Positions 1 through 58,918 of a DNA stretch of 58,918 nt are shown here, piece by piece. The stretch is from a virus (taxonomy: Duplodnaviria; Caudoviricetes). A program made the position numbers and the translations under genes. Below the pieces are notes generated by a model. The model worked only from the letters and a program-made list of their open reading frames with translations. It did no database searches and was not told the origin of the DNA. Location: the IMG/VR virus record IMGVR_UViG_3300030450_002092, positions 1 to 58,918 of that record. One strand, 5' to 3'. How positions within the stretch are numbered: the first letter of the stretch is position 1; the number at the start of each line of letters is the position of its first letter.

Positions 1-1
1 A

Positions 2-226
2 ATGGATATACGTAAATTGTCAATAGGCCCTGATTACAAATCAGGCGCTATGCATTATTTAATTGGTCAATATGTATTAAACAATAACTATAGAATACAT
101 TTGATTAAGTGGGATGCAAAAACTTCAAATTATTTTATATATATAATACAATCAAACAATGTGTTTTTGTGGAAATCATTTTCTTCAACAATGCCAGTAT
201 CAGTTGAATATAATATAAATTTTTAA
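2..226 (+). CDS. hypothetical phage protein
   Basis: 74-aa ORF, stop overlaps the next start (TAATG); no recognisable motif. Confidence 0.6.
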   Translation: MDIRKLSIGPDYKSGAMHYLIGQYVLNNNYRIHLIKWDAKTSNYFIYIIQSNNVFLWKSFSSTMPVSVEYNINF

Positions 227-792
227 TGCAATCTTTAGTTGACTTTATTATAACTCCTATTCAAAATCGAAGATATAATAATACTAAAAGTATTGGAAAC
301 GTAGAAGTTATAACAAGCACTTCTCAAGAAGATTTTAGATTTTCTAATAGAGAAGGTATAGTAGTAAATACTCCTAGGGATTATAATGGAGATATAAAAA
401 TTGGCGATACGTTATTAGTGCATCATAATGTTTTTAAATATTACTATGACATGAAAGGTAGAGAGCGGAGTGGTCGAAGTTTTTTAAAAGACAATTTATT
501 TATGGTAGACCAAGACCAGTTTTTTTTATACAAACAGAATGGTAAATGGAAGCCTCATAGTAAATATTGTTTTGTAAAACCTATAGATACGGAAGAATCT
601 ATTATTTATAAAAACACTAAACACGAGCCTTTAATAGGTATAATGAAATATGCAAACAAAGAGCTAACAGATTTAGGAGTGAAAAATGGAGATAGAGTTT
701 GTTTTAAACCTGACACAGAATATGAGTTTATAGTAGATGACGAAAAATTGTATCGTATAATGTCTCAAAGTATTACAGGAGTGTGGAAATGA
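226..792 (+). CDS. GroES-like co-chaperonin, apparently two tandem GroES-fold units
   Basis: Two GroES-like segments: 'GIVVNTP...IKIGDTLLVHH' and 'GVKNGDRVCFKPDTEYEFIVDDEKLYRIMSQSI'. Confidence 0.65.
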   Translation: MQSLVDFIITPIQNRRYNNTKSIGNVEVITSTSQEDFRFSNREGIVVNTPRDYNGDIKIGDTLLVHHNVFKYYYDMKGRERSGRSFLKDNLFMVDQDQFFLYKQNGKWKPHSKYCFVKPIDTEESIIYKNTKHEPLIGIMKYANKELTDLGVKNGDRVCFKPDTEYEFIVDDEKLYRIMSQSITGVWK

Positions 793-926
793 AAAGGCCT
801 AAACGAAAAAAATTAAACAATTTTGAAAAAGAGTTCAAACCAAAAATTAAATACAATCGAAACAAAGATAGACACCAAAAGTATAAAATTAAGAATTATC
901 GCAGCGGGTCAGAAAGCAGTGAATGA
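789..926 (+). CDS. small basic ORF (45 aa, MKRPKRKKLNNFEKEFKPK...), not in ORF track
   Basis: ATG overlaps the TGA of 226..792 (ATGA); overlaps 823..1149 in another frame. Confidence 0.35.
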   Translation: MKRPKRKKLNNFEKEFKPKIKYNRNKDRHQKYKIKNYRSGSESSE

Positions 927-1149
927 ATTAATTAAAGTTGCTGGAGAAAAAATAATCAAACATGACCCTGAAGATGATTTGTCAGCAGACAGGCTTAAAA
1001 ATGCAGCGGCAACAAAAAAGCTAGCTGTGTTTGATGCGTTTGAAATATTAAATAGAATACAGCAAGAAAAAGAGGCTATGGATTTAGCTGATAAAGGAAT
1101 TTTAAGAACTGATACAAAACAAGGATTTGCAGAAAGAAACTCAAAATAA
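823..1149 (+). CDS. putative terminase small subunit (start uncertain)
   Basis: Helical ~100-aa protein immediately upstream of and overlapping terL; no ATG near the 5' end. Confidence 0.45.
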   Translation: MKKSSNQKLNTIETKIDTKSIKLRIIAAGQKAVNELIKVAGEKIIKHDPEDDLSADRLKNAAATKKLAVFDAFEILNRIQQEKEAMDLADKGILRTDTKQGFAERNSK

Positions 1150-3373
1150 ATTATATCAAGTTGTAACTGGGGTTATACCTAAAAATGTTTTAACTAAAAA
1201 GAATAAAGCTAAATCATGGGTGTATGGTTATAATGAAAAATATAATGTTATTATTATTTCTAAAACAGGTCAAATAGGGGAGATTATAAGTATTAGCGGA
1301 TTAGACATAGCCTTGCCATTAGCCCCTGCAATTAGTCGTACACGACCAAAAAACCCTAAAGAACAATATTGGAGTAGAACAGAATACCCTAAAGCTTTGC
1401 AAAAAATTCCTAGTATTTTTATTTGGAATGACATGCCATCTACGTTTAAAAATAATTGGATTGATTATATTGAGCAAGAATTTGAACGAAGAGAAGATGG
1501 CCATTGGTTTTGGAATAACGGAGTTCAAACTTATATTACTGGCTCACATTATATGTATTTACAATGGACAAAAATTGATGTGGGGTTTCCTGATTTTAGA
1601 GAAGCAAACAGATTGTTTTATATTTATTGGGAAGCGTGCAAAGCAGATAATAGGAGTTTTGGAATTTGCTATTTAAAAATAAGACGTTCTGGATTTTCGT
1701 TTATGGGTTCCGAAGAATGTGCTAATATAGCTACTATATCGAAAGACTCTAGAATAGGTATACTATCCAAAACTGGAGCTGATGCTAAGAAAATGTTTAC
1801 TGACAAAGTTGTTCCAATTACTAATAATTATCCCTTCTTTTTTAAACCTATTCAAGACGGAATGGATAAGCCTAAAACTGAATTAGCTTTTAGAGTACCA
1901 GCATCTAAAATTACCAAAAAAAACATGCATTTAGAAGATGATTTTGAAATGGATGGATTGGACACAACTATTGACTGGAAAAATACAGATGATAACTCAT
2001 ATGATGGAGAAAAACTTTTATTGTTAGTACATGATGAAAGTGGTAAATGGATTAAGCCTAATGATATATTAAATAACTGGAGGGTTACTAAAACTTGTTT
2101 AAGATTAGGTAGAAAAATTATTGGAAAATGTATGATGGGTTCTACATCTAATGCATTAAGTAAAGGGGGTAGTAGTTTTAAAAAACTATATGAAGATTCA
2201 GATATTACTAAACGAAACGCAAATGGCCAAACTAAAAGCGGCCTATATAGTTTGTTCATACCAATGGAATGGAATATGGAAGGTTTTATTGATAAATACG
2301 GAATGCCTGTTTTATCTAACATTAAAAAACCCGTGTTAGGAATTGATAATGAGCTTATTAAAGTAGGAGCTATTGATTATTGGCAAAACGAAGTTGATTC
2401 TTTAAAGCAAGACTCTAACGCTTTAAATGAATTCTACAGACAATTTCCGCGTACTGAGTCTCACGCATTTAGGGATGAGTCAAAACAATCCTTATTTAAT
2501 CTAACTAAAATATACCAGCAAATTGATTACAATGATTCTTTAATTATAGGGCAGCATGTTAGTGTAGGAAATTTTAGATGGAAAAATGGAGTTAAAGATA
2601 CAGAGGTGATTTTTAGTCCAGACGCGCGAGGTAGATTTTATTTAGGATGGATACCTGAATCGAATTTAAGAAACAGAATAATAAAAAAAAATGGAATTAA
2701 TTACCCTGGTAATGAACACATTGGGTCATTTGGATGTGATAGTTATGATATTTCAGGCACGGTAGGAGGTAAGGGTTCTAATGGAGCTTTACACGGAATG
2801 ACAAAATATAATATGGATAATGCTCCAAGCAACAGCTTTTTTTTAGAATATGTGGCTAGACCTCAAACCGCAGAAATATTTTTTGAAGATGTATTGATGG
2901 CATGTGTATTTTACGGAATGCCTATATTATGTGAGAACAACAAACCTAGGCTTTTATATCATTTTAAAAATAGAGGATATAGGGGTTATAGTTTAAATCG
3001 ACCTGATAAAACATACAACAAATTATCTAAAACAGAAAAAGAGTTGGGAGGCATCCCAAACTCGAGTGAAGATGTAAAGCAATCTCATGCGGCAGCTATA
3101 GAGTCATTTATAGAAAAATATGTAGGGATTGATTTACAAGGAAACTACAGAGATAGTGATGAAATGGGAGATATGCTTTTTACTAGAACATTAGAGGATT
3201 GGGCTAAATTTGATATTAATAATAGAACAAAATTTGACGCATCAATTAGTTCAGGACTAGCTATTATGGCTAATCAAAAACACCTTTATACACCAGTTAA
3301 AAAACAATCAAAAATAAGCATTAACTTTGCAAGATATGCTAACAGTGGAATATATAGTGAATTAGTACAATAA
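1127..3373 (+). CDS. terL: terminase large subunit
   Basis: Walker A-like LKIRRSGFS, Walker B LLVHDESGK, motif III GST, nuclease acidic motifs GCDSYD and KFDASIS; position before the portal. Confidence 0.9.
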   Translation: MQKETQNKLYQVVTGVIPKNVLTKKNKAKSWVYGYNEKYNVIIISKTGQIGEIISISGLDIALPLAPAISRTRPKNPKEQYWSRTEYPKALQKIPSIFIWNDMPSTFKNNWIDYIEQEFERREDGHWFWNNGVQTYITGSHYMYLQWTKIDVGFPDFREANRLFYIYWEACKADNRSFGICYLKIRRSGFSFMGSEECANIATISKDSRIGILSKTGADAKKMFTDKVVPITNNYPFFFKPIQDGMDKPKTELAFRVPASKITKKNMHLEDDFEMDGLDTTIDWKNTDDNSYDGEKLLLLVHDESGKWIKPNDILNNWRVTKTCLRLGRKIIGKCMMGSTSNALSKGGSSFKKLYEDSDITKRNANGQTKSGLYSLFIPMEWNMEGFIDKYGMPVLSNIKKPVLGIDNELIKVGAIDYWQNEVDSLKQDSNALNEFYRQFPRTESHAFRDESKQSLFNLTKIYQQIDYNDSLIIGQHVSVGNFRWKNGVKDTEVIFSPDARGRFYLGWIPESNLRNRIIKKNGINYPGNEHIGSFGCDSYDISGTVGGKGSNGALHGMTKYNMDNAPSNSFFLEYVARPQTAEIFFEDVLMACVFYGMPILCENNKPRLLYHFKNRGYRGYSLNRPDKTYNKLSKTEKELGGIPNSSEDVKQSHAAAIESFIEKYVGIDLQGNYRDSDEMGDMLFTRTLEDWAKFDINNRTKFDASISSGLAIMANQKHLYTPVKKQSKISINFARYANSGIYSELVQ
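1331..1350 (-). repeat. dispersed 20-bp asymmetric palindrome, copy 1 (TTTGGTCG TGTA CGACTAAT on -), inside terL
   Basis: Identical to the copy at 45472-45491, in opposite orientation. Confidence 0.85.
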
Positions 3374-5809
3374 ATGAAAGATATTAAAATAGATATATCT
3401 AATGTAGGGTTTCCAAGCCAGTATGTTTCAGACGCTGAAAAAGCAACTGAAGAGTATGGTCTAATGATAGGCCAGGCAATACAATATGAGTGGTTTAGAA
3501 AGGATTCTTCTGCGTGTAGATATTATAGTCGTTGGCAAGACTTTAACAGATTACGGTTGTATGCCCGTGGAGAACAACCTATAGCCAAATATAAAAACGA
3601 ATTAGCAGTAGACGGAGATTTGTCTTATTTAAATCTTGATTGGTCAATCGTTCCTATAATACCTAAGTTTGTAGACTTAGTTGTGAATGGAATGAATGAC
3701 AGATTATTTAAGGTCAATGCTTACGCACAAGACGCTATGTCACAATCAAAACGTAGTGCTTTTCAAGATATGATAGAAGCACAAATGGTTTCTAAAGAAC
3801 TGTTAAGCGTTATTCAAAAAGGCACAGGGGCTGACCCTTTTACAATGTCTCCTGATGACCTTCCCAACACCGATGAAGAACTTGCGTTATATATGCAGTT
3901 AAATTATAAGCCTGCTATAGAGATAGCAGAAGAAGAAGGGATTGACACTATATTTGCTGAAAATCATTATGATGACACTAGAAAAAGATTAGATTATGAT
4001 TTAACTGTTTTAGGAATGGCTTGTGCAAAACATGAGTTTTTACCTGGAAGCGGTGTCGAAGTAAAATATGTTGACCCAGCTAATTTAATTCATAGTTATA
4101 CGGAAGACCCACAATATAAAGATTGTTTTTATTGGGGAGAAATTAAAACTGTTGCTATAACAGAATTAATGAAGATAGACCAGTCTTTAACGCTAGACGA
4201 CTTAAAAGAAATTAGCCAATACAGTCAAATGTGGTATGATTATTTTAACATGCGTCAATATTACAATAATGATATTTTTTATAAAGACACTGTTACGTTA
4301 ATGTATTTTAACTACAAGACTACTAAAAAATATGTTTACAAAAAGAAAGTAAATGAAAATGGTGCTACTAAAATTATAGAGAAAGATGATTCTTTTAATC
4401 CACCAGAAGAAATGATGGAAGAAAACAATTTTAGAAAAATATCTAAAACTATTGATGTTTGGTATGATGGTATTATGGTAATGGGTACTAACATTATGCT
4501 TAAGTGGGAATTAATGGAAAACATGGTAAGACCAAAATCTGCTACTCAAGCAGCTTTACCTAATTATGTTGCAACTTCTCCACGAATGTATAAAGGTAGA
4601 ATCGAATCCTTAACAAAAAGAATGATTCCATTTGCAGATTTAATTCAGCTTACTCATTTAAAATTACAGCAAGTAATATCACGAACTGTCCCTGATGGTG
4701 TATATATAGATGCAGACGGATTAAATGAAGTAGACTTAGGTACTGGTAATGCATACAACCCTGAAGACGCGTTAAGATTATATTTTCAAACTGGTAGTGT
4801 TGTAGGTAGAAGTTACACACAAGAAGGGGAATACAATCAAGGTAAAATACCTATACAACAATTAACTTCTAACTCGGGGGCTAACAAAACACAAATGCTT
4901 ATTACCAATATGAATAACTACATCAACATGATTAGACAGGTAACGGGATTAAGTGAAGCCAAAGACGGTAGTAATCCTGACCCTAATGCATTAGTAGGTA
5001 TTCAAAAATTAGCTTCTTTAAATTCAAACACAGCTACGCGTCATATTTTAGATGGTTCTTTATATATATACAGAACATTAGCAGAAGGGTTATCTTATAG
5101 AATGGCGGATATTTTAGAATACGCAGAGTTTAAAGATGAATTTGCAAATCAAATAGGTAAATACAATGTAACTATTTTGCAAGAAATGAATGAGTTGTAT
5201 ATATATGATTTTGGTATTTTCATTGAAGTAACTCCTGATGCAGAAGAAAAAGCTCAACTGGAACAAAATATTCAAATGGCTTTACAAAAAGGGGATATAA
5301 ATTTAGAGGATGCAATCGATATTAGAGAAATTCATAATCTAAAGCTAGCAAATCAGCTTTTAAAAATGAAGCGTAAAAGCAAAGAAGAAAGAGATAGACA
5401 GTTCGAAATGCAGAAGCAACAGCAGCAAGGGCAGATACAAATGCAGTCTCAACAAATGGCAGCAGAAACAGCTATGCAAAAAATTCAAGCTGAAAGTCAA
5501 GCTAAAATGCAATTAGAACAAGCCAAGGTAGCTTTTGAGATTGAAAGGTTAAATGCGGAAGCTCAATTAAAAGGAACCTTAATGGATAAAGAATTTGGCT
5601 ATAATCAACAATTAAGAGATATTAGCGAAAGAGGATTGAGAGATAGAGAAATGCAAAGAGAAAAAGCTAAATCTGACCGAATTAGTCAGGCTAACAATGA
5701 ACAGTCTAGATTAATAAATCAAAGAAAAAACAATTTACCACCTCAACGGTTTGAGTCAAATGAAGACAGTTTAGATGGTTTTGATTTATCAGAGTTTGAG
5801 CCTAGATAA
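3374..5809 (+). CDS. portal protein
   Basis: 811 aa directly after terL; 'PIIPKFVDLVV' motif near the N-terminus; Q/E-rich C-terminal coiled coil typical of podoviral portals. Confidence 0.85.
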   Translation: MKDIKIDISNVGFPSQYVSDAEKATEEYGLMIGQAIQYEWFRKDSSACRYYSRWQDFNRLRLYARGEQPIAKYKNELAVDGDLSYLNLDWSIVPIIPKFVDLVVNGMNDRLFKVNAYAQDAMSQSKRSAFQDMIEAQMVSKELLSVIQKGTGADPFTMSPDDLPNTDEELALYMQLNYKPAIEIAEEEGIDTIFAENHYDDTRKRLDYDLTVLGMACAKHEFLPGSGVEVKYVDPANLIHSYTEDPQYKDCFYWGEIKTVAITELMKIDQSLTLDDLKEISQYSQMWYDYFNMRQYYNNDIFYKDTVTLMYFNYKTTKKYVYKKKVNENGATKIIEKDDSFNPPEEMMEENNFRKISKTIDVWYDGIMVMGTNIMLKWELMENMVRPKSATQAALPNYVATSPRMYKGRIESLTKRMIPFADLIQLTHLKLQQVISRTVPDGVYIDADGLNEVDLGTGNAYNPEDALRLYFQTGSVVGRSYTQEGEYNQGKIPIQQLTSNSGANKTQMLITNMNNYINMIRQVTGLSEAKDGSNPDPNALVGIQKLASLNSNTATRHILDGSLYIYRTLAEGLSYRMADILEYAEFKDEFANQIGKYNVTILQEMNELYIYDFGIFIEVTPDAEEKAQLEQNIQMALQKGDINLEDAIDIREIHNLKLANQLLKMKRKSKEERDRQFEMQKQQQQGQIQMQSQQMAAETAMQKIQAESQAKMQLEQAKVAFEIERLNAEAQLKGTLMDKEFGYNQQLRDISERGLRDREMQREKAKSDRISQANNEQSRLINQRKNNLPPQRFESNEDSLDGFDLSEFEPR

Positions 5810-5836
5810 GCTTAAATTTAACATTAAAATAATTAT

Positions 5837-5844
5837 TAACTTTG
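5837..5844 (+). promoter_or_regulatory. Bacteroidota-type -7 promoter element (TAACTTTG)
   Basis: Matches TAnnTTTG, 16 bp upstream of the scaffold ATG. Confidence 0.6.
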
Positions 5845-5860
5845 TAAAAAATTAAATTAA

Positions 5861-6961
5861 ATGGAATTAAAAGTTAGAGAAGTAGGGAAAGTAGAAGAAT
5901 CTGCTGCCCAAGTAGAAGAAAAACTACTAAAACAAAACGAAGAAAAACAAACTATTCAAGAAGAAAAAAGTGTTGAAGCAGCTATAGAGCCACAACAAGA
6001 AGCAGAAGCTGTGCCAACAGAACAAAAATCTTTAGAAGAAAAAGATGTTCTTGAATATATAAGAAATAGATACGATAGGCCTATAGAATCATTTGATGAT
6101 TTAATGGCTAAGCGAGAAGAAAAGGAAGAATTACCTGAAGATGTCGCAGCGTATTTTAAATATAAAAAGGAAACAGGGCGTGGAATTAATGATTATGTAA
6201 AACTTAATCGAGATTTTGACGAAATGAATCCTGATGTTTTGTTAACTGAATATTTTTTAGACAGTGAAGCAGCAATAGATGAAGAAGATGTAGAGGCCTT
6301 AATGGATGATTATACATTTGATGCAGATATTGATGATGAAAAAACTATTAAAAAAATAAAGTTAGCAAAGAAAAGAAAAGTTGTTGAAGCTAGAAAATAC
6401 TTTAATGAGCAAAAAGATAAGTATAAACAACCGCTTGAGTCAAGCAAGGAAGTTTTATCTAATGATGCTCAACAAGAATTAGACCAGTATAGACAATATG
6501 TTGATGATGCGAAAACGCAAGCAGAACAGCAAAAAAGAAAAGCTGATTGGTTTGCGCAAAAAACAGAAGAGGTGTTTTCGAATGAATTCAAAGGTTTTGA
6601 GTTTAAGGTAGGAGAAAATAGCGTAATGTACAATCCAGGAGAAGCAACGGAATTAAAGAAATCTCAAGGAAATATTATGAACTTTGTTCAAAAATATTTA
6701 GGCGAAGATGGATTAATGAAAGATGCACCAGGATATCATAAAGCGTTATCATTAGCGATGAACCCTGAAAAGTTTGCTCAGTTCTTTTATGAACAAGGTA
6801 AAACTGAAGCAATAGAAAGCGATGCGCGTAAAACTAAAAATATAAATATGAAGTTACGCTCTGCGCCAGAAGTTGTTAAACAGGGAGGGACGCAAATTAG
6901 AACTGTTAATAATGACTCTGGAAACAGATTAAAAATTAAGAGTTCACGAATTAGAAAATGA
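5861..6961 (+). CDS. capsid scaffolding protein (putative)
   Basis: Acidic coiled-coil protein between portal and major capsid genes. Confidence 0.65.
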   Translation: MELKVREVGKVEESAAQVEEKLLKQNEEKQTIQEEKSVEAAIEPQQEAEAVPTEQKSLEEKDVLEYIRNRYDRPIESFDDLMAKREEKEELPEDVAAYFKYKKETGRGINDYVKLNRDFDEMNPDVLLTEYFLDSEAAIDEEDVEALMDDYTFDADIDDEKTIKKIKLAKKRKVVEARKYFNEQKDKYKQPLESSKEVLSNDAQQELDQYRQYVDDAKTQAEQQKRKADWFAQKTEEVFSNEFKGFEFKVGENSVMYNPGEATELKKSQGNIMNFVQKYLGEDGLMKDAPGYHKALSLAMNPEKFAQFFYEQGKTEAIESDARKTKNINMKLRSAPEVVKQGGTQIRTVNNDSGNRLKIKSSRIRK

Positions 6962-6990
6962 TTTATTAAACTTAAAAAAAATTAGAAATT

Positions 6991-8439
6991 ATGCCAGGAA
7001 GTATTGAAACAGGTGGCTTGTTAAATTATCAGTTGCAGCCAAGTGCGCAGCAGATTACAACATCCACTAATTATATCAATAACTTCGATTTCTTAAGTAC
7101 TTATCTTCCAGATACGTATGAAAAAGAATTCGAACGTTATGGTAACAGAACAGTATCATCATTCTTAAGAATGGTAGGTGCTGAAATGCCTTCAAACTCA
7201 GATAAAGTAATCTGGGCGGAGCAAGGTAGATTACACGTAAAATATACAGGAGTAACATCAGGTGCAGCAGCGGCTCAAGACACTGCTACATGGACAGTTC
7301 CAGCAGCTCAAATAATTCCAGCTACACAGCCACAAACTGGTGCAGCAGGAGGAATTGCTATAAGAGTTGGACACACTGTTATGTTCTCTGACTCTACACC
7401 AGGGTCTACATTCACTAACAAAGCAGTTGTAACAGCTGTAGATTATCCTAACAGAACGTTTGACGTAGCTTATTATGAAGCTGGAGGTCAAACTATGGCA
7501 GCAGCAGTTGATTGTGATGTATTTATTTACGGTTCAGAATTTAAAAAAGGTCAAGTTGGTATGCCAGAAACTTTAATCTCTGACGATTCTATATTCTCTA
7601 ATTCACCTATTATCTTAAAAGATACTTACAAGGTGAATGGTTCGGATATGGCTCAAATCGGATGGATTGAAATTTCAGGTGAAGACGGGGCTAATGGATA
7701 TCTATGGTATCTAAAGTCTGAGCACGACACAAGATTACGTTTTGACGATTACCTAGAAACAGCTATGGTGGAAGCAGTTCCAGCAGAAGCAGCTTCAGGA
7801 GCTATTGCGAATGCAGCAGGTATAGCAGGTAACAAAGGTTCAGAAGGTATCTTCCACGTAGTGGGGACAAGAGGAAATGTATGGTCAGGTGGAAACCCAA
7901 CTGTCTTAGCTGACTTCGATGCAATTATCGAAAGATTAGATAAGCAAGGTTCTATTGAAGAGAATGTATTATTCTTAAATAGACAATTTGGTTTTGACAT
8001 TGATGATATGTTAGCTTCACAAAACTCATATGGAAACGGTGGTTCTTCTTATGGTCTTTTTGACAATGATGAAGAAATGGCGTTAAATTTAGGATTCAGA
8101 GGATTCCGTAGAGGATATGACTTCTACAAGTCTGACTGGAAATACCTAAATGACCCTACAATGAGAGGTGGACTAGTTGGAGGAGCTATCAATGGATTGA
8201 TGGTGCCAGCAGGTTCAACTACAGTATATGACCAAATTTTAGGTAGAAATGCTAAGAGACCATTTTTACATGTTAGATATAGAGCTTCAGAAACTGAAGA
8301 TAGAAGATATAAAACATGGATTACTGGTGGAGCAGGAGGAGCAGCTACGTCTGATGTAGACGTAATGTCTGTAAACTTCTTATCTGAAAGATGTGTATGT
8401 ACTATGGGTGCAAATAACTTCTTCTTATTTAAAGCTTAA
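6991..8439 (+). CDS. major capsid protein
   Basis: 482 aa; codon usage typical of a highly expressed gene; follows the scaffold; followed by a strong terminator. Confidence 0.85.
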   Translation: MPGSIETGGLLNYQLQPSAQQITTSTNYINNFDFLSTYLPDTYEKEFERYGNRTVSSFLRMVGAEMPSNSDKVIWAEQGRLHVKYTGVTSGAAAAQDTATWTVPAAQIIPATQPQTGAAGGIAIRVGHTVMFSDSTPGSTFTNKAVVTAVDYPNRTFDVAYYEAGGQTMAAAVDCDVFIYGSEFKKGQVGMPETLISDDSIFSNSPIILKDTYKVNGSDMAQIGWIEISGEDGANGYLWYLKSEHDTRLRFDDYLETAMVEAVPAEAASGAIANAAGIAGNKGSEGIFHVVGTRGNVWSGGNPTVLADFDAIIERLDKQGSIEENVLFLNRQFGFDIDDMLASQNSYGNGGSSYGLFDNDEEMALNLGFRGFRRGYDFYKSDWKYLNDPTMRGGLVGGAINGLMVPAGSTTVYDQILGRNAKRPFLHVRYRASETEDRRYKTWITGGAGGAATSDVDVMSVNFLSERCVCTMGANNFFLFKA

Positions 8440-8452
8440 GAAGATAATTAAT

Positions 8453-8483
8453 AAGGGGAGGGGTTCGCTCCTCCCTTTTTTTT
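8453..8483 (+). terminator. intrinsic terminator after major capsid gene
   Basis: GGGAGGGG-TTCG-CTCCTCCC hairpin followed by a T run. Confidence 0.85.
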
Positions 8484-8504
8484 AATCTAATAAAATCTAA
8501 TAAA

Positions 8505-9239
8505 ATGAAAAAGAAAACATTAAAAACAGAGACATATGTCTTGCAAAACGGTGAATCACCGTTATCTTACATGCTAGCTTCTCATCATAATAAAAGAAAT
8601 ACATTGTTGTATTGGGATGAGGAAAAACAAATTAATAGAGAATTATGTTACGCTAGAAATCAAAAATCAATTTTTGCTGACGAACAAGATGGGAATAAAA
8701 TACTAGAACCTATTGTATTTGAAGATGGAATGTTAATTGTTCCTAAAGACAACCCTATGCTTCAACAGTTTTTAGAATTCCATCCTAGTTATAATAAACT
8801 TTTCCGTAAAGTAAATACCGAAAAAGATGCTGCTCAAGAAGTTGAAGTGTTAAACGCACAAGTAGAGGCTTTAGTAGAAGCTCGTGCAATGGAGATTGGA
8901 CAGCTAGAAACAGTATCTCGTGTTTTATTTAACGTAGATGTTAGTAAAATTAGTACAGCAGAATTAAAAAGAGACGTATTAGTTTATGCTAAAAATGAAC
9001 CTGAAAACTTTTTAAACATTATAAACGACCCTATGCTTAAGTTAATGGCTGAAGTGCAATCATTTTTTGATGATGGAAAGTTAATGATGAAAAAACAAAA
9101 TGTTCACTTTAACACTAAGACTAATAAAAAACGAATGATGACTGTACCGTTTGGGGAAGATAGAAATGAAATGATTGCTCATTACTTAAAATCTGACGAA
9201 GGTATAGAAACATTAAAGTTTTTACAAAAAATAAAATAA
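8505..9239 (+). CDS. hypothetical protein (virion/morphogenesis module)
   Basis: 244-aa ORF after the capsid gene; no motif recognised. Confidence 0.65.
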   Translation: MKKKTLKTETYVLQNGESPLSYMLASHHNKRNTLLYWDEEKQINRELCYARNQKSIFADEQDGNKILEPIVFEDGMLIVPKDNPMLQQFLEFHPSYNKLFRKVNTEKDAAQEVEVLNAQVEALVEARAMEIGQLETVSRVLFNVDVSKISTAELKRDVLVYAKNEPENFLNIINDPMLKLMAEVQSFFDDGKLMMKKQNVHFNTKTNKKRMMTVPFGEDRNEMIAHYLKSDEGIETLKFLQKIK

Positions 9240-9263
9240 TCGGTGTGTAGGCACATATTTTAG

Positions 9264-9298
9264 AAAGAGAGACTGCTTAAAACAGTCTCTTTTTTTTT
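9264..9298 (+). terminator. intrinsic terminator
   Basis: AGAGACTG-CTTAAAA-CAGTCTCT followed by a T run. Confidence 0.85.
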
Positions 9299-9301
9299 AG
9301 T

Positions 9302-9309
9302 TATCTTTG
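9302..9309 (+). promoter_or_regulatory. Bacteroidota-type -7 element (TATCTTTG)
   Basis: Directly after the terminator, 30 bp before ATG 9340. Confidence 0.65.
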
Positions 9310-9314
9310 TACTT

Positions 9315-9674
9315 TATTAACCTAATTATATTATTTATTATGGAAAAATACATAACAATTAAAACAGCGTTCGGAAATTTTATGATTTCTTGCAACGATA
9401 TTAAAGGCATAGAGCAATTAAGTACTACTAAAGTAAAAATGATTTACGGAAACGGTAAAAACATTGAGCTAGACCACACGGCAGTTGGAGCAGCAGTTGT
9501 TACACCAAGAACTCTTGTAAGTGATGCGGTAGAAGCAGCGTTAGCAACCGACTGGAGAAGTGTAACCCGCGTTGTAGACTGTTCTTTTGTTGCAGCAACA
9601 GGCGCACAAGCAGAATGGACGGCTGTAGGACAAAACTAATATTAACCTAATTTTATTATTTATTATGGAAAAAT
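9315..9674 (+). repeat. 35-bp direct repeat (9315-9349 and 9640-9674) covering the leader and start of two paralogues
   Basis: TATTAACCTAATT[A/T]TATTATTTATTATGGAAAAAT, 34/35 identical. Confidence 0.9.
9340..9639 (+). CDS. small putative virion/decoration protein, paralogue 1
   Basis: Start moved to ATG 9340 (MEKYITIK); similar to the next two ORFs. Confidence 0.65.
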   Translation: MEKYITIKTAFGNFMISCNDIKGIEQLSTTKVKMIYGNGKNIELDHTAVGAAVVTPRTLVSDAVEAALATDWRSVTRVVDCSFVAATGAQAEWTAVGQN

Positions 9675-9952
9675 TTTTAAAAATAAATGTCGCAAGTGCT
9701 GGAGGCCCAACGCAGCTGGTAGCTTTACACGACTTAAAACTAGTGGAACAAACTAGTACTACTGTTGTTAAACTTTCTTACAACGGTGGAAGAGTAACTA
9801 CTATTACTTGGCCTAATGGTGAAGCATTTCCTGCATTACAGACTTCGGTACAAAATGCAGTAAAAGCAGCTTTAGCAACAGGTTGGACTGAAGTAGCTTA
9901 CCCTTATCTCGCGAAGAAAGATGGATATGTTGACACAATAGTAACAGCTTAA
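9665..9952 (+). CDS. small putative virion/decoration protein, paralogue 2
   Basis: MEKFLKIN...EQTSTTVVKLSY...AVKAALATGW aligns with paralogue 1. Confidence 0.65.
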   Translation: MEKFLKINVASAGGPTQLVALHDLKLVEQTSTTVVKLSYNGGRVTTITWPNGEAFPALQTSVQNAVKAALATGWTEVAYPYLAKKDGYVDTIVTA

Positions 9953-9964
9953 ATGTATATAAAA

Positions 9965-10579
9965 ATGGAAAAATTTTTGGAAATAGATGTAGCAAGAGAA
10001 GTCGATAGTGGACAGGCTACATCAGATGGGACTGGTTCAGGAAATGGGCCAAATAAATTAAATGACTCAGGTCAAAACTTTGTAGCTACAGTAGCTGTTG
10101 GAGACTGGGTATATGTTTACGGAGTAAATGGTACGCCACAAGCGTCACCGCATTTATATCAAGTGGCTACAGTAGACAGTAATACAGAACTTACTTTAAC
10201 TCCTAAAGGCGCTACAGCTGGATTAGGAACTGGAGTTGTTAATCAAGGAGATTATTATATATATTCTAATACAGTGACTCAGAGTCAAATGGTAGGAGTG
10301 TCGGATGTAATTACTGCTAGAGAAAATACTCCTGACGCAGCAAATGTTAAATTAAACCTGCTATATAATAGAGATAATCCTCAATTATCAATACAATTTG
10401 TATTTGCAAATAATGGTGCTAACGATAACAGTGCAGATATGATGAATGGATATAATGCAGCAGTTGAGAATTTATATCATTCTACATGGCCAAATGTTAC
10501 AGGCAAGTGGGAAGATAAAATAACAAATGCAGGAGTTGTTTCTAAGGCCTATAAAATATTAAGTGTTAAAAAAGTATAG
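9965..10579 (+). CDS. paralogue 3 with an inserted beta-rich domain
   Basis: MEKFLEID start (ATG 9965); C-terminal part aligns with paralogues 1 and 2; insert resembles 52993..53535. Confidence 0.6.
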   Translation: MEKFLEIDVAREVDSGQATSDGTGSGNGPNKLNDSGQNFVATVAVGDWVYVYGVNGTPQASPHLYQVATVDSNTELTLTPKGATAGLGTGVVNQGDYYIYSNTVTQSQMVGVSDVITARENTPDAANVKLNLLYNRDNPQLSIQFVFANNGANDNSADMMNGYNAAVENLYHSTWPNVTGKWEDKITNAGVVSKAYKILSVKKV

Positions 10580-10597
10580 ATTAAACTCAATATAATT

Positions 10598-10635
10598 AAG
10601 AGAGGTTGCTAAAAAAAAGTAACCTCTTTTTTTTT
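10598..10635 (+). terminator. intrinsic terminator
   Basis: AAGAGAGGTTGC-loop-GTAACCTCTTT followed by a T run. Confidence 0.8.
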
Positions 10636-10638
10636 ACT

Positions 10639-10646
10639 TATCTTTG
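10639..10646 (+). promoter_or_regulatory. Bacteroidota-type -7 element (TATCTTTG)
   Basis: Directly after the terminator, 15 bp before ATG 10662. Confidence 0.65.
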
Positions 10647-10661
10647 TAGAAAGAATATAAA

Positions 10662-11387
10662 ATGATTAACTCTGTTAGAAATACTGTATTAGCCATATTG
10701 AATAAAAACAACTATGGTTACATTTCTCCTAGCGATTTTAATTTATATGCTAAACAAGCTCAATTAGATTTATTTGAAGACTTGTTTTACGAATATAATT
10801 ATCAAATTATTAAAGAGAATATGCGTCAATCAGGGACTGGTTACGCTAACATTGCTAAAGGAATAGTAGAGGTAATTGATTTGTTTTCCACTACAGCTGT
10901 ATTAGCTAATCCTGCCCCAGGAACAAATGAATACACAATGCCAGCTGATTATTATTTAATTAATAAAGTTTTATGTTATGATACAGCGGGAACTTCCCTT
11001 ACGGGTGAAGCGGAGCGTGTAAGCCATAGTAAAATTACATTGTTAAATTCATCTAATTTAACTGCGCCTACTACCACGTACCCAGCATATACCACGCAAG
11101 CAGCTGTGATGACTGTGTATCCATCAACTATAAACGCAGCAGGTCAAGTTCAAGCACAATACATAAGGTACCCTGCCGACCCAGTATGGACATATTTACA
11201 AATAACTGGAGGAGAGCCTGTGTTTGACGGAAGTAATGTAGCTTATCAAGATTTTGAATTATCAGCTGATTATGAAACCGATTTAGTGGTAAAGATTTTA
11301 CAATATGCAGGCGTATCAATAAGAGAAGCAGCTGTAGTTCAATATGCAAATACAGCAGAAATTAACGAAAATACATCAGAACAATAA
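10662..11387 (+). CDS. tail tubular/adaptor (ring) protein, putative
   Basis: N-terminus 'ILNKNNYGYISPSDFNLYAKQAQ' and 'YIRYPADPVW' resemble ring proteins of Bacteroidota podoviruses; synteny. Confidence 0.6.
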   Translation: MINSVRNTVLAILNKNNYGYISPSDFNLYAKQAQLDLFEDLFYEYNYQIIKENMRQSGTGYANIAKGIVEVIDLFSTTAVLANPAPGTNEYTMPADYYLINKVLCYDTAGTSLTGEAERVSHSKITLLNSSNLTAPTTTYPAYTTQAAVMTVYPSTINAAGQVQAQYIRYPADPVWTYLQITGGEPVFDGSNVAYQDFELSADYETDLVVKILQYAGVSIREAAVVQYANTAEINENTSEQ

Positions 11388-12310
11388 TGTCATACTTAAA
11401 CGGATATCAATATTATACAAATTCAGGAACTGCACCGCAAGATGCAAACTGGGGCTCATATCAATATGTTAGTCTTGATGATATAGTAAATAATTTTTTA
11501 TTAATGTATGACGGAAATCATTCATTGGTTAATAATGAAGAAAGATATAAAATAAGATTTCACGCAAAAAGAGCAATACAAGAATTAAATTATGATGCAT
11601 TTAAAGAAGTAAAAGCTTTAGAATTAAATGTAGGAGAAGATTTACGATTTATATTACCTATAGATTATGTTAATTGGGTAAGGGTATCTATGTATAAAGA
11701 TGGTGTATTAAGACCATTGACTGAAAACATACAACTCAACACAGCGTCTGCATACTTGCAAGACAGTGATAACAATTTATTGTTTGACCAGAATGGTAAT
11801 ATATTGCAGCCAGAATTTGCTACGATAGATGTAGACAGGTTAAGGGGAACAGAAAAAACTATGTACATAAACAACAACAGCGCTTATGATGGTCTTATGG
11901 GTTGGTGCTACAATGGATGCTGGTACTTTGACTTCCCTATTGGAGGGCATTATGGATTAAACACTGAAACGGCTAATGCTAATCCCACATTTAATATCAA
12001 TAAAAAAAGCGGAACAATTACTTTTAGTTCAAACATAAAAGAACAATTATGTATTCTTGAATATATATCAGACGGAATGGAAGGTGGTGTAGATGCAGAT
12101 GTTACCGTTAATAAATTATTTGAAGATTATATATACGCTTATATGCAATATGTTATTCTTAACTCTAAAATCGGTGTTCAAGAATATATTGTAACTCGTG
12201 CTAGAAAAAACAAATCAGCTTTATTAAGAAATGCAAAGATTAGATTAAGCAATATTCATCCAGGGAGATTATTGATGAATATGAGAGGAAAAGATAAGTG
12301 GATAAAATAA
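11387..12310 (+). CDS. tail/adaptor structural protein, putative
   Basis: Overlaps the previous stop; lies between the ring and nozzle genes. Confidence 0.55.
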   Translation: MSYLNGYQYYTNSGTAPQDANWGSYQYVSLDDIVNNFLLMYDGNHSLVNNEERYKIRFHAKRAIQELNYDAFKEVKALELNVGEDLRFILPIDYVNWVRVSMYKDGVLRPLTENIQLNTASAYLQDSDNNLLFDQNGNILQPEFATIDVDRLRGTEKTMYINNNSAYDGLMGWCYNGCWYFDFPIGGHYGLNTETANANPTFNINKKSGTITFSSNIKEQLCILEYISDGMEGGVDADVTVNKLFEDYIYAYMQYVILNSKIGVQEYIVTRARKNKSALLRNAKIRLSNIHPGRLLMNMRGKDKWIK

Positions 12311-12311
12311 G

Positions 12312-15300
12312 ATGGCTAAAACTACAAGAAATTTTATACAAGGCAGAATGAATAAAAGCGTTGATGAACGCTTAATTCCACAAGGTGAATATATAGATGC
12401 ATTAAATGTAAGACTAGGTTCAACTGAAAATTCTGAAATAGGTTCAGTAGAAAACTCTAAAGGAAATAAACTTTTAGTAACCCCTGAATTTCCAACTGGC
12501 ACTACACATGCATTTCAATGTCTAGGGGCTTATGCTGATGCCGCTAATGAAACTATATATTGGTTTATTCACGCAGACACCGTTAGCATTGGTTCAACTA
12601 CAAAATTAGACATGATAGTGTCTTACAATAAGCTGAGTCAAATTACAACTAATCATATTGTTAGTATTGACGATGGCGGTAATGTAAACACTACATTGAA
12701 CTTTAGTGATACTTATTTAATCAATTCTATAAACAAAGTAGAAAATTTATTGTTTTTTTCTGACAATAAAAATCCTCCAAGATTTATAGATGTCAATAAA
12801 AACTATCCAGACCCGATAGGAAACATTGACCAGTTTTCAGCCGAAAGTATTTTAGTAATAAAAAAACCTCCTGTTGCTGCTCCTGCGATAAGACAGTTTA
12901 ATACAAGTCAATCTGAAACTTATATGGATGAAAGATTTGTATGTTTTGCGTATAGGTATAAGTATGCTAATAATGAATACTCAGCCACTTCTCAGTGGAC
13001 TTTACCAGCTTTTAGTCCTAAGCCTTTTAATTTAAGTTTAGAAAGTGCTTTAAATGAAGGAATGATAAATAATTTTAACACGGTAGAGGTAACCTATAAT
13101 ACTGGTAGTTCATTAGTGACTGAGGTAGAGTTGCTTTTTAAAGAAGCCGCAAGTAATACTATTAATATTATCGAATCATTTAATAAAGTGGAGTTAGGAT
13201 TAGGCGACAATAATGATGAAACGATGATGTTTGATAATAATAAAATATTTACAATACTCGCGGATTCTGAAATTTTAAGATTATATGATAATGTTCCATT
13301 ATTAGCAAAAGCGCAAACTATAATGGGGAACAGGTTAATGTATGGAAATTATGTTGAAGGTTATGATTTAGTTGATTCTTTAGATAGCCCAATACAGTTT
13401 GATTATATAGCATCACTAAAACAAACAGCAATTAACGAAACATTTTTGACACCAGTTTTTTCTGCTGGTAGTTATCAAATAGATTGTATTACTAGTAGTC
13501 CAGCTACTACAAGTTCTACAGATGCAGTTATGACTATTTATTTAACAGAGGATGGAACAGCTGGAGGAACGCCAATACCATTAAAAAGCGGAATGGTGTT
13601 AGATTTTGATGTTAACTTTATACATCACCAGTTTACTGGAGATACTTCGGGTTCTTTTACAGCTCCAACTGCAACTACGCCTTTAACTAATCTTCCATTT
13701 ACATTTGTTTTACCTCAAGATTATTCTTCAGCTTTTGCTTTAGCAACTAGCCCTGAATTTGTTGCCTTTATGGGGTCTCCTACTAATATTCAAAAAGTAG
13801 CAGATTGTGCTAATGGAATATCTGTGTCTGATACTTTTAACTGTTTACTGCCTTCAGGATTAGCTGGAGCAAGCGGTGGTTCTACAACTACTTTATCAAA
13901 ATGCTGGAGTGGTACTAAAGATTTATATTGCACAGGTAACACAACTTTGTTTGACACAGCTTTTGCTACATTAGGTATTGTAACCAATTCTTCAAACGCA
14001 TCTTCACTTGGTATTCAATTAATGTCTATGGCTTATGTAGATACTTGTCCGCAAAATGGAGCGGCTACAGCAACACAAGTAGTATATGAATATTATAAAT
14101 TTAGTGGAGCTCAAGTTAATATTAAAAGTATTGACACTTTACCAAGTTTAAAAAGTAACAGAAACTATGAAGCTGCTATTGTTTATATGGATGATTTTAA
14201 CAGAAGTAGCACGCCTATTGTTAGTCCTAACAATACAGTTGCAGTAACTTGTGCTGATGCGGTAAATCGTAATCAAATACAAATAGAAATACCTACAACA
14301 ATGCATCCGCCAAAATGGGCAACACGATATAAGTTTTGTGTTCAGCCAGATAGAAGTGGTTATGAAACTGTATATACAAACTTATTTTTTCAAGACCCTA
14401 AGAGTGCAAGAATATGGTGTTTGTTAGAAGGAGAGAATGCACAAAAAATAGAAAAAGGTGATAGATTAATTGTTAAAAGAGATAGCGATGGGCCGACTAG
14501 TAGATGTGTATATACTACTGTTTTAGAAAAAGAAGTAAAAATTGATGATTTTATCACAGTACCTATCCCTGGTACAACTGAAAATGCTGTAGTGCCTGCG
14601 GGGGCTTATATGGCTTTAGCGCCAAGAAACTTTTCAGCGGCATTAGACCCAGACGCAGTGTTTAATCCAGGGACGAGTGGTATGGTAGCTACTGGGGGTA
14701 GCTCCACGTCTAATCCATCAAAAGATAGTGATTACGGCCCTCAGGTATATTATCTATTAAGCACGGTTTCAAACTCAGGAACAGCAACCACTGCTGACCC
14801 TAAATATGCAGATGTACCTGTTCCTCAAGGGAGTATTATTAATATGAATTTTCGTTTTGCTAGAATCGGGCCAGGAGACGGAAATAAAAATTGTGAGAGA
14901 GTAATTTATGAACTAGAACTAAACGGACTTGTATCTCAAAATGATTATGTAAATATGTATGATTGGTTTGAAGGCGATAACATTGAGTCATTATTAAATG
15001 GAGGAGAATGGGAAGTAGGTGATTCTGGTGCAGACGGTACTTTTGAGTATGATGATTCTTTATACTATGGTAATGCATCTTCAACATCTTTAACAGCTTT
15101 TCAAGCTTCAAGTAATTTTGGTCAACATGTAAAAGAGTTTAACATGAGATTTTTTAGAGCTAATGATGTAGCAGGTACTGCAAGTACTAGTAATGCTATA
15201 GGTGTAGTAGTTAGGGGTGGTCGAGCTTGCGGTAGTTCAGAAAAAAGAAGAAGTTTAATTACAATGTCAATTCAAGTTTTCAAAAGTGATAACACTTTAG

Positions 15301-18005
15301 TTTTTGAAACAGAGCCTACAGATGCAGCACCAGGAATATTTTTTGAAAGCTCCGACACATTTGATATAACAAATAATTTTCATTTATCAGGCAGCGCAGA
15401 TGGCGACCAAAATCAAACTGCGTCTCAGCCCGCCATTATTACTATATCTTCAGCTAATTGTTTTGTTTTTGGTAACGGGGTAGAAAGCAACAAGATTAGA
15501 GATTCTATTTCAGGTAAAAGTTTTAATTTAGGAAATAGAGTTTATGGAGCAAGTGAACAGATATATAAGCGAGCTCATAGATTTGCCGATATTACTTATA
15601 GTGGAATATATAACGATGAGTCAAACATAAACAAACTTAACGAATTCAATTTAGGTTTGGTTAACTTTAAACCTCTTGAAGATAGATATGGCCCTGTTGA
15701 AGTTTTATCGGGTAGAAAAACAGACGTGCTAACATTGCAAGAAGATAAAATATCTTATGTCTTAGCAGGAAAAAATTTATTATCAGATGCTGCTGGCGGA
15801 AGTGCTTTAACGTCTGTACCTCAAGTATTAGGAACTCAAATAGCTAGAATAGAAAAATACGGCATTAGTAATAATCCTGAAAGCTACACAGAATGGGGTT
15901 CAGATAAGTTTTTTACTGATGTTAAAAGAGGAGCTATAATTCAACTTAAAGGTGCATCAGCAGACAGTGAACGATTGGGAGTAATATCAGAAGTTGGTAT
16001 GCGTGGATATTTTAGAGATTTATTTAATGAGTCTTTTACTTACCAGAAAATTGGAGGATTTGACCCATATATGAATGAATATGTTTTAAGCATAAACAAT
16101 AACAGACTTCCTCTTGAAGACATTAGATATGCTTGTGGAGTAAGCAATACATTTACTGTAGAAGCAGGTTCTCCTGTAATACTCTTATACCGCCTTACAG
16201 AAACTTCTGGTAATGCAAGATTAGATTATACATTTGGCGATGGTAGTGGTAGTACTACAACTATAACGGCTGCATGGGTGGATGAAGCTGGAGTCTCACA
16301 AAGTGTTACTAGTGGAGCGGTAAGTGTAGATGGCTTTATAACTGTAACTCGTAATGTACCAAGTATCGTAGATGTTACCATTACAATAACCCAAACAGCA
16401 GGTTCACAAAGCGTAACAATAAATCAAGCTTGTCCGTTAGCTGCTACTGTAAATATTGTTCAAATTTGTTTAACAAATGATGACGAAAATACTTTATCTT
16501 CATACAATCAATATTACTGGAATACGTTTAGTGGTGGCCCGTATACTCCTCCTTATTACACCAACCCAACGTATACATCTTCTTTAACATCTACATTTGT
16601 AGATTTTGCTCAAGGAAGTACAACACCAGTTATATCAAATTACGCTATAACAACTGGATTAACAGGTCAAAATAGTTTTCCACCAACAGGTGCTTATATT
16701 ACTATGGTATCCAATAAAATAGCGCCAGCCAATTTTACTTTTGATTCGACTAATGATAAGTTTTATTATTTAAATAGTAATACTTTATATGGTAACAACG
16801 TTACAGATATGAATACTTTATTAGCTGCTGCAACTGAAGCCACTCCTATAACCGAAGAAACAGCAGGAGTAACTTATAGCGCGCAGTTTATAAGACCTGG
16901 CTCTAACACTACCTACTTATACTTGGTATGGGATTACAGAAGTATACAAGCAACAAATTTAAGTTTTAAAGCAGGCACAGGTAATACAGCAGCTGACAGG
17001 TTTAGCGCTTGTTGTGTAAACCCTCAAACAGCATATTATTTAGACGGAGCAACTTTGTCTAGTGCTAATGTGATATATCAAAACTCATTACTAACTGTTG
17101 TAGCTCCAGACGGATATTATAGTGATGGTGCTTATGTAAGACTACAAAAACTAGGCGCTTTACAACCTGACACTACAGCATGTGCTTGTGGGGTAAGTTG
17201 TTCAGGTTCCGCAATATACTGGAAAACTACACCTCTTGCAGTGTATAAGTCAACTCATACTTTTACTACTAATGGAGCAATAATAGTCAATTTTATCCCG
17301 TGGGAAACCCCTGTAGGTATACAAGTAACTTATGATGGTGTTATATATAATAAGTTTTCATCTACTATATTTGGCGATGTGGCTCCAAACAGTTTAAATA
17401 CACCAGTGTTTTTAGGACAAACAAGTTCAGGTACTCCGCCAAGTGCTGGAAATTACCCAGTAGCCGAATTAAACTCACAGTCTCAATATCAAGTTATACC
17501 TAATACTACTCAGTATGTAAGTGTAGGGGCGGGGCAAATAAAAACTTCACTTGGAAACCCAGGTATATGTAGTATAGTTGTGCCTGCTACTAATACAAAT
17601 ATAAAATATCTTGAAATAGAAGTATATAATTTAATAACTGCTCCTTCAGAATATTTATCTAAATATATACAAGTTAATTGTCCAGCTAATTTAACCTCAT
17701 TTAGTTCAAGTGGATTTACAAGAGCTAATAATCCAGCCGCTTGTTTAGACCCTAATGATGCTATTGATTTATTCCGACAGCCAAATAATCCAGCGCAAGC
17801 TATTATAAGTGTTAATGACCAGATTTATGCAAATAACAATGGAGATTTAGCTGTCAATACTGATGCTTCATCACCAGGATATGCTAACAGAGCATTTAGT
17901 GCAGGAGGTTGGATAAGAGTAGAACAACAAGCAAATGGAGTAACAGCATTACAGTTAAGTGATGAAAGTATAGTAATTGCAACAAGTTCAACTTGCGCAC
18001 CATAA
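12312..18005 (+). CDS. tail nozzle/stabilisation-type protein with a long beta-rich C-terminal extension
   Basis: N-terminal 'GRMNKSVDERLIPQGEYIDALNVR', 'GNRLMYGNYVEGY', 'YGISNNPES', 'GGFDPYMNEY' motifs of P22 gp10-like tail proteins in Bacteroidota phages. Confidence 0.7.
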   Translation: MAKTTRNFIQGRMNKSVDERLIPQGEYIDALNVRLGSTENSEIGSVENSKGNKLLVTPEFPTGTTHAFQCLGAYADAANETIYWFIHADTVSIGSTTKLDMIVSYNKLSQITTNHIVSIDDGGNVNTTLNFSDTYLINSINKVENLLFFSDNKNPPRFIDVNKNYPDPIGNIDQFSAESILVIKKPPVAAPAIRQFNTSQSETYMDERFVCFAYRYKYANNEYSATSQWTLPAFSPKPFNLSLESALNEGMINNFNTVEVTYNTGSSLVTEVELLFKEAASNTINIIESFNKVELGLGDNNDETMMFDNNKIFTILADSEILRLYDNVPLLAKAQTIMGNRLMYGNYVEGYDLVDSLDSPIQFDYIASLKQTAINETFLTPVFSAGSYQIDCITSSPATTSSTDAVMTIYLTEDGTAGGTPIPLKSGMVLDFDVNFIHHQFTGDTSGSFTAPTATTPLTNLPFTFVLPQDYSSAFALATSPEFVAFMGSPTNIQKVADCANGISVSDTFNCLLPSGLAGASGGSTTTLSKCWSGTKDLYCTGNTTLFDTAFATLGIVTNSSNASSLGIQLMSMAYVDTCPQNGAATATQVVYEYYKFSGAQVNIKSIDTLPSLKSNRNYEAAIVYMDDFNRSSTPIVSPNNTVAVTCADAVNRNQIQIEIPTTMHPPKWATRYKFCVQPDRSGYETVYTNLFFQDPKSARIWCLLEGENAQKIEKGDRLIVKRDSDGPTSRCVYTTVLEKEVKIDDFITVPIPGTTENAVVPAGAYMALAPRNFSAALDPDAVFNPGTSGMVATGGSSTSNPSKDSDYGPQVYYLLSTVSNSGTATTADPKYADVPVPQGSIINMNFRFARIGPGDGNKNCERVIYELELNGLVSQNDYVNMYDWFEGDNIESLLNGGEWEVGDSGADGTFEYDDSLYYGNASSTSLTAFQASSNFGQHVKEFNMRFFRANDVAGTASTSNAIGVVVRGGRACGSSEKRRSLITMSIQVFKSDNTLVFETEPTDAAPGIFFESSDTFDITNNFHLSGSADGDQNQTASQPAIITISSANCFVFGNGVESNKIRDSISGKSFNLGNRVYGASEQIYKRAHRFADITYSGIYNDESNINKLNEFNLGLVNFKPLEDRYGPVEVLSGRKTDVLTLQEDKISYVLAGKNLLSDAAGGSALTSVPQVLGTQIARIEKYGISNNPESYTEWGSDKFFTDVKRGAIIQLKGASADSERLGVISEVGMRGYFRDLFNESFTYQKIGGFDPYMNEYVLSINNNRLPLEDIRYACGVSNTFTVEAGSPVILLYRLTETSGNARLDYTFGDGSGSTTTITAAWVDEAGVSQSVTSGAVSVDGFITVTRNVPSIVDVTITITQTAGSQSVTINQACPLAATVNIVQICLTNDDENTLSSYNQYYWNTFSGGPYTPPYYTNPTYTSSLTSTFVDFAQGSTTPVISNYAITTGLTGQNSFPPTGAYITMVSNKIAPANFTFDSTNDKFYYLNSNTLYGNNVTDMNTLLAAATEATPITEETAGVTYSAQFIRPGSNTTYLYLVWDYRSIQATNLSFKAGTGNTAADRFSACCVNPQTAYYLDGATLSSANVIYQNSLLTVVAPDGYYSDGAYVRLQKLGALQPDTTACACGVSCSGSAIYWKTTPLAVYKSTHTFTTNGAIIVNFIPWETPVGIQVTYDGVIYNKFSSTIFGDVAPNSLNTPVFLGQTSSGTPPSAGNYPVAELNSQSQYQVIPNTTQYVSVGAGQIKTSLGNPGICSIVVPATNTNIKYLEIEVYNLITAPSEYLSKYIQVNCPANLTSFSSSGFTRANNPAACLDPNDAIDLFRQPNNPAQAIISVNDQIYANNNGDLAVNTDASSPGYANRAFSAGGWIRVEQQANGVTALQLSDESIVIATSSTCAP

Positions 18006-18015
18006 AAATTTAAAT

Positions 18016-18825
18016 ATGCCATTTAGTAATCAAACCATAACATATAGTGAATCCGTACAAGGGTTTCCATCTTTCTATTCTTATATACCAGAAAAAATAT
18101 TAGGAATGAATGGGTTTTTGTATACATTTAAAAACGGTAAGTTGTATCAGCATAATGATAATACAGCTCAACGAAACGAATATTATGGAGCAACATATCC
18201 ATCTACAATAACCAGCGTATTTAATGAATCCCCTTTAGAAAATAAAATATTTAAATCTATCGGTATTCAATCTGATGATAACTGGGGTGCTACTGTTACC
18301 TCAGATATTCAAACAACAGGTTTTATTACAAATAGTTTTTTTGTAAAAAAAGAAGGAGAGTGGTTTGCATATTTAAGAAATAATGAAGCTGCTCCAATTA
18401 GTGGAGAATTTGCTTTGCGTTCTGTTCAAGGAATAGGAATCCAATCAGTAAGAACGGGTGTGGGTACAAACAACTGTGTAATTACATTCCCAGCTGGTGT
18501 TCCATTGCCGTCAGGTATTATGCCTGGTACAAGCGTTGGGGATATAGTATATTTTACTATAGCTCCATTTAACACTGTTATGACTCCATCCAAGGCGGGG
18601 GAAGTTTTAGGGGTTGATAGAACAGCTAATACTATAACATTAGACAATACAAGTGTAAATCTTCCAACAACTGGTACAGATGCGTATATTATGTTAATTA
18701 AAAACTCAATAGCAGAGTCTCATGGTATACTGGGTCACTATGCAGAGTTTACTTTAACAAACACAAATACTGCGGCAGTAGAGCTGTTTGCTGTAGATTC
18801 AGACATTATGAAAAGTTTCCCTTAA
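18016..18825 (+). CDS. tail structural protein resembling the C-terminal part of nozzle proteins
   Basis: ATG 18016; 'TITYSE..GFPSFYSYIPE', 'KIFKSI', 'FVKKEGEWFAY', 'GILGHY', 'ELFAV'. Confidence 0.6.
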   Translation: MPFSNQTITYSESVQGFPSFYSYIPEKILGMNGFLYTFKNGKLYQHNDNTAQRNEYYGATYPSTITSVFNESPLENKIFKSIGIQSDDNWGATVTSDIQTTGFITNSFFVKKEGEWFAYLRNNEAAPISGEFALRSVQGIGIQSVRTGVGTNNCVITFPAGVPLPSGIMPGTSVGDIVYFTIAPFNTVMTPSKAGEVLGVDRTANTITLDNTSVNLPTTGTDAYIMLIKNSIAESHGILGHYAEFTLTNTNTAAVELFAVDSDIMKSFP

Positions 18826-18831
18826 AATTAG

Positions 18832-18839
18832 TATCTTTG
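18832..18839 (+). promoter_or_regulatory. Bacteroidota-type -7 element (TATCTTTG)
   Basis: Intergenic, 14 bp before ATG 18854. Confidence 0.6.
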
Positions 18840-18853
18840 TGATAATTATTTAG

Positions 18854-19405
18854 ATGAGTAATATAGAAACAATAATTGCTGAGCAAGTTTTAGGAGAAGT
18901 AACCTCTAAGCGAGGAATGATGTGGGAAAAAATTGCGGAGTTTCAGTCTCAATTAGAAGAGATTGAAGGGGTTTTTACTCATAAATCAGGGGAAGAACAA
19001 AGTGAGGGATTACAAACTTATTTTCCTTTAGAACACACTTTTGAAGGTGGGCTCTATACTAGGCAAATTTTTATGCCAAAAGGAGCAGTTGTGGTAAGTA
19101 TGATACATAAAAAACAACACCCATCTTTTTTATTAAAAGGTGAGTTATCATATTTAACAGATGAAGGAAAAATTGTTAGAATTAAAGCTCCGTATACAGT
19201 CTTTACACAGGCAGGAGCTCAAAGAGTTTTTTATATTCACGAAGATGTAGTGTGGACGTGTGTGCATAAAACAAACAAAACAAATGTAAGAGAAGCAGAG
19301 CTTGAATTATTTTCAAATGATTTTAAAGATTTGCCTAAAAGTATAATAGATAAAAGAAAAAAAATATGTCAGCAGCAGCAACAGCAGCCATTATTGCAGG
19401 AGTAG
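18854..19405 (+). CDS. cupin-fold (double-stranded beta-helix) protein
   Basis: 'HTFEGGLYTRQIFMPKGAVVVSMIHKKQH...LKGEL...VFYIHEDVVWTCVH'. Confidence 0.6.
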   Translation: MSNIETIIAEQVLGEVTSKRGMMWEKIAEFQSQLEEIEGVFTHKSGEEQSEGLQTYFPLEHTFEGGLYTRQIFMPKGAVVVSMIHKKQHPSFLLKGELSYLTDEGKIVRIKAPYTVFTQAGAQRVFYIHEDVVWTCVHKTNKTNVREAELELFSNDFKDLPKSIIDKRKKICQQQQQQPLLQE

Positions 19406-20304
19406 GTTTAGTTTTATCAGGTACAGGAATGGGTATAAATTTTGCCGCTGCGGGTCGAGCAAGAAGAGCCCAAGCAGATGCAGAGTTTGATGCAGAAAAT
19501 GCAATGAAAAAGGCTAGAAAAAAACTTAATGTAAATTTTTACGAAAACCTCTCTATCAATAAAGAAGCTTATGAACTAGAAAGAGAAGCTTTATTATCCG
19601 CAGGAGCGCAAGCAACCGCAGCAGGAGCGGAAAGCGAAAGAGGAGCCGCAGCTGTAGCAGGGAGAGTTTTAGCTGCACAAAATCAAGCGCAAGCACAACA
19701 AAGAGTAGCAATGAGTAAAGAGCAAAAAGCTTTAGACGCTATGATAGCTAAAGAAGATTCAAGATTGCGTGATGTGAAAGTGCAGTTAGATTTAGAAGAA
19801 GTAGCAGGTGCGCAAGCAGCAGCGGGTAGAGCAGAGCAACAAGCTGGTCAATATCAAGCAGCAGGGGTTCAAGGAATTTTAGACACAGCTAGAGCAGGTA
19901 TGACATTTGGAAATGCGATGGGAGAAGTAAAAGCTGCAAAAGGTGGAGATATGGCACCAATAGAAGCAAGGTTTGACGGTAAAAAAGGATTCCTTGGATT
20001 GGGTCGTAAAGATGTAGAAGGCACAATGCAAACTAATTTAGAAACTTTCTTAGAAACCGATGAAGGGAAAGCATTAGGATTAGCTGATACAGACTTTACA
20101 AAAACATTTGAAATTCAAAATCGTCCAGCTTTAGATAAGGATGGGCAGCCACAAATGAGTGGTCAAGCTGCATTTCGTGATGCATTTAGACAACAACTAA
20201 CACCAGCTGGAATAAAAGCATTTGATAAATATTTAAAGGACTTAGCTAATCCTCCTGTTGAAGACTTGTCGGCAGCAGGTGGTTATTCTGGAATGTCATT
20301 ATAA
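19366..20304 (+). CDS. internal virion/ejection protein 1 (putative)
   Basis: N-terminal Gly/Ala hydrophobic segment and Ala/Gln coiled coil; position after the tail genes. Confidence 0.6.
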   Translation: MSAAATAAIIAGVGLVLSGTGMGINFAAAGRARRAQADAEFDAENAMKKARKKLNVNFYENLSINKEAYELEREALLSAGAQATAAGAESERGAAAVAGRVLAAQNQAQAQQRVAMSKEQKALDAMIAKEDSRLRDVKVQLDLEEVAGAQAAAGRAEQQAGQYQAAGVQGILDTARAGMTFGNAMGEVKAAKGGDMAPIEARFDGKKGFLGLGRKDVEGTMQTNLETFLETDEGKALGLADTDFTKTFEIQNRPALDKDGQPQMSGQAAFRDAFRQQLTPAGIKAFDKYLKDLANPPVEDLSAAGGYSGMSL

Positions 20305-20322
20305 ATTATACAATAAATAACT

Positions 20323-22476
20323 ATGGCAAAAACTTATTACGGATACGCACAAAGAGAAGCAGCAGAAGGAGTAGACTGGAGCGGGGTTGCTCGTAAGTTT
20401 ACGAACATGCTTGAAATGGAGCAAGAGGCTAGGGAGCAAGACCAGGCAGCACTTGACAAAGCAGATACTGATTTAGCTACTACACTACAAACTGCTCCCA
20501 ACGGAGAAACTCAAGAGCTACACAACTACATGTTAGACTATGCTAACAACGCTTCTAATTACCAACTTATGTTAAAGCGTTCTGTAGACAATGGGAATAT
20601 GAGTAAAAAACAATATACTCAAGCTATCAATAACTTAATGGCTGGAACAAATCAAGCTATATCTTTAGTTACGAAATACAATGACTTTGCTGCAAAACAA
20701 GCTGAAAAAATAAAAAACCAAACAATGCCTGGGCAAAAGCTATATGAAAATGAATTGTTAGAAACAATGTTAGATTTTTCTAATACGGCATTATATATAG
20801 ACCCTGTAACATTTAAAGTTTCACAAGGTAAAACAGTAGAAAAAACAATAGGTACAGGTGCGGATGCAAAAACTGTTAGAACAATGTCTACAAATACAGG
20901 AGACTTTAGACCTGTTGCTATTATGACTAGGTGGATGGGAGAAGATTATGATAAGTTCGATATGAGTGCTGCTGTTACAGACATAGCAGCAGGTATGGCT
21001 ACTACTTATGAAACGCTATCTAAAGAGAAAGGTATTAGCGAACAAGACGATGTGCGTCTTAACGAAAATTATAACAACCAATTAGATGCCAGAGTTAACT
21101 CATTCTTAGAAGACCCAAAAAATGTTACAAGTTTATTATATGATTACGCTGGTGTGGCAGAGAATGAATTACCGTTTCAATTTACTACTGATGAATCCAA
21201 AAAGAACGAAGCTAATATGATTTATATTCAGCCTAATAAAAGAGGTGGGTATGATTTAGATTTAGATTCAGCACATGGTAGAAAACTTAAAAAAGCTGCG
21301 GCAGAATTATTAAAAGGCGCAGTAGATGTAAAACTACCTAGAAAAATTACACCTGCTAAAACTGGTGGGGGTACTTTTGATGAAGGTTATGCTAACTGGA
21401 AAAAGGATTTAAATAAAGATAGTTTAGCAGCGGTTAACTGGATGGAGTTAAAAAACGCAGATGATTTAGAATCTTGGACTTCGGCCAAAAATTACTGGTT
21501 AGGTAAACAAATTAAAAGTGGTAATAGTTTTGCAGAAATTGCTGACATTCGAATTAATGACAATAACGATGGTATTGAGATAGTAATAAACCAAGATGAA
21601 GGGGGTCAAAGAACTATACCTGCAAGCTTTGGAGATAATTCATCTTGGATGAATCAAGGTGCTGGCGGAGTATTGCAAGATGTAGATGTATTAAGTTTAA
21701 TAAATAATAAGCAGTTTAACCAAAACTTTATGCAGGGCAATAGAAAACTTGGAGAAAACAATCTTCCTGTAAACTGGTCTTCACAAGGAGCTACTAATCA
21801 AGGATGGAATTATGAAAATTTAGAAGTAGTTACTTCTGGTGGGGGGACAAAAGACGAAGTACTCGGTAGTCCTTTGGATTTAATTACTCAAACAAAACCT
21901 GATTCAGCGGATGATGTTGTTACCGTGCTAACTACAATATTTAACACAACCCCTGCTAACAATCGACAAATGTTATCAGACCAAAGCTTAGAACCAGTAA
22001 CACACAAAGGCACTGAGTATACAGAAGTTTACTACCCTGAGTTTATGACGGCTCCTATATATATAAATTCAGAAGATAATAACTATAACAAGTTAAATTC
22101 TATTGTGAAAAAACTGTACGATGCGTCAGCAAAACAAGAAATGCTAAGGCCTAATGATTTCAAGTCTGTTTTAGGTGATGATTTTTCAGTACAAGAGTCT
22201 ATTATGACGAATCGAATTACGAAAAAGGAAATTCCAGATTCAGGAAGAAATAAAAATATAGTAAGTTGGAATAAGGGTGATGGTAGATTAATAGTAACTA
22301 ACAGAATTCAAAAAGATAACCCGTTAGTACCAGAAGATATAGAGATAGCAGGTTATGTTATCGGTGAAAAACCTGACCCTAATAAAATAAAAGCAGCTAA
22401 TCCAGAGTTAAATTACACTCAAGTAATTGAGTTATATAATCAGGCAGCAGAACATTATAAATTATACAATAAATAG
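20323..22476 (+). CDS. internal virion/ejection protein 2 (putative)
   Basis: 717-aa helical protein between two other ejection-type genes. Confidence 0.55.
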   Translation: MAKTYYGYAQREAAEGVDWSGVARKFTNMLEMEQEAREQDQAALDKADTDLATTLQTAPNGETQELHNYMLDYANNASNYQLMLKRSVDNGNMSKKQYTQAINNLMAGTNQAISLVTKYNDFAAKQAEKIKNQTMPGQKLYENELLETMLDFSNTALYIDPVTFKVSQGKTVEKTIGTGADAKTVRTMSTNTGDFRPVAIMTRWMGEDYDKFDMSAAVTDIAAGMATTYETLSKEKGISEQDDVRLNENYNNQLDARVNSFLEDPKNVTSLLYDYAGVAENELPFQFTTDESKKNEANMIYIQPNKRGGYDLDLDSAHGRKLKKAAAELLKGAVDVKLPRKITPAKTGGGTFDEGYANWKKDLNKDSLAAVNWMELKNADDLESWTSAKNYWLGKQIKSGNSFAEIADIRINDNNDGIEIVINQDEGGQRTIPASFGDNSSWMNQGAGGVLQDVDVLSLINNKQFNQNFMQGNRKLGENNLPVNWSSQGATNQGWNYENLEVVTSGGGTKDEVLGSPLDLITQTKPDSADDVVTVLTTIFNTTPANNRQMLSDQSLEPVTHKGTEYTEVYYPEFMTAPIYINSEDNNYNKLNSIVKKLYDASAKQEMLRPNDFKSVLGDDFSVQESIMTNRITKKEIPDSGRNKNIVSWNKGDGRLIVTNRIQKDNPLVPEDIEIAGYVIGEKPDPNKIKAANPELNYTQVIELYNQAAEHYKLYNK

Positions 22477-22484
22477 TTTAGAGT

Positions 22485-25400
22485 ATGGACGAGTTAAGTT
22501 TTTCTGACTTATATCAGGTTTTAGAATCTCCTGATATGTTTAATTCTCCCGAGCAATTAACCCAGTTTTTTGGTGGTGACTACTCTGTTGAAGATTTGTA
22601 TACTGTAGTAGATAAAGAAACTTTTCCCACGCTACAATCTTTTCAAGAATTTTTTAATTTACCTATGACTAATCCAGCAGGGGAAGAAATGGATTTTTCT
22701 GAGCAAGACAGGGGTACAACAGGTGTTAAGGATTGGTTTAAAAAAGCGTCCGAAAAACTATTAGGCATGAACCCTGATGAAGATGCTAAAGCTAGAGAAA
22801 AAACTAGGGATAGTATTATAAGTGCAGAAACGGAGAAATATAAAAATGATAAAACTATTGATGTAATATCTGTATCAGGTGCTCCTATAAGAGATTACAA
22901 GGATGTAGTAAAAGAAGAAACTACAGAAGAATTTCTGCCTAAGAAAAAAAAAACAAAGAACGAGGTTGCTCAAGAATTAAGAACTTCTTTAGAAATAGAA
23001 TATGACCCAAAAGATTATATTAAAAACTATCCTGCACCTAACGACCAAGGTCTAAACCCTAAAGGTGAGCCTAAATTTGAAACAATGGAAGAATATCAAG
23101 CTTTCATTGAAGAAGAAGTAAATGTAGGTCTAAATCAAATAATAGGTTTTGCTGGCGATAAGGGTGAGCAGATATTTGCGTTTGATGCTAATAGTAACGA
23201 GGGTTTTCAAAACAATGTATCAACTGCTCTAGATAACGTAGGATTTACAGACACCGAAAATACCACTGAATTAAAACAATATCAAGACGATTATCAACAA
23301 CGTCTTAGAAACACTATAGGTAAATATGGTTTTTTAATTGAAAAGCCTATATCTTTTAATATGGGTATGGGTAGTGTTAGTGAATTTTTTGACTTGACTA
23401 ATTATACACCAGATGATTTAAAAAAAGAACTGCAAGGTAAAAGAGAGACAGTGGCTACAAAAAACCCTGACCAATACCTAACTATTACTTCTTTAGATGG
23501 AAGCGACCAGTTTAATTTAAATATAGCTAATCCAAGTAAAGAAGAATTAGCTCTGTTTGAAAAGTTTGTTAATGACAAAGCCCGTTTTCCTGAGGAGCCT
23601 AACCCTGAGGAAAGTAATATTGCTAAAGCGCTTGATATTAAAAATGCGAGAACAGGCAAACGTTTTAATTTAGATACTGGAGATTATTCTTCCCATAAAA
23701 TGATAAGTGTTGAAATAGATGGAAAGTATTATGCTATGCCTTCACTGTATCCTAAAGACCCTAACGTACAATCTACTTATGAAGATAGGTGGGTAGAGTT
23801 CGACCCTGAAACTCAGCTAGACGAAATTATAGAAATGGCTAATCAAAGAGGAGAAAAGTATGCGTTTGAAACACAAGAAGAAGCAGAAGCTTTTGCTGAA
23901 GGGGCATGGAAAGATTATAATACTGTAGACCTAGAAAAAGAAAGATTTTTTCAAGCACACGGTTTTGAAGATTATGATGGCATGATGGAAGCTGTTAATG
24001 ATTATGATGCTATCCGAGACGAAATATTACTCATTAATGAAATTCAAGGAATGGCTAGTCAGCAAGATTCGCAGTTTACAAAAAGAATTGGGAGAGCATT
24101 GGGTGTAGATGAAGAAACATTACTTGCAGCGGGAGGTGATGCAATTCTAGGTGACTACGCTGCCCTAGACCCAAAGAGCAAAGTGGCTGTAGGGTACATT
24201 GACCGAGAGAACTTTCAGTTTGTCAAAGGCGAGAGACCTTGGTTGAGTAATGCTACACAGGTTTATGGCGGTAATGAACTTATTGTGGATAAAGCAACTA
24301 TTGACAAATACCCTAAGCTTTTTGGTAAGGACGGCAGGATGAGGCGTGATTGGTCAGAAAGAAAAGTAGAGCTTGAGAAGATGAGAGACAATCTTTACAA
24401 TATTACACAAGATAAAAAATTTCAAGATGTTAGTTTACAATGGGACTTAGAAGCAGCCAAAAGAAGAGAAGCATATACTATAGAGGCAATTAACACAAAA
24501 AACAATGCTAATATGGGCTTAAAAGCTTTAGACCAATTAAGTATAGAGGCATTTGGTGTTAGTTCAAACGAATTAGAAAACTATCGCCTAAATAATTTAG
24601 CTAGTCTGGATGAGCAACAGATAGAAATAATGGACTATATAACGTTAGCCAAGGGTGAGCTTGAGGCGCAAAAAATTTATGCTGCTGACCAATACATAAT
24701 AAGTCAAACTTATTTAAATTCAAAATCAATAAAAGAAGCAAGGGGTGTGGTTTTAGAAGATTTCTGGCCTCAAGTAAAAAACGAATGGATAACTCGTGGA
24801 GAAAGAGGAAAAGCCGCAGAGTATTTGTTAGCAATGTCTCTGTTTAGTGAGAACCCTGTTAAGATGCAAGAGCTTATGGGTATGAGTAGAAAAGAGGTGG
24901 CGATAGAAGTTTCTAAACATTTAGAAAACTCTGTAACTAAGAGTGAAGGAATGAGTAAAGAAATGCTGGAGTGGAATAAAGCCAAAGGTTGGACTGAAGC
25001 AGCAAATGTCTTTATGGATAATCCGCTAGATATGGGTGCTTCATTAGCAGCAGGTTCTTTTTCAGAAATGTTACCGTACGGTTTAAAAATTATCCCTGGC
25101 TTTGGTATTGTTGGTGGAACTACAGGATTCCTTGATGCTAAATTGAGACGTAAAAGAGGCTTTAGAACTCGTGGTCAAACTAATTTTGGGCAAAAAGTTA
25201 TAGGAGCAGGAAAGAAATTAAATCCTAAGGCTTGGGCAAGAGAAAATGCAGATTTAGTTATAGGAGCACTTGGTGGAACGGTAAAAGGAACAATGCTTGG
25301 TGGGTCTGCTACTATATTAGCAATGGAATACACCACCGCTATATTTGAAGCAGCTACTGCAAATGGTTATGATATATTTGACGCAGAAGAAATGTTAATG

Positions 25401-28400
25401 GCAATGAATGACCCTAATGTGTGGAATGAAGGAAGAAGCGTAGGATTGGCTAGAGGTATACCTATTGCTGTTGTAGACTATTTAAGTGCACGTACAGCTG
25501 GTAAATTATTTATAGGCAAAGGAGGATTATTTCACGCGGGTTCAAGAGCAGAAGCTTGGAGAAGGGCTGGTTTAGTTATAGCAGAAAGAGCTATTGTTGA
25601 CCCAGCAGCTGAAGCTTATGGTGAATATTTAGCGCAATCTGCTAATGCATTATTAAACGGTAAAACATTTAGAGCTGATGAAATAGCTCTAGAAGCTATA
25701 GGTGCGTTTGGAAGTAATACTAGTAATGCTGTTATGAATCTAACTATGACTGCTTTAAAAAATGAACACATATTAAAAGCCAAACAAATGGGAGATACGC
25801 AGTACTATTCTGGCTCTACATTTAACAACGAACAAACCACTAACTGGGCGAATAATATGCGTAAGATTGGGTATATTGATGGGAATACAGAAGAAAAGAT
25901 TCAGAAAAATATTGGGTACAAAAGAGACGCTCAACTGTTGCTGGGATTAGGAGAGAAGGGTGTGGCTAGTACAGAGTTGTTGCCTGTGCAAACTAAAATG
26001 ATGGATATTTTTAATGCTAAAAATCAACTCTCACAGAATGAATTAACAAAACAATTATTTGGAAAACAAATAAGAGTCTTAAACCAAGAACTATCAAACC
26101 TTGCTACACAAAAACAAGTTGTTGCGGGTGAAGAAACTGAAGAGGCGAATAAAATTGTTAATGAAGTTTTAGGGAGAACAGAAGAAAGTCCAGGTGATTT
26201 ACAATTAAGCCAAAGCCCCATAGCTGATTTATTTACTAATGACCAAACATTTAACACAGAAGAAATAGCTTTTGATAAAGTTTCTTTGGAAGACATAAAA
26301 GAAAAGAGAATTCCAGGGGGCACAACCCGTGATGTATATGATATAGGAAACAATAAAGTTATTAAAATTGCAAAGAACCCCAGAGGTTTACAACAGAACA
26401 CATCGTTGAATTACGGGGATTTAAATATACTTGGGCCTTTTGTCCCTAATATATTTGAAAGAGGAGAAGATTATATAGTTGTAGAAAATGTACCTAGAAA
26501 TGATAAAGCAGTAAGAGAATTTTTAAAACCTTTGCAGAAGTTTTCGCAAACAGATTTTGATAACAGAGGCAGTGAAGTTCAAGAAGTAATGGAGGAAATG
26601 GGATTGTCAGATTTTTTTAATTACGATGTGTTGTGGAATGATTTTAAATCTAGAAGAAACTGGGGTCAAAGAGAAAACGGAGAGTTTGTATTAGTAGATG
26701 AAGGTGCGTTAAATAAAAATGTAACAGCTAGGTCAGAAGTTCCTGCTTGGGCTAGAGAAGACTGGGAAAATATTAAAAGAAGAAGAAAAGGAGACGGGGG
26801 TGTTCAATTAAGTCAGGCTGTTGCTCCTTTAGAAAACACGCTACTTGACTATCAATACGACAAAGAAACTGGTTATTTTCCTTCTACCATTGACAACGTT
26901 CAAAAACTTGAAATTATTGTCGAAAGATATGGATATGATTTAATATCAACGCAAACAGAAAGAGGTGAACAAGCTGGATACTATTTAGCACCTGTAGGTT
27001 CCAGAATAAAACAAGACCCATTCAAAGGTAAAGAATTAACTAGAGTACAAAGACAAGAGCCTGATGCTAGTCCTGAAACTAGAGAAGAACTTGTAGCCTT
27101 GTTACAAAAAGCTTTCCCAGGCACGCAGGTATACGACAACCAAGAAGAATTTGAAAAAGCTCTTAAAGACCCAGGTGTAGTTAAAAGAACTACTAAAGAT
27201 GGTTATGTAGCTTATGGAGCTACCCGTGATGGTAAAATATATTTAAACCCTGATGATAAAACATTAGAACTTCCTCTCCATGAATTTGGCCATATATATG
27301 TAGACTATTTAAAATCAAACCAATCGGGTGCAAAAGGAACAGCATTATATAAGAGAGGATTACAGCTTATTACATCTACAGAAGATGGAGAGAAAATATA
27401 CAATCAACAAGTAAAAATATATGGCGAAGGAGACCAGGCTAGGGAAGAGGCTTTAATTATATATATAGCGCAAGAAGGAGCAAAGAAAACTAAAGAGGCA
27501 GAAAGGCAAACCAAAAATAAATTATATAAGTGGTATGAAGCTCTTATGAACTTTATAAAAAATGCTTATTTAAAAGCTAAAGACTTTTTTAAATCACCAA
27601 CCTTTGAACAAGACGTAAAAGGAATGTCTTTAACTGACTTTGTGAATATGGCGTTAGGAGATTTATTGGGAGGTGAAGTAGTTGTAGAAGATGTGATTGT
27701 AGATGAAACAGGTCAAACTAAACTAGCACTGTCTCAGCAAAAAAAAGTGCCACGTGGTAGTAATATGGTGGAAGTGGTAACTGAAGCTAGAGAGTTAGGT
27801 ATATCAGATGACCAAATTAAAGCTGTGTTAGTTGAAAGAGTTAATCGTGGTGAAAACATAGGCGTGCGTGGGGAAGAAAGGTTTACCCGTCAAGATATAA
27901 ATGATGCCTTCACAGCATTACCAACTGAGATAGTTTCACTACCCCCAGCATTTAGAAATATTGAGGGAGGCTTCTTTAGAGGTATGGCTTTATTTACTGA
28001 AGTACAAAACATTGTTAACAAAGCTATCGGGGTTGGTACCACAACCGAAGTAAGAAAAAGACACATAGATTCTGTAAAGAAAAGATTTCCTAAAGCTACT
28101 AAGGGTAAATCTACCGCACAAATATTAAGATTATTTCCAATAGATGAAACCATATTAGAAGGTTTAAAATCACCAGCAGAAATTCGTAAGATAGGTTTAG
28201 ACGCATTGAAAGCAAGTCCTCTTTATGCTGCTCAATCACCTAAAGTTCAAGAACAATTAGTTGTCGATTACGACAAAGAGTTAGGTATAAGAGCAAACAG
28301 AAACGTACAACTTGAGGTTAACAAAATAAAAAACACTTTGCGTGCTAGAAAACAAGGGGCTAAAGATGTTGCAACAGCTAAAAAAGATTTAGCAAAACTT

Positions 28401-31400
28401 ATAAATTTAATATTTCCTAAAACAGACTTAATAAACAGAAGCGATTTAACTTACATGAATAATCGTATAGCTGCTGTTAATGATGCCAACCAACTTGCAG
28501 AAATAGAAAACGTATTAAGCCGTATTGCTAAAGTTGAAGATAGAATTAAAAAAGATTTAATTTCTAAGATAAAAAAACTTATTCAAAATCAATCTAAAAC
28601 TAATGTAACGGCAACAGGAAAAACCCGTAAAGGTGCGCAAATAGATGTCACAACAAAAGAGTTTTTTGTAGCAGCTAAAGCTTTACTTGACACCTACGAT
28701 ACACCTCAAGGTTTAGAGATTTTTGCAAAAGAAATGAATGAGTTAGCTAATTTAGAAAACACAATATCTAAACTAAGAGATAAAGAAAATAAAACAAGAG
28801 AAGACAGGGAACTAATAGCCAGGGCCGATGCGTTTAGTGTGCTGGGAGATTTACATCAAATGAATTTAGCTGAGGTAGAACAGTTGTTTGATGATTTAAA
28901 AAATAAAAGACAATTAGGAAGAAGTTTACATCAAGCTGAACAAGAGGAAAGAAAAGCAGAGCTGGCAAAGTTAGAACAAGAAGCTGATGAGCAAATTAAA
29001 AAAACAAATAAAGATTTATTTTTCGAAGATGGTACCCCGAAAAATCAAGACACTTTAAATAGTGAAGGAAGAAATGCGTTGGCGGGATACAAGAAGAGTG
29101 GCTTTGTAAATTCAATGAAAAAACTACAAAAAAACTTTTTAGACTTTGATAATTTTAAAAGAGTGATGCAGGAAATGAAGTTAAACGCATATGATATGAT
29201 GGCAATGGGGCACGTTTTATATTCTTCATTAGATAACAGAAATGGTAAATTTTTATTAAACAATATCTATTATAGACTAACTGATGCAGAAGAAAATTAT
29301 AACTCTATTTTCTTTGATTTTCGTGACAGATTAACTGAAATAGCTCATGAAGTTCTGGGTAAAAAGAAGTATAGTAATATCCTGGCAGAAAGGTTTGGTT
29401 TAAAATGGAATGATGTAGACGCTTACCAATATATAACTGTTTTGGCTGATAATGGTAAAACGATATTAATAGAGGGTGTTAACCCCCAAAATAAATTATC
29501 AACTCAAAACACGCCTCTAACCACTAGTGAAGCTATGCGTATAATTGCTTTATGGAAAAACCCTGAGAGTAAAATTATTTTGCAAAATGATGGGTTTACA
29601 CAAGAAAAAATTAACAAACTAGAAAAGTTTATCGGTAAAGATTTAACAACTTTTGTAGATAAAGTAGTTGGCTTTTTAACCGATGAAGTATATCCAATTA
29701 TAAATGCTAAACATCGAGAGATATATGGAGTGAACTTGCCGTTCAGAGAATTGTATTTTCCTAGAGCAACACAACCTATTATTGGGCAGCCTAAAAGTTA
29801 CGGCTTTGATGTTGACGCACAATCTAATTTAAACGCTATTCGCTCTATGTTGCCTGGAAGCTTGTCAGAAACGGCTAGCCCAAATAACCTGAGAATGATA
29901 TTAACCGATATGAATTTCTTTAATACTTTAGATAATTACATAGATGATGTAGCTAGGTGGACGGGTTATGCAACCGATGTAAAAATTATAGAAGGAATTA
30001 TCTCTATGCCATCAGTAGAAGCGTTGCTTTCTACTACTGGAATGAAAGAAATGATTATATATAATATAAATGTAGCTATAGACCCATCAGGAAAAACACG
30101 AACCCCTAATAAAACCAGAGCTATTTCAAATGGTATAAGTATGGTTACTAGTTATTTCTTATCACTACATCCGATGCAGTACTTAAAGCAAGCGTCTTCA
30201 GTTGTTATGGCTTACCCATTATATAATAATCCCAAGTTTAAAGTATTTAAACAAACAAAAAAAGCAGGGGATACTCTTTTTACAGGTAGCGGTATTAAAA
30301 ATATCGCCACTAACACCGTAGAATTATTATGGAATACAGCAGCTTTTGCATTAAACGAACCTGCAAACATATCTGCATTTATGACGCAAATAGTAAAAGA
30401 GTTTGCTCCAGGGAACTATGCAAAAAACAAAGAACTCGCTAAAAAAATATCAGCTACTTTCAGAAAAAGAAATTGGGAGTCTAAATCAGGAAATTTGTAC
30501 ATGTTGTATACAGGTAGAGAAAGAGCTGATTTAATAGACAGCACTCCCGAAGGGATTGAAAGAAAAAAGCGTGCTCAAAGTTATGATATTATAAAAAAAG
30601 CATTTGGTTTCTTTACTTCAGAAGGAGATTTAGCTGGGGCTATGGGGTATATTATTGTATACAAAAATATGATAGCCAATGGGTTTACACATGAAGAAGC
30701 GTTAAGAGTATTTAACGATTATAATTTAACTAATCAGTCACGTAGAGGTATAGATAAGCCAGGGCTACAATCCCAAAAAAGTGGTACTGCACAAGTGTTT
30801 TCAGCATTTACAACCACCCCAATACAAATTCTTAACAATACTTATTTAAGTTTTATGAATTTCTTTAAAGACGTATTTAGAAATGTAACCCCTTCTGGAA
30901 AAGACTTTAACACGTTTGGGTGGGTAGGGTTTATTTCTGTTATGCTCTTCCATGCGGTTTCATCTATGTGGTTATTATTGCTAGGAGACAAAGACGATAG
31001 AGAAAAGTTTTGGGAACAAGTTTTAAAGTGGCACGGTATACAAGCAATGATGGATGCTATACCTATGGTGAATGAAACTATTTCGGCATTTATAAATGAA
31101 GTTGAAGGAACACCTTATAAAAAAGGAAAAGACTCTACAACGATGCCTCCAGTTGAAGTTGCGGAAGAATTAGGTAAGTGGGTTAGAAATGAGGAAGGCA
31201 GAAATATATTTGAACAAACCCTTAAAGCACTTTATGAGTTTACTCAATTCAGAGTAAGAGCTCAGTTTGATATTTTTGAATATCCATTACAGCAAGCAGT
31301 TGAGGGGGAGAACCATTGGGTATATGATTTCCTACGAATGATGCGTGTACCTAAAAGCAGAATACCTGCGCGCTTCCTTCCAAAACAAGGTGGTGAAGGT

Positions 31401-31445
31401 CGAAGAAAGACTTATAAGAAAAAGAAAAGAACGAGACAAAAATAA
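22485..31445 (+). CDS. giant multidomain (polyvalent-type) internal virion protein with kinase-like and zincin metallopeptidase domains
   Basis: Gly/Ala hydrophobic region ~24.8-25.8 kb; kinase-like 'GGTTRDVY..VIKIAK..ND....NWG..LVDEG' ~26310-26705; 'IYLN...PLHEFGH...EEA' with HEFGH at 27279-27293. Confidence 0.75.
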   Translation: MDELSFSDLYQVLESPDMFNSPEQLTQFFGGDYSVEDLYTVVDKETFPTLQSFQEFFNLPMTNPAGEEMDFSEQDRGTTGVKDWFKKASEKLLGMNPDEDAKAREKTRDSIISAETEKYKNDKTIDVISVSGAPIRDYKDVVKEETTEEFLPKKKKTKNEVAQELRTSLEIEYDPKDYIKNYPAPNDQGLNPKGEPKFETMEEYQAFIEEEVNVGLNQIIGFAGDKGEQIFAFDANSNEGFQNNVSTALDNVGFTDTENTTELKQYQDDYQQRLRNTIGKYGFLIEKPISFNMGMGSVSEFFDLTNYTPDDLKKELQGKRETVATKNPDQYLTITSLDGSDQFNLNIANPSKEELALFEKFVNDKARFPEEPNPEESNIAKALDIKNARTGKRFNLDTGDYSSHKMISVEIDGKYYAMPSLYPKDPNVQSTYEDRWVEFDPETQLDEIIEMANQRGEKYAFETQEEAEAFAEGAWKDYNTVDLEKERFFQAHGFEDYDGMMEAVNDYDAIRDEILLINEIQGMASQQDSQFTKRIGRALGVDEETLLAAGGDAILGDYAALDPKSKVAVGYIDRENFQFVKGERPWLSNATQVYGGNELIVDKATIDKYPKLFGKDGRMRRDWSERKVELEKMRDNLYNITQDKKFQDVSLQWDLEAAKRREAYTIEAINTKNNANMGLKALDQLSIEAFGVSSNELENYRLNNLASLDEQQIEIMDYITLAKGELEAQKIYAADQYIISQTYLNSKSIKEARGVVLEDFWPQVKNEWITRGERGKAAEYLLAMSLFSENPVKMQELMGMSRKEVAIEVSKHLENSVTKSEGMSKEMLEWNKAKGWTEAANVFMDNPLDMGASLAAGSFSEMLPYGLKIIPGFGIVGGTTGFLDAKLRRKRGFRTRGQTNFGQKVIGAGKKLNPKAWARENADLVIGALGGTVKGTMLGGSATILAMEYTTAIFEAATANGYDIFDAEEMLMAMNDPNVWNEGRSVGLARGIPIAVVDYLSARTAGKLFIGKGGLFHAGSRAEAWRRAGLVIAERAIVDPAAEAYGEYLAQSANALLNGKTFRADEIALEAIGAFGSNTSNAVMNLTMTALKNEHILKAKQMGDTQYYSGSTFNNEQTTNWANNMRKIGYIDGNTEEKIQKNIGYKRDAQLLLGLGEKGVASTELLPVQTKMMDIFNAKNQLSQNELTKQLFGKQIRVLNQELSNLATQKQVVAGEETEEANKIVNEVLGRTEESPGDLQLSQSPIADLFTNDQTFNTEEIAFDKVSLEDIKEKRIPGGTTRDVYDIGNNKVIKIAKNPRGLQQNTSLNYGDLNILGPFVPNIFERGEDYIVVENVPRNDKAVREFLKPLQKFSQTDFDNRGSEVQEVMEEMGLSDFFNYDVLWNDFKSRRNWGQRENGEFVLVDEGALNKNVTARSEVPAWAREDWENIKRRRKGDGGVQLSQAVAPLENTLLDYQYDKETGYFPSTIDNVQKLEIIVERYGYDLISTQTERGEQAGYYLAPVGSRIKQDPFKGKELTRVQRQEPDASPETREELVALLQKAFPGTQVYDNQEEFEKALKDPGVVKRTTKDGYVAYGATRDGKIYLNPDDKTLELPLHEFGHIYVDYLKSNQSGAKGTALYKRGLQLITSTEDGEKIYNQQVKIYGEGDQAREEALIIYIAQEGAKKTKEAERQTKNKLYKWYEALMNFIKNAYLKAKDFFKSPTFEQDVKGMSLTDFVNMALGDLLGGEVVVEDVIVDETGQTKLALSQQKKVPRGSNMVEVVTEARELGISDDQIKAVLVERVNRGENIGVRGEERFTRQDINDAFTALPTEIVSLPPAFRNIEGGFFRGMALFTEVQNIVNKAIGVGTTTEVRKRHIDSVKKRFPKATKGKSTAQILRLFPIDETILEGLKSPAEIRKIGLDALKASPLYAAQSPKVQEQLVVDYDKELGIRANRNVQLEVNKIKNTLRARKQGAKDVATAKKDLAKLINLIFPKTDLINRSDLTYMNNRIAAVNDANQLAEIENVLSRIAKVEDRIKKDLISKIKKLIQNQSKTNVTATGKTRKGAQIDVTTKEFFVAAKALLDTYDTPQGLEIFAKEMNELANLENTISKLRDKENKTREDRELIARADAFSVLGDLHQMNLAEVEQLFDDLKNKRQLGRSLHQAEQEERKAELAKLEQEADEQIKKTNKDLFFEDGTPKNQDTLNSEGRNALAGYKKSGFVNSMKKLQKNFLDFDNFKRVMQEMKLNAYDMMAMGHVLYSSLDNRNGKFLLNNIYYRLTDAEENYNSIFFDFRDRLTEIAHEVLGKKKYSNILAERFGLKWNDVDAYQYITVLADNGKTILIEGVNPQNKLSTQNTPLTTSEAMRIIALWKNPESKIILQNDGFTQEKINKLEKFIGKDLTTFVDKVVGFLTDEVYPIINAKHREIYGVNLPFRELYFPRATQPIIGQPKSYGFDVDAQSNLNAIRSMLPGSLSETASPNNLRMILTDMNFFNTLDNYIDDVARWTGYATDVKIIEGIISMPSVEALLSTTGMKEMIIYNINVAIDPSGKTRTPNKTRAISNGISMVTSYFLSLHPMQYLKQASSVVMAYPLYNNPKFKVFKQTKKAGDTLFTGSGIKNIATNTVELLWNTAAFALNEPANISAFMTQIVKEFAPGNYAKNKELAKKISATFRKRNWESKSGNLYMLYTGRERADLIDSTPEGIERKKRAQSYDIIKKAFGFFTSEGDLAGAMGYIIVYKNMIANGFTHEEALRVFNDYNLTNQSRRGIDKPGLQSQKSGTAQVFSAFTTTPIQILNNTYLSFMNFFKDVFRNVTPSGKDFNTFGWVGFISVMLFHAVSSMWLLLLGDKDDREKFWEQVLKWHGIQAMMDAIPMVNETISAFINEVEGTPYKKGKDSTTMPPVEVAEELGKWVRNEEGRNIFEQTLKALYEFTQFRVRAQFDIFEYPLQQAVEGENHWVYDFLRMMRVPKSRIPARFLPKQGGEGRRKTYKKKKRTRQK

Positions 31446-31447
31446 CT

Positions 31448-31588
31448 ATGCCATTTACTAAAATAGGAAAAAACAAATATAAAAGCCCAAGTGGAAGAAC
31501 CTTTACTGAAAAACAAGTGAAGTTATATTATGCTACTGACGGCTTTAAAAAGAAAAGACCTAAGCGTGGAGACTTTAAGAGGTCTTAA
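31448..31588 (+). CDS. small basic protein (46 aa, MPFTKIGKNKYKSPSGRTFTEKQVKLYYATDGF...), not in ORF track
   Basis: ATG 2 bp after the previous stop; fills the gap exactly to the convergent gene. Confidence 0.65.
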   Translation: MPFTKIGKNKYKSPSGRTFTEKQVKLYYATDGFKKKRPKRGDFKRS

Positions 31589-32673
31589 AAGTAATGCGTT
31601 AGTCTTGCAACCTGCCCGCTTTCATTGTGATGGATAAACCCCTCACAAGCCTTAGGAGCGCCTGTAAAGCCTTTTCTACTGTGCCAGCTATCTGCCGAAG
31701 AAGGAGAGCGCATATACTCTACAGTGACCCCTATAAAGTCTTTTCCATCTAGCCATTTGTGTTTTACTTTGTGGTGAATGTGATGAAGATACCAATATCT
31801 ATGAGTCGTAGACGACCAATCTTGAGGATTTTCTTGCGCCATTAACAAAGGCAAAGCATCCATTTTTGCACCGTCTCCATGCTCTAAACCTATAAGGTTT
31901 GTACCATATTTATAATACTTTCTGTGAGAAACCCCTATATCAAACTTTACATTATCTGCTTTTCTAAACCAACTCTTCAAAGTGTGAGCAAGATGAAACC
32001 CTGATTGATAATCATGGTTACTCATACTATGCAGGACATCAACAGGAGCTACCTGTCTTAACATTTCTATACACTTCACGTAAAGCATTAGAGCTATTTC
32101 ATAATGCTCCCACCATTTACCATCGGTGTCTTGATACGTTCCTTTAGTAGTGGTGCTATAAACATTATCTATATGTAATATGTCGTTGCCAACACAAAAC
32201 AAAACTCTGTCTATATCAAAACCAGCTGATTTATCAATTAATCCTATTACTCCTTCTATTACTCGACTTACAGCCGTTTCGCAATCATATTTTTCGCCTG
32301 TTTCTAATTCATTTGCGTATTTACCTATGTGTATATCTGCTGGATTAACTATTAGCAAATGGTCTCCTGCTGGAGTTTTAATAGTAGGATAGGTAGGGGA
32401 ATAGGTTTCGACAAAAGAATTTATTTTGTCCCATATTTGGTTTTCATCTAACCCTAAGTTTTCTTTAGTAACTACGGAGAATCTATAATCTCCACTTCCG
32501 CTTTGCCAATGCTTTACGCTAACTACATCTTTTTTGTTGATGCCTCTTTCTTTTAAGTGTATATCGAGTGCGGAATTGTTATTTATGTTGTCTACAACGG
32601 TTGCTCTTCTCTGTAGAATTAAATCTACTTCTTCTGTTGAAAGCCTGAGTCGTTTACCGTATTCTTTTCCCAT
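31585..32673 (-). CDS. calcineurin-like metallophosphoesterase
   Basis: DIHIG, GND, SNHD, HGD and HHIHH motifs. Confidence 0.85.
   Translation of the reverse strand: MGKEYGKRLRLSTEEVDLILQRRATVVDNINNNSALDIHLKERGINKKDVVSVKHWQSGSGDYRFSVVTKENLGLDENQIWDKINSFVETYSPTYPTIKTPAGDHLLIVNPADIHIGKYANELETGEKYDCETAVSRVIEGVIGLIDKSAGFDIDRVLFCVGNDILHIDNVYSTTTKGTYQDTDGKWWEHYEIALMLYVKCIEMLRQVAPVDVLHSMSNHDYQSGFHLAHTLKSWFRKADNVKFDIGVSHRKYYKYGTNLIGLEHGDGAKMDALPLLMAQENPQDWSSTTHRYWYLHHIHHKVKHKWLDGKDFIGVTVEYMRSPSSADSWHSRKGFTGAPKACEGFIHHNESGQVARLTHYF
31801..31820 (-). repeat. dispersed palindrome copy 2 (ATTGGTCG TCTA CGACTCAT on -), inside the phosphoesterase gene
   Basis: Read directly from the sequence. Confidence 0.8.
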
Positions 32674-32674
32674 G

Positions 32675-32863
32675 TTATATTTCGTCTTCCACCGATTCCT
32701 GTAAGGAGGTAAGAGTCTTTATAATAAGAGCAGAATCTTTTTTTACTTCGGTGTAATGTCCATCAACAAAGTTTTCGTAAAGATTGTCTAGGGAGTCGTG
32801 TATCTCTTTCATCGTAAAATTGATGAACTTCAACTTATCTTTCTCTACTCCTTGGCTAACCAT
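32675..32863 (-). CDS. hypothetical protein
   Basis: 62 aa, tightly packed in the operon. Confidence 0.55.
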   Translation of the reverse strand: MVSQGVEKDKLKFINFTMKEIHDSLDNLYENFVDGHYTEVKKDSALIIKTLTSLQESVEDEI

Positions 32864-32906
32864 TTATCCTATAATCTTTTACATTTTGACTAACTTTAGT
32901 CTTGTT

Positions 32907-33302
32907 TTAGACATTTTGAGATAAAGATAATAAATTATTTTGTTTTTTTAGTTTCTTTACTAATAAAATTAATTCAGCTTTTGTTAACTCTAAGTAATCC
33001 TCGCCCTGCTCATCTAGTAAATCGAGGCATTGTTCATACTTTTTTAACAGTTTTTTATCATAAGACAATATCCAGTCTATACTCTTTACGTAGTGTAAAA
33101 TTGAAGCGTGATTTTTTAAAAGAGACAAACCTATGTGGTAATAAGTAAAGTTTTGTTCCCGTAGTATTTTAGAGTATACCATTCGAGCATTTACATATTT
33201 TCTTTTCCTAGACTTAAGTAATACATCAACACTAAATACGTTGTTAACGATTTGTTTTACTTTTTTTATTTTACGAGTATCTGATTCTTTTAGATATTTC
33301 AT
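32907..33302 (-). CDS. DnaA C-terminal (domain IV) HTH-like DNA-binding protein
   Basis: 'KSRKRKYVNARMVYSKILR...YHIG..L.KNHASILHYV' matches the R..V.AR...IG....HxxVxH pattern. Confidence 0.65.
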   Translation of the reverse strand: MKYLKESDTRKIKKVKQIVNNVFSVDVLLKSRKRKYVNARMVYSKILREQNFTYYHIGLSLLKNHASILHYVKSIDWILSYDKKLLKKYEQCLDLLDEQGEDYLELTKAELILLVKKLKKQNNLLSLSQNV

Positions 33303-33618
33303 TTGCTGTTAGTGTTGTTTTGTTTAATATATGGTCAAGATAAGTGTCTGCGTCAGTTTCTTCTATACTTAAAAACACTGGAACATCGCCTTCTTCGTGG
33401 TAATATTCTAATTCAAAGAAAAAATTTGTAGGACTAGTAATAACTCCCCCTACCTTTTGTGTCCACCCATTTAGCCTTGGCAATAACTCTGCATTACAAT
33501 CCATTAATACAGCAACTGGAACGCTGTAACGAATTGGGAAATCACGAAGCTGGTCGAGAAAGCCCGCGTCCATATCGTACTCGGGTCTAACCTCGGTATA
33601 CTTCTGTTTTAAATCCAT
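33271..33618 (-). CDS. hypothetical protein
   Basis: 115 aa, overlaps both neighbours. Confidence 0.55.
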   Translation of the reverse strand: MDLKQKYTEVRPEYDMDAGFLDQLRDFPIRYSVPVAVLMDCNAELLPRLNGWTQKVGGVITSPTNFFFELEYYHEEGDVPVFLSIEETDADTYLDHILNKTTLTANEISKRIRYS

Positions 33619-33826
33619 GTTCTTTTAATTCTTTTAATCTGTATTCTTGTAAAATCGAAAGCCTTCCCTCAGGTTTTTTTATTTCGCTAAACAATACTTC
33701 GCTGCCTGGCGGTAAAGCAATTATATCTGGAATACCGTTCTTGTTGGTCTTTAGCAGTTTTATTACATAGTAACCTTCTGCCTCAAGCTCTTGAATTCTT
33801 TTCTTTTGAATTTGTTGCTCAGTCAT
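33587..33826 (-). CDS. VRR-NUC domain nuclease (Holliday junction resolvase-like)
   Basis: 'GIPDII...FSEIKKPEGRLSILQ' PD-(D/E)XK pattern. Confidence 0.85.
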   Translation of the reverse strand: MTEQQIQKKRIQELEAEGYYVIKLLKTNKNGIPDIIALPPGSEVLFSEIKKPEGRLSILQEYRLKELKEHGFKTEVYRG

Positions 33827-33827
33827 A

Positions 33828-35063
33828 TTACAAATTTAAGAAATCTCTTTTGAAGTGATTTAGGGTGTAATCTTTTTTCTTTGTAACGGCTTTATAAATT
33901 TGATGCTCAATTCCTTTACGGGCAAATATCCAATAAACTTTATTCTTTAATCTATCCTTGGTTGTCATTCTATCTCTTGATTGCCAATAACTTGTAGCAC
34001 TAAAATCTATATTGTAATAAATTAAAGCACTAGCTTTTTTCAATGAGATACCTTCTCTTCCGCTCACAATTTGCAGGGCAATAGATTTGTCTGTAGTGTT
34101 GAATTCTTCTAAATTGGTCGTTAACGACTCTCTTCCATAAACTTCTTTTAATGCATCAAGCTCTGCAATAAACTTATAGAATATAGCTATTTTTTTATTT
34201 TCAAATTTACGTTTGATAAATTTTGCCTTAGAGTAATCTAAGACGTTTGTAGCGCCAGACTCAAACTTAACAGTCCCTGAATACATTTGGTGAACCTTAC
34301 TCATTAATTTAACCGCGGTGTCTCCTAACACAACTTCTTCTGTGCCTCGCAGCACTTTATCTTTTTGTAATTTTTTAATCCACTCGTATGTTTTTTCCTT
34401 CATATCTACAGTTAAGATTTTTTCTGTAGTTTTCACTTGAAAGCCCGCCTCTTTTTGTGTGTAAGATATAGTGTAAGGTTTTATTTTTTCTAAAATTTTC
34501 TTAGTTCCTCCGCTATAATCTCTTATATACATTATCCCTATTGGTCTAACTTGTACGTTTACATAATCATCAGAAAACCTATAAAAGTTTTTATATTGGG
34601 CAAAAGGATTAGTAGGTATCCCATAAATTTGATGATAAATCTGACTATAACTTTCGGGTGTAGGAGTTCCTGATAACAGAATAACAAAAGGATTATGTTT
34701 TTTTAGCAACGCTTTAACCTGCTTAGCTCGTTTGCTGGGTTTGGGAAAAGCCCCCATCGTATGGGCCTCATCACATATTACCACCGTCCATTTATTTTTA
34801 GGAATTTTATGTAAGCTCTCATAATTAATCACGTGTAGGTGATAATTAGGATTAAGCAAATCATAATCTGCTTCAATACTTGATATAGCTTTTTTTTTGG
34901 TTATAAAAAGCACACTGCCTTTTCCACCAATATCTTGTGCAATGCTTAGGGACGTTAAAGTTTTTCCCGTTCGCACCTCCATTGCCAGATATAAAAATTT
35001 ATATTGGTTTATTATTTGTAACCCGCGTGTTACAATTTCTTTCTGGTAGGGTCTGAGTTCCAT
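33828..35063 (-). CDS. SNF2-like superfamily 2 helicase
   Basis: LRPYQ, TGKT, DEAH, LSGTP, EGISL and QSRDR motifs. Confidence 0.85.
   Translation of the reverse strand: MELRPYQKEIVTRGLQIINQYKFLYLAMEVRTGKTLTSLSIAQDIGGKGSVLFITKKKAISSIEADYDLLNPNYHLHVINYESLHKIPKNKWTVVICDEAHTMGAFPKPSKRAKQVKALLKKHNPFVILLSGTPTPESYSQIYHQIYGIPTNPFAQYKNFYRFSDDYVNVQVRPIGIMYIRDYSGGTKKILEKIKPYTISYTQKEAGFQVKTTEKILTVDMKEKTYEWIKKLQKDKVLRGTEEVVLGDTAVKLMSKVHQMYSGTVKFESGATNVLDYSKAKFIKRKFENKKIAIFYKFIAELDALKEVYGRESLTTNLEEFNTTDKSIALQIVSGREGISLKKASALIYYNIDFSATSYWQSRDRMTTKDRLKNKVYWIFARKGIEHQIYKAVTKKKDYTLNHFKRDFLNL
34113..34132 (+). repeat. dispersed palindrome copy 3 (ATTGGTCG TTAA CGACTCTC), inside the helicase gene
   Basis: Read directly from the sequence. 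Confidence 0.75.
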
Positions 35064-35287
35064 TCTTTTAGTGTTTGTCTGATGTTAATACATTTTTCAT
35101 ATTCTTCTTCCTCTATGAAATAATCTAGCATGTTTAAAATAAAGTCTTTACTATATGGGGCAAAAGGATTATGAGCAAAGTAATAATCTTCCGACTCTAT
35201 AATATCTTCTTCAGCAGCATTCTCAAATAAAACGCTGTAAGAATTTCGCATAGCAATGTGTAATATTTCTTTGTCGCTTTTAGCCAT
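35030..35287 (-). CDS. hypothetical protein
   Basis: 85 aa with a C-terminal 'EEEYEKC' UVR-like motif. Confidence 0.55.
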   Translation of the reverse strand: MAKSDKEILHIAMRNSYSVLFENAAEEDIIESEDYYFAHNPFAPYSKDFILNMLDYFIEEEEYEKCINIRQTLKEWNSDPTRKKL

Positions 35288-37701
35288 TAAAAAGGGAGAT
35301 TAGGATTAGATGGAGTAGATTGTGTTTTATATATTATCCATCTGCCGTGCATATCTCTACCTTCTTCTGGTACTACACCTTCTCTAAAAACTCCATATGC
35401 AGTAAGCCACTTATTAAACCTCGTTCTTGAAATAGTCATTTTAGATTTAGGGGCGTAGTCTGGATTCTCTTCAATAAAATCATAATACAATTCTTGTTTA
35501 TATATTCGTTTATCTACTTGCAATTTAGTGTTCACTGTTTGTCCTTGTAACAAACCGCACCACTCTATAAATTCGTGTGATGTTTCTGCTGACAGCTGTC
35601 GAACTTCTAAATTTACAAATGAAGATTTTATAAGTCCTTCGTTTAGATGAAGCTGTAAACAATCCACCATATAATTATCAAAGATACACCATTCTGCATC
35701 GTCCCAATCTCCAAACATTAGCTTGTTAAATTCATCTAAAGGAGAGAAAGATTTATTGTAGTGTTGGTGTAATTCTATTTCCCATTTACGCCTTGCAAAA
35801 GAATTACCAGACCCTTTAATAGCATAGTTAGTGGTAATTGCTATCTTCGGAGAATTTTCAAATGGAATTTTAATTGCATCTTTATTTTTCTTTTCTAAAG
35901 TTAATCCTTCTGTAACAACAGAAAACAATCTTTCAAAATCAAAATATTTTTTTACATCATCAAAGCATAATATCTGTGTGTCAGCCGAAACTAATTGATA
36001 AGCAAAAGACCTCTCAAAGTTAAAAGATTTTCCATCTATAAATACCAACTTCTTCATATGGCCTAGTGCATTCATAAATAAACCTTTACCAGTTCCACCC
36101 TCTGGATTGTCCGATATAACTTCATCGTTTAAAATTACAGCTGGAGAAAAAGATAAGTTTTTATACCCATGCATTAAATAACCAATAGTACTTTCCATTG
36201 TTGATATACGTGATTGTTTCTGCCCGCATATGTTGGCAACGAACTGCTTGTAGTCGCAATCCTTTACTTTACAAATTGTAAAAATTCTATTGATGACTTG
36301 TTCGCGCCAGACATAACCGCCTAAATCTAAATAGTCTATAGGAACAACATCGTTTTTGGTTATTTTAACGGCACAATTTCTGTAGTATAAGTAGGCCTCA
36401 TCTTTAGTGTCTTCTATAAAATATACTTCAATGGTTGATAGTAAAGACAAAAACTCTTCTTTAAAAAATCTAGTGTGGTCAGCAAAATAATTATAGATAC
36501 TCATATCTTCTAACTTCAACAAAGTATCTAATACAAAATCTTTAATTTCTTTTTCTGATGTATGGTCTATAAGATTGTTTGATACTTTTACAAATACATA
36601 GTTGCGACTTCCTTCTGGGCAAAACTTGTAGTACCCGTGGTCTTCTAAAAATTGTTTAAATAGTATATGTACTATTTTAATAACACCCTTATTAGATTTA
36701 GTCCAAAAAATTTGATGCTTGTTCTCCTCATCTGCTTTTTCCAGCACAGAGTTTATTACCTCGGTATCAAATGAAGCATCTTCTAATTGACACCGAATTT
36801 CATTTTTTGGTACGCCTTGTTTGAGTTTGGTTTTTATATCACTTATCCTATCCTCATCTTCATAATACTTTGTTCCAAAGTTATGGGTATTACTATAAGC
36901 AGATTTGATAGTTCTTTTGATTTCTTCTAAATTAAAATCTTTATTAGAATACTGCCCTAATACATATGAAGCTAAACTTTCACTAATACCATAATCATTA
37001 AAAGCAGCTGCTAAAACATAGGCATGCTGATTTCTTTGTCCTTCATTCATCGGAAATTTTTTCTCCCACCATTTCACTAATATCTCTACTATTTTATTTT
37101 CATCAGTTATAGGTATGGTAACGGGGTCAATATGTTTCTTAACTTCTTTATACTCTACCTCTTCAATCTTATCCCACTCAGCACTATCATTATTAATATG
37201 AATTAAAGGGTCATAACTTTCGTAACAGACACGTGAGATATTTTTAGTTGTCTTGTCAAAATAATCCGAATTAAAATATTTATCTAGTGATTGAAAATAT
37301 CTTGTATGATTCTCTTTGTCCCGCGGGATTTTTATTAATACTTTTAATCCATTACCAGAGGGAGAAATAAAAACAGAAAAGACAAACTTATTTTTAGTAA
37401 GCATATCTTTATCTTTCAACATATCTTTTACCTTTCCGTAACCATCAAAGTCTAAACAAATTAAACCGCTATGTTCAATTAAACTGGTGTCTTGTCTTTT
37501 AGTAAACGTACCAGAAAAACAAACAGCTGGTAATAATTTTTTAATTTCATTTCTTTTGCTTTTATCTTTTTCTCTCCTAATTCTTTTGACTAAATCTTTG
37601 GAGGAGCCATTCTTAATTCTCTCTAAAATAGTGTAGGCATCGCGATGAAAAGGGGTTGTAGTTTCTTTTATGTTTTGGAATATTGTTATAGTGTGTGTCA
37701 T
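35287..37701 (-). CDS. primase-helicase (VirE-N/BT4734-like primase, PriCT and P-loop helicase domains)
   Basis: 'LPAVCFSGTF...SGLICLDFD...ISPSGNGLK' primase; 'EGQRNQ' PriCT; 'GGTGKGL' Walker A; 'FDD' Walker B. Confidence 0.85.
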   Translation of the reverse strand: MTHTITIFQNIKETTTPFHRDAYTILERIKNGSSKDLVKRIRREKDKSKRNEIKKLLPAVCFSGTFTKRQDTSLIEHSGLICLDFDGYGKVKDMLKDKDMLTKNKFVFSVFISPSGNGLKVLIKIPRDKENHTRYFQSLDKYFNSDYFDKTTKNISRVCYESYDPLIHINNDSAEWDKIEEVEYKEVKKHIDPVTIPITDENKIVEILVKWWEKKFPMNEGQRNQHAYVLAAAFNDYGISESLASYVLGQYSNKDFNLEEIKRTIKSAYSNTHNFGTKYYEDEDRISDIKTKLKQGVPKNEIRCQLEDASFDTEVINSVLEKADEENKHQIFWTKSNKGVIKIVHILFKQFLEDHGYYKFCPEGSRNYVFVKVSNNLIDHTSEKEIKDFVLDTLLKLEDMSIYNYFADHTRFFKEEFLSLLSTIEVYFIEDTKDEAYLYYRNCAVKITKNDVVPIDYLDLGGYVWREQVINRIFTICKVKDCDYKQFVANICGQKQSRISTMESTIGYLMHGYKNLSFSPAVILNDEVISDNPEGGTGKGLFMNALGHMKKLVFIDGKSFNFERSFAYQLVSADTQILCFDDVKKYFDFERLFSVVTEGLTLEKKNKDAIKIPFENSPKIAITTNYAIKGSGNSFARRKWEIELHQHYNKSFSPLDEFNKLMFGDWDDAEWCIFDNYMVDCLQLHLNEGLIKSSFVNLEVRQLSAETSHEFIEWCGLLQGQTVNTKLQVDKRIYKQELYYDFIEENPDYAPKSKMTISRTRFNKWLTAYGVFREGVVPEEGRDMHGRWIIYKTQSTPSNPNLPF

Positions 37702-37703
37702 AG

Positions 37704-37782
37704 TATGTCGTTTATATGTCGGTTTTATGTCGTTTTTATTTTCATAAGTTGTTGATTGTCAGTTGATATGTCGATTATGTCA
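37704..37782 (+). repeat. iteron array A: 5x TATGTC[G/A] around an IHF-consensus site; origin-like
   Basis: Units at 37704, 37715, 37726, 37767 and 37776; TAAGTTGTTGATT at 37745-37757 (reverse complement matches WATCAANNNNTTR); AT-rich tract follows. Confidence 0.85.
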
Positions 37783-37886
37783 TATATTTACCCGCTTATA
37801 AAAAAAAGAAAAATAAATATAATATAAAATTTTATTACTCTTATATGTTTTGGTTAAAATTAACATATCGACACACAAAAAAACAT

Positions 37887-37916
37887 AAAAAAAGAGCCAT
37901 AAGAGACTCTCTTTTT
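37887..37916 (-). terminator. intrinsic terminator downstream of the SSB gene
   Basis: On -: GAGAGTC-TCTTAT-GGCTCTT followed by a T run. Confidence 0.65.
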
Positions 37917-37931
37917 ACGTTAGTTACTCAA

Positions 37932-38222
37932 TTAGAATGGTAGTCCAGAATCTTTAACTGGCGCAGCAGCTACAGGAGATTCTACAGGAGATTCTACAGG
38001 AGATTCAACTTTTTTTTCTTGCTTATCACTAAGTGTTAAACCGAAAAAATGTTCTTCTTTTCCATCTGCATTAGTCCTAGTGTTTACCCAAGCAGCTATT
38101 TCTTTTTGGGTGCCATCAGGCAATGCAACAGAGCCTTTATAATCTGGTTGTTTACTACCTTCTTCTTTGTACTTATTTTTAAATAAGTTCCCTTTATTTG
38201 GGTTGTGTTTGAAATCTGACAT
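37932..38222 (-). CDS. single-stranded DNA-binding protein (small phage type)
   Basis: 'GNLFKN....KQPDYKG...IAAW' core and C-terminal 'DSGLPF' tail; beside recombination genes. Confidence 0.65.
   Translation of the reverse strand: MSDFKHNPNKGNLFKNKYKEEGSKQPDYKGSVALPDGTQKEIAAWVNTRTNADGKEEHFFGLTLSDKQEKKVESPVESPVESPVAAAPVKDSGLPF
37971..38006. repeat. 12-bp tandem repeat x3 (TACAGGAGATTC) encoding (ESPV)3
   Basis: Three exact copies in the SSB linker. Confidence 0.9.
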
Positions 38223-38400
38223 TGTTATTTATTTTTATAGTTCGTTCCAAATGATTCATTGTCTCAAAGATTAAATCTTCTTTCTCGACTTTACTATTAA
38301 CGGACATTGGAACTCTAATCCACATAATAGTACCTTTAGGCGTTCTCTTCGGAATCTTGTTCCATAAAGACCGCATAAACTTTAACACCTTTAGTTTCAT
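38194..38400 (-). CDS. hypothetical protein
   Basis: 68 aa in the operon. Confidence 0.45.
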   Translation of the reverse strand: MKLKVLKFMRSLWNKIPKRTPKGTIMWIRVPMSVNSKVEKEDLIFETMNHLERTIKINNNVRFQTQPK

Positions 38401-38488
38401 TGATTAATTTTTTAGTTACCTTTTGTTTTTTTGTTGTATCCTCTTTTTGATATTTAGGATTAGTTGAATTTAATTTTCTTTTCTTCAT

Positions 38489-39220
38489 TTATAAATCTTC
38501 ATTTAAATAAAACTGTTCTATATTTTCCATACTTCCTTCAGCAAAATATTTATTATACATCTTGACTGCTCTTTCTACTTTTTGTTCGCCTCTTTCTAAA
38601 AACTCTGGAGTAGGGTTAAACTTCCCTAACACTTTAGATTCTTTACATATAACATAGAACACTAAAGGTTTTCCGAACAACTCTTGATACAAGTATGCTT
38701 GTGAGTCATAATTATATGAACGTGCTGAAAACTTAAATCGAGAAATGTCAGCAGTACTTTTGATATCAATTACACAATCATCACATACAATGTCTGCCTT
38801 TCCTTTCCACATCAAGCCTTTTATTTCTTTTATCGCTGGCTCTTCAAATTTATTTCCAGTCTTATATATAGGCATAGCAAAGTCAAAGTTTCTTAACATT
38901 GTTTCTTTTAATTGGTCGGCTAATTCTTTTTCTTTTTGTAAAAGCATTACCTCTACTTCTCTCATTTCCACTGTTTCTTTGTATAGCTTTGTATTTCTAC
39001 TACTCGCATCTACAAATTCCCAGTTAGCTATTTTTTGTGGCTCCAAAATAAGTTGATGAAAATATCTTCCAAACAAAAAATTCTTGTTATCTGGCCTATC
39101 TGTTTTAAAGTTTATCGGATTGTAAAGTAAGTCGCTAATATCTGAATTAGATAAATATTTACGACCTACTCCCGAGTAATATTCTTTATCGTTTTTTAGT
39201 TGTTGTATTACTTTTTCCAT
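38489..39220 (-). CDS. PD-(D/E)XK exonuclease (RecE/DUF3799-like)
   Basis: 'LSNSDI','FGRYFHQLILEP','KGKADIV...IDIKST','YDSQAYLY'. Confidence 0.85.
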   Translation of the reverse strand: MEKVIQQLKNDKEYYSGVGRKYLSNSDISDLLYNPINFKTDRPDNKNFLFGRYFHQLILEPQKIANWEFVDASSRNTKLYKETVEMREVEVMLLQKEKELADQLKETMLRNFDFAMPIYKTGNKFEEPAIKEIKGLMWKGKADIVCDDCVIDIKSTADISRFKFSARSYNYDSQAYLYQELFGKPLVFYVICKESKVLGKFNPTPEFLERGEQKVERAVKMYNKYFAEGSMENIEQFYLNEDL

Positions 39221-39746
39221 TTGTTATTGCGTTTGTTATTGTTTGTTTTATTTCTTCAGTTATATTGTAGTTGTTGTCTTTTAAGAAAGCAACAATATGT
39301 TTCATATTTTTATCTTTCTTTGGTAAAGCCGCCACCCATTTTAAAAAAGCCTCGACATCTACATCTTGCACGGTAATAGTGGTTTCTACTTTCTTATTAT
39401 TTAATTTATAGTTAGCAGTTTCTTCGTAGCTTGCTACTCCACTATCTATACCAATCCCAAAACACCCTAATGCTCTACCCCATGCGCTTGTTTCTGCATT
39501 CTCTACGTAACTTCCTTTATTAATAAAGTTAGATGCTGCCTCTTCAAAAGCTGTACCCGTAGCCACTGTGAAACCAGATTCTTTTTCTATAATAGCTGCT
39601 TGAACTAATATCGTTGTACTTGTTTTTTCTAGTACAGTAGTAACCATACCATACTTGTGTTGGTAAGTTTCTCTGAAATGTTTTAATCGGTCGTGAACCA
39701 TTACATAGTCCTTCCCTTGAATATTTACTGTTTTTAATTTTGACAT
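39186..39746 (-). CDS. ssDNA-annealing protein (Rad52/Sak/ERF-like)
   Basis: 'GKDYVMVHDR' and 'ENAETSAWGRAL..FGIG' motifs; adjacent to the exonuclease. Confidence 0.7.
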   Translation of the reverse strand: MSKLKTVNIQGKDYVMVHDRLKHFRETYQHKYGMVTTVLEKTSTTILVQAAIIEKESGFTVATGTAFEEAASNFINKGSYVENAETSAWGRALGCFGIGIDSGVASYEETANYKLNNKKVETTITVQDVDVEAFLKWVAALPKKDKNMKHIVAFLKDNNYNITEEIKQTITNAITNGKSNTTTKKR

Positions 39747-39750
39747 AATT

Positions 39751-40158
39751 TTATTTGTTTGATTGATTAAGTTTTTTGTTTATTTTACTATATGAATTCA
39801 TTATCCTTTCTCGTGCTGCCTTTAGATTCATAATATGTTTAGCATTCTTTCGTGTGTTTACTTCTGTTTTTATTTTGTCTTCTATCATTTCGAGTTTTCT
39901 ACGATAGTTAGACAAACATAAGACAAAAACAGCAGACCGCCAACCTTTTTGATAAAAAATTTCATACTCCTCCGTAGTTATTTCTTTATAAAAATCTCCG
40001 CCTAGAGTTGTGTTGTGAATTATAGTATCAAAATTAGTTTTGTTCTGCTCTATTCTGATTCCAGACAAAAGCCGTGCTTCAAATTCTTCCCCGTCTAAGA
40101 CGGCAGAAAATTCGTCTGCCTTTGCTTGATTAAATATTTCTTTTAAAGTGTAACACAT
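39751..40158 (-). CDS. hypothetical protein
   Basis: 135 aa in the operon. Confidence 0.6.
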   Translation of the reverse strand: MCYTLKEIFNQAKADEFSAVLDGEEFEARLLSGIRIEQNKTNFDTIIHNTTLGGDFYKEITTEEYEIFYQKGWRSAVFVLCLSNYRRKLEMIEDKIKTEVNTRKNAKHIMNLKAARERIMNSYSKINKKLNQSNK

Positions 40159-40445
40159 TCTTGAATTCTGTCCGTGATGGTAATGTAATCCTCATCTTGT
40201 TGTCTTTTCTGTTTGACCACATCTATCCCGTGAAGGATTGAAGAGTGACTTATTTTGTATCCGTTTTTTGACAAGTAATCTTGAATGTAACTTAATCTTA
40301 TTTGTCTTGACATACACCCGAAATATAAAATATGTCGCGCATCTACCACTTTTCTTTCTTTAGTTTTAGTAAAGAGTTTTTCTCTACTAATATCATACAG
40401 TGAGCAAACGTTGTCTGCTAGCTGATTAAATATAGGTTCTTTCAT
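40143..40445 (-). CDS. second DnaA domain-IV-like HTH protein
   Basis: 'LFTKTKERKVVDARHILYF...HSSILHGID'. Confidence 0.6.
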   Translation of the reverse strand: MKEPIFNQLADNVCSLYDISREKLFTKTKERKVVDARHILYFGCMSRQIRLSYIQDYLSKNGYKISHSSILHGIDVVKQKRQQDEDYITITDRIQECVTL

Positions 40446-40581
40446 TTGAATTTTTTTTAATTATTTCTTCCCACTTCTTTTTTTCTTGGAGAATTTTCTT
40501 TAGTTCTTGTGCGTGAAAGTTTAAGTTGAAAATAATATCATCAACGGTTCTCACTTTTTTTGGTTTGTTTTTTTGGTTCAT
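40426..40581 (-). CDS. small hypothetical protein (51 aa), not in ORF track
   Basis: ATG abuts the upstream stop and fills the gap (MNQKNKPKKVRTVDDIIFNL...). Confidence 0.45.
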   Translation of the reverse strand: MNQKNKPKKVRTVDDIIFNLNFHAQELKKILQEKKKWEEIIKKNSNERTYI

Positions 40582-40770
40582 CTATCTTTGTTTAGGTGTT
40601 CTGTTGTAGGTTATGTTAGGGTAATCCCCACTATCTACATTCCATTTAGTAATAACTTGACCTTCTAAATCAATTACTGTATATCCTTGTTTTGCTAATA
40701 ATTTAATAGCGTTGTGTATTTCTTTAACCTCTAGTCGATAGCTGTCAAATATTTCATTGTGTATTGGCAT
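40582..40770 (-). CDS. hypothetical protein (start moved to ATG 40770)
   Basis: MPIHNEIFD..., preceded by an A-rich leader. Confidence 0.55.
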   Translation of the reverse strand: MPIHNEIFDSYRLEVKEIHNAIKLLAKQGYTVIDLEGQVITKWNVDSGDYPNITYNRTPKQR

Positions 40771-40936
40771 TTTATTAAATTTAATTGTGTTTAAAAAACA
40801 GAGAGAGAAACCAAACATTTAATATTAAGGTTTCTTAAACCCATAAAGTTTTTGGGATTATTCCCGACTCCTCTCTCTGTCAAAACTACATTATGAATGA
40901 GCGGCTAATATAAGAAATGTATAAGGATTGTGCAAA

Positions 40937-41218
40937 TTATTTCTGACTTTTTAATCTTTCAATTTCAAACTCTAGATGGGCAATAGCTTTAGTTAAGCAT
41001 TCTATTCCCCCATCTTCGTGCTTGACTCTTGAACGTAAGCAGTAGGTAACTGCGGTACCCACATTGTAAGAGCAGTTAAAATCTTCAACCACATATCGTG
41101 CTTGATACTTTCCTGCTCTTGTTGTATTTCCTACATAGTAGCTGGGTACTCTGTTATCTTTATCGGTAGTTGATAGGTTTCTATCAGTGTCGTACCAGTA
41201 TGCGCTTTTACCTTCCAT
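40937..41218 (-). CDS. DUF3310-like phage protein
   Basis: 'PSYY...GTAVTYCLR...K..GIECLTKAIAHLEFEI'. Confidence 0.65.
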   Translation of the reverse strand: MEGKSAYWYDTDRNLSTTDKDNRVPSYYVGNTTRAGKYQARYVVEDFNCSYNVGTAVTYCLRSRVKHEDGGIECLTKAIAHLEFEIERLKSQK

Positions 41219-41219
41219 C

Positions 41220-41618
41220 TTAAAAATTTAGAAACATGTCTTTCGCCATGTCTTCAAAGATGGTTTTTTCTAGCTTTTTTAAATCTAAACTAACCTCTAG
41301 TTCTTTCTGGTAGTTTAAAGCATAATGAGATTCGGGCAGCATTTGAATAATAAATCCGCCCGCATATCTAATAACTTCTTTGGAGTTGGGTAATAGTTTA
41401 AATCCTAAATCCACTACGCTCACATCGTGGTCTCTATATAGGTGTAGATACGTGTTCATAGTCATTATTTGGCCAGTACTTCTAAAAGTAGTTAGGCTGA
41501 TTCTTCCTTTGTCTATTGATTGTTGTAGCTTTTGTATAACTTTTTTACGTGGTGTTTTTTGTGATTTTTCTAACAGTATTTCGGCTGTTAGCATTCTTCT
41601 GGGTTTCTTGAATTTCAT
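41220..41618 (-). CDS. hypothetical protein
   Basis: 132 aa, early region. Confidence 0.55.
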   Translation of the reverse strand: MKFKKPRRMLTAEILLEKSQKTPRKKVIQKLQQSIDKGRISLTTFRSTGQIMTMNTYLHLYRDHDVSVVDLGFKLLPNSKEVIRYAGGFIIQMLPESHYALNYQKELEVSLDLKKLEKTIFEDMAKDMFLNF

Positions 41619-41656
41619 TTGATTAAGGTTTAATTGTTGTGTAAATATAGTTTAAT

Positions 41657-41866
41657 TTATTGACAAGCTAAAATTTCTGTTCCTTTAAAATACCAATGTC
41701 CATCAATGTTAACTTTGGTGATGGAGGTGATATTAAATTTTTTTCTTCTCTCTTTTCTTTTTAAACTATCTGCTTTATATTTCTTCAGCTGACGCTCTAA
41801 AGATTTGACGCGTTGCTTCAGTATAAGCTTTTCTGTTATTAGTTCTGCTTTTCTATTTAATTCCAT
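41657..41866 (-). CDS. hypothetical basic protein
   Basis: 69 aa. Confidence 0.5.
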   Translation of the reverse strand: MELNRKAELITEKLILKQRVKSLERQLKKYKADSLKRKERRKKFNITSITKVNIDGHWYFKGTEILACQ

Positions 41867-41944
41867 AGCATAAGTATTATTAGTGTGATGACTACTCCCG
41901 CATATGACAAAGCGAGAAACTTCATATTGTTTTCATATTTTTTA

Positions 41945-42166
41945 TTATCCATTTTTTTTGAGTTTATATTTTGACATATCGTTTTTAATCCCGCGTACAA
42001 ATTTTGCTTTGTACCTCCGCTCCTTTTCCATAAAGTAGGCGACCTTGAGGTTTACTTTTTCTTCCTTACCACTATACCTAAAGTAGTTGTCAAATTCTCT
42101 TACGTTTCTTTTATACTCTTGTTTCAGCCCTTGTTCGTGCAAGAGTTCTAGCGCTACGTGATGCAT
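41945..42166 (-). CDS. hypothetical protein
   Basis: 73 aa, coupled to the upstream ORF. Confidence 0.5.
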   Translation of the reverse strand: MHHVALELLHEQGLKQEYKRNVREFDNYFRYSGKEEKVNLKVAYFMEKERRYKAKFVRGIKNDMSKYKLKKNG

Positions 42167-42393
42167 TATCCTACGCTTATTGTTGAGCGAGTAACATTAC
42201 ATCTATCTACCATATTCCAATAGTGGTCGTAATATTTATCGAACACTTCTTGTGCTTCAGGGGTGTATTCTGTGTGAGTTCCGCAGTCAACGTTTATATC
42301 TGAATCGGTTTTTCCCTCTGCGTAAAAGTCTTTGATTGTTCTATTGCTTGCAAGTGCGCAGCAAAGTTCTATTTGATTGATTTCTATATACAT
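42166..42393 (-). CDS. hypothetical protein
   Basis: 75 aa, first gene after the promoter at 42419-42453. Confidence 0.55.
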   Translation of the reverse strand: MYIEINQIELCCALASNRTIKDFYAEGKTDSDINVDCGTHTEYTPEAQEVFDKYYDHYWNMVDRCNVTRSTISVG

Positions 42394-42418
42394 AAGTTTA
42401 GTTTGATTGGTTTATAAT

Positions 42419-42453
42419 AGACAAAGGTACAACAATATTTAGACATAGCCAAA
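42419..42453 (-). promoter_or_regulatory. full Bacteroidota sigma-A type promoter (TTTG-N20-TACCTTTG)
   Basis: Both -33 and -7 elements at canonical spacing; 29/35 identical to 45125-45159. Confidence 0.8.
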
Positions 42454-42473
42454 TTTCATTGTACCTTTTTCAG

Positions 42474-42493
42474 ATTGGTCGCTTGCGACTAAT
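42474..42493 (+). repeat. dispersed palindrome copy 4 (ATTGGTCG CTTG CGACTAAT)
   Basis: About 20 bp upstream of a promoter -33 element; overlaps the TAG of 42489..42734. Confidence 0.85.
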
Positions 42494-42734
42494 CGTTGTC
42501 TGCTCGTGCTTGCTCCAGTGCCTTGCTGTAAAAATAAGATTCGTGATTGTCGAGAAAGTCCCAGTAAAAATCTGTGATATCTATATTGTTTAGTTCGACA
42601 CTTTGTATCGATAGGTCTTCTTCGGGTGGTTGGTCGTAGTCGTGCGACATATCATCGTAGTAGTATTTATATTCTATTACTATACAATAGTTGTCGCCTT
42701 CCACAACGCAAGTTCCATATTTAGTTATAGGCAT
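42489..42734 (-). CDS. hypothetical acidic protein
   Basis: 81 aa. Confidence 0.55.
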   Translation of the reverse strand: MPITKYGTCVVEGDNYCIVIEYKYYYDDMSHDYDQPPEEDLSIQSVELNNIDITDFYWDFLDNHESYFYSKALEQARADND

Positions 42735-42751
42735 AATTTTAATTTAATTGA

Positions 42752-43003
42752 TTAATAAAATATCCACATCGCAACATAGAATATAAACCATAACATTAAT
42801 AAGAATATTACGTGTATTGCTGTTTGCGTGTAGTTGATTTGGTTGTTGTCTTTAGTTGTTTCTAATTCTTGTAAGTGTCCGACTAGCCTATCTAATCCAC
42901 TGCAAACGCCTTTGTGTTCGGCAGAGGTATGACTATCGTTTACCCACTCCTTATCTTCTTTAATATCTTTTGCGATATTTTTAATTTGTTTTATTGTTAT
43001 CAT
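42752..43003 (-). CDS. hypothetical protein with a C-terminal transmembrane helix
   Basis: 'AIHVIFLLMLWFIFYVAMWIFY'. Confidence 0.55.
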   Translation of the reverse strand: MITIKQIKNIAKDIKEDKEWVNDSHTSAEHKGVCSGLDRLVGHLQELETTKDNNQINYTQTAIHVIFLLMLWFIFYVAMWIFY

Positions 43004-43005
43004 AG

Positions 43006-43152
43006 TTATTTATTTTTTGTGATTAATTCTTTTGCTTTTTCTATTGCCTTAAACATTTGTTTATGGTGGTCGCAAATATTTTCTTTGCCCACAATTTCTT
43101 CAATATACCAAGCTGTTTCGTTTAATGTATTTATAATTTCATTTGCTTTCAT
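43006..43152 (-). CDS. small hypothetical protein (48 aa), not in ORF track
   Basis: MKANEIINTLNETAWYIEEIVGK...; fills the gap. Confidence 0.45.
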   Translation of the reverse strand: MKANEIINTLNETAWYIEEIVGKENICDHHKQMFKAIEKAKELITKNK

Positions 43153-43156
43153 AATT

Positions 43157-43327
43157 TTAATATTGTTTTAATGTCGTCCATTCGATATCAAAGTCCGACA
43201 GTTTTTCGTATTCTTCTTTGTCTCTCGTTGAGTTGTTGTCTACTATCCACTTTTCAGGGTCGTTAGTAATATCAACAATGTATGTTCTACCAGTATTTTC
43301 GGTAAATCTTATAATTGCTATTTCCAT
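43157..43327 (-). CDS. small hypothetical protein (56 aa), not in ORF track
   Basis: MEIAIIRFTENTGRTYIVDITNDPEKW...; fills the gap. Confidence 0.5.
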   Translation of the reverse strand: MEIAIIRFTENTGRTYIVDITNDPEKWIVDNNSTRDKEEYEKLSDFDIEWTTLKQY

Positions 43328-43356
43328 ATTTATTGTTTTTAATTTATTTGTTATTA

Positions 43357-43881
43357 TTATATTGCGTAATCGTGAATCTCTAAACTGTAAGCATAAGTCT
43401 TGGCCTCATTAATCTTCATTGATAAGTCTATAATTTTATTTCTTTCTGCTCTTATCTCTTTTTTAGATTCTTCAGTGCTTGCACTTTGTTCTTTTGCATT
43501 GTAAAAAATCCAAATGTTGTTGTATAATTTACTTCCTCTATATTTTTGAGAGGCCAATAATCCAGTTTTTCTAATAACTAAATTAACAATGGATTGCTCT
43601 TCTCTTGCAGCTTTTAATCTATCTATCTTGATACCATTGATTTCGTGTTTAAATGAAGCAACATAATCCATAAAATCTGACTCGTTAATCATTTTACCTA
43701 CGTTCAACATTATCTTTTTATTTTCTCCTTCGCAATAAACATAAAGACCTTTTCTTCGTAGATTGTAAAACGTTTTTGTTTCTCTAGTATTTAAATCTTT
43801 TAGTGTTAAGTTGTCGAATAATCCATTTGCAATTATAACTCTGTTAAGTAATCTTTTTTGCGCTGGTGTTAAATTTCTCAT
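43357..43881 (-). CDS. hypothetical protein
   Basis: 174 aa. Confidence 0.55.
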   Translation of the reverse strand: MRNLTPAQKRLLNRVIIANGLFDNLTLKDLNTRETKTFYNLRRKGLYVYCEGENKKIMLNVGKMINESDFMDYVASFKHEINGIKIDRLKAAREEQSIVNLVIRKTGLLASQKYRGSKLYNNIWIFYNAKEQSASTEESKKEIRAERNKIIDLSMKINEAKTYAYSLEIHDYAI

Positions 43882-43933
43882 TTGTTATTGTTTTTTTGTT
43901 ATTAATATTTAGTCAATGTAAACAAAGCAGAGG

Positions 43934-45064
43934 TTAGCTAGTAACCTCTTGCTCTGAATACATTTCATTACACACACTGCAATGATATTTTTGATTGCTG
44001 ATTTCAGTTTCATCATAGTAAACTTCTTCAAAGCAAATGTTACAATACTTTGTATTGTCATCTTCTTTGTCTGCTATTGTTGACAATGAAGAGAATAAAT
44101 CCCTACGCTCGTGGTAACGAGTAGTAGGCTCGTAAGTGTACTGCTCATAGGTTGGCTTATCAGCGTATGAGTATCGCCTTGTACCAAAGCTAAATTTGGG
44201 TGTAATTGGAAAGCTTTTATGATACTTCATATTGGTTGATGAGATACTATCGTATCTATTCCAGTTATTGTTTATAAAGTATATCCAAGCATTTACTATC
44301 GTTCCATTGTTTAGCTTGATAGGTAGTTGCCTTCTGCGATAAAAATTCGGGTGTCCCTCTAGCGAATCAAGAGCAGAAAAGGTGTCATTGTTTACCTTAT
44401 ATACTTCGACTTCTACGTGGTGTCCACTTCCGCGTTTATCTAACAAGTAAGGCAGCCCGCTGATTACTAGCGGGTACCTATCTTTTGTCGTTCCTTTGTT
44501 TACAAATCGTTGGCCATACAATAATCTGTGATTGCCCCCGCCTTTCTTTAAAGTACCATACACTGCTACAACATTGTGCTGTAACACATTGGGTTTAGAA
44601 AACCAAACTCCATTGTGTTTTATCCACATTTCTTTGTTGTAGATTTCGTATTGTCGGTTGCGTTTGTTGTAAGTAACAAATCTAGAATCGTGCTGACCTA
44701 GTACTGCTCTTCATTGCTGCCTAGCAATACCGCCTAGTTCAATAGCAAGTTGCTTGCTATCACACATATCTTGTGTTCCATACCCGCGTATAGTTCCATT
44801 GTGCATAAGCAGTTCGTTACTATTATTACCGCATATAAATGGGTGGGTGTTTGCTTTGTTAATTTTCCCTTTAGTTGCTAATCTGAAATGAGCGATATAG
44901 GGTCTGTCTGTGTCTAGTACTTTCCATTCTTTAGACTGGTAGTATTCGACTTCATTGGTATCCAGAAAAATTACGCCTAGTCCGTGAGGATTGATGCGTG
45001 AAGAATTTTTAAGTATCTCTGGCGATACTTTTTTGTCTTTCGACTTTACAATAATTATACACAT
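43934..45064 (-). CDS. class II glutamine amidotransferase / gamma-glutamylcyclotransferase / Zn-ribbon fusion, interrupted by one in-frame TGA (44711-44713)
   Basis: MCIII..NPHG..HFRLATKG..THPF..HNG (Ntn GATase); frame stays open for 27 codons after the TGA into 'WIKHNGVWFSK' and 'VAVYGTLKKG...LDSLEG' (GGCT/AIG2); C-terminal CNIC..CSVC. Confidence 0.75.
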
Positions 45065-45124
45065 AGTTTATTTGTTTGTGAGGTTTGTACTTCTAGTATT
45101 GTGTACGCTGACCTCTGATTATTT

Positions 45125-45159
45125 AGACAAAGATAAGAAAACATTTAGACATAACCAAA
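45125..45159 (-). promoter_or_regulatory. full Bacteroidota sigma-A type promoter (TTTG-N20-TATCTTTG)
   Basis: Canonical spacing; shares the TATGTCTAAAT spacer with 42419-42453. Confidence 0.8.
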
Positions 45160-45221
45160 CAATTTATGCGAAATTTTATTTCGTGTATTCTAGAAGACCG
45201 CTTCCAAATGTCTTCTTTGAA

Positions 45222-45434
45222 TTTGTGTCTCGTGTTTTTTTTTGTGTCTCGTGTTTTTTTTTACAGCTCCTCCGCTTCCAGCTTCTTTGCTTCTGTATTT
45301 GTAAATCCCCTCTGCTTCTTTGCTTCCGCTCCCCATGCGTCTGCCATGCGTCTGCCATGCGTCTGCCAATCCCGCGGGATTAGCAAAGGAGGTTCGGCAA
45401 AAAAAATTCGGTTCGGTGAAAAAAAATTCGGTTC
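45222..45434. repeat. non-coding island of mixed tandem repeats and a palindrome
   Basis: 19-mer x2 (45222-45259), GCTTCTTTGCTTC x2, CCATGCGTCTG x3 (45333-45365), palindrome AATCCCGCGGGATT (45368-45381), A8TTCGGTTC x2. Confidence 0.9.
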
Positions 45435-45439
45435 AAGGC

Positions 45440-45474
45440 AAAAAAAAAGACCGCATAAAGCGGCCTCTCTTTTT
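45440..45474 (-). terminator. intrinsic terminator closing the 48085-45487 gene trio
   Basis: On -: AGAGGCCGC-TTTAT-GCGGTCTTT followed by a T run. Confidence 0.8.
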
Positions 45475-45491
45475 GGTCGTGTACGACTAAT
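45472..45491 (+). repeat. dispersed palindrome copy 5 (TTTGGTCG TGTA CGACTAAT)
   Basis: Overlaps the TAG of 45487..46182. Confidence 0.85.
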
Positions 45492-46182
45492 TTGTGTGAA
45501 CGTATCTCTGTTCAGTTGGGATTTTTATTTCCTCAACATTTACAAAAACTCTCTTGCTACATTGTGTAAGTCTGTATAAATGTTGATTCGAAATTATGCT
45601 GCTCCCTCTAGCCCTATTGTAGTCATAAAGCGTTTTACCATTTACCCATTTTCCAGAATCAGCATAAAAGGTTAGGGCCATTGCACTTAATCTATAATAT
45701 TTTATGATATAAATTAAAAAATCTCTATCCCTCTCATCGTATCTTATTCTAGCGTGCATAAGGCGGTTAGCTTGTCTAATAGCATTGTCAATTAAGGAGT
45801 AAACCTTTTCCACAGTATGAATTTTAGGCCAGTTTAATTCTAAAAATTCTAAACTAGTGTTAATTCCGAATCGCAATTCGTTGTGTTCTGTAGGTGTGAA
45901 AAGCATTTCTATTCCTTTAAATTGCGCTTTGTTTAGCCTTAAACTTCGGCTCCCCCACGTATCTCTCGCTAAAGGAAACGAAAGTCCTTCTGCGGCCTCT
46001 AAACCATTGTTGCTACGCCTTTGACTATCAGATAAAGTTTTAACAAATTTACATCTTAACTTTTGTTCGTTGTTTGGTGTAATTTGTTGAAAGTAAAATG
46101 AATTCAAAACTTCTTGTAAGTTTCTTCTTTGCGCGCCAGTTAATTTAATACTGGTTAACATTTTGTTTGTGTGTGTACTCAT
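45487..46182 (-). CDS. hypothetical protein
   Basis: 231 aa, no motif recognised. Confidence 0.6.
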   Translation of the reverse strand: MSTHTNKMLTSIKLTGAQRRNLQEVLNSFYFQQITPNNEQKLRCKFVKTLSDSQRRSNNGLEAAEGLSFPLARDTWGSRSLRLNKAQFKGIEMLFTPTEHNELRFGINTSLEFLELNWPKIHTVEKVYSLIDNAIRQANRLMHARIRYDERDRDFLIYIIKYYRLSAMALTFYADSGKWVNGKTLYDYNRARGSSIISNQHLYRLTQCSKRVFVNVEEIKIPTEQRYVHTN

Positions 46183-46289
46183 AATATTTGTTTTTAAATT
46201 GTTTAATCTGTTTCATCGTTTTCGAATCATCAGGCACGACATTCATCGCACTACAGAGGGCAGTTTATACAGCTGCCCAGCTGTGTCAA

Positions 46290-47390
46290 TCATCTTTTGC
46301 GTGCAAAAGAGATTTCCCCTCGTTTCCACAATCGAAACGCTGTCGGTGTTGTTATCGATTTCACAACCGCTAACTCATCGCGGTGCATTCTAGCTGGATT
46401 TTGGTATCTGTTCCAAATAAAAGGCAATACAACGTGGTTAATTTTGTTAGTCATTAACATTTTTCTAAAGTGTTTTGATAACTCAATTAACATTTCAACC
46501 TTGCCCTCATCGTTGTTATACATCGATAATAAAGTTGGTTTTAACTTCTTAATCAATTTTGCATAACTCCCTCTATCATTAACAGCAAAATCAACAATAA
46601 TTTGCATTAATTTATATCTGTTAATCATTTGTTTTACGCTAGTAAATCGGCTCCATAATCTAAACTCCAGTAAACCTAATCTTGATTTCTCAAATATTGG
46701 CTGGTATTTTGTACCTCTAGCAGCGTTGATATGGTCTGATATAGATTCGCTAGTTGTTCTCGCTGTAACGTTATTGCAGCAAAACTGGTTAGCTAATCTC
46801 TTGCGGTTAAGAGCGTAAATGATTGCGTAATAAGGCCTCATCAGTTCATTTAATTCACTACTGGTATGATTTGCGCTAGCAATAGTCATATGGCCGCCAC
46901 ATCTGTAAGACCCATAGTCATTCATTTCATCTGACTGGCTGTAATTTTCATCGATTAAATACTTTGCTTTATGCATTAAATCAAATATTTTATTACGCCA
47001 TTTGCTCATTGGGATAAGTGGTAAAATATTAGTGATGGCTTCAAGTCCGCAGCTCCCATCTCTTTCAATCCCTTTCATTAATTGACAAAAATAATTCAAT
47101 TCGCTACCAGTTAAAACATCTCTAGAAATTCTCGATTTCTCTACTTCCATTCCGATAGTAAATTTTGATTTGTAAACAAACTCAGAAGATTCTAATACTC
47201 TGGTTATGTTGTTTGCTCTTTGTTTCTTTGTCATTCCAGTTAAATCAACCTCAAATTTTGTATTTGCGTAGTCCTCTGGATTCGGGCTACATTGATAAGG
47301 CTGTACAACAATTCTAGAACGCTGATTGCCATTTGAATTGGCCGCCAGCTGCTCTAGTTTGTCATACTTTTTTCCGATTAAATTTTTCAT
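46290..47390 (-). CDS. putative amidoligase (COOH-NH2 ligase family)
   Basis: 'TIGMEVE','RDGSCGLE','CGGHMT','LEFR' motif order of phage amidoligases. Confidence 0.75.
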   Translation of the reverse strand: MKNLIGKKYDKLEQLAANSNGNQRSRIVVQPYQCSPNPEDYANTKFEVDLTGMTKKQRANNITRVLESSEFVYKSKFTIGMEVEKSRISRDVLTGSELNYFCQLMKGIERDGSCGLEAITNILPLIPMSKWRNKIFDLMHKAKYLIDENYSQSDEMNDYGSYRCGGHMTIASANHTSSELNELMRPYYAIIYALNRKRLANQFCCNNVTARTTSESISDHINAARGTKYQPIFEKSRLGLLEFRLWSRFTSVKQMINRYKLMQIIVDFAVNDRGSYAKLIKKLKPTLLSMYNNDEGKVEMLIELSKHFRKMLMTNKINHVVLPFIWNRYQNPARMHRDELAVVKSITTPTAFRLWKRGEISFARKR

Positions 47391-47416
47391 TTGTGTGTGT
47401 GTTTTTAAGTTAAAAA

Positions 47417-48085
47417 TTAGTTTGAATTATTGTTAAAATTATCGTTTCCAGTATCAATTCCAGTTAAAACAGATACTCCCGCCAGTTTTGATGCTAAAAA
47501 TTGCATCGCTTTTACGATTTCATCTTGCTCATTTTTACTGGTTAACTCTAGATTTTCATCGATTCTAACAGCGATATTTCTTTCCGCATCTTGCTCCAGT
47601 TCTTTAATCTTAAAAGCTAGTGTGAAAATAGTCGGGATTGTTGCCGATACTGACTCTTCTGCATTTACTTCAAGTCCTTTGACAAATTTGTTAAAATTGT
47701 CGATAGACCTAACAACATTCTTTCCGCTCTCCTCTTCTTCTGTACATTTCGTTAAAAACTGGTTAACATAATCAGCATTTTGAGTAGTACTCTTATAAGC
47801 TTTCGCCATTCTGTTCATTTGGCTTTGCTTAACATTAAAAAACTTCATTGACATATCTTCAATACTCCAAAGAGCCAAATCGTTAGATTCAAACATTCTT
47901 TTTGTTGCTGGTTTCTTTAGCCATTTTTTGCATTCTGTAGCTAATTTTCCCATTTGAATTTTAGCTATTAATTTGCTGCTTTGGGCAGTTTCTACAGTAT
48001 CAACCAGCGCTGATATTTCTGTAAGTGTGTTCGAAAAGTTGCTATCGTTTAGCATTTCTCTTTCCATTTCTAATAAATTTCTCAT
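47417..48085 (-). CDS. hypothetical protein, first gene of the leftward (early) arm
   Basis: 222 aa; TAATTTTG element upstream at 48117-48124. Confidence 0.6.
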   Translation of the reverse strand: MRNLLEMEREMLNDSNFSNTLTEISALVDTVETAQSSKLIAKIQMGKLATECKKWLKKPATKRMFESNDLALWSIEDMSMKFFNVKQSQMNRMAKAYKSTTQNADYVNQFLTKCTEEEESGKNVVRSIDNFNKFVKGLEVNAEESVSATIPTIFTLAFKIKELEQDAERNIAVRIDENLELTSKNEQDEIVKAMQFLASKLAGVSVLTGIDTGNDNFNNNSN

Positions 48086-48274
48086 TGTTTTATATTTTTT
48101 TATGAGATTTTGCGGGCAAAATTACCCTCGAAATTACTCCTAATATTCTGCGTTTTTACTCTGAAAAACAGCGTTTTTACTCGCGTATTGTCTATTAGTT
48201 GTGCATTCATAGTTTAAATATAATCTAATTCAACCAGTTGACCAAAGGATTTTTATATTATTTTTTTGGGCTGA

Positions 48275-48294
48275 ATTGGTCGCATACGACTAAT
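48275..48294 (+). repeat. dispersed palindrome copy 6 (ATTGGTCG CATA CGACTAAT)
   Basis: In the divergent intergenic region, ~30 bp upstream of a TTTG-N20-TATATTTA promoter-like element on -. Confidence 0.85.
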
Positions 48295-48714
48295 TAAAAT
48301 TATATCTGTTGTCCAGAGTGTTAGAAATTTTATACTGGAGCGCGTTCACGTAGTTTTGTTTAGGGTGTTTTAAATGGCCTATAGATGACCTTTAATCTCT
48401 GTATAAGAGCATTAAAGTTTTAATATTTACCCCGATATTAAAATTAAATAATCATATCCCCCTATCAACCTATTAGATTAACTGGAAAAGCTAGAATAAT
48501 GAGGGCTATTCTCTGATTCTAAAATTGATTTTAACCTGTAAAACCTGATTTGGAAAAAGCTAAAAAAATCGGCAAAAAAGAAAATAAAACAGACCCCCCG
48601 CCAAACAAAAAAATTTTTTTTTCCAGCGCGACCGTAACGCGTATATCGTTAGGAAGCCTACAACCTCTATGTATCTCATATAAATTTTGTATCTTTACAA
48701 AAAAAATAAAAGTT

Positions 48715-48966
48715 ATGTCTTATCAAAAACCTAACCCGAGTCCTAAAGTGACATTGAAACAGCCTTCAGCTAATAACTATGTTGACGGTTTAGAAATTAG
48801 AAACGGTAGATTAATAAATCTTCGACCGCCATCAATGATGGGCATTGAACAAGCTGCGATGTATAGAAAAGAAATGAAGAAACAATATAAGATAGATTGT
48901 ATTGCAGACGGAATTGAAAGAGCTAAAATGAGAATGGACGGAGATAGAGATATATACGAATACTAA
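48715..48966 (+). CDS. hypothetical protein (start moved to ATG 48715)
   Basis: MSYQKPNPSP...; the upstream part of the tracked ORF is A-tract non-coding DNA. Confidence 0.6.
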   Translation: MSYQKPNPSPKVTLKQPSANNYVDGLEIRNGRLINLRPPSMMGIEQAAMYRKEMKKQYKIDCIADGIERAKMRMDGDRDIYEY

Positions 48967-48992
48967 ACTTTAGTTTGTTTGTTTGTTTGTTG

Positions 48993-49028
48993 AAAAGAGA
49001 GGGTAACATTCTGTTGTCCTCTTTTTTT
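48993..49028 (+). terminator. intrinsic terminator
   Basis: AGAGGGTAACA-TTC-TGTTGTCCTCT followed by a T run. Confidence 0.75.
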
Positions 49029-49047
49029 ATGTTAACTTTGAAATACA

Positions 49048-49126
49048 TATGTTGATTTTATGTCGGTATTATGTCGATAATAAATTTGTAAGTTATTGAT
49101 TTATAATACTTATGTCGATTATGTCG
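49048..49126 (+). repeat. iteron array B: 5x TATGT[C/T]G around an IHF-consensus site
   Basis: Units at 49048, 49059, 49070, 49111 and 49120; TAAGTTATTGATT at 49089-49101; same spacing as array A. Confidence 0.85.
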
Positions 49127-49203
49127 ATTTGAAAACGATTCTGTATTCAAATATTTTTTAAATAGTGAGTATATAAATATATATATAATAAAGAAAGTAA
49201 AAT

Positions 49204-49590
49204 ATGACATACAATAAAAAAGAATTTTTAGAAATGTTAGCGGACTTAAGTTTGACCGAACAAGAGCTATCAGACATAGCCAAGAGTGGAGAAGTAGTTA
49301 AGTTTAAAACCTTAACAGTAAAGAGAAAAAAATCTAAAATACACGGCTACGGAATGTTTGCTCAAGTTGATTTGGAGAAAGGGGACATTATAGGATTAGC
49401 CTCCGTCAATGCAATACATAAAACTTATTTAGGTAGATATACCAATCACTCACATAGTCCTAACATTGATTTTTTATATTTACAGAATTATGATTTAATA
49501 GGCGTGGCCAAGCAACCTATTAATAAAGGAGAAGAATTGTTAGTAGATTATAGAAATCATATTTTAACTCCACAATTTTATAAAATATAA
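49204..49590 (+). CDS. SET-domain protein-lysine methyltransferase
   Basis: 'KSKIHGYGMFA..DLEKGDIIG','GRYTNHSHSPN','AKQPINKGEELLVDY'. Confidence 0.85.
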   Translation: MTYNKKEFLEMLADLSLTEQELSDIAKSGEVVKFKTLTVKRKKSKIHGYGMFAQVDLEKGDIIGLASVNAIHKTYLGRYTNHSHSPNIDFLYLQNYDLIGVAKQPINKGEELLVDYRNHILTPQFYKI

Positions 49591-49595
49591 GTTTG

Positions 49596-49603
49596 TATAT
49601 TTG
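49596..49603 (+). promoter_or_regulatory. Bacteroidota-type -7 element (TATATTTG) before groEL
   Basis: Intergenic, 23 bp before the ATG. Confidence 0.55.
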
Positions 49604-49626
49604 CTTTAAATTTAATTCAATTTACT

Positions 49627-51258
49627 ATGAACCCACAAGCAGGAGGCTACACGCCCAAAGACCTGAGATTTGGAGAGTCAGGCAGAACATCACTAATTAA
49701 CGGAATCACTCAAATAGCTAATGCAGTTAAATCTACATTAGGCCCAAGAGGACATACAGTATTAATTGAGTCACCCAATGTTTCAAAAGGAATGACTGTA
49801 ACCAAAGATGGAGTTACTGTTGCACGAGCAGTAAACTTATTACACCCCGTAGAAAATTTAGCAGTAACCATGATGAAGCAAGCGGCAAACAATACAGCCA
49901 CCTCAGCTGGGGATGGGACTACCACGGCAATCGTGTTAACCGAAGCGTTAGTTAAAGCGGGAAATGAATTAATTAAAGATTCACATAATCGAACTGAAAT
50001 ACTCCGAGCATTAAATAATGAGTTAGACAATATAGTGTCTGAGTTAAAAAAGAATTCTAAACCTATAACCAAACAACGATTAAAAGACGTAGCAGTTATT
50101 TCCGCTAATGGAGACAAAGAGATTGGTTCTATTATTTCAAACACATACAATGAGGTAGGTAAAAACGGAATCGTAACGGTTGAACGTTCCCAGACTAGCG
50201 ATACGTACAATGAGGTAACTACAGGAATTAAAATAGAGAAGGGAATGAACTCTCCTTTATTTATTAATGACCAAAAGAAAGATGAGTGTATACTTGAGGA
50301 TGTACATATATTAGTATGTGACAACACGGTGGAGAACATACTAAACATAGAGAATATTTTAAAACCTATAATTCAACAAAACAAAAGATTATTATTAATC
50401 TGCCCTGTAAGCGAAAATGTATTAAATACTTTAGCAGCTAATGTGATTAAGAAAAAACTAAATGTGTGTCAAATCTCTCCACCACAGTTTGGATATAAAC
50501 AAAGAGAGCTTATGCAAGACATTGCTGTTTCAGTTAATGCTACATATTTTTCTGAAAAGACTGGTGATGATTTAAGCCTTATAACTTTTAATGACTTAGG
50601 TCATGCTTCTAAGGTGATAGTTGGAAGCGACTCTACAGTCATTATTAAAGACCCTGAAGTTACTGATGCTGTAGTAGAGGAAAGAGTAAAACAACTGTGG
50701 GACAGTCATAAGTTAGCGACAAAAAAAGCAGATAAAGATTTTATCTTGTCTCGAATAGCATCTTTAACTGGGGGCATCGGTGTAATACACGTAGGAGGTC
50801 AAACAGATTTAGAACAAAAAGAATTATATGATAGAGTAGATGATGCAGTATGTGCGGTTCGCTCTGCATTAACAGAAGGTATATTACCAGGCGGAGGAAC
50901 AGTATTATATAATATAGCAAAGATGTATGCTAATAAATCTAATGACCTTGACCAAAAAAATATTTCTAAAAAAATTGCTTACGCAATTTTAGGGGACGCT
51001 TTGAAAGCACCCCTGGAACAGATACTAGATAATGCTGGGTTAAAAGCCGAAGAAATATATGAAGGACTGTTAGACCCTAGGCACGGGTATGATGTTAAGA
51101 ACGAAAGGTATGGGGATTTATTAGAGCTTGGAGTTATAGACCCTCTTAAGGTTACTAAACATGCAATTAAAAATGCTGTATCAGTAGCCAACACAATTTT
51201 AAGTACTAATGCTATAATAACAATGGCAAGAACATATGAAGCAAATGCAACCACTTAA
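49627..51258 (+). CDS. groEL: phage-encoded chaperonin GroEL
   Basis: 'VKSTLGPRG','VTKDGVTVA','AGDGTTTA','EGILPGGG','GVIDPLKV'. Confidence 0.95.
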   Translation: MNPQAGGYTPKDLRFGESGRTSLINGITQIANAVKSTLGPRGHTVLIESPNVSKGMTVTKDGVTVARAVNLLHPVENLAVTMMKQAANNTATSAGDGTTTAIVLTEALVKAGNELIKDSHNRTEILRALNNELDNIVSELKKNSKPITKQRLKDVAVISANGDKEIGSIISNTYNEVGKNGIVTVERSQTSDTYNEVTTGIKIEKGMNSPLFINDQKKDECILEDVHILVCDNTVENILNIENILKPIIQQNKRLLLICPVSENVLNTLAANVIKKKLNVCQISPPQFGYKQRELMQDIAVSVNATYFSEKTGDDLSLITFNDLGHASKVIVGSDSTVIIKDPEVTDAVVEERVKQLWDSHKLATKKADKDFILSRIASLTGGIGVIHVGGQTDLEQKELYDRVDDAVCAVRSALTEGILPGGGTVLYNIAKMYANKSNDLDQKNISKKIAYAILGDALKAPLEQILDNAGLKAEEIYEGLLDPRHGYDVKNERYGDLLELGVIDPLKVTKHAIKNAVSVANTILSTNAIITMARTYEANATT

Positions 51259-51502
51259 TAAATATATTGCAGTAGATATAATAGATGAAGAGATAACTAC
51301 TGACTCAGGATTATTATTATCAGATAAAGACAAGGACTCACTTAGATACCGTAAAGCCAAAGTAATAAAACCTGGCACAGATGTTCCTACATTAAAAAGC
51401 GGAGATATAATATACTATGATAGTAGAAGCGGATATACAATGTTAATTGATAACAAACCTTGTACTATTATTTCTGAGAGAGACGTTGTTGTTGTCGTAT
51501 AA
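51236..51502 (+). CDS. groES: co-chaperonin GroES
   Basis: 'QPLNKYIAV...TDSGLLL...LKSGDIIYY...IISERDVVVV'; overlaps the end of groEL. Confidence 0.85.
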   Translation: MKQMQPLNKYIAVDIIDEEITTDSGLLLSDKDKDSLRYRKAKVIKPGTDVPTLKSGDIIYYDSRSGYTMLIDNKPCTIISERDVVVVV

Positions 51503-51899
51503 ACTTATTCATTTCTATAATAAAATTTCTATAGACCTTATCGCTATACGAAACTTTTCTTAAAAATATAGGATTATCTTTAGACGTAGGTATTTCTTCA
51601 CCGTTTAATTTTTTATATATCCCATTGATTACTCGCTTGGCTTTATATGATAATTGATATAGGGCTTTTTGCTTACCAGAACGTTTACGAAAAACTTCTA
51701 TCCACTTGTCCCTCAGCAACTTATCAAATCTATTAACGTTCCAGCTTAACAGTTCGTCAAACTCCCCAAACTTATCTTTACTAAAGTAATCTTCGGAATA
51801 TAAAAAAAGCAACATATCCAACTCACCCGTGGTTAAACCATACTTTGCTTTTATCCAATAACGTACAACCCTCCAGTATTTTAAATAATTAAATTGCAT
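51468..51899 (-). CDS. winged-helix (MarR-like) DNA-binding protein, putative
   Basis: 'YGLTTGELDMLLFL...FDKLLRDKWIEV..KRSG..ALYQLSYKAK'; lone - strand gene in a + block. Confidence 0.55.
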   Translation of the reverse strand: MQFNYLKYWRVVRYWIKAKYGLTTGELDMLLFLYSEDYFSKDKFGEFDELLSWNVNRFDKLLRDKWIEVFRKRSGKQKALYQLSYKAKRVINGIYKKLNGEEIPTSKDNPIFLRKVSYSDKVYRNFIIEMNKFIRQQQRLSQK

Positions 51900-51912
51900 T
51901 TTATTAAATTTG

Positions 51913-51920
51913 TATCTTTG
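51913..51920 (+). promoter_or_regulatory. Bacteroidota-type -7 element (TATCTTTG)
   Basis: 16 bp before ATG 51937; another copy at 52290-52297 before ATG 52320. Confidence 0.6.
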
Positions 51921-51936
51921 TAAAAATAAGTAAATT

Positions 51937-52113
51937 ATGCCAGACGAAAAAGATTATAATTATTTAGAGGAGTGGAAAGCTAATGCTAAAAAAAATAAAA
52001 AGAAAACTACTAAGATGAAAAAAAGAAAAAAAATCTTAGGATTAGCAAACTTGAATACTTTTGCATCTACTTACAAACCTAAATACATAAATAAGGAAAA
52101 TGCCAACAGTTAA
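51937..52113 (+). CDS. small Lys-rich protein (58 aa), not in ORF track
   Basis: MPDEKDYNYLEEWKANAKKNKKK...; follows a promoter element. Confidence 0.55.
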   Translation: MPDEKDYNYLEEWKANAKKNKKKTTKMKKRKKILGLANLNTFASTYKPKYINKENANS

Positions 52114-52255
52114 TTACAGTTGTCCTGATACAGGTAAACCAATGAAAAAAGTATTTCCATATACAGCCGTGGGTAAAGCACAAGCTGATACATTTGCTAA
52201 ACTTACAGGTGGGAAGAAAAAAAATAATCCGAATAGATATATGAAAGGATACTAA
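52100..52255 (+). CDS. small basic protein (51 aa), not in ORF track
   Basis: MPTVNYSCPDTGKPMKKVFPYTAVGKAQA... Confidence 0.6.
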   Translation: MPTVNYSCPDTGKPMKKVFPYTAVGKAQADTFAKLTGGKKKNNPNRYMKGY

Positions 52256-52319
52256 TGAAAGTGCTAAAACTACACAAGGAAAATATTAGTATCTTTGTCA
52301 AATAAATAATTCATAGACA

Positions 52320-52487
52320 ATGGCGAAAGACAGAAATTTTATACAAAAAGTTTTTTCTAATGCAAAACGCAAAGGAACGCTAGGCGATTGCACAGGTAAA
52401 AAGTTTGGAAGTAAATCGTGCCCAAAAGGGTCAAAGAAATATAATTTCGCTAAAACGATGAGAAAAATTAATAAAAAAAAGAAATAG
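52320..52487 (+). CDS. small basic protein (55 aa), not in ORF track
   Basis: MAKDRNFIQK...CTGKKFGSKSCPKGSKKYNFAKTMRK. Confidence 0.6.
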   Translation: MAKDRNFIQKVFSNAKRKGTLGDCTGKKFGSKSCPKGSKKYNFAKTMRKINKKKK

Positions 52488-52489
52488 TT

Positions 52490-52693
52490 ATGGCAAAAAA
52501 GCAAGGATATAACGCAAGACTCGATGAGTCATTAGGCGCTAAACACGGAAAGAAAAGTCAATCACTAAAGTCACGTAGAGACGAAAGTAAAGGAATGGCA
52601 AAGAAAATGACTGGACACGCATATAGTGGTGACCATGGCATGGAGTATCACAAAAATCTTCATGAGCATTTAGGAAAAATGATTAGAAAATAG
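52490..52693 (+). CDS. small basic protein
   Basis: 67 aa, K/R/H-rich. Confidence 0.6.
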   Translation: MAKKQGYNARLDESLGAKHGKKSQSLKSRRDESKGMAKKMTGHAYSGDHGMEYHKNLHEHLGKMIRK

Positions 52694-52694
52694 T

Positions 52695-52826
52695 ATGCGA
52701 AAGCTTTGGTGTAAGTTTCAATGTAGCTGGAATTGGGTATTTTCAAAATTAATGTTTGAAATTTCTCAATGCCCTTATAAACTATGTGAATGTAATAACA
52801 AAAGTTGTGAGGAGAAATCTGAGTAG
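52695..52826 (+). CDS. small Cys-rich protein (43 aa), not in ORF track
   Basis: MRKLWCKFQCSWNW...CPYKLCECNNKSCEEKSE; ATG 1 bp after the previous stop. Confidence 0.45.
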   Translation: MRKLWCKFQCSWNWVFSKLMFEISQCPYKLCECNNKSCEEKSE

Positions 52827-52986
52827 AAAAATTCCGAGCAGAGGCCTGGGTGATTCTATAGAAAAAATAACTAAGGCTACTGGAATTAAAGCAGTAGTTG
52901 ATAAAGTAAGTAAAGTAACGGAAACGCCTTGTGGGTGTAAGGAGAGAAGAGATACACTTAACCGATTGTTTCCATATAAAAAATAA
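52807..52986 (+). CDS. small phage protein with GLGD...CGC..R...LN..FPY motif (start uncertain, GTG 52807)
   Basis: Motif recalled from other phage small proteins. Confidence 0.55.
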   Translation: MRRNLSRKIPSRGLGDSIEKITKATGIKAVVDKVSKVTETPCGCKERRDTLNRLFPYKK

Positions 52987-52992
52987 AAAAAT

Positions 52993-53535
52993 ATGTATTC
53001 AAAAATTCAAGTAAATACAGCTAATGCCCTTGTTGTTCTAGCAAGTGACACAGTACCTATTCCAGACCCAAACTCATTAACAGTTTCTAGTGCTGCGGGT
53101 GATGCATCTACGACAGATAAGTTTTCAGATGCTTCCCAAACATTTTTAACCTCAGTTGTTGTGGGTGCAATTATATACGACACTACAGATGTAAGAGCAT
53201 ATCGTGTAACTGCTGTAGACAGCGATACAGTATTATCTGTCACTCCAAGTATTGTTGGAGCTTCAGGGACGGTTACTTATAAAATATACAACAAGCCATC
53301 TGAAGGCTGTGTTTTATGGGTAGGTTCAGATGTAGATGTAAAACAAGATATATCGGGAGCAGCAGCTGGAGTAACTGACCCTCGTTATGTAGATATAGAT
53401 GTAGTAACTGTAGGTAATAACACAGTAAAATTTGAAAACGCAAAACTAGGTGAGTATTTACCAGCACAAGTATTACAATTAAAAGAATCAAACACTACCG
53501 CAGAGTGTAGAGATAAATGCATAGCACTTTCGTAA
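52993..53535 (+). CDS. putative virion protein with a beta-rich domain shared with 9965..10579
   Basis: 'KFSDASQTF..SVVVG...YRVTAVDSDTVLSVTP' vs 'KLNDSGQNF..TVAVG...YQVATVDSNTELTLTP'. Confidence 0.55.
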   Translation: MYSKIQVNTANALVVLASDTVPIPDPNSLTVSSAAGDASTTDKFSDASQTFLTSVVVGAIIYDTTDVRAYRVTAVDSDTVLSVTPSIVGASGTVTYKIYNKPSEGCVLWVGSDVDVKQDISGAAAGVTDPRYVDIDVVTVGNNTVKFENAKLGEYLPAQVLQLKESNTTAECRDKCIALS

Positions 53536-53538
53536 ACA

Positions 53539-53823
53539 ATGGCACAACAAATAGGAGAAGATACTAAAGTTACATTAGACCTAAAAACTATAAGTATGAT
53601 TATTGGGTTTACTGTTTCGTTGTGTAGTATGTACTTTGTTTTACAAGCAGACATAGCTAAAGCTATGGAGTTACCCGTCCCAGAAGTAACTAAAACAGAA
53701 TTTACATACAAAGACCAAATAATTCGTGATGCTATTATGACGACTCAAGAAGATGTAAAAGAAATGAAAGCTACACTTGAAAAACTTGATGAACGTATTT
53801 TTGAATTAACCAATGAAAGATGA
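53539..53823 (+). CDS. single-TM plus coiled-coil membrane protein
   Basis: 'ISMIIGFTVSLCSMYFVL' followed by heptad repeats. Confidence 0.6.
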   Translation: MAQQIGEDTKVTLDLKTISMIIGFTVSLCSMYFVLQADIAKAMELPVPEVTKTEFTYKDQIIRDAIMTTQEDVKEMKATLEKLDERIFELTNER

Positions 53824-54158
53824 AACTGTGGATAGCTATATTATTGTTACTACCCACTCTTGCGTTTTCTCAATCTTATAAAGATGGCATAGTAGTCATT
53901 CAATTTTCGGCTGACTTTGTTCAAGCCAACGAAATAGATATAAGTAAGTTAGAAGGAGCAGACATGCTTCGCTTATATTTAACTGAACATCCAAAAATTT
54001 TTAAAAAAGAAAATATAAAATATTTACCTACGGTGATTTTATTTCACAATGGTAATACTGTATTAAGAGTTGAAAGTGATATCTCTCTTAAGCTTCCTGA
54101 TAATACATTAGAGAATATGCAGTTGCATATAAACAAGATTATTAAACGTAAATTTTAA
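53820..54158 (+). CDS. secreted thioredoxin-fold protein lacking CxxC
   Basis: Signal peptide; 'VVIQFSADF' and 'IKYLPTVILFHNG'; no Cys. Confidence 0.6.
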   Translation: MKLWIAILLLLPTLAFSQSYKDGIVVIQFSADFVQANEIDISKLEGADMLRLYLTEHPKIFKKENIKYLPTVILFHNGNTVLRVESDISLKLPDNTLENMQLHINKIIKRKF

Positions 54159-54160
54159 CT

Positions 54161-55441
54161 ATGGACAGAAAAAAGAAGACTGAAAAGTTTGCTTTACACA
54201 GCATACTTTATATCGTAATAATTTACTTATTAGCTGCTCTTACTTTTAATGCGCAAGCACAAGTAATTGTAGAACCATCCAATAAAGAAGTAAATAAATT
54301 AAAAAGAGGTTTTAAAAAACAAAATATGTTTTCAAAAGTATATGAAGATTTTTTAAAATACGGAACCCTTTATATGGCGGGTGATGTAAGCAACCCATAT
54401 CAAAAACAATCTATTGACTATATTGTTAGAACTAATCCGAGTGGTAGTTTGTATGATGTACCCGTAGTGCAAGATGCTACTGAGTATCACGAATTTGATT
54501 ATCGTTATGGAATAGGAATAAGAAGAATAGCTAGGTTTGATTATGAAAATAAAGAAAAAGCTTACTATGATGGAACTGAAAAAAATGTAGCATTATCTTC
54601 TCCAACAGCTGCATTTGATGGGTGGGAATATTTATTTCACTGGGAGAAAGAAAGGGAAAGAGGTGAGGTGTTTACTAATCACCGTTACTTTCTTAGGCAT
54701 ACTGGTAAAAATCACATTGTTAAACTCGAATCTAGAGAAGAAGGCAATGTAGGGTTTAAATATAATTCAGCTGAAGTAAGGGCTAGATTACCTATAGGTA
54801 AAAAGTTTAGTATAAGCGCTGGTGTAATAGCTAGAACTCATGACCAAGCTTTTGGATATAATCCTGTGGAAATATGGTTAAATGAAACAGATGAAGACGG
54901 TTACGCATTAAATCCTTGGTACACTTTAGGGTTTGAATATGGTTATGATGATATATATTATAATCAAACAGACCAATTAGGTAATGAAATTTCAGATTGG
55001 TATTGGATAGACGAAGATGGAACAATAGTGGCTCATACGGATTTAGAATTTCGGGAGACAGTTTTTGCTGACTTAATGAATAGATATAACAGAGAGCAAT
55101 GGGATTTACTTGATGCCTTTGCCGAAGTAGCACCGATTGTGGGTGCAGATTATTATTTGTATCGTGAGAAATTTTGGCTACATAGTTATGCAAATTATAT
55201 ATTACCATATCATAAATACTTTAAAGGCGATGAAGCTTTTAGTTATTTAAACAGAAATAACTGGGGGCTGGGAGGATTGAGAGAAGATTCTGAGTTAGAA
55301 CAATGGGACGATTATCAGTTTGGACTAATACTGGGATGGAACCTCACAAATAAATTAGGTATTTTTGTAGAAGGTGAGTATACTAAATTTTGGGATACTG
55401 AAATTTTTAAATCAACAATAGGATTAAATATTGAATTATGA
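54161..55441 (+). CDS. secreted protein, putative outer-membrane beta-barrel
   Basis: Signal peptide ending AQA-Q; aromatic alternating beta-strands; C-terminus 'LGIFVEGEY...STIGLNIEL'. Confidence 0.5.
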   Translation: MDRKKKTEKFALHSILYIVIIYLLAALTFNAQAQVIVEPSNKEVNKLKRGFKKQNMFSKVYEDFLKYGTLYMAGDVSNPYQKQSIDYIVRTNPSGSLYDVPVVQDATEYHEFDYRYGIGIRRIARFDYENKEKAYYDGTEKNVALSSPTAAFDGWEYLFHWEKERERGEVFTNHRYFLRHTGKNHIVKLESREEGNVGFKYNSAEVRARLPIGKKFSISAGVIARTHDQAFGYNPVEIWLNETDEDGYALNPWYTLGFEYGYDDIYYNQTDQLGNEISDWYWIDEDGTIVAHTDLEFRETVFADLMNRYNREQWDLLDAFAEVAPIVGADYYLYREKFWLHSYANYILPYHKYFKGDEAFSYLNRNNWGLGGLREDSELEQWDDYQFGLILGWNLTNKLGIFVEGEYTKFWDTEIFKSTIGLNIEL

Positions 55442-55896
55442 GAATAAGCAAGCATATTGCGTATGCAGAAGCTATACATTCTAACACTGCAAAGCGTAAA
55501 AGAATAGACAACACTCCTAATCCCACGCAAGTAGAAGCGATGAAGCTTACTGCTGAAGAAGTGTTTGAGCCATTGCGTGAATGGGTCGGAGGCCCAATAA
55601 AAGTAAATTCTTTTTTTAGGTCACCCGAACTAAATGAAAAAATCGGAGGTGTAGCTTCCAGCCAGCATTGTAAAGGACAAGCGATTGACCTGGATGATGT
55701 TTATGGGCACAAAAGCAATGCTGAAATGTTTCATTGGATTAAAGAAAATCTTTGTTTCGACCAACTCATCTGGGAATTCGGAACTGACATGAACCCTAAT
55801 TGGATTCATGTTTCTTTTGTTTCAAAAGAAGATAATAGAAATAGATGTTTAAAAGCATATAAAGAAGATTACAAAACTAAATATAAAACGATATGA
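55438..55896 (+). CDS. endolysin, peptidase M15A family
   Basis: 'VNSFFRSPELN..IGG...SQHCKGQAID...WIHVS' Zn-peptidase motifs. Confidence 0.85.
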   Translation: MRISKHIAYAEAIHSNTAKRKRIDNTPNPTQVEAMKLTAEEVFEPLREWVGGPIKVNSFFRSPELNEKIGGVASSQHCKGQAIDLDDVYGHKSNAEMFHWIKENLCFDQLIWEFGTDMNPNWIHVSFVSKEDNRNRCLKAYKEDYKTKYKTI

Positions 55897-56297
55897 AAGA
55901 AATATTAGGAAAAATATTTGGAAGTGCAGCTCTTGAAGTAGGTGACAAGCTTACTGGTATGATTGATAAGTTTGTGCACACAAAAGATGAAAAAGCTGCA
56001 TTTGAAAAAGAAATGACTACTATGTTTATTAATGCAGAAGCTGAAATAGAAAAAAATATTTCTGAAAGATGGAAGGCAGATATGGCATCCGATAATAAAC
56101 TTTCAAAGTCAGTGAGACCCCTGACACTAATATTTCTTTTTGTATCTACTGTTTTGCTTATTTTTGTTGACTCAGGATTTATTAACTTTGCAGTTGATGA
56201 TGAGTGGAAAGAATTACTTAAAATGCTGCTAATAACAATTACCGCAGCATACTTCGGTGGACGTAGTTACGAAAAAGGAAAAAGATTAAAAAAATAA
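55893..56297 (+). CDS. holin (GTA 3TM holin-like)
   Basis: 'RWKADMASDN.LSKSVRPL', TM helices and 'AYFGGRSYEK'. Confidence 0.8.
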   Translation: MKEILGKIFGSAALEVGDKLTGMIDKFVHTKDEKAAFEKEMTTMFINAEAEIEKNISERWKADMASDNKLSKSVRPLTLIFLFVSTVLLIFVDSGFINFAVDDEWKELLKMLLITITAAYFGGRSYEKGKRLKK

Positions 56298-56300
56298 TAA

Positions 56301-57023
56301 ATGGCAAAAATCAGTACATATGCAATTTCTACCCCTGTTGTTGATAATGACAAATGGATTGGAACAGATGCAACTGCATTAAAAGAAACTAAAAATTTTA
56401 CTGCAAAAGATGTAGCTATTTATTTAAATAATTTTAATAAAGTTGAATCGGATTCTTTAAGATATAAGTATCAAAATTGGATATCAACAGATATAAGAGA
56501 AGCGGGAACAATTTCTTTTTCTACATCAGGAGAAGGGGATGTTTTGTTCAGTACTGTAACGGGGTTTATGCTAAGCAAGTATACAAAAAGTTTAGTGGAT
56601 GTAAAATCTTTTTACACTAATCCTCTTGTTGGTTCTCAAGTGCTTATTTCACAATGTAAGAACACTTCGGTGTTTGGAATATTTACATGGAACACCGCAG
56701 TTCAAGATGGAGCTGAACTAAATTTTTGGGACATTGGCTTGACTCACGTAGCAAGCAATGGAAGCTTAGAAAGCAATGAGGATTATTTTATATCTTTGTT
56801 GCAGTATAATGTGTCTGCGTCAGGCGGAGATAAAAATTACACAGAAGTGTTTGGTGCACCGCTTACAACTTGGACGGTGAATCATAATTTAAACAAAAAA
56901 CCTGCTGTTAGCTGTATTGATACTTCAGGAAATGAAGTTTATGGTTTGGTAGATTATATAAATGATAATAAAGTAACAATTACCTTTAGCGCAGCGACAG
57001 GAGGAACAGTTACTTGTAATTAA
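56301..57023 (+). CDS. tail-associated structural protein
   Basis: 'MAKISTY..DKWIGTD' N-terminus; C-terminal 'WTVNHNLNKKPAVS' fibre-type domain. Confidence 0.6.
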   Translation: MAKISTYAISTPVVDNDKWIGTDATALKETKNFTAKDVAIYLNNFNKVESDSLRYKYQNWISTDIREAGTISFSTSGEGDVLFSTVTGFMLSKYTKSLVDVKSFYTNPLVGSQVLISQCKNTSVFGIFTWNTAVQDGAELNFWDIGLTHVASNGSLESNEDYFISLLQYNVSASGGDKNYTEVFGAPLTTWTVNHNLNKKPAVSCIDTSGNEVYGLVDYINDNKVTITFSAATGGTVTCN

Positions 57024-57037
57024 AAAAAGAAGAAAAA

Positions 57038-58918
57038 ATGGCAATAAATTTTTTAAATGCAGTAAGCATAGCGGGCAATTTAGATTTAAATGTAAATCAA
57101 TTAGTCCAAGTTAGAATTGAAAACTTAACAAGCAATCCAGCTGGAACAGGTGGTAGAATCTATTACAATTCTACTGACGGTTCATTAAGATATTATAATG
57201 CTGACGGTTCATCATGGATAACTTTAGATGGAACAGGTGATGTTGATTCTATTGCAGTAGCAAATGGAGGAACATCTTCAGGCACAGCATTAAGCGTTAA
57301 TAGTTCTACAGGAGCTGTAACGATTAGTTCTCTTGCATATGGAGGAACAACAAATGTTGGTCATGTGCCAACTGGAGGTTCTGCCTCAACATTCTTAAGA
57401 GGTGATGGTACTTGGGTAACACCTGGAGGAACTTATTCTTCTTGGACTTTAGGCGCTGATTCAACCGCAGGGACAAACACAGTATCTGATGGAGAAACAG
57501 CAACATTTACTGGTGGAACTGGTATAGATACATCATTATCAACAAGAACAGTTACATTTAATTTAGATTTAAATGAGCTTAGTACAGCAACAGCTGTAGC
57601 AACGGATTATGTAGCGATAGTAGATGTAACTGATAATTCTAGTAAAAAAGCATTGATAAGTGACATAGTTGCTTTAGTGCCTCAAGGTGATGTAACAGCT
57701 GTAACAGCTTCTACTGATGACGCGAAAAAAGGTATTACAGTAGCAAATAGCACTGGCCCTATTCCTGATGTAGGCTTAGATATTATTGGTCAAACAAATT
57801 TAGGGGCTACAGCAGCCACTGATGATGAGCTTATTATTTATGATTTAAGCTCAACTACAAACAAATCTATTACAGTAGCAAATCTTTTAGCTGCTGCTCC
57901 ACAAGGAGACATAACGGGATTAACAGAAGGCGCGGGTATTACTATTACTAACGCAACTGGCCCTGTACCTACAGTAGCTATAGATTATGCGGGTACTGAT
58001 AATGTTATATTAGAAGCAACGGATGACACAGGAAATGCAGTTGCAGCAACTGATAAAATTATTACAAGTAATGTTTCAACAAATGCAGTTGAGTATCATA
58101 ATGTTTCAGATTTACCATTTACAAATAATGATGGAGATATTACAAATGTTACTGCTGGTACGTATTTAAATGGTGGTGGAGCTTCAGGTAGTGTCACCCT
58201 AAATCATGACCCTACAACTAGAAGTGATACAACGACTTCAGCTTCACCTGGTTCAGGAGGAACTTTAGATGTAGTTGATAGTGTAACAACAAACGCAACT
58301 GGACACATTACTGGAATCAATGTGGAAACAGTAACTTTCCCAACTTCAGATAATTATGGTAGTTGGACTGTAGCAGATAGTGGAGGTAATTCTTCCACGG
58401 TAAGTTCAGGACAAACTGCAACATTTGAGCCTACAGCGAATCAAACAACTGTTGCCGAAAGCGGTAGAACTGTTTCAATAGGGTTAGCTACAAATGTAAC
58501 AATACCAGGAGACTTAACAGTTGGTGGTGGTGATATTACTTTAACAGGAACTGGAAGAATTACAGGTGTTGATACGGTTACAGCTTCGACTGATGCAGCT
58601 TCAAAAGGATATGTAGATAGTGCGGTAAGTGGACAATTAGTATTCCAAGGGGGATACGATGCATCAGCTGACCCACCAACGGGAGCTAGTGTATTAACTG
58701 GTTATACATACGTGGTAACTGTAGCGGGAAGTGGTTCAGGTGGAACATTCTGGTCAGTTCCATTAGAGATTGGAGATTTAATTATTTCTAACCAAGACAA
58801 CCCAACAGATGAAGGTGATTGGACGGAAGTTAACAAGAATATTAGTTTAGCTACAACTACTACAGTTGGTGTAGCATCATTTAGCTCAGACAACTTTGCT
58901 GTTAGTGCGGCAGGGGCG
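57038..58918 (+). CDS. tail fibre protein, truncated by the window end (not in ORF track)
   Basis: ATG 57038 (MAINFLNAVS...); G/T/S-rich, 'FLRGDGTW', repeated 'GD[VI]T.[VL]T' units; appears open to the end. Confidence 0.8.
   Translation, partial: MAINFLNAVSIAGNLDLNVNQLVQVRIENLTSNPAGTGGRIYYNSTDGSLRYYNADGSSWITLDGTGDVDSIAVANGGTSSGTALSVNSSTGAVTISSLAYGGTTNVGHVPTGGSASTFLRGDGTWVTPGGTYSSWTLGADSTAGTNTVSDGETATFTGGTGIDTSLSTRTVTFNLDLNELSTATAVATDYVAIVDVTDNSSKKALISDIVALVPQGDVTAVTASTDDAKKGITVANSTGPIPDVGLDIIGQTNLGATAATDDELIIYDLSSTTNKSITVANLLAAAPQGDITGLTEGAGITITNATGPVPTVAIDYAGTDNVILEATDDTGNAVAATDKIITSNVSTNAVEYHNVSDLPFTNNDGDITNVTAGTYLNGGGASGSVTLNHDPTTRSDTTTSASPGSGGTLDVVDSVTTNATGHITGINVETVTFPTSDNYGSWTVADSGGNSSTVSSGQTATFEPTANQTTVAESGRTVSIGLATNVTIPGDLTVGGGDITLTGTGRITGVDTVTASTDAASKGYVDSAVSGQLVFQGGYDASADPPTGASVLTGYTYVVTVAGSGSGGTFWSVPLEIGDLIISNQDNPTDEGDWTEVNKNISLATTTTVGVASFSSDNFAVSAAGA

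Follow-up and report, generated by a model that had tools for sequence, protein, structure and literature searches.

A short palindrome is dispersed over the genome of an uncultured marine phage; it is real, non-random, syntenic among the relatives of the phage and held there against synonymous drift, and in other lineages palindromes of the same build and of other sequence replace it. The presence, the position and one short segment of the protein family encoded at 47417..48085 track the palindrome. We consider it on balance probable that the dyad, ATTRGTCGY-NN-RCGACYAAT in the consensus of the clade, acts as a double-stranded DNA operator of a phage-encoded regulator, which would most likely be the 47417..48085 product. 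Of the roles listed in the original prediction, a network of operators or roadblocks fits best; the analysis brought up nothing in favour of a hairpin or nick signal, a partition site or a decoy, and the single-strand folds of the sites are weak (-2.3 to -5.8 kcal/mol). An unannotated repeat of a widespread marine phage thereby becomes a concrete, testable candidate regulator-operator pair, and a large unannotated protein family (393 clusters at 50% identity) gains a candidate function.

The DNA analysed here (the window, 58,918 nucleotides) is a whole virus record that is ~96% complete and is related to podoviruses of Flavobacteriia; some Cellulophaga or Flavobacterium podoviruses have a terL of ~47% identity. 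The phage is uncultured but widespread in the sea: its terL has more than 599 relatives in IMG/VR, and public runs from 10 studies, none of those listed being from RNA, contain a stretch of the window; a near-identity search of a phage collection with two long stretches of the window returned no match. The primase of the phage is an AEP/PriCT protein plus an SF3 helicase and is not T7-like. No integrase, ParA, ParB or other lysogeny or partition gene was recognised among all ORFs of at least 300 aa, the window also holding many small ORFs that have no family assignment. The window contains no tRNA, and no Rfam family was found in it or in the loci of five relatives, except one tRNA in relative L420. 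Judged by title and abstract, the papers found on Cellulophaga phage promoters and palindromes and on elemo phages, the latter dealing with airborne viruses, do not describe these sites.

The pattern TTGGTCG-N4-CGACT has six exact matches in the window, the number originally predicted, at 1334-1349 and 31804-31819 on the minus strand and at 34114-34129, 42475-42490, 45473-45488 and 48276-48291 on the plus strand, and none in 100 dinucleotide-preserving shuffles. The core GTCG-N4-CGAC occurs seven times against 0.02 expected, in agreement with the earlier estimate that chance would yield far less than one copy; the seventh occurrence is a weaker site at 28263-28274, and the 18-mer consensus with up to three mismatches detected no additional sites in the window. 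The copies at 1334 and 45473, 44 kb apart and previously described as identical, are so over 23 bases. Three copies lie inside ORFs, namely terL (phrog_6681), a DNA-repair exonuclease (phrog_704) and an SNF2-type helicase; the TAG within the motif is the stop codon of the ORFs that end at 42489 and 45487; and the copies of the leftward arm are spaced by 2998 and 2803 bp, so that the predicted intragenic copies, stop codon overlaps and 2.8-3.0 kb spacing of the early arm all stand. The spacers of the six copies are TGTA (twice), TCTA, TTAA, CTTG and CATA. These spacers are as described, but pairing of their outer bases is not supported: across relatives they follow a Y..R rule with frequent C..A. 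The fixed mismatch between the arms had been taken to give the site a polarity, which does not hold as a general property: two relatives have the 48.3-kb site in the opposite orientation, most relatives have a perfect palindrome in terL and a sister lineage carries a perfect TGGTCG-N4-CGACCA.

A search for the motif in related phages, which the original prediction had proposed, found it at syntenic places in 10 of 10 related records, with 2-5 core copies in each as against 0-2 for a reversed control pattern. The 51 copies that were mapped lie at 7 recurrent positions, and these positions are held through ~25% nucleotide divergence with the arms fixed and the spacers free; likewise, in the clade consensus the arms are fixed and the central bases variable. 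The GTCG core is invariant in all 88 half-sites, without any compensatory change, and the degenerate positions, R (A 43, G 42, T 3) and Y (T 74, C 13, A 1), are often unpaired. It is the sequence of the sites, rather than their structure, that appears to be read. Nearly every site in the close clade of the window pairs one G half-site with one A half-site, and the G half leads on the coding strand at 31804 and at a site near 6968 in relatives, and on the template strand at 1334, 34114, 42475 and 45473. Sites are rarer in ORFs than expected, both in the GTCG class of the window (7 of 29 inside, 21.8 expected) and in the GTGTC class of more distant relatives (40 of 127 inside, 96.6 expected). 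Judged from these alignments, the sites are under selection on the DNA itself, and the earlier claim that retention within coding sequence implies such selection is borne out by invariant synonymous positions in the exonuclease gene. Promoter elements stand at no fixed distance from the sites, including 114 GTGTC-class sites, and no T-run follows the sites on the transcribed strand, as an intrinsic terminator would have. We also considered and rejected a host regulon: in 185,579 species genomes, the 14-base form gave single hits (at least 120 stretches) scattered over all phyla, and among the matches listed no record held more than one copy.

The terL copy (1331..1350, minus strand, an exact match) spans the codons for I-S-R-T-R-P-K. 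Its core lies at the same codons in all eight covering relatives of the motif-bearing clade, in most of which it is a perfect A/A or G/G palindrome, and it is missing from 78 of 80 terL loci of more distant relatives; the two arginine codons are CGT/CGA in the motif clade, and in the motif-free L010 and L028 the first position reads ACA and CCG and the second AGA. The copy at 31801..31820 (minus strand), in the exonuclease gene 31585..32673, is found in six of six covering genomes. Here synonymous-site conservation, another check that had been suggested, was upheld: the codons GAT, TCG, ACG, ACT and CAT are invariant, with 0 of 5 degenerate arm codons varying as against 15 of 16 degenerate flanking codons in the six genomes (P ~3e-4 by our own hypergeometric arithmetic). 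The copy in the SNF2-type helicase gene 33828..35063 (34113..34132, plus strand) is lineage-specific, being present in the window, G008 and G011 and absent at the same codons from G010, G015 and G006. The weak copy previously noted at 28261 (GTCG-ATTA-CGAC at 28263..28274, within a 2986-aa ORF) does match the core, but it has no counterpart in G008 and G011, the two relatives that cover the region, and does not match the 18-mer consensus at up to three mismatches; it probably stands outside the palindrome system.

The remaining copies lie between genes. At 42474..42493 (plus strand), where the motif supplies the stop codon of ORF 42489..42734, the palindrome is found in 12 of 12 covering genomes, in 11 of them in the G/A form, with 9 different spacers. 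It stands 21 bp upstream of the -33 element of a leftward promoter at 42422..42453 (minus strand; TTTG, 20 nt, TACCTTTG), which a pattern scan with the consensus of Bacteroidetes sigma-A promoters assigned to the gene starting at 42393; this promoter block is conserved in 11 aligned sequences. At 45472..45491 (plus strand), at the stop codon of ORF 45487..46182, the palindrome is present in all nine covering genomes and always in the G/A form. It is directly followed on the minus strand by a terminator-like hairpin read from the sequence at 45440..45465 (a GGCCGC/GCGGTC stem, then a T-run on the minus strand), kept in 6 of 7 aligned relatives, and it borders on a possible replication origin, a stretch containing three short arrays of tandem repeats. 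The copy at 48275..48294 (plus strand) belongs to a divergent control region and lies 194 bp upstream of where the candidate regulator gene starts, and all eight covering genomes have it (five as G/A, two flipped to A/G and one G/G). A further copy, at 6968, occurs as a ~22-bp block in nine relatives and is absent from the window, G009 and G007.

The palindromes of more distant relatives have the same arm-N4-arm build and other sequences, mostly GTGTC-N6-GACAC, with 3-10 copies per early region and arms that are specific to the lineage; further classes are GTGTAC, GTCCGT, GTGCAC, CGTATT and TTCCGA, and the version in G003 has a GAAA loop. The window has 6-7 sites, and relatives have up to 12 per locus. 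One copy in G004 is set in a longer stem just after the capsid gene.

The candidate binder (47417..48085, minus strand) is a 222-aa protein without known family, encoded by the first gene of the leftward arm. Among loci with at least 8 kb upstream of GroEL, its family is present in 26 of 26 that bear palindromes and in none of the 6 that are palindrome-free, and at least seven site classes occur with a family member. Whatever the motif class, the palindrome of the lineage itself lies 180-276 bp upstream of the ATG of the family member in 26 of 35 entries, and 47-55 bp upstream in four further entries. Residues 85-93 read [KRG]QSQ[ML]NRM in all eight GTCG-class members and [WFY]QKS[FY]x[YF]K in 13 of 15 GTGTC-class members (in L378 and L433, K stands in place of Q); this segment is retained in the GTGTC class with whole-protein identity down to 20%, and it differs again in the GTGTAC, GTCCGT, GTGCAC, CGTATT and TTCCGA classes. 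Four of the 11 class-discriminating columns fall at residues 86, 87, 91 and 92, and the family pattern F-x3-V-F-G-x-Q-K-S-x3-K-x2-K-A-G is HTH-like as judged by eye, from which we place a putative recognition helix at about residues 84-97. Since the GTCG class forms a single clade in the protein tree (97/98), its distinct helix could reflect shared descent, and the stronger point is that the helix appears to be retained throughout the GTGTC class, a deep and paraphyletic grade. The 47417 protein has no hit in Pfam, PHROGs, NCBIfam or PDB sequences, nor do Pfam or PDB profiles match sets of 29 or 54 family members; a protein atlas gave only a weak lead, DUF3102 (0.91, 131 shared features).

Presence and absence alone fail to single out the 47417 gene, its neighbours 43934..44629 (24 of 26 loci with and 0 of 6 without palindromes) and 41220..41618 (23 of 26 and 0 of 6) being nearly as well associated. 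Palindromes without a detectable family member are found in G001, which has 7-8 copies of another palindrome, G003 and L399, and a homodimer leaves the pairing of G and A half-sites in the close clade of the window unexplained. Of the binders proposed originally, two were rejected because they do not track the motif class. In the wHTH protein (51468..51899) the helix is variable inside one motif class yet almost unchanged between classes, and six of six palindrome-free loci encode the protein; the DnaA-IV-like protein at 40143..40445 shows no difference in its HTH between the GTCG and GTGTC classes and occurs in four of six palindrome-free loci. A second DnaA-IV-like protein (32907..33302), which falls outside the GroEL-anchored loci, was compared by eye in seven genomes only.

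How the 47417 product would act can be sketched as follows. Since its gene opens the leftward, presumably early, arm and has an operator ~190 bp upstream of its own start, the protein would be made early and would regulate itself. As a dimer, it would insert one HTH-like helix into each 9-bp half-site, the half-site centres being ~11 bp apart and the two central bases not being read. Its targets would be some seven sites spread over the genome, most of them at the boundaries of transcription units (a divergent control region, a stop codon with a terminator, a stop codon with a promoter) and a few within replication or packaging genes, where the bound protein would switch or block host RNA polymerase as infection proceeds. 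We infer the binding, the dimer, the HTH fold, the early timing and the repressing, activating or roadblock effect. A broader and rather doubtful extension is that, in an abundant group of marine Flavobacteriia phages, this previously undescribed ~200-aa family and its sets of arm-N4-arm sites have repeatedly switched specificity together, as a stoperator-like switch of elongation and promoters diversified by competition among co-infecting relatives. If true, this would amount to immunity-like exclusion without lysogeny in apparently lytic phages, and the family would provide a natural library in which recognition helices are paired with their sites. Transcription in Bacteroidota phages, whose regulation is almost unexplored, may likewise be organised by dispersed operator networks of the kind known mainly from temperate mycobacteriophages; the site classes and their matching helix variants could serve to derive a recognition code, and the palindrome classes could help to group metagenomic phages by regulatory compatibility.

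An unlikely alternative is that the palindromes are RNA or single-stranded DNA hairpins (intercistronic stabilisers, terminators, processing sites, hairpin promoters or priming signals) recognised by a factor that reads structure or binds RNA. The arms change from lineage to lineage while a stem and its exactly four-base centre persist in all of them, which resembles compensatory change between lineages; the GAAA loop in G003, the longer stem of the G004 copy and the many copies that lie 1-22 bp past a stop codon between consecutive genes of one operon would also suit a hairpin, as would the G.T combination in the clade of the window, which permits pairing on one strand only. Yet all copies of a genome have the same arms and none of them has undergone compensatory change, the bases at the Y..R and B positions beside the arms are often unpaired and the folds are weak. 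The strand that can pair is the mRNA at 31804 and at the 6968 site of relatives, but at 34114, 42475 and 45473 it is the other one, and the mRNA there would bear an A.C mismatch. The lack of T-runs, of an Rfam match and of a recognised RNA polymerase gene also speaks against hairpins. We give still less credence to a DNA transaction other than transcription, that is, partition or condensation, loading or priming by the AEP-primase/SF3-helicase, or packaging signals. Palindromes of 16-20 bp that lie within coding genes and are kept at synonymous sites are reminiscent of chromosomal parS sites; primase-helicases of the AEP/SF3 type often bind origins, one copy lies in terL and others in replication genes, and the 45473 copy lies beside the possible origin. 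Against this, the ORFs scanned include no recognised gene for ParA, ParB, an integrase or another lysogeny or partition function, the sites are not clustered but enriched where genes of the early arm meet, their orientation has no pattern relative to GC skew switches, and lineages whose palindromes are quite different have primase-helicases that are 67-68% identical.

Equally improbable is a third reading, in which the copies are small mobile or recombinogenic cassettes that provide crossover points for module shuffling, their regulatory role being secondary. The block-like behaviour of the 6968 copy, the 23-bp identity of two copies 44 kb apart, the variable gene sets that copies flank in the early arm and the promoter or terminator that two copies adjoin all accord with it, and PeSL elements, as far as the parts of PMC4122927 and PMC2839356 that describe them go, are a precedent. 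However, the intragenic copies arose through point substitutions in codons without change of length, and map positions are stable through ~25% divergence with free spacers and fixed arms, the arms being what a passive repeat under drift would have had eroded; mobility also leaves the co-varying protein segment unexplained.

An operator network can also be set against known systems. N4-like phages have hairpin promoters read by a virion RNA polymerase, and the window is like them in having several short inverted repeats near early genes and a 2986-aa ORF that ends the structural block; it differs in the weakness of its hairpins, the inconsistent orientation of the sites relative to genes and the presence of host-type promoters. 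A virion RNA polymerase with hairpin promoters was rejected, as no polymerase family or motif was recognised: the 2986-aa ORF has no DxDxD motif, and the bare pattern occurs in four other proteins, none convincingly polymerase-like, though a very divergent enzyme may have escaped recognition. The arms also resemble pentanucleotides that serve as T7 primase sites. As the primase of the phage is of the AEP/PriCT plus SF3 type and several site classes lack GTC, that reading was dropped. ParB-parS and KorB networks consist of dispersed short palindromes of 13-16 bp, some intragenic, read by a dimeric HTH protein that may be a global regulator. The window shares the dispersed and partly intragenic palindromes; unlike these networks, it has no ParB-like domain in the proteins scanned (Pfam, PHROG, NCBIfam), and its sites lie at transcription-unit boundaries of the early arm, not around an origin.

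The PeSL cassettes of T4-type phages are, in the relevant parts of the reports, composite promoter/terminator stem-loop units between early genes (PMC4122927, PMC2839356). The window resembles them, so described, in its short repeats between early genes, associated with promoters or terminators and with variable gene content nearby, and differs in its conserved intragenic copies and in lineage-specific arms that co-vary with a candidate binding protein; there is no fixed composite unit, the 42475 copy adjoining a promoter and the 45473 copy a terminator. The closest comparison is with Cluster A mycobacteriophages such as L5 and Bxb1, in which, in the parts of the papers that treat them, a phage-encoded immunity repressor has many short cognate sites genome-wide, a few being true operators at promoters and most, the stoperators, lying off promoters, where they are thought to block elongation (PMC6550527, PMC9283540). 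Stoperators are there described as asymmetric 13-bp sites, read by a monomer, oriented with transcription, mainly in short intergenic gaps and numbering up to ~30 per genome, in temperate phages whose lineage-specific consensus and repressor co-diverge (PMC6550527, PMC9283540). Against that description, the site in the window is a 20-bp dyad of two equivalent 9-bp half-sites, without consistent orientation to transcription in its clade (the 48.3-kb site being flipped in two relatives); there are ~7 sites per genome, no lysogeny gene was recognised among the ORFs scanned and the 47417 protein has no detectable relation to any named family. The best reading is of a network that may be comparable to these stoperators, but palindromic and based on a new protein family. 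Common to both, within the same description, are the many dispersed sites, their depletion from ORFs and a protein segment that co-varies with the motif class.

The 58,918-bp window contains six copies of the palindrome TTGGTCG-N4-CGACT, compared with none in 100 dinucleotide-preserving shuffles, and seven of its core, GTCG-N4-CGAC, where 0.02 would be expected, the seventh being a weak site at 28263; a scan of the window with the 18-mer consensus (up to three mismatches) revealed no additional sites. All six positions named in the original prediction bear the motif, and its account of the spacers, of two copies identical over more than 20 bases, of TAG stop codons inside the motif at two copies and of a 2.8-3.0 kb spacing in the leftward arm proved correct. 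Across 44 distinct copies (88 half-sites) the half-site reads A-T-T-R-G-T-C-G-Y, with GTCG the same in all of them; R stands for A (43), G (42) or T (3), and Y for T (74), C (13) or A (1). Two such half-sites make up a 20-bp dyad whose two central bases are unread and whose half-site centres lie ~11 bp apart, a distance that would fit a dimer on two successive major grooves. Pairing of the outer spacer bases, also proposed originally, was not borne out; the rule across copies is Y..R, with C..A common. The reported asymmetry of the arms is real in the close clade of the window, where nearly every site combines a G half-site with an A half-site, but the fixed polarity read into it fails: the 48.3-kb site is flipped in two related virus records (G007 and G013) and G/G in another (G010), and all eight relatives have A/A or G/G at the terL site. 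A sister lineage (loci L363 and L364) carries the perfect palindrome TGGTCG-N4-CGACCA. A homodimer would not account for the preference for mixed half-sites.

Among the best 80 terL relatives (74-88% identity) the full motif was present in 0/80 and the core in 2/80, and the motif was likewise absent from five longer relatives with a TerL identity of at most 79%. A scan of IMG/VR for a 14-base form gave at least 115 stretches and, among those listed, 22 align to the window at 74-98% nucleotide identity. All ten related records that were searched whole contain 2-5 core copies, compared with 0-2 for the reversed control pattern. When mapped onto the window, 51 copies fell into seven recurrent places, at 1340 (terL), 6968 (the intergenic gap ahead of the capsid gene), 31810 (the exonuclease gene), 34122 (the helicase gene), 42483, 45481 and 48284, with one further degenerate copy near 41086 in G013. 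The 6968 site is found in nine relatives and is missing from the window, G009 and G007; the helicase-gene site is limited to the window, G008 and G011. At each recurrent place the arms do not change and the four bases between them vary freely, the 42483 site having nine spacers among 12 genomes. Within the exonuclease gene, the five degenerate codons over the arms (GAT, TCG, ACG, ACT and CAT) are invariant among six genomes and 15 of the 16 degenerate codons in the flanks vary among the same six (hypergeometric P ~3e-4 by our own arithmetic). The terL site sits in a variable loop of unchanged length, where the motif clade has the arginine codons CGT and CGA; in two loci lacking the motif (L010 and L028), ACA and CCG stand in place of the first of these codons and AGA in place of the second. 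The invariant arm codons and the changes in terL indicate that sites are gained or lost by point change and then kept by selection on the DNA. Overall, the palindrome is a genuine DNA element, conserved and under selection.

The window spans one entire IMG/VR virus record (completeness estimate 96%), and contigs of relatives align across both of its ends, so the map is circular or permuted. Rightward genes run from ~48.5 kb via the ends to 31.4 kb (chaperonins, lysis, terminase, portal, capsid, tail and a 2986-aa ORF) and leftward genes from 48.1 to 31.6 kb (many small ORFs, an AEP-primase/SF3-helicase, a SNF2-type helicase, a VRR-NUC nuclease and exonucleases); the window has no recognisable integrase, ParA/ParB, RNA polymerase or DNA polymerase family. 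The TerL protein is 74% identical to that of one uncultured phage and 47% to those of Flavobacterium podoviruses, and 15 Cellulophaga phages also match at <60%. The 2986-aa ORF (22485-31445, +), which closes the structural block, had no match in PHROGs, Pfam, NCBIfam or PDB sequences and evolves fast, with an identity of 82% in G008 and 46% in G006, and is barely detectable in remoter relatives. GroEL and GroES are phage-encoded, as is a second GroES-like protein adjoining the terminase genes (49627-51502 and 226-792). A three-gene cluster of the early arm (43934-47390, -), kept in most relatives, encodes a GATase class-II-like protein (44711..45064, -), a gamma-glutamyl cyclotransferase-like protein with a C-terminal zinc-ribbon-like tail (43934..44629, -) and a 366-aa protein that is amidoligase-like by eye (46290..47390, -).

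De novo scanning of relatives, including 80 loci anchored on the phage GroEL gene, revealed palindromes of a common build in other lineages, namely six-base arms around four free bases. The commonest, GTGTCT-N4-AGACAC (that is, GTGTC-N6-GACAC), occurs in 20 GroEL-anchored loci at 4-10 copies per ~10-kb early region, and L433 joins this class through the form AGTGTC-N6-GACACT; as read from the sequences, it has the frame GTC-N6-GAC in common with the window motif. Other GroEL-anchored loci carry TTCCGA-N4-TCGGAA (10 copies), GTGCAC-N4-GTGCAC, GTGTAC-N4-GTACAC, CGTATT-N3-AATACG and others, and the related records G001, G003 and G004 carry 7-8 copies of GCGTTTAAACGC, three of GGGAGCG-GAAA-CGCTCCC and seven of GTCCGT-N4-ACGGAC, respectively. 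Copies are rarer inside ORFs than expected in the GTGTC class (40/127 vs 96.6 expected), the GTCG class of the window (7/29 vs 21.8), L379 (2/10 vs 6.7) and G004 (0/7 vs 5.8), in fact in all classes but that of G001 (5/7 vs 6.1). Certain intragenic copies are still conserved, such as those within GroEL in GTGTC-class relatives. Many palindromes of GTGTC-class relatives belong to a longer intergenic unit (L433 at 4243, 6503, 7023 and 8101; L420 at 7011; L374 at 7145), in which an extended-arm palindrome and a second hairpin (5 bp, loop CACACA or CACTCA) are followed by GCTGATGATGA at the start of the next gene; an Rfam search of this unit gave no match.

Candidate binders were tested one by one on the premise that a single factor reading the sites would be present wherever they are and change when they change. 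Two of the proteins put forward originally do not behave in this way: the wHTH (51468..51899) is in every locus, including 6/6 palindrome-free loci, and its putative recognition helix varies inside the GTGTC class and is near-identical between classes, and the DnaA-IV-like protein (40143..40445) has the same HTH (HSSI[IL]HGI) in the GTCG and GTGTC classes and is found in 4/6 palindrome-free loci. The resemblance to DnaA domain IV of this and another small minus-strand protein (Pfam Bac_DnaA_C; 40143-40445, E 3e-6, and 32907-33302, E 4e-5) is below the cut-off for both, and the 32907-33302 protein has a C-terminal leucine-zipper-like tail.

The candidate regulator is the 222-aa product of the first gene of the leftward arm (47417..48085, -). 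When the ORFs of every locus were searched iteratively, 45 family members were found, and profile comparison identified a divergent member in L379 (probability 89.7%, E 2e-6). Of the loci that extend 8 kb or more upstream of GroEL, many being near-duplicates, those with a lineage palindrome have the family in 26/26 cases and those without in 0/6. The own-lineage palindrome, of any class, lies 180-276 bp upstream of the family ATG in 26 of 35 rows (194 bp in the window) and 47-55 bp upstream in four further rows, and many GTGTC-class loci have a second palindrome 1-22 bp past the stop codon. One short alignment segment (window residues 85-93) co-varies with site class; it reads [KRG]QSQ[ML]NRM in 8/8 GTCG-class members, [WFY]QKS[FY]x[YF]K in 13/15 GTGTC-class members (whole-protein identity down to 20%, mean 42%), and IQKSFAYR, YNKSFFYD, TEKSQTAK, IAERMIQR and IKKSDSYD in the GTGTAC, GTCCGT, GTGCAC, CGTATT and TTCCGA classes, respectively. 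Of the 11 columns separating the two large classes, four are residues 86, 87, 91 and 92, which adjoin S88 (nearly invariant) and K95 (largely conserved); by eye, the surrounding pattern F-x3-V-F-G-x-Q-K-S-x3-K-x2-K-A-G resembles a helix-turn-helix. Since the GTCG class forms one clade in the protein tree (97/98) and the GTGTC class a deep paraphyletic grade, the co-variation argument rests mainly on retention of the putative helix across the grade and on several small classes. Presence alone is nearly as well linked for the neighbouring genes 43934..44629 (24/26 and 0/6) and 41220..41618 (23/26 and 0/6). Palindromes are present with no family member detected in G001, G003 and the locus L399, so other binders or mechanisms must exist there. 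The family comprises 393 clusters at 50% identity among 1.84 billion representatives, all of ~200 aa, with no relative in Pfam, PHROG, NCBIfam or PDB sequences; its named homologues are all 'hypothetical protein' on phage-size contigs. Overall, the most likely explanation of the sites is a set of operators for a new family of putative phage regulators, whose binding to them is predicted.

Readings in which the sites act as folded nucleic acid fare poorly. Single-strand folding is weak (-2.3 to -5.8 kcal/mol), and G.T pairing is possible on the mRNA strand at some sites but on its complement at others. An N4-hairpin promoter lacks its defining feature, with weak folds and no RNA polymerase family recognised, and so does a terminator, there being no T-run after the sites on the transcribed strand; Rfam families and tRNA gave no match. 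Centromere-like sites of the ParB/parS type also lack their defining feature, with ParA/ParB not recognised in the window, and a host regulon is unlikely since the bacterial genomes scanned gave single scattered matches among those listed. For the favoured operator-set reading, the nearest counterpart would be the repressor-stoperator network of Cluster A mycobacteriophages, described (PMC6550527; PMC9283540) as having many genome-wide sites for one phage regulator, mostly away from promoters, and a site consensus that differs from lineage to lineage and has diverged in step with the repressor. Unlike stoperators, the present sites are dyads, are fewer and follow no orientation rule, and there are no recognisable lysogeny functions and the candidate protein is unrelated. 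The PeSL cassettes of T4-type phages, as far as described in PMC4122927, are alike in placement but unlike in the conserved intragenic copies and co-varying protein that mark the present system. No description of these sites was found in the literature searched.

Three copies of the window occupy boundaries. The divergent control region between the 47417..48085 gene and the rightward arm holds the 48.3-kb copy; the 45.5-kb copy supplies the third gene of the leftward arm with its stop codon and directly adjoins a conserved terminator-like hairpin; and the 42.5-kb copy holds another stop codon and sits upstream of a conserved promoter of the Bacteroidetes type, TTTG-20 nt-TACCTTTG, 21 bp from its -33 element. 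Two near-identical promoters of this type, at 42422-42453 and 45128-45159 (-), read TTTGG[CT]TATGTCTAAAT ... TA[CT]CTTTGTCTA. Across 114 GTGTC-class sites there is no fixed distance to promoter boxes, with minor clusters only, 20-35 and 50-65 bp downstream of putative starts. We propose that the candidate regulator would be made from the first early transcript, feed back on its own promoter region and then occupy the boundary sites, where it could stop read-through or modulate the next promoter, a few sites inside replication and packaging genes also being occupied; it may act by repression, activation or elongation block.

Several further features of these regions were observed. The 42422-42453 promoter is flanked by a 10-bp inverted repeat, AAAGGTACAA / TTGTACCTTT. 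A ~40-nt block (48189-48228), almost invariant in seven aligned genomes, lies between the 48.3-kb palindrome and the 47417..48085 gene; it overlaps the start of a 36-aa ORF (48100..48210), its conservation is too high for coding alone, and it may be the promoter or leader of the candidate regulator gene. Three short tandem-repeat arrays (45222-45447; periods 19, 11 and 20) lie in a ~420-bp non-coding stretch (45065-45486) between the GATase-like gene and the terminator hairpin, and could be a replication origin; relatives have different GC-rich repeats in the same place. G002 (L224-L227), a complete relative without the 47417 family in which the de novo scan found no palindrome, has 10 same-orientation copies of the 18-mer TTTGTAACTGACAGAGGG at 254-2475 and 59794-61164, in ~4 kb of early region, and this array may represent a different regulatory scheme. 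The locus L409, also without the family, carries nine GGACC-N4-GGTCC palindromes within 1.8 kb downstream of GroEL (16104-17840).
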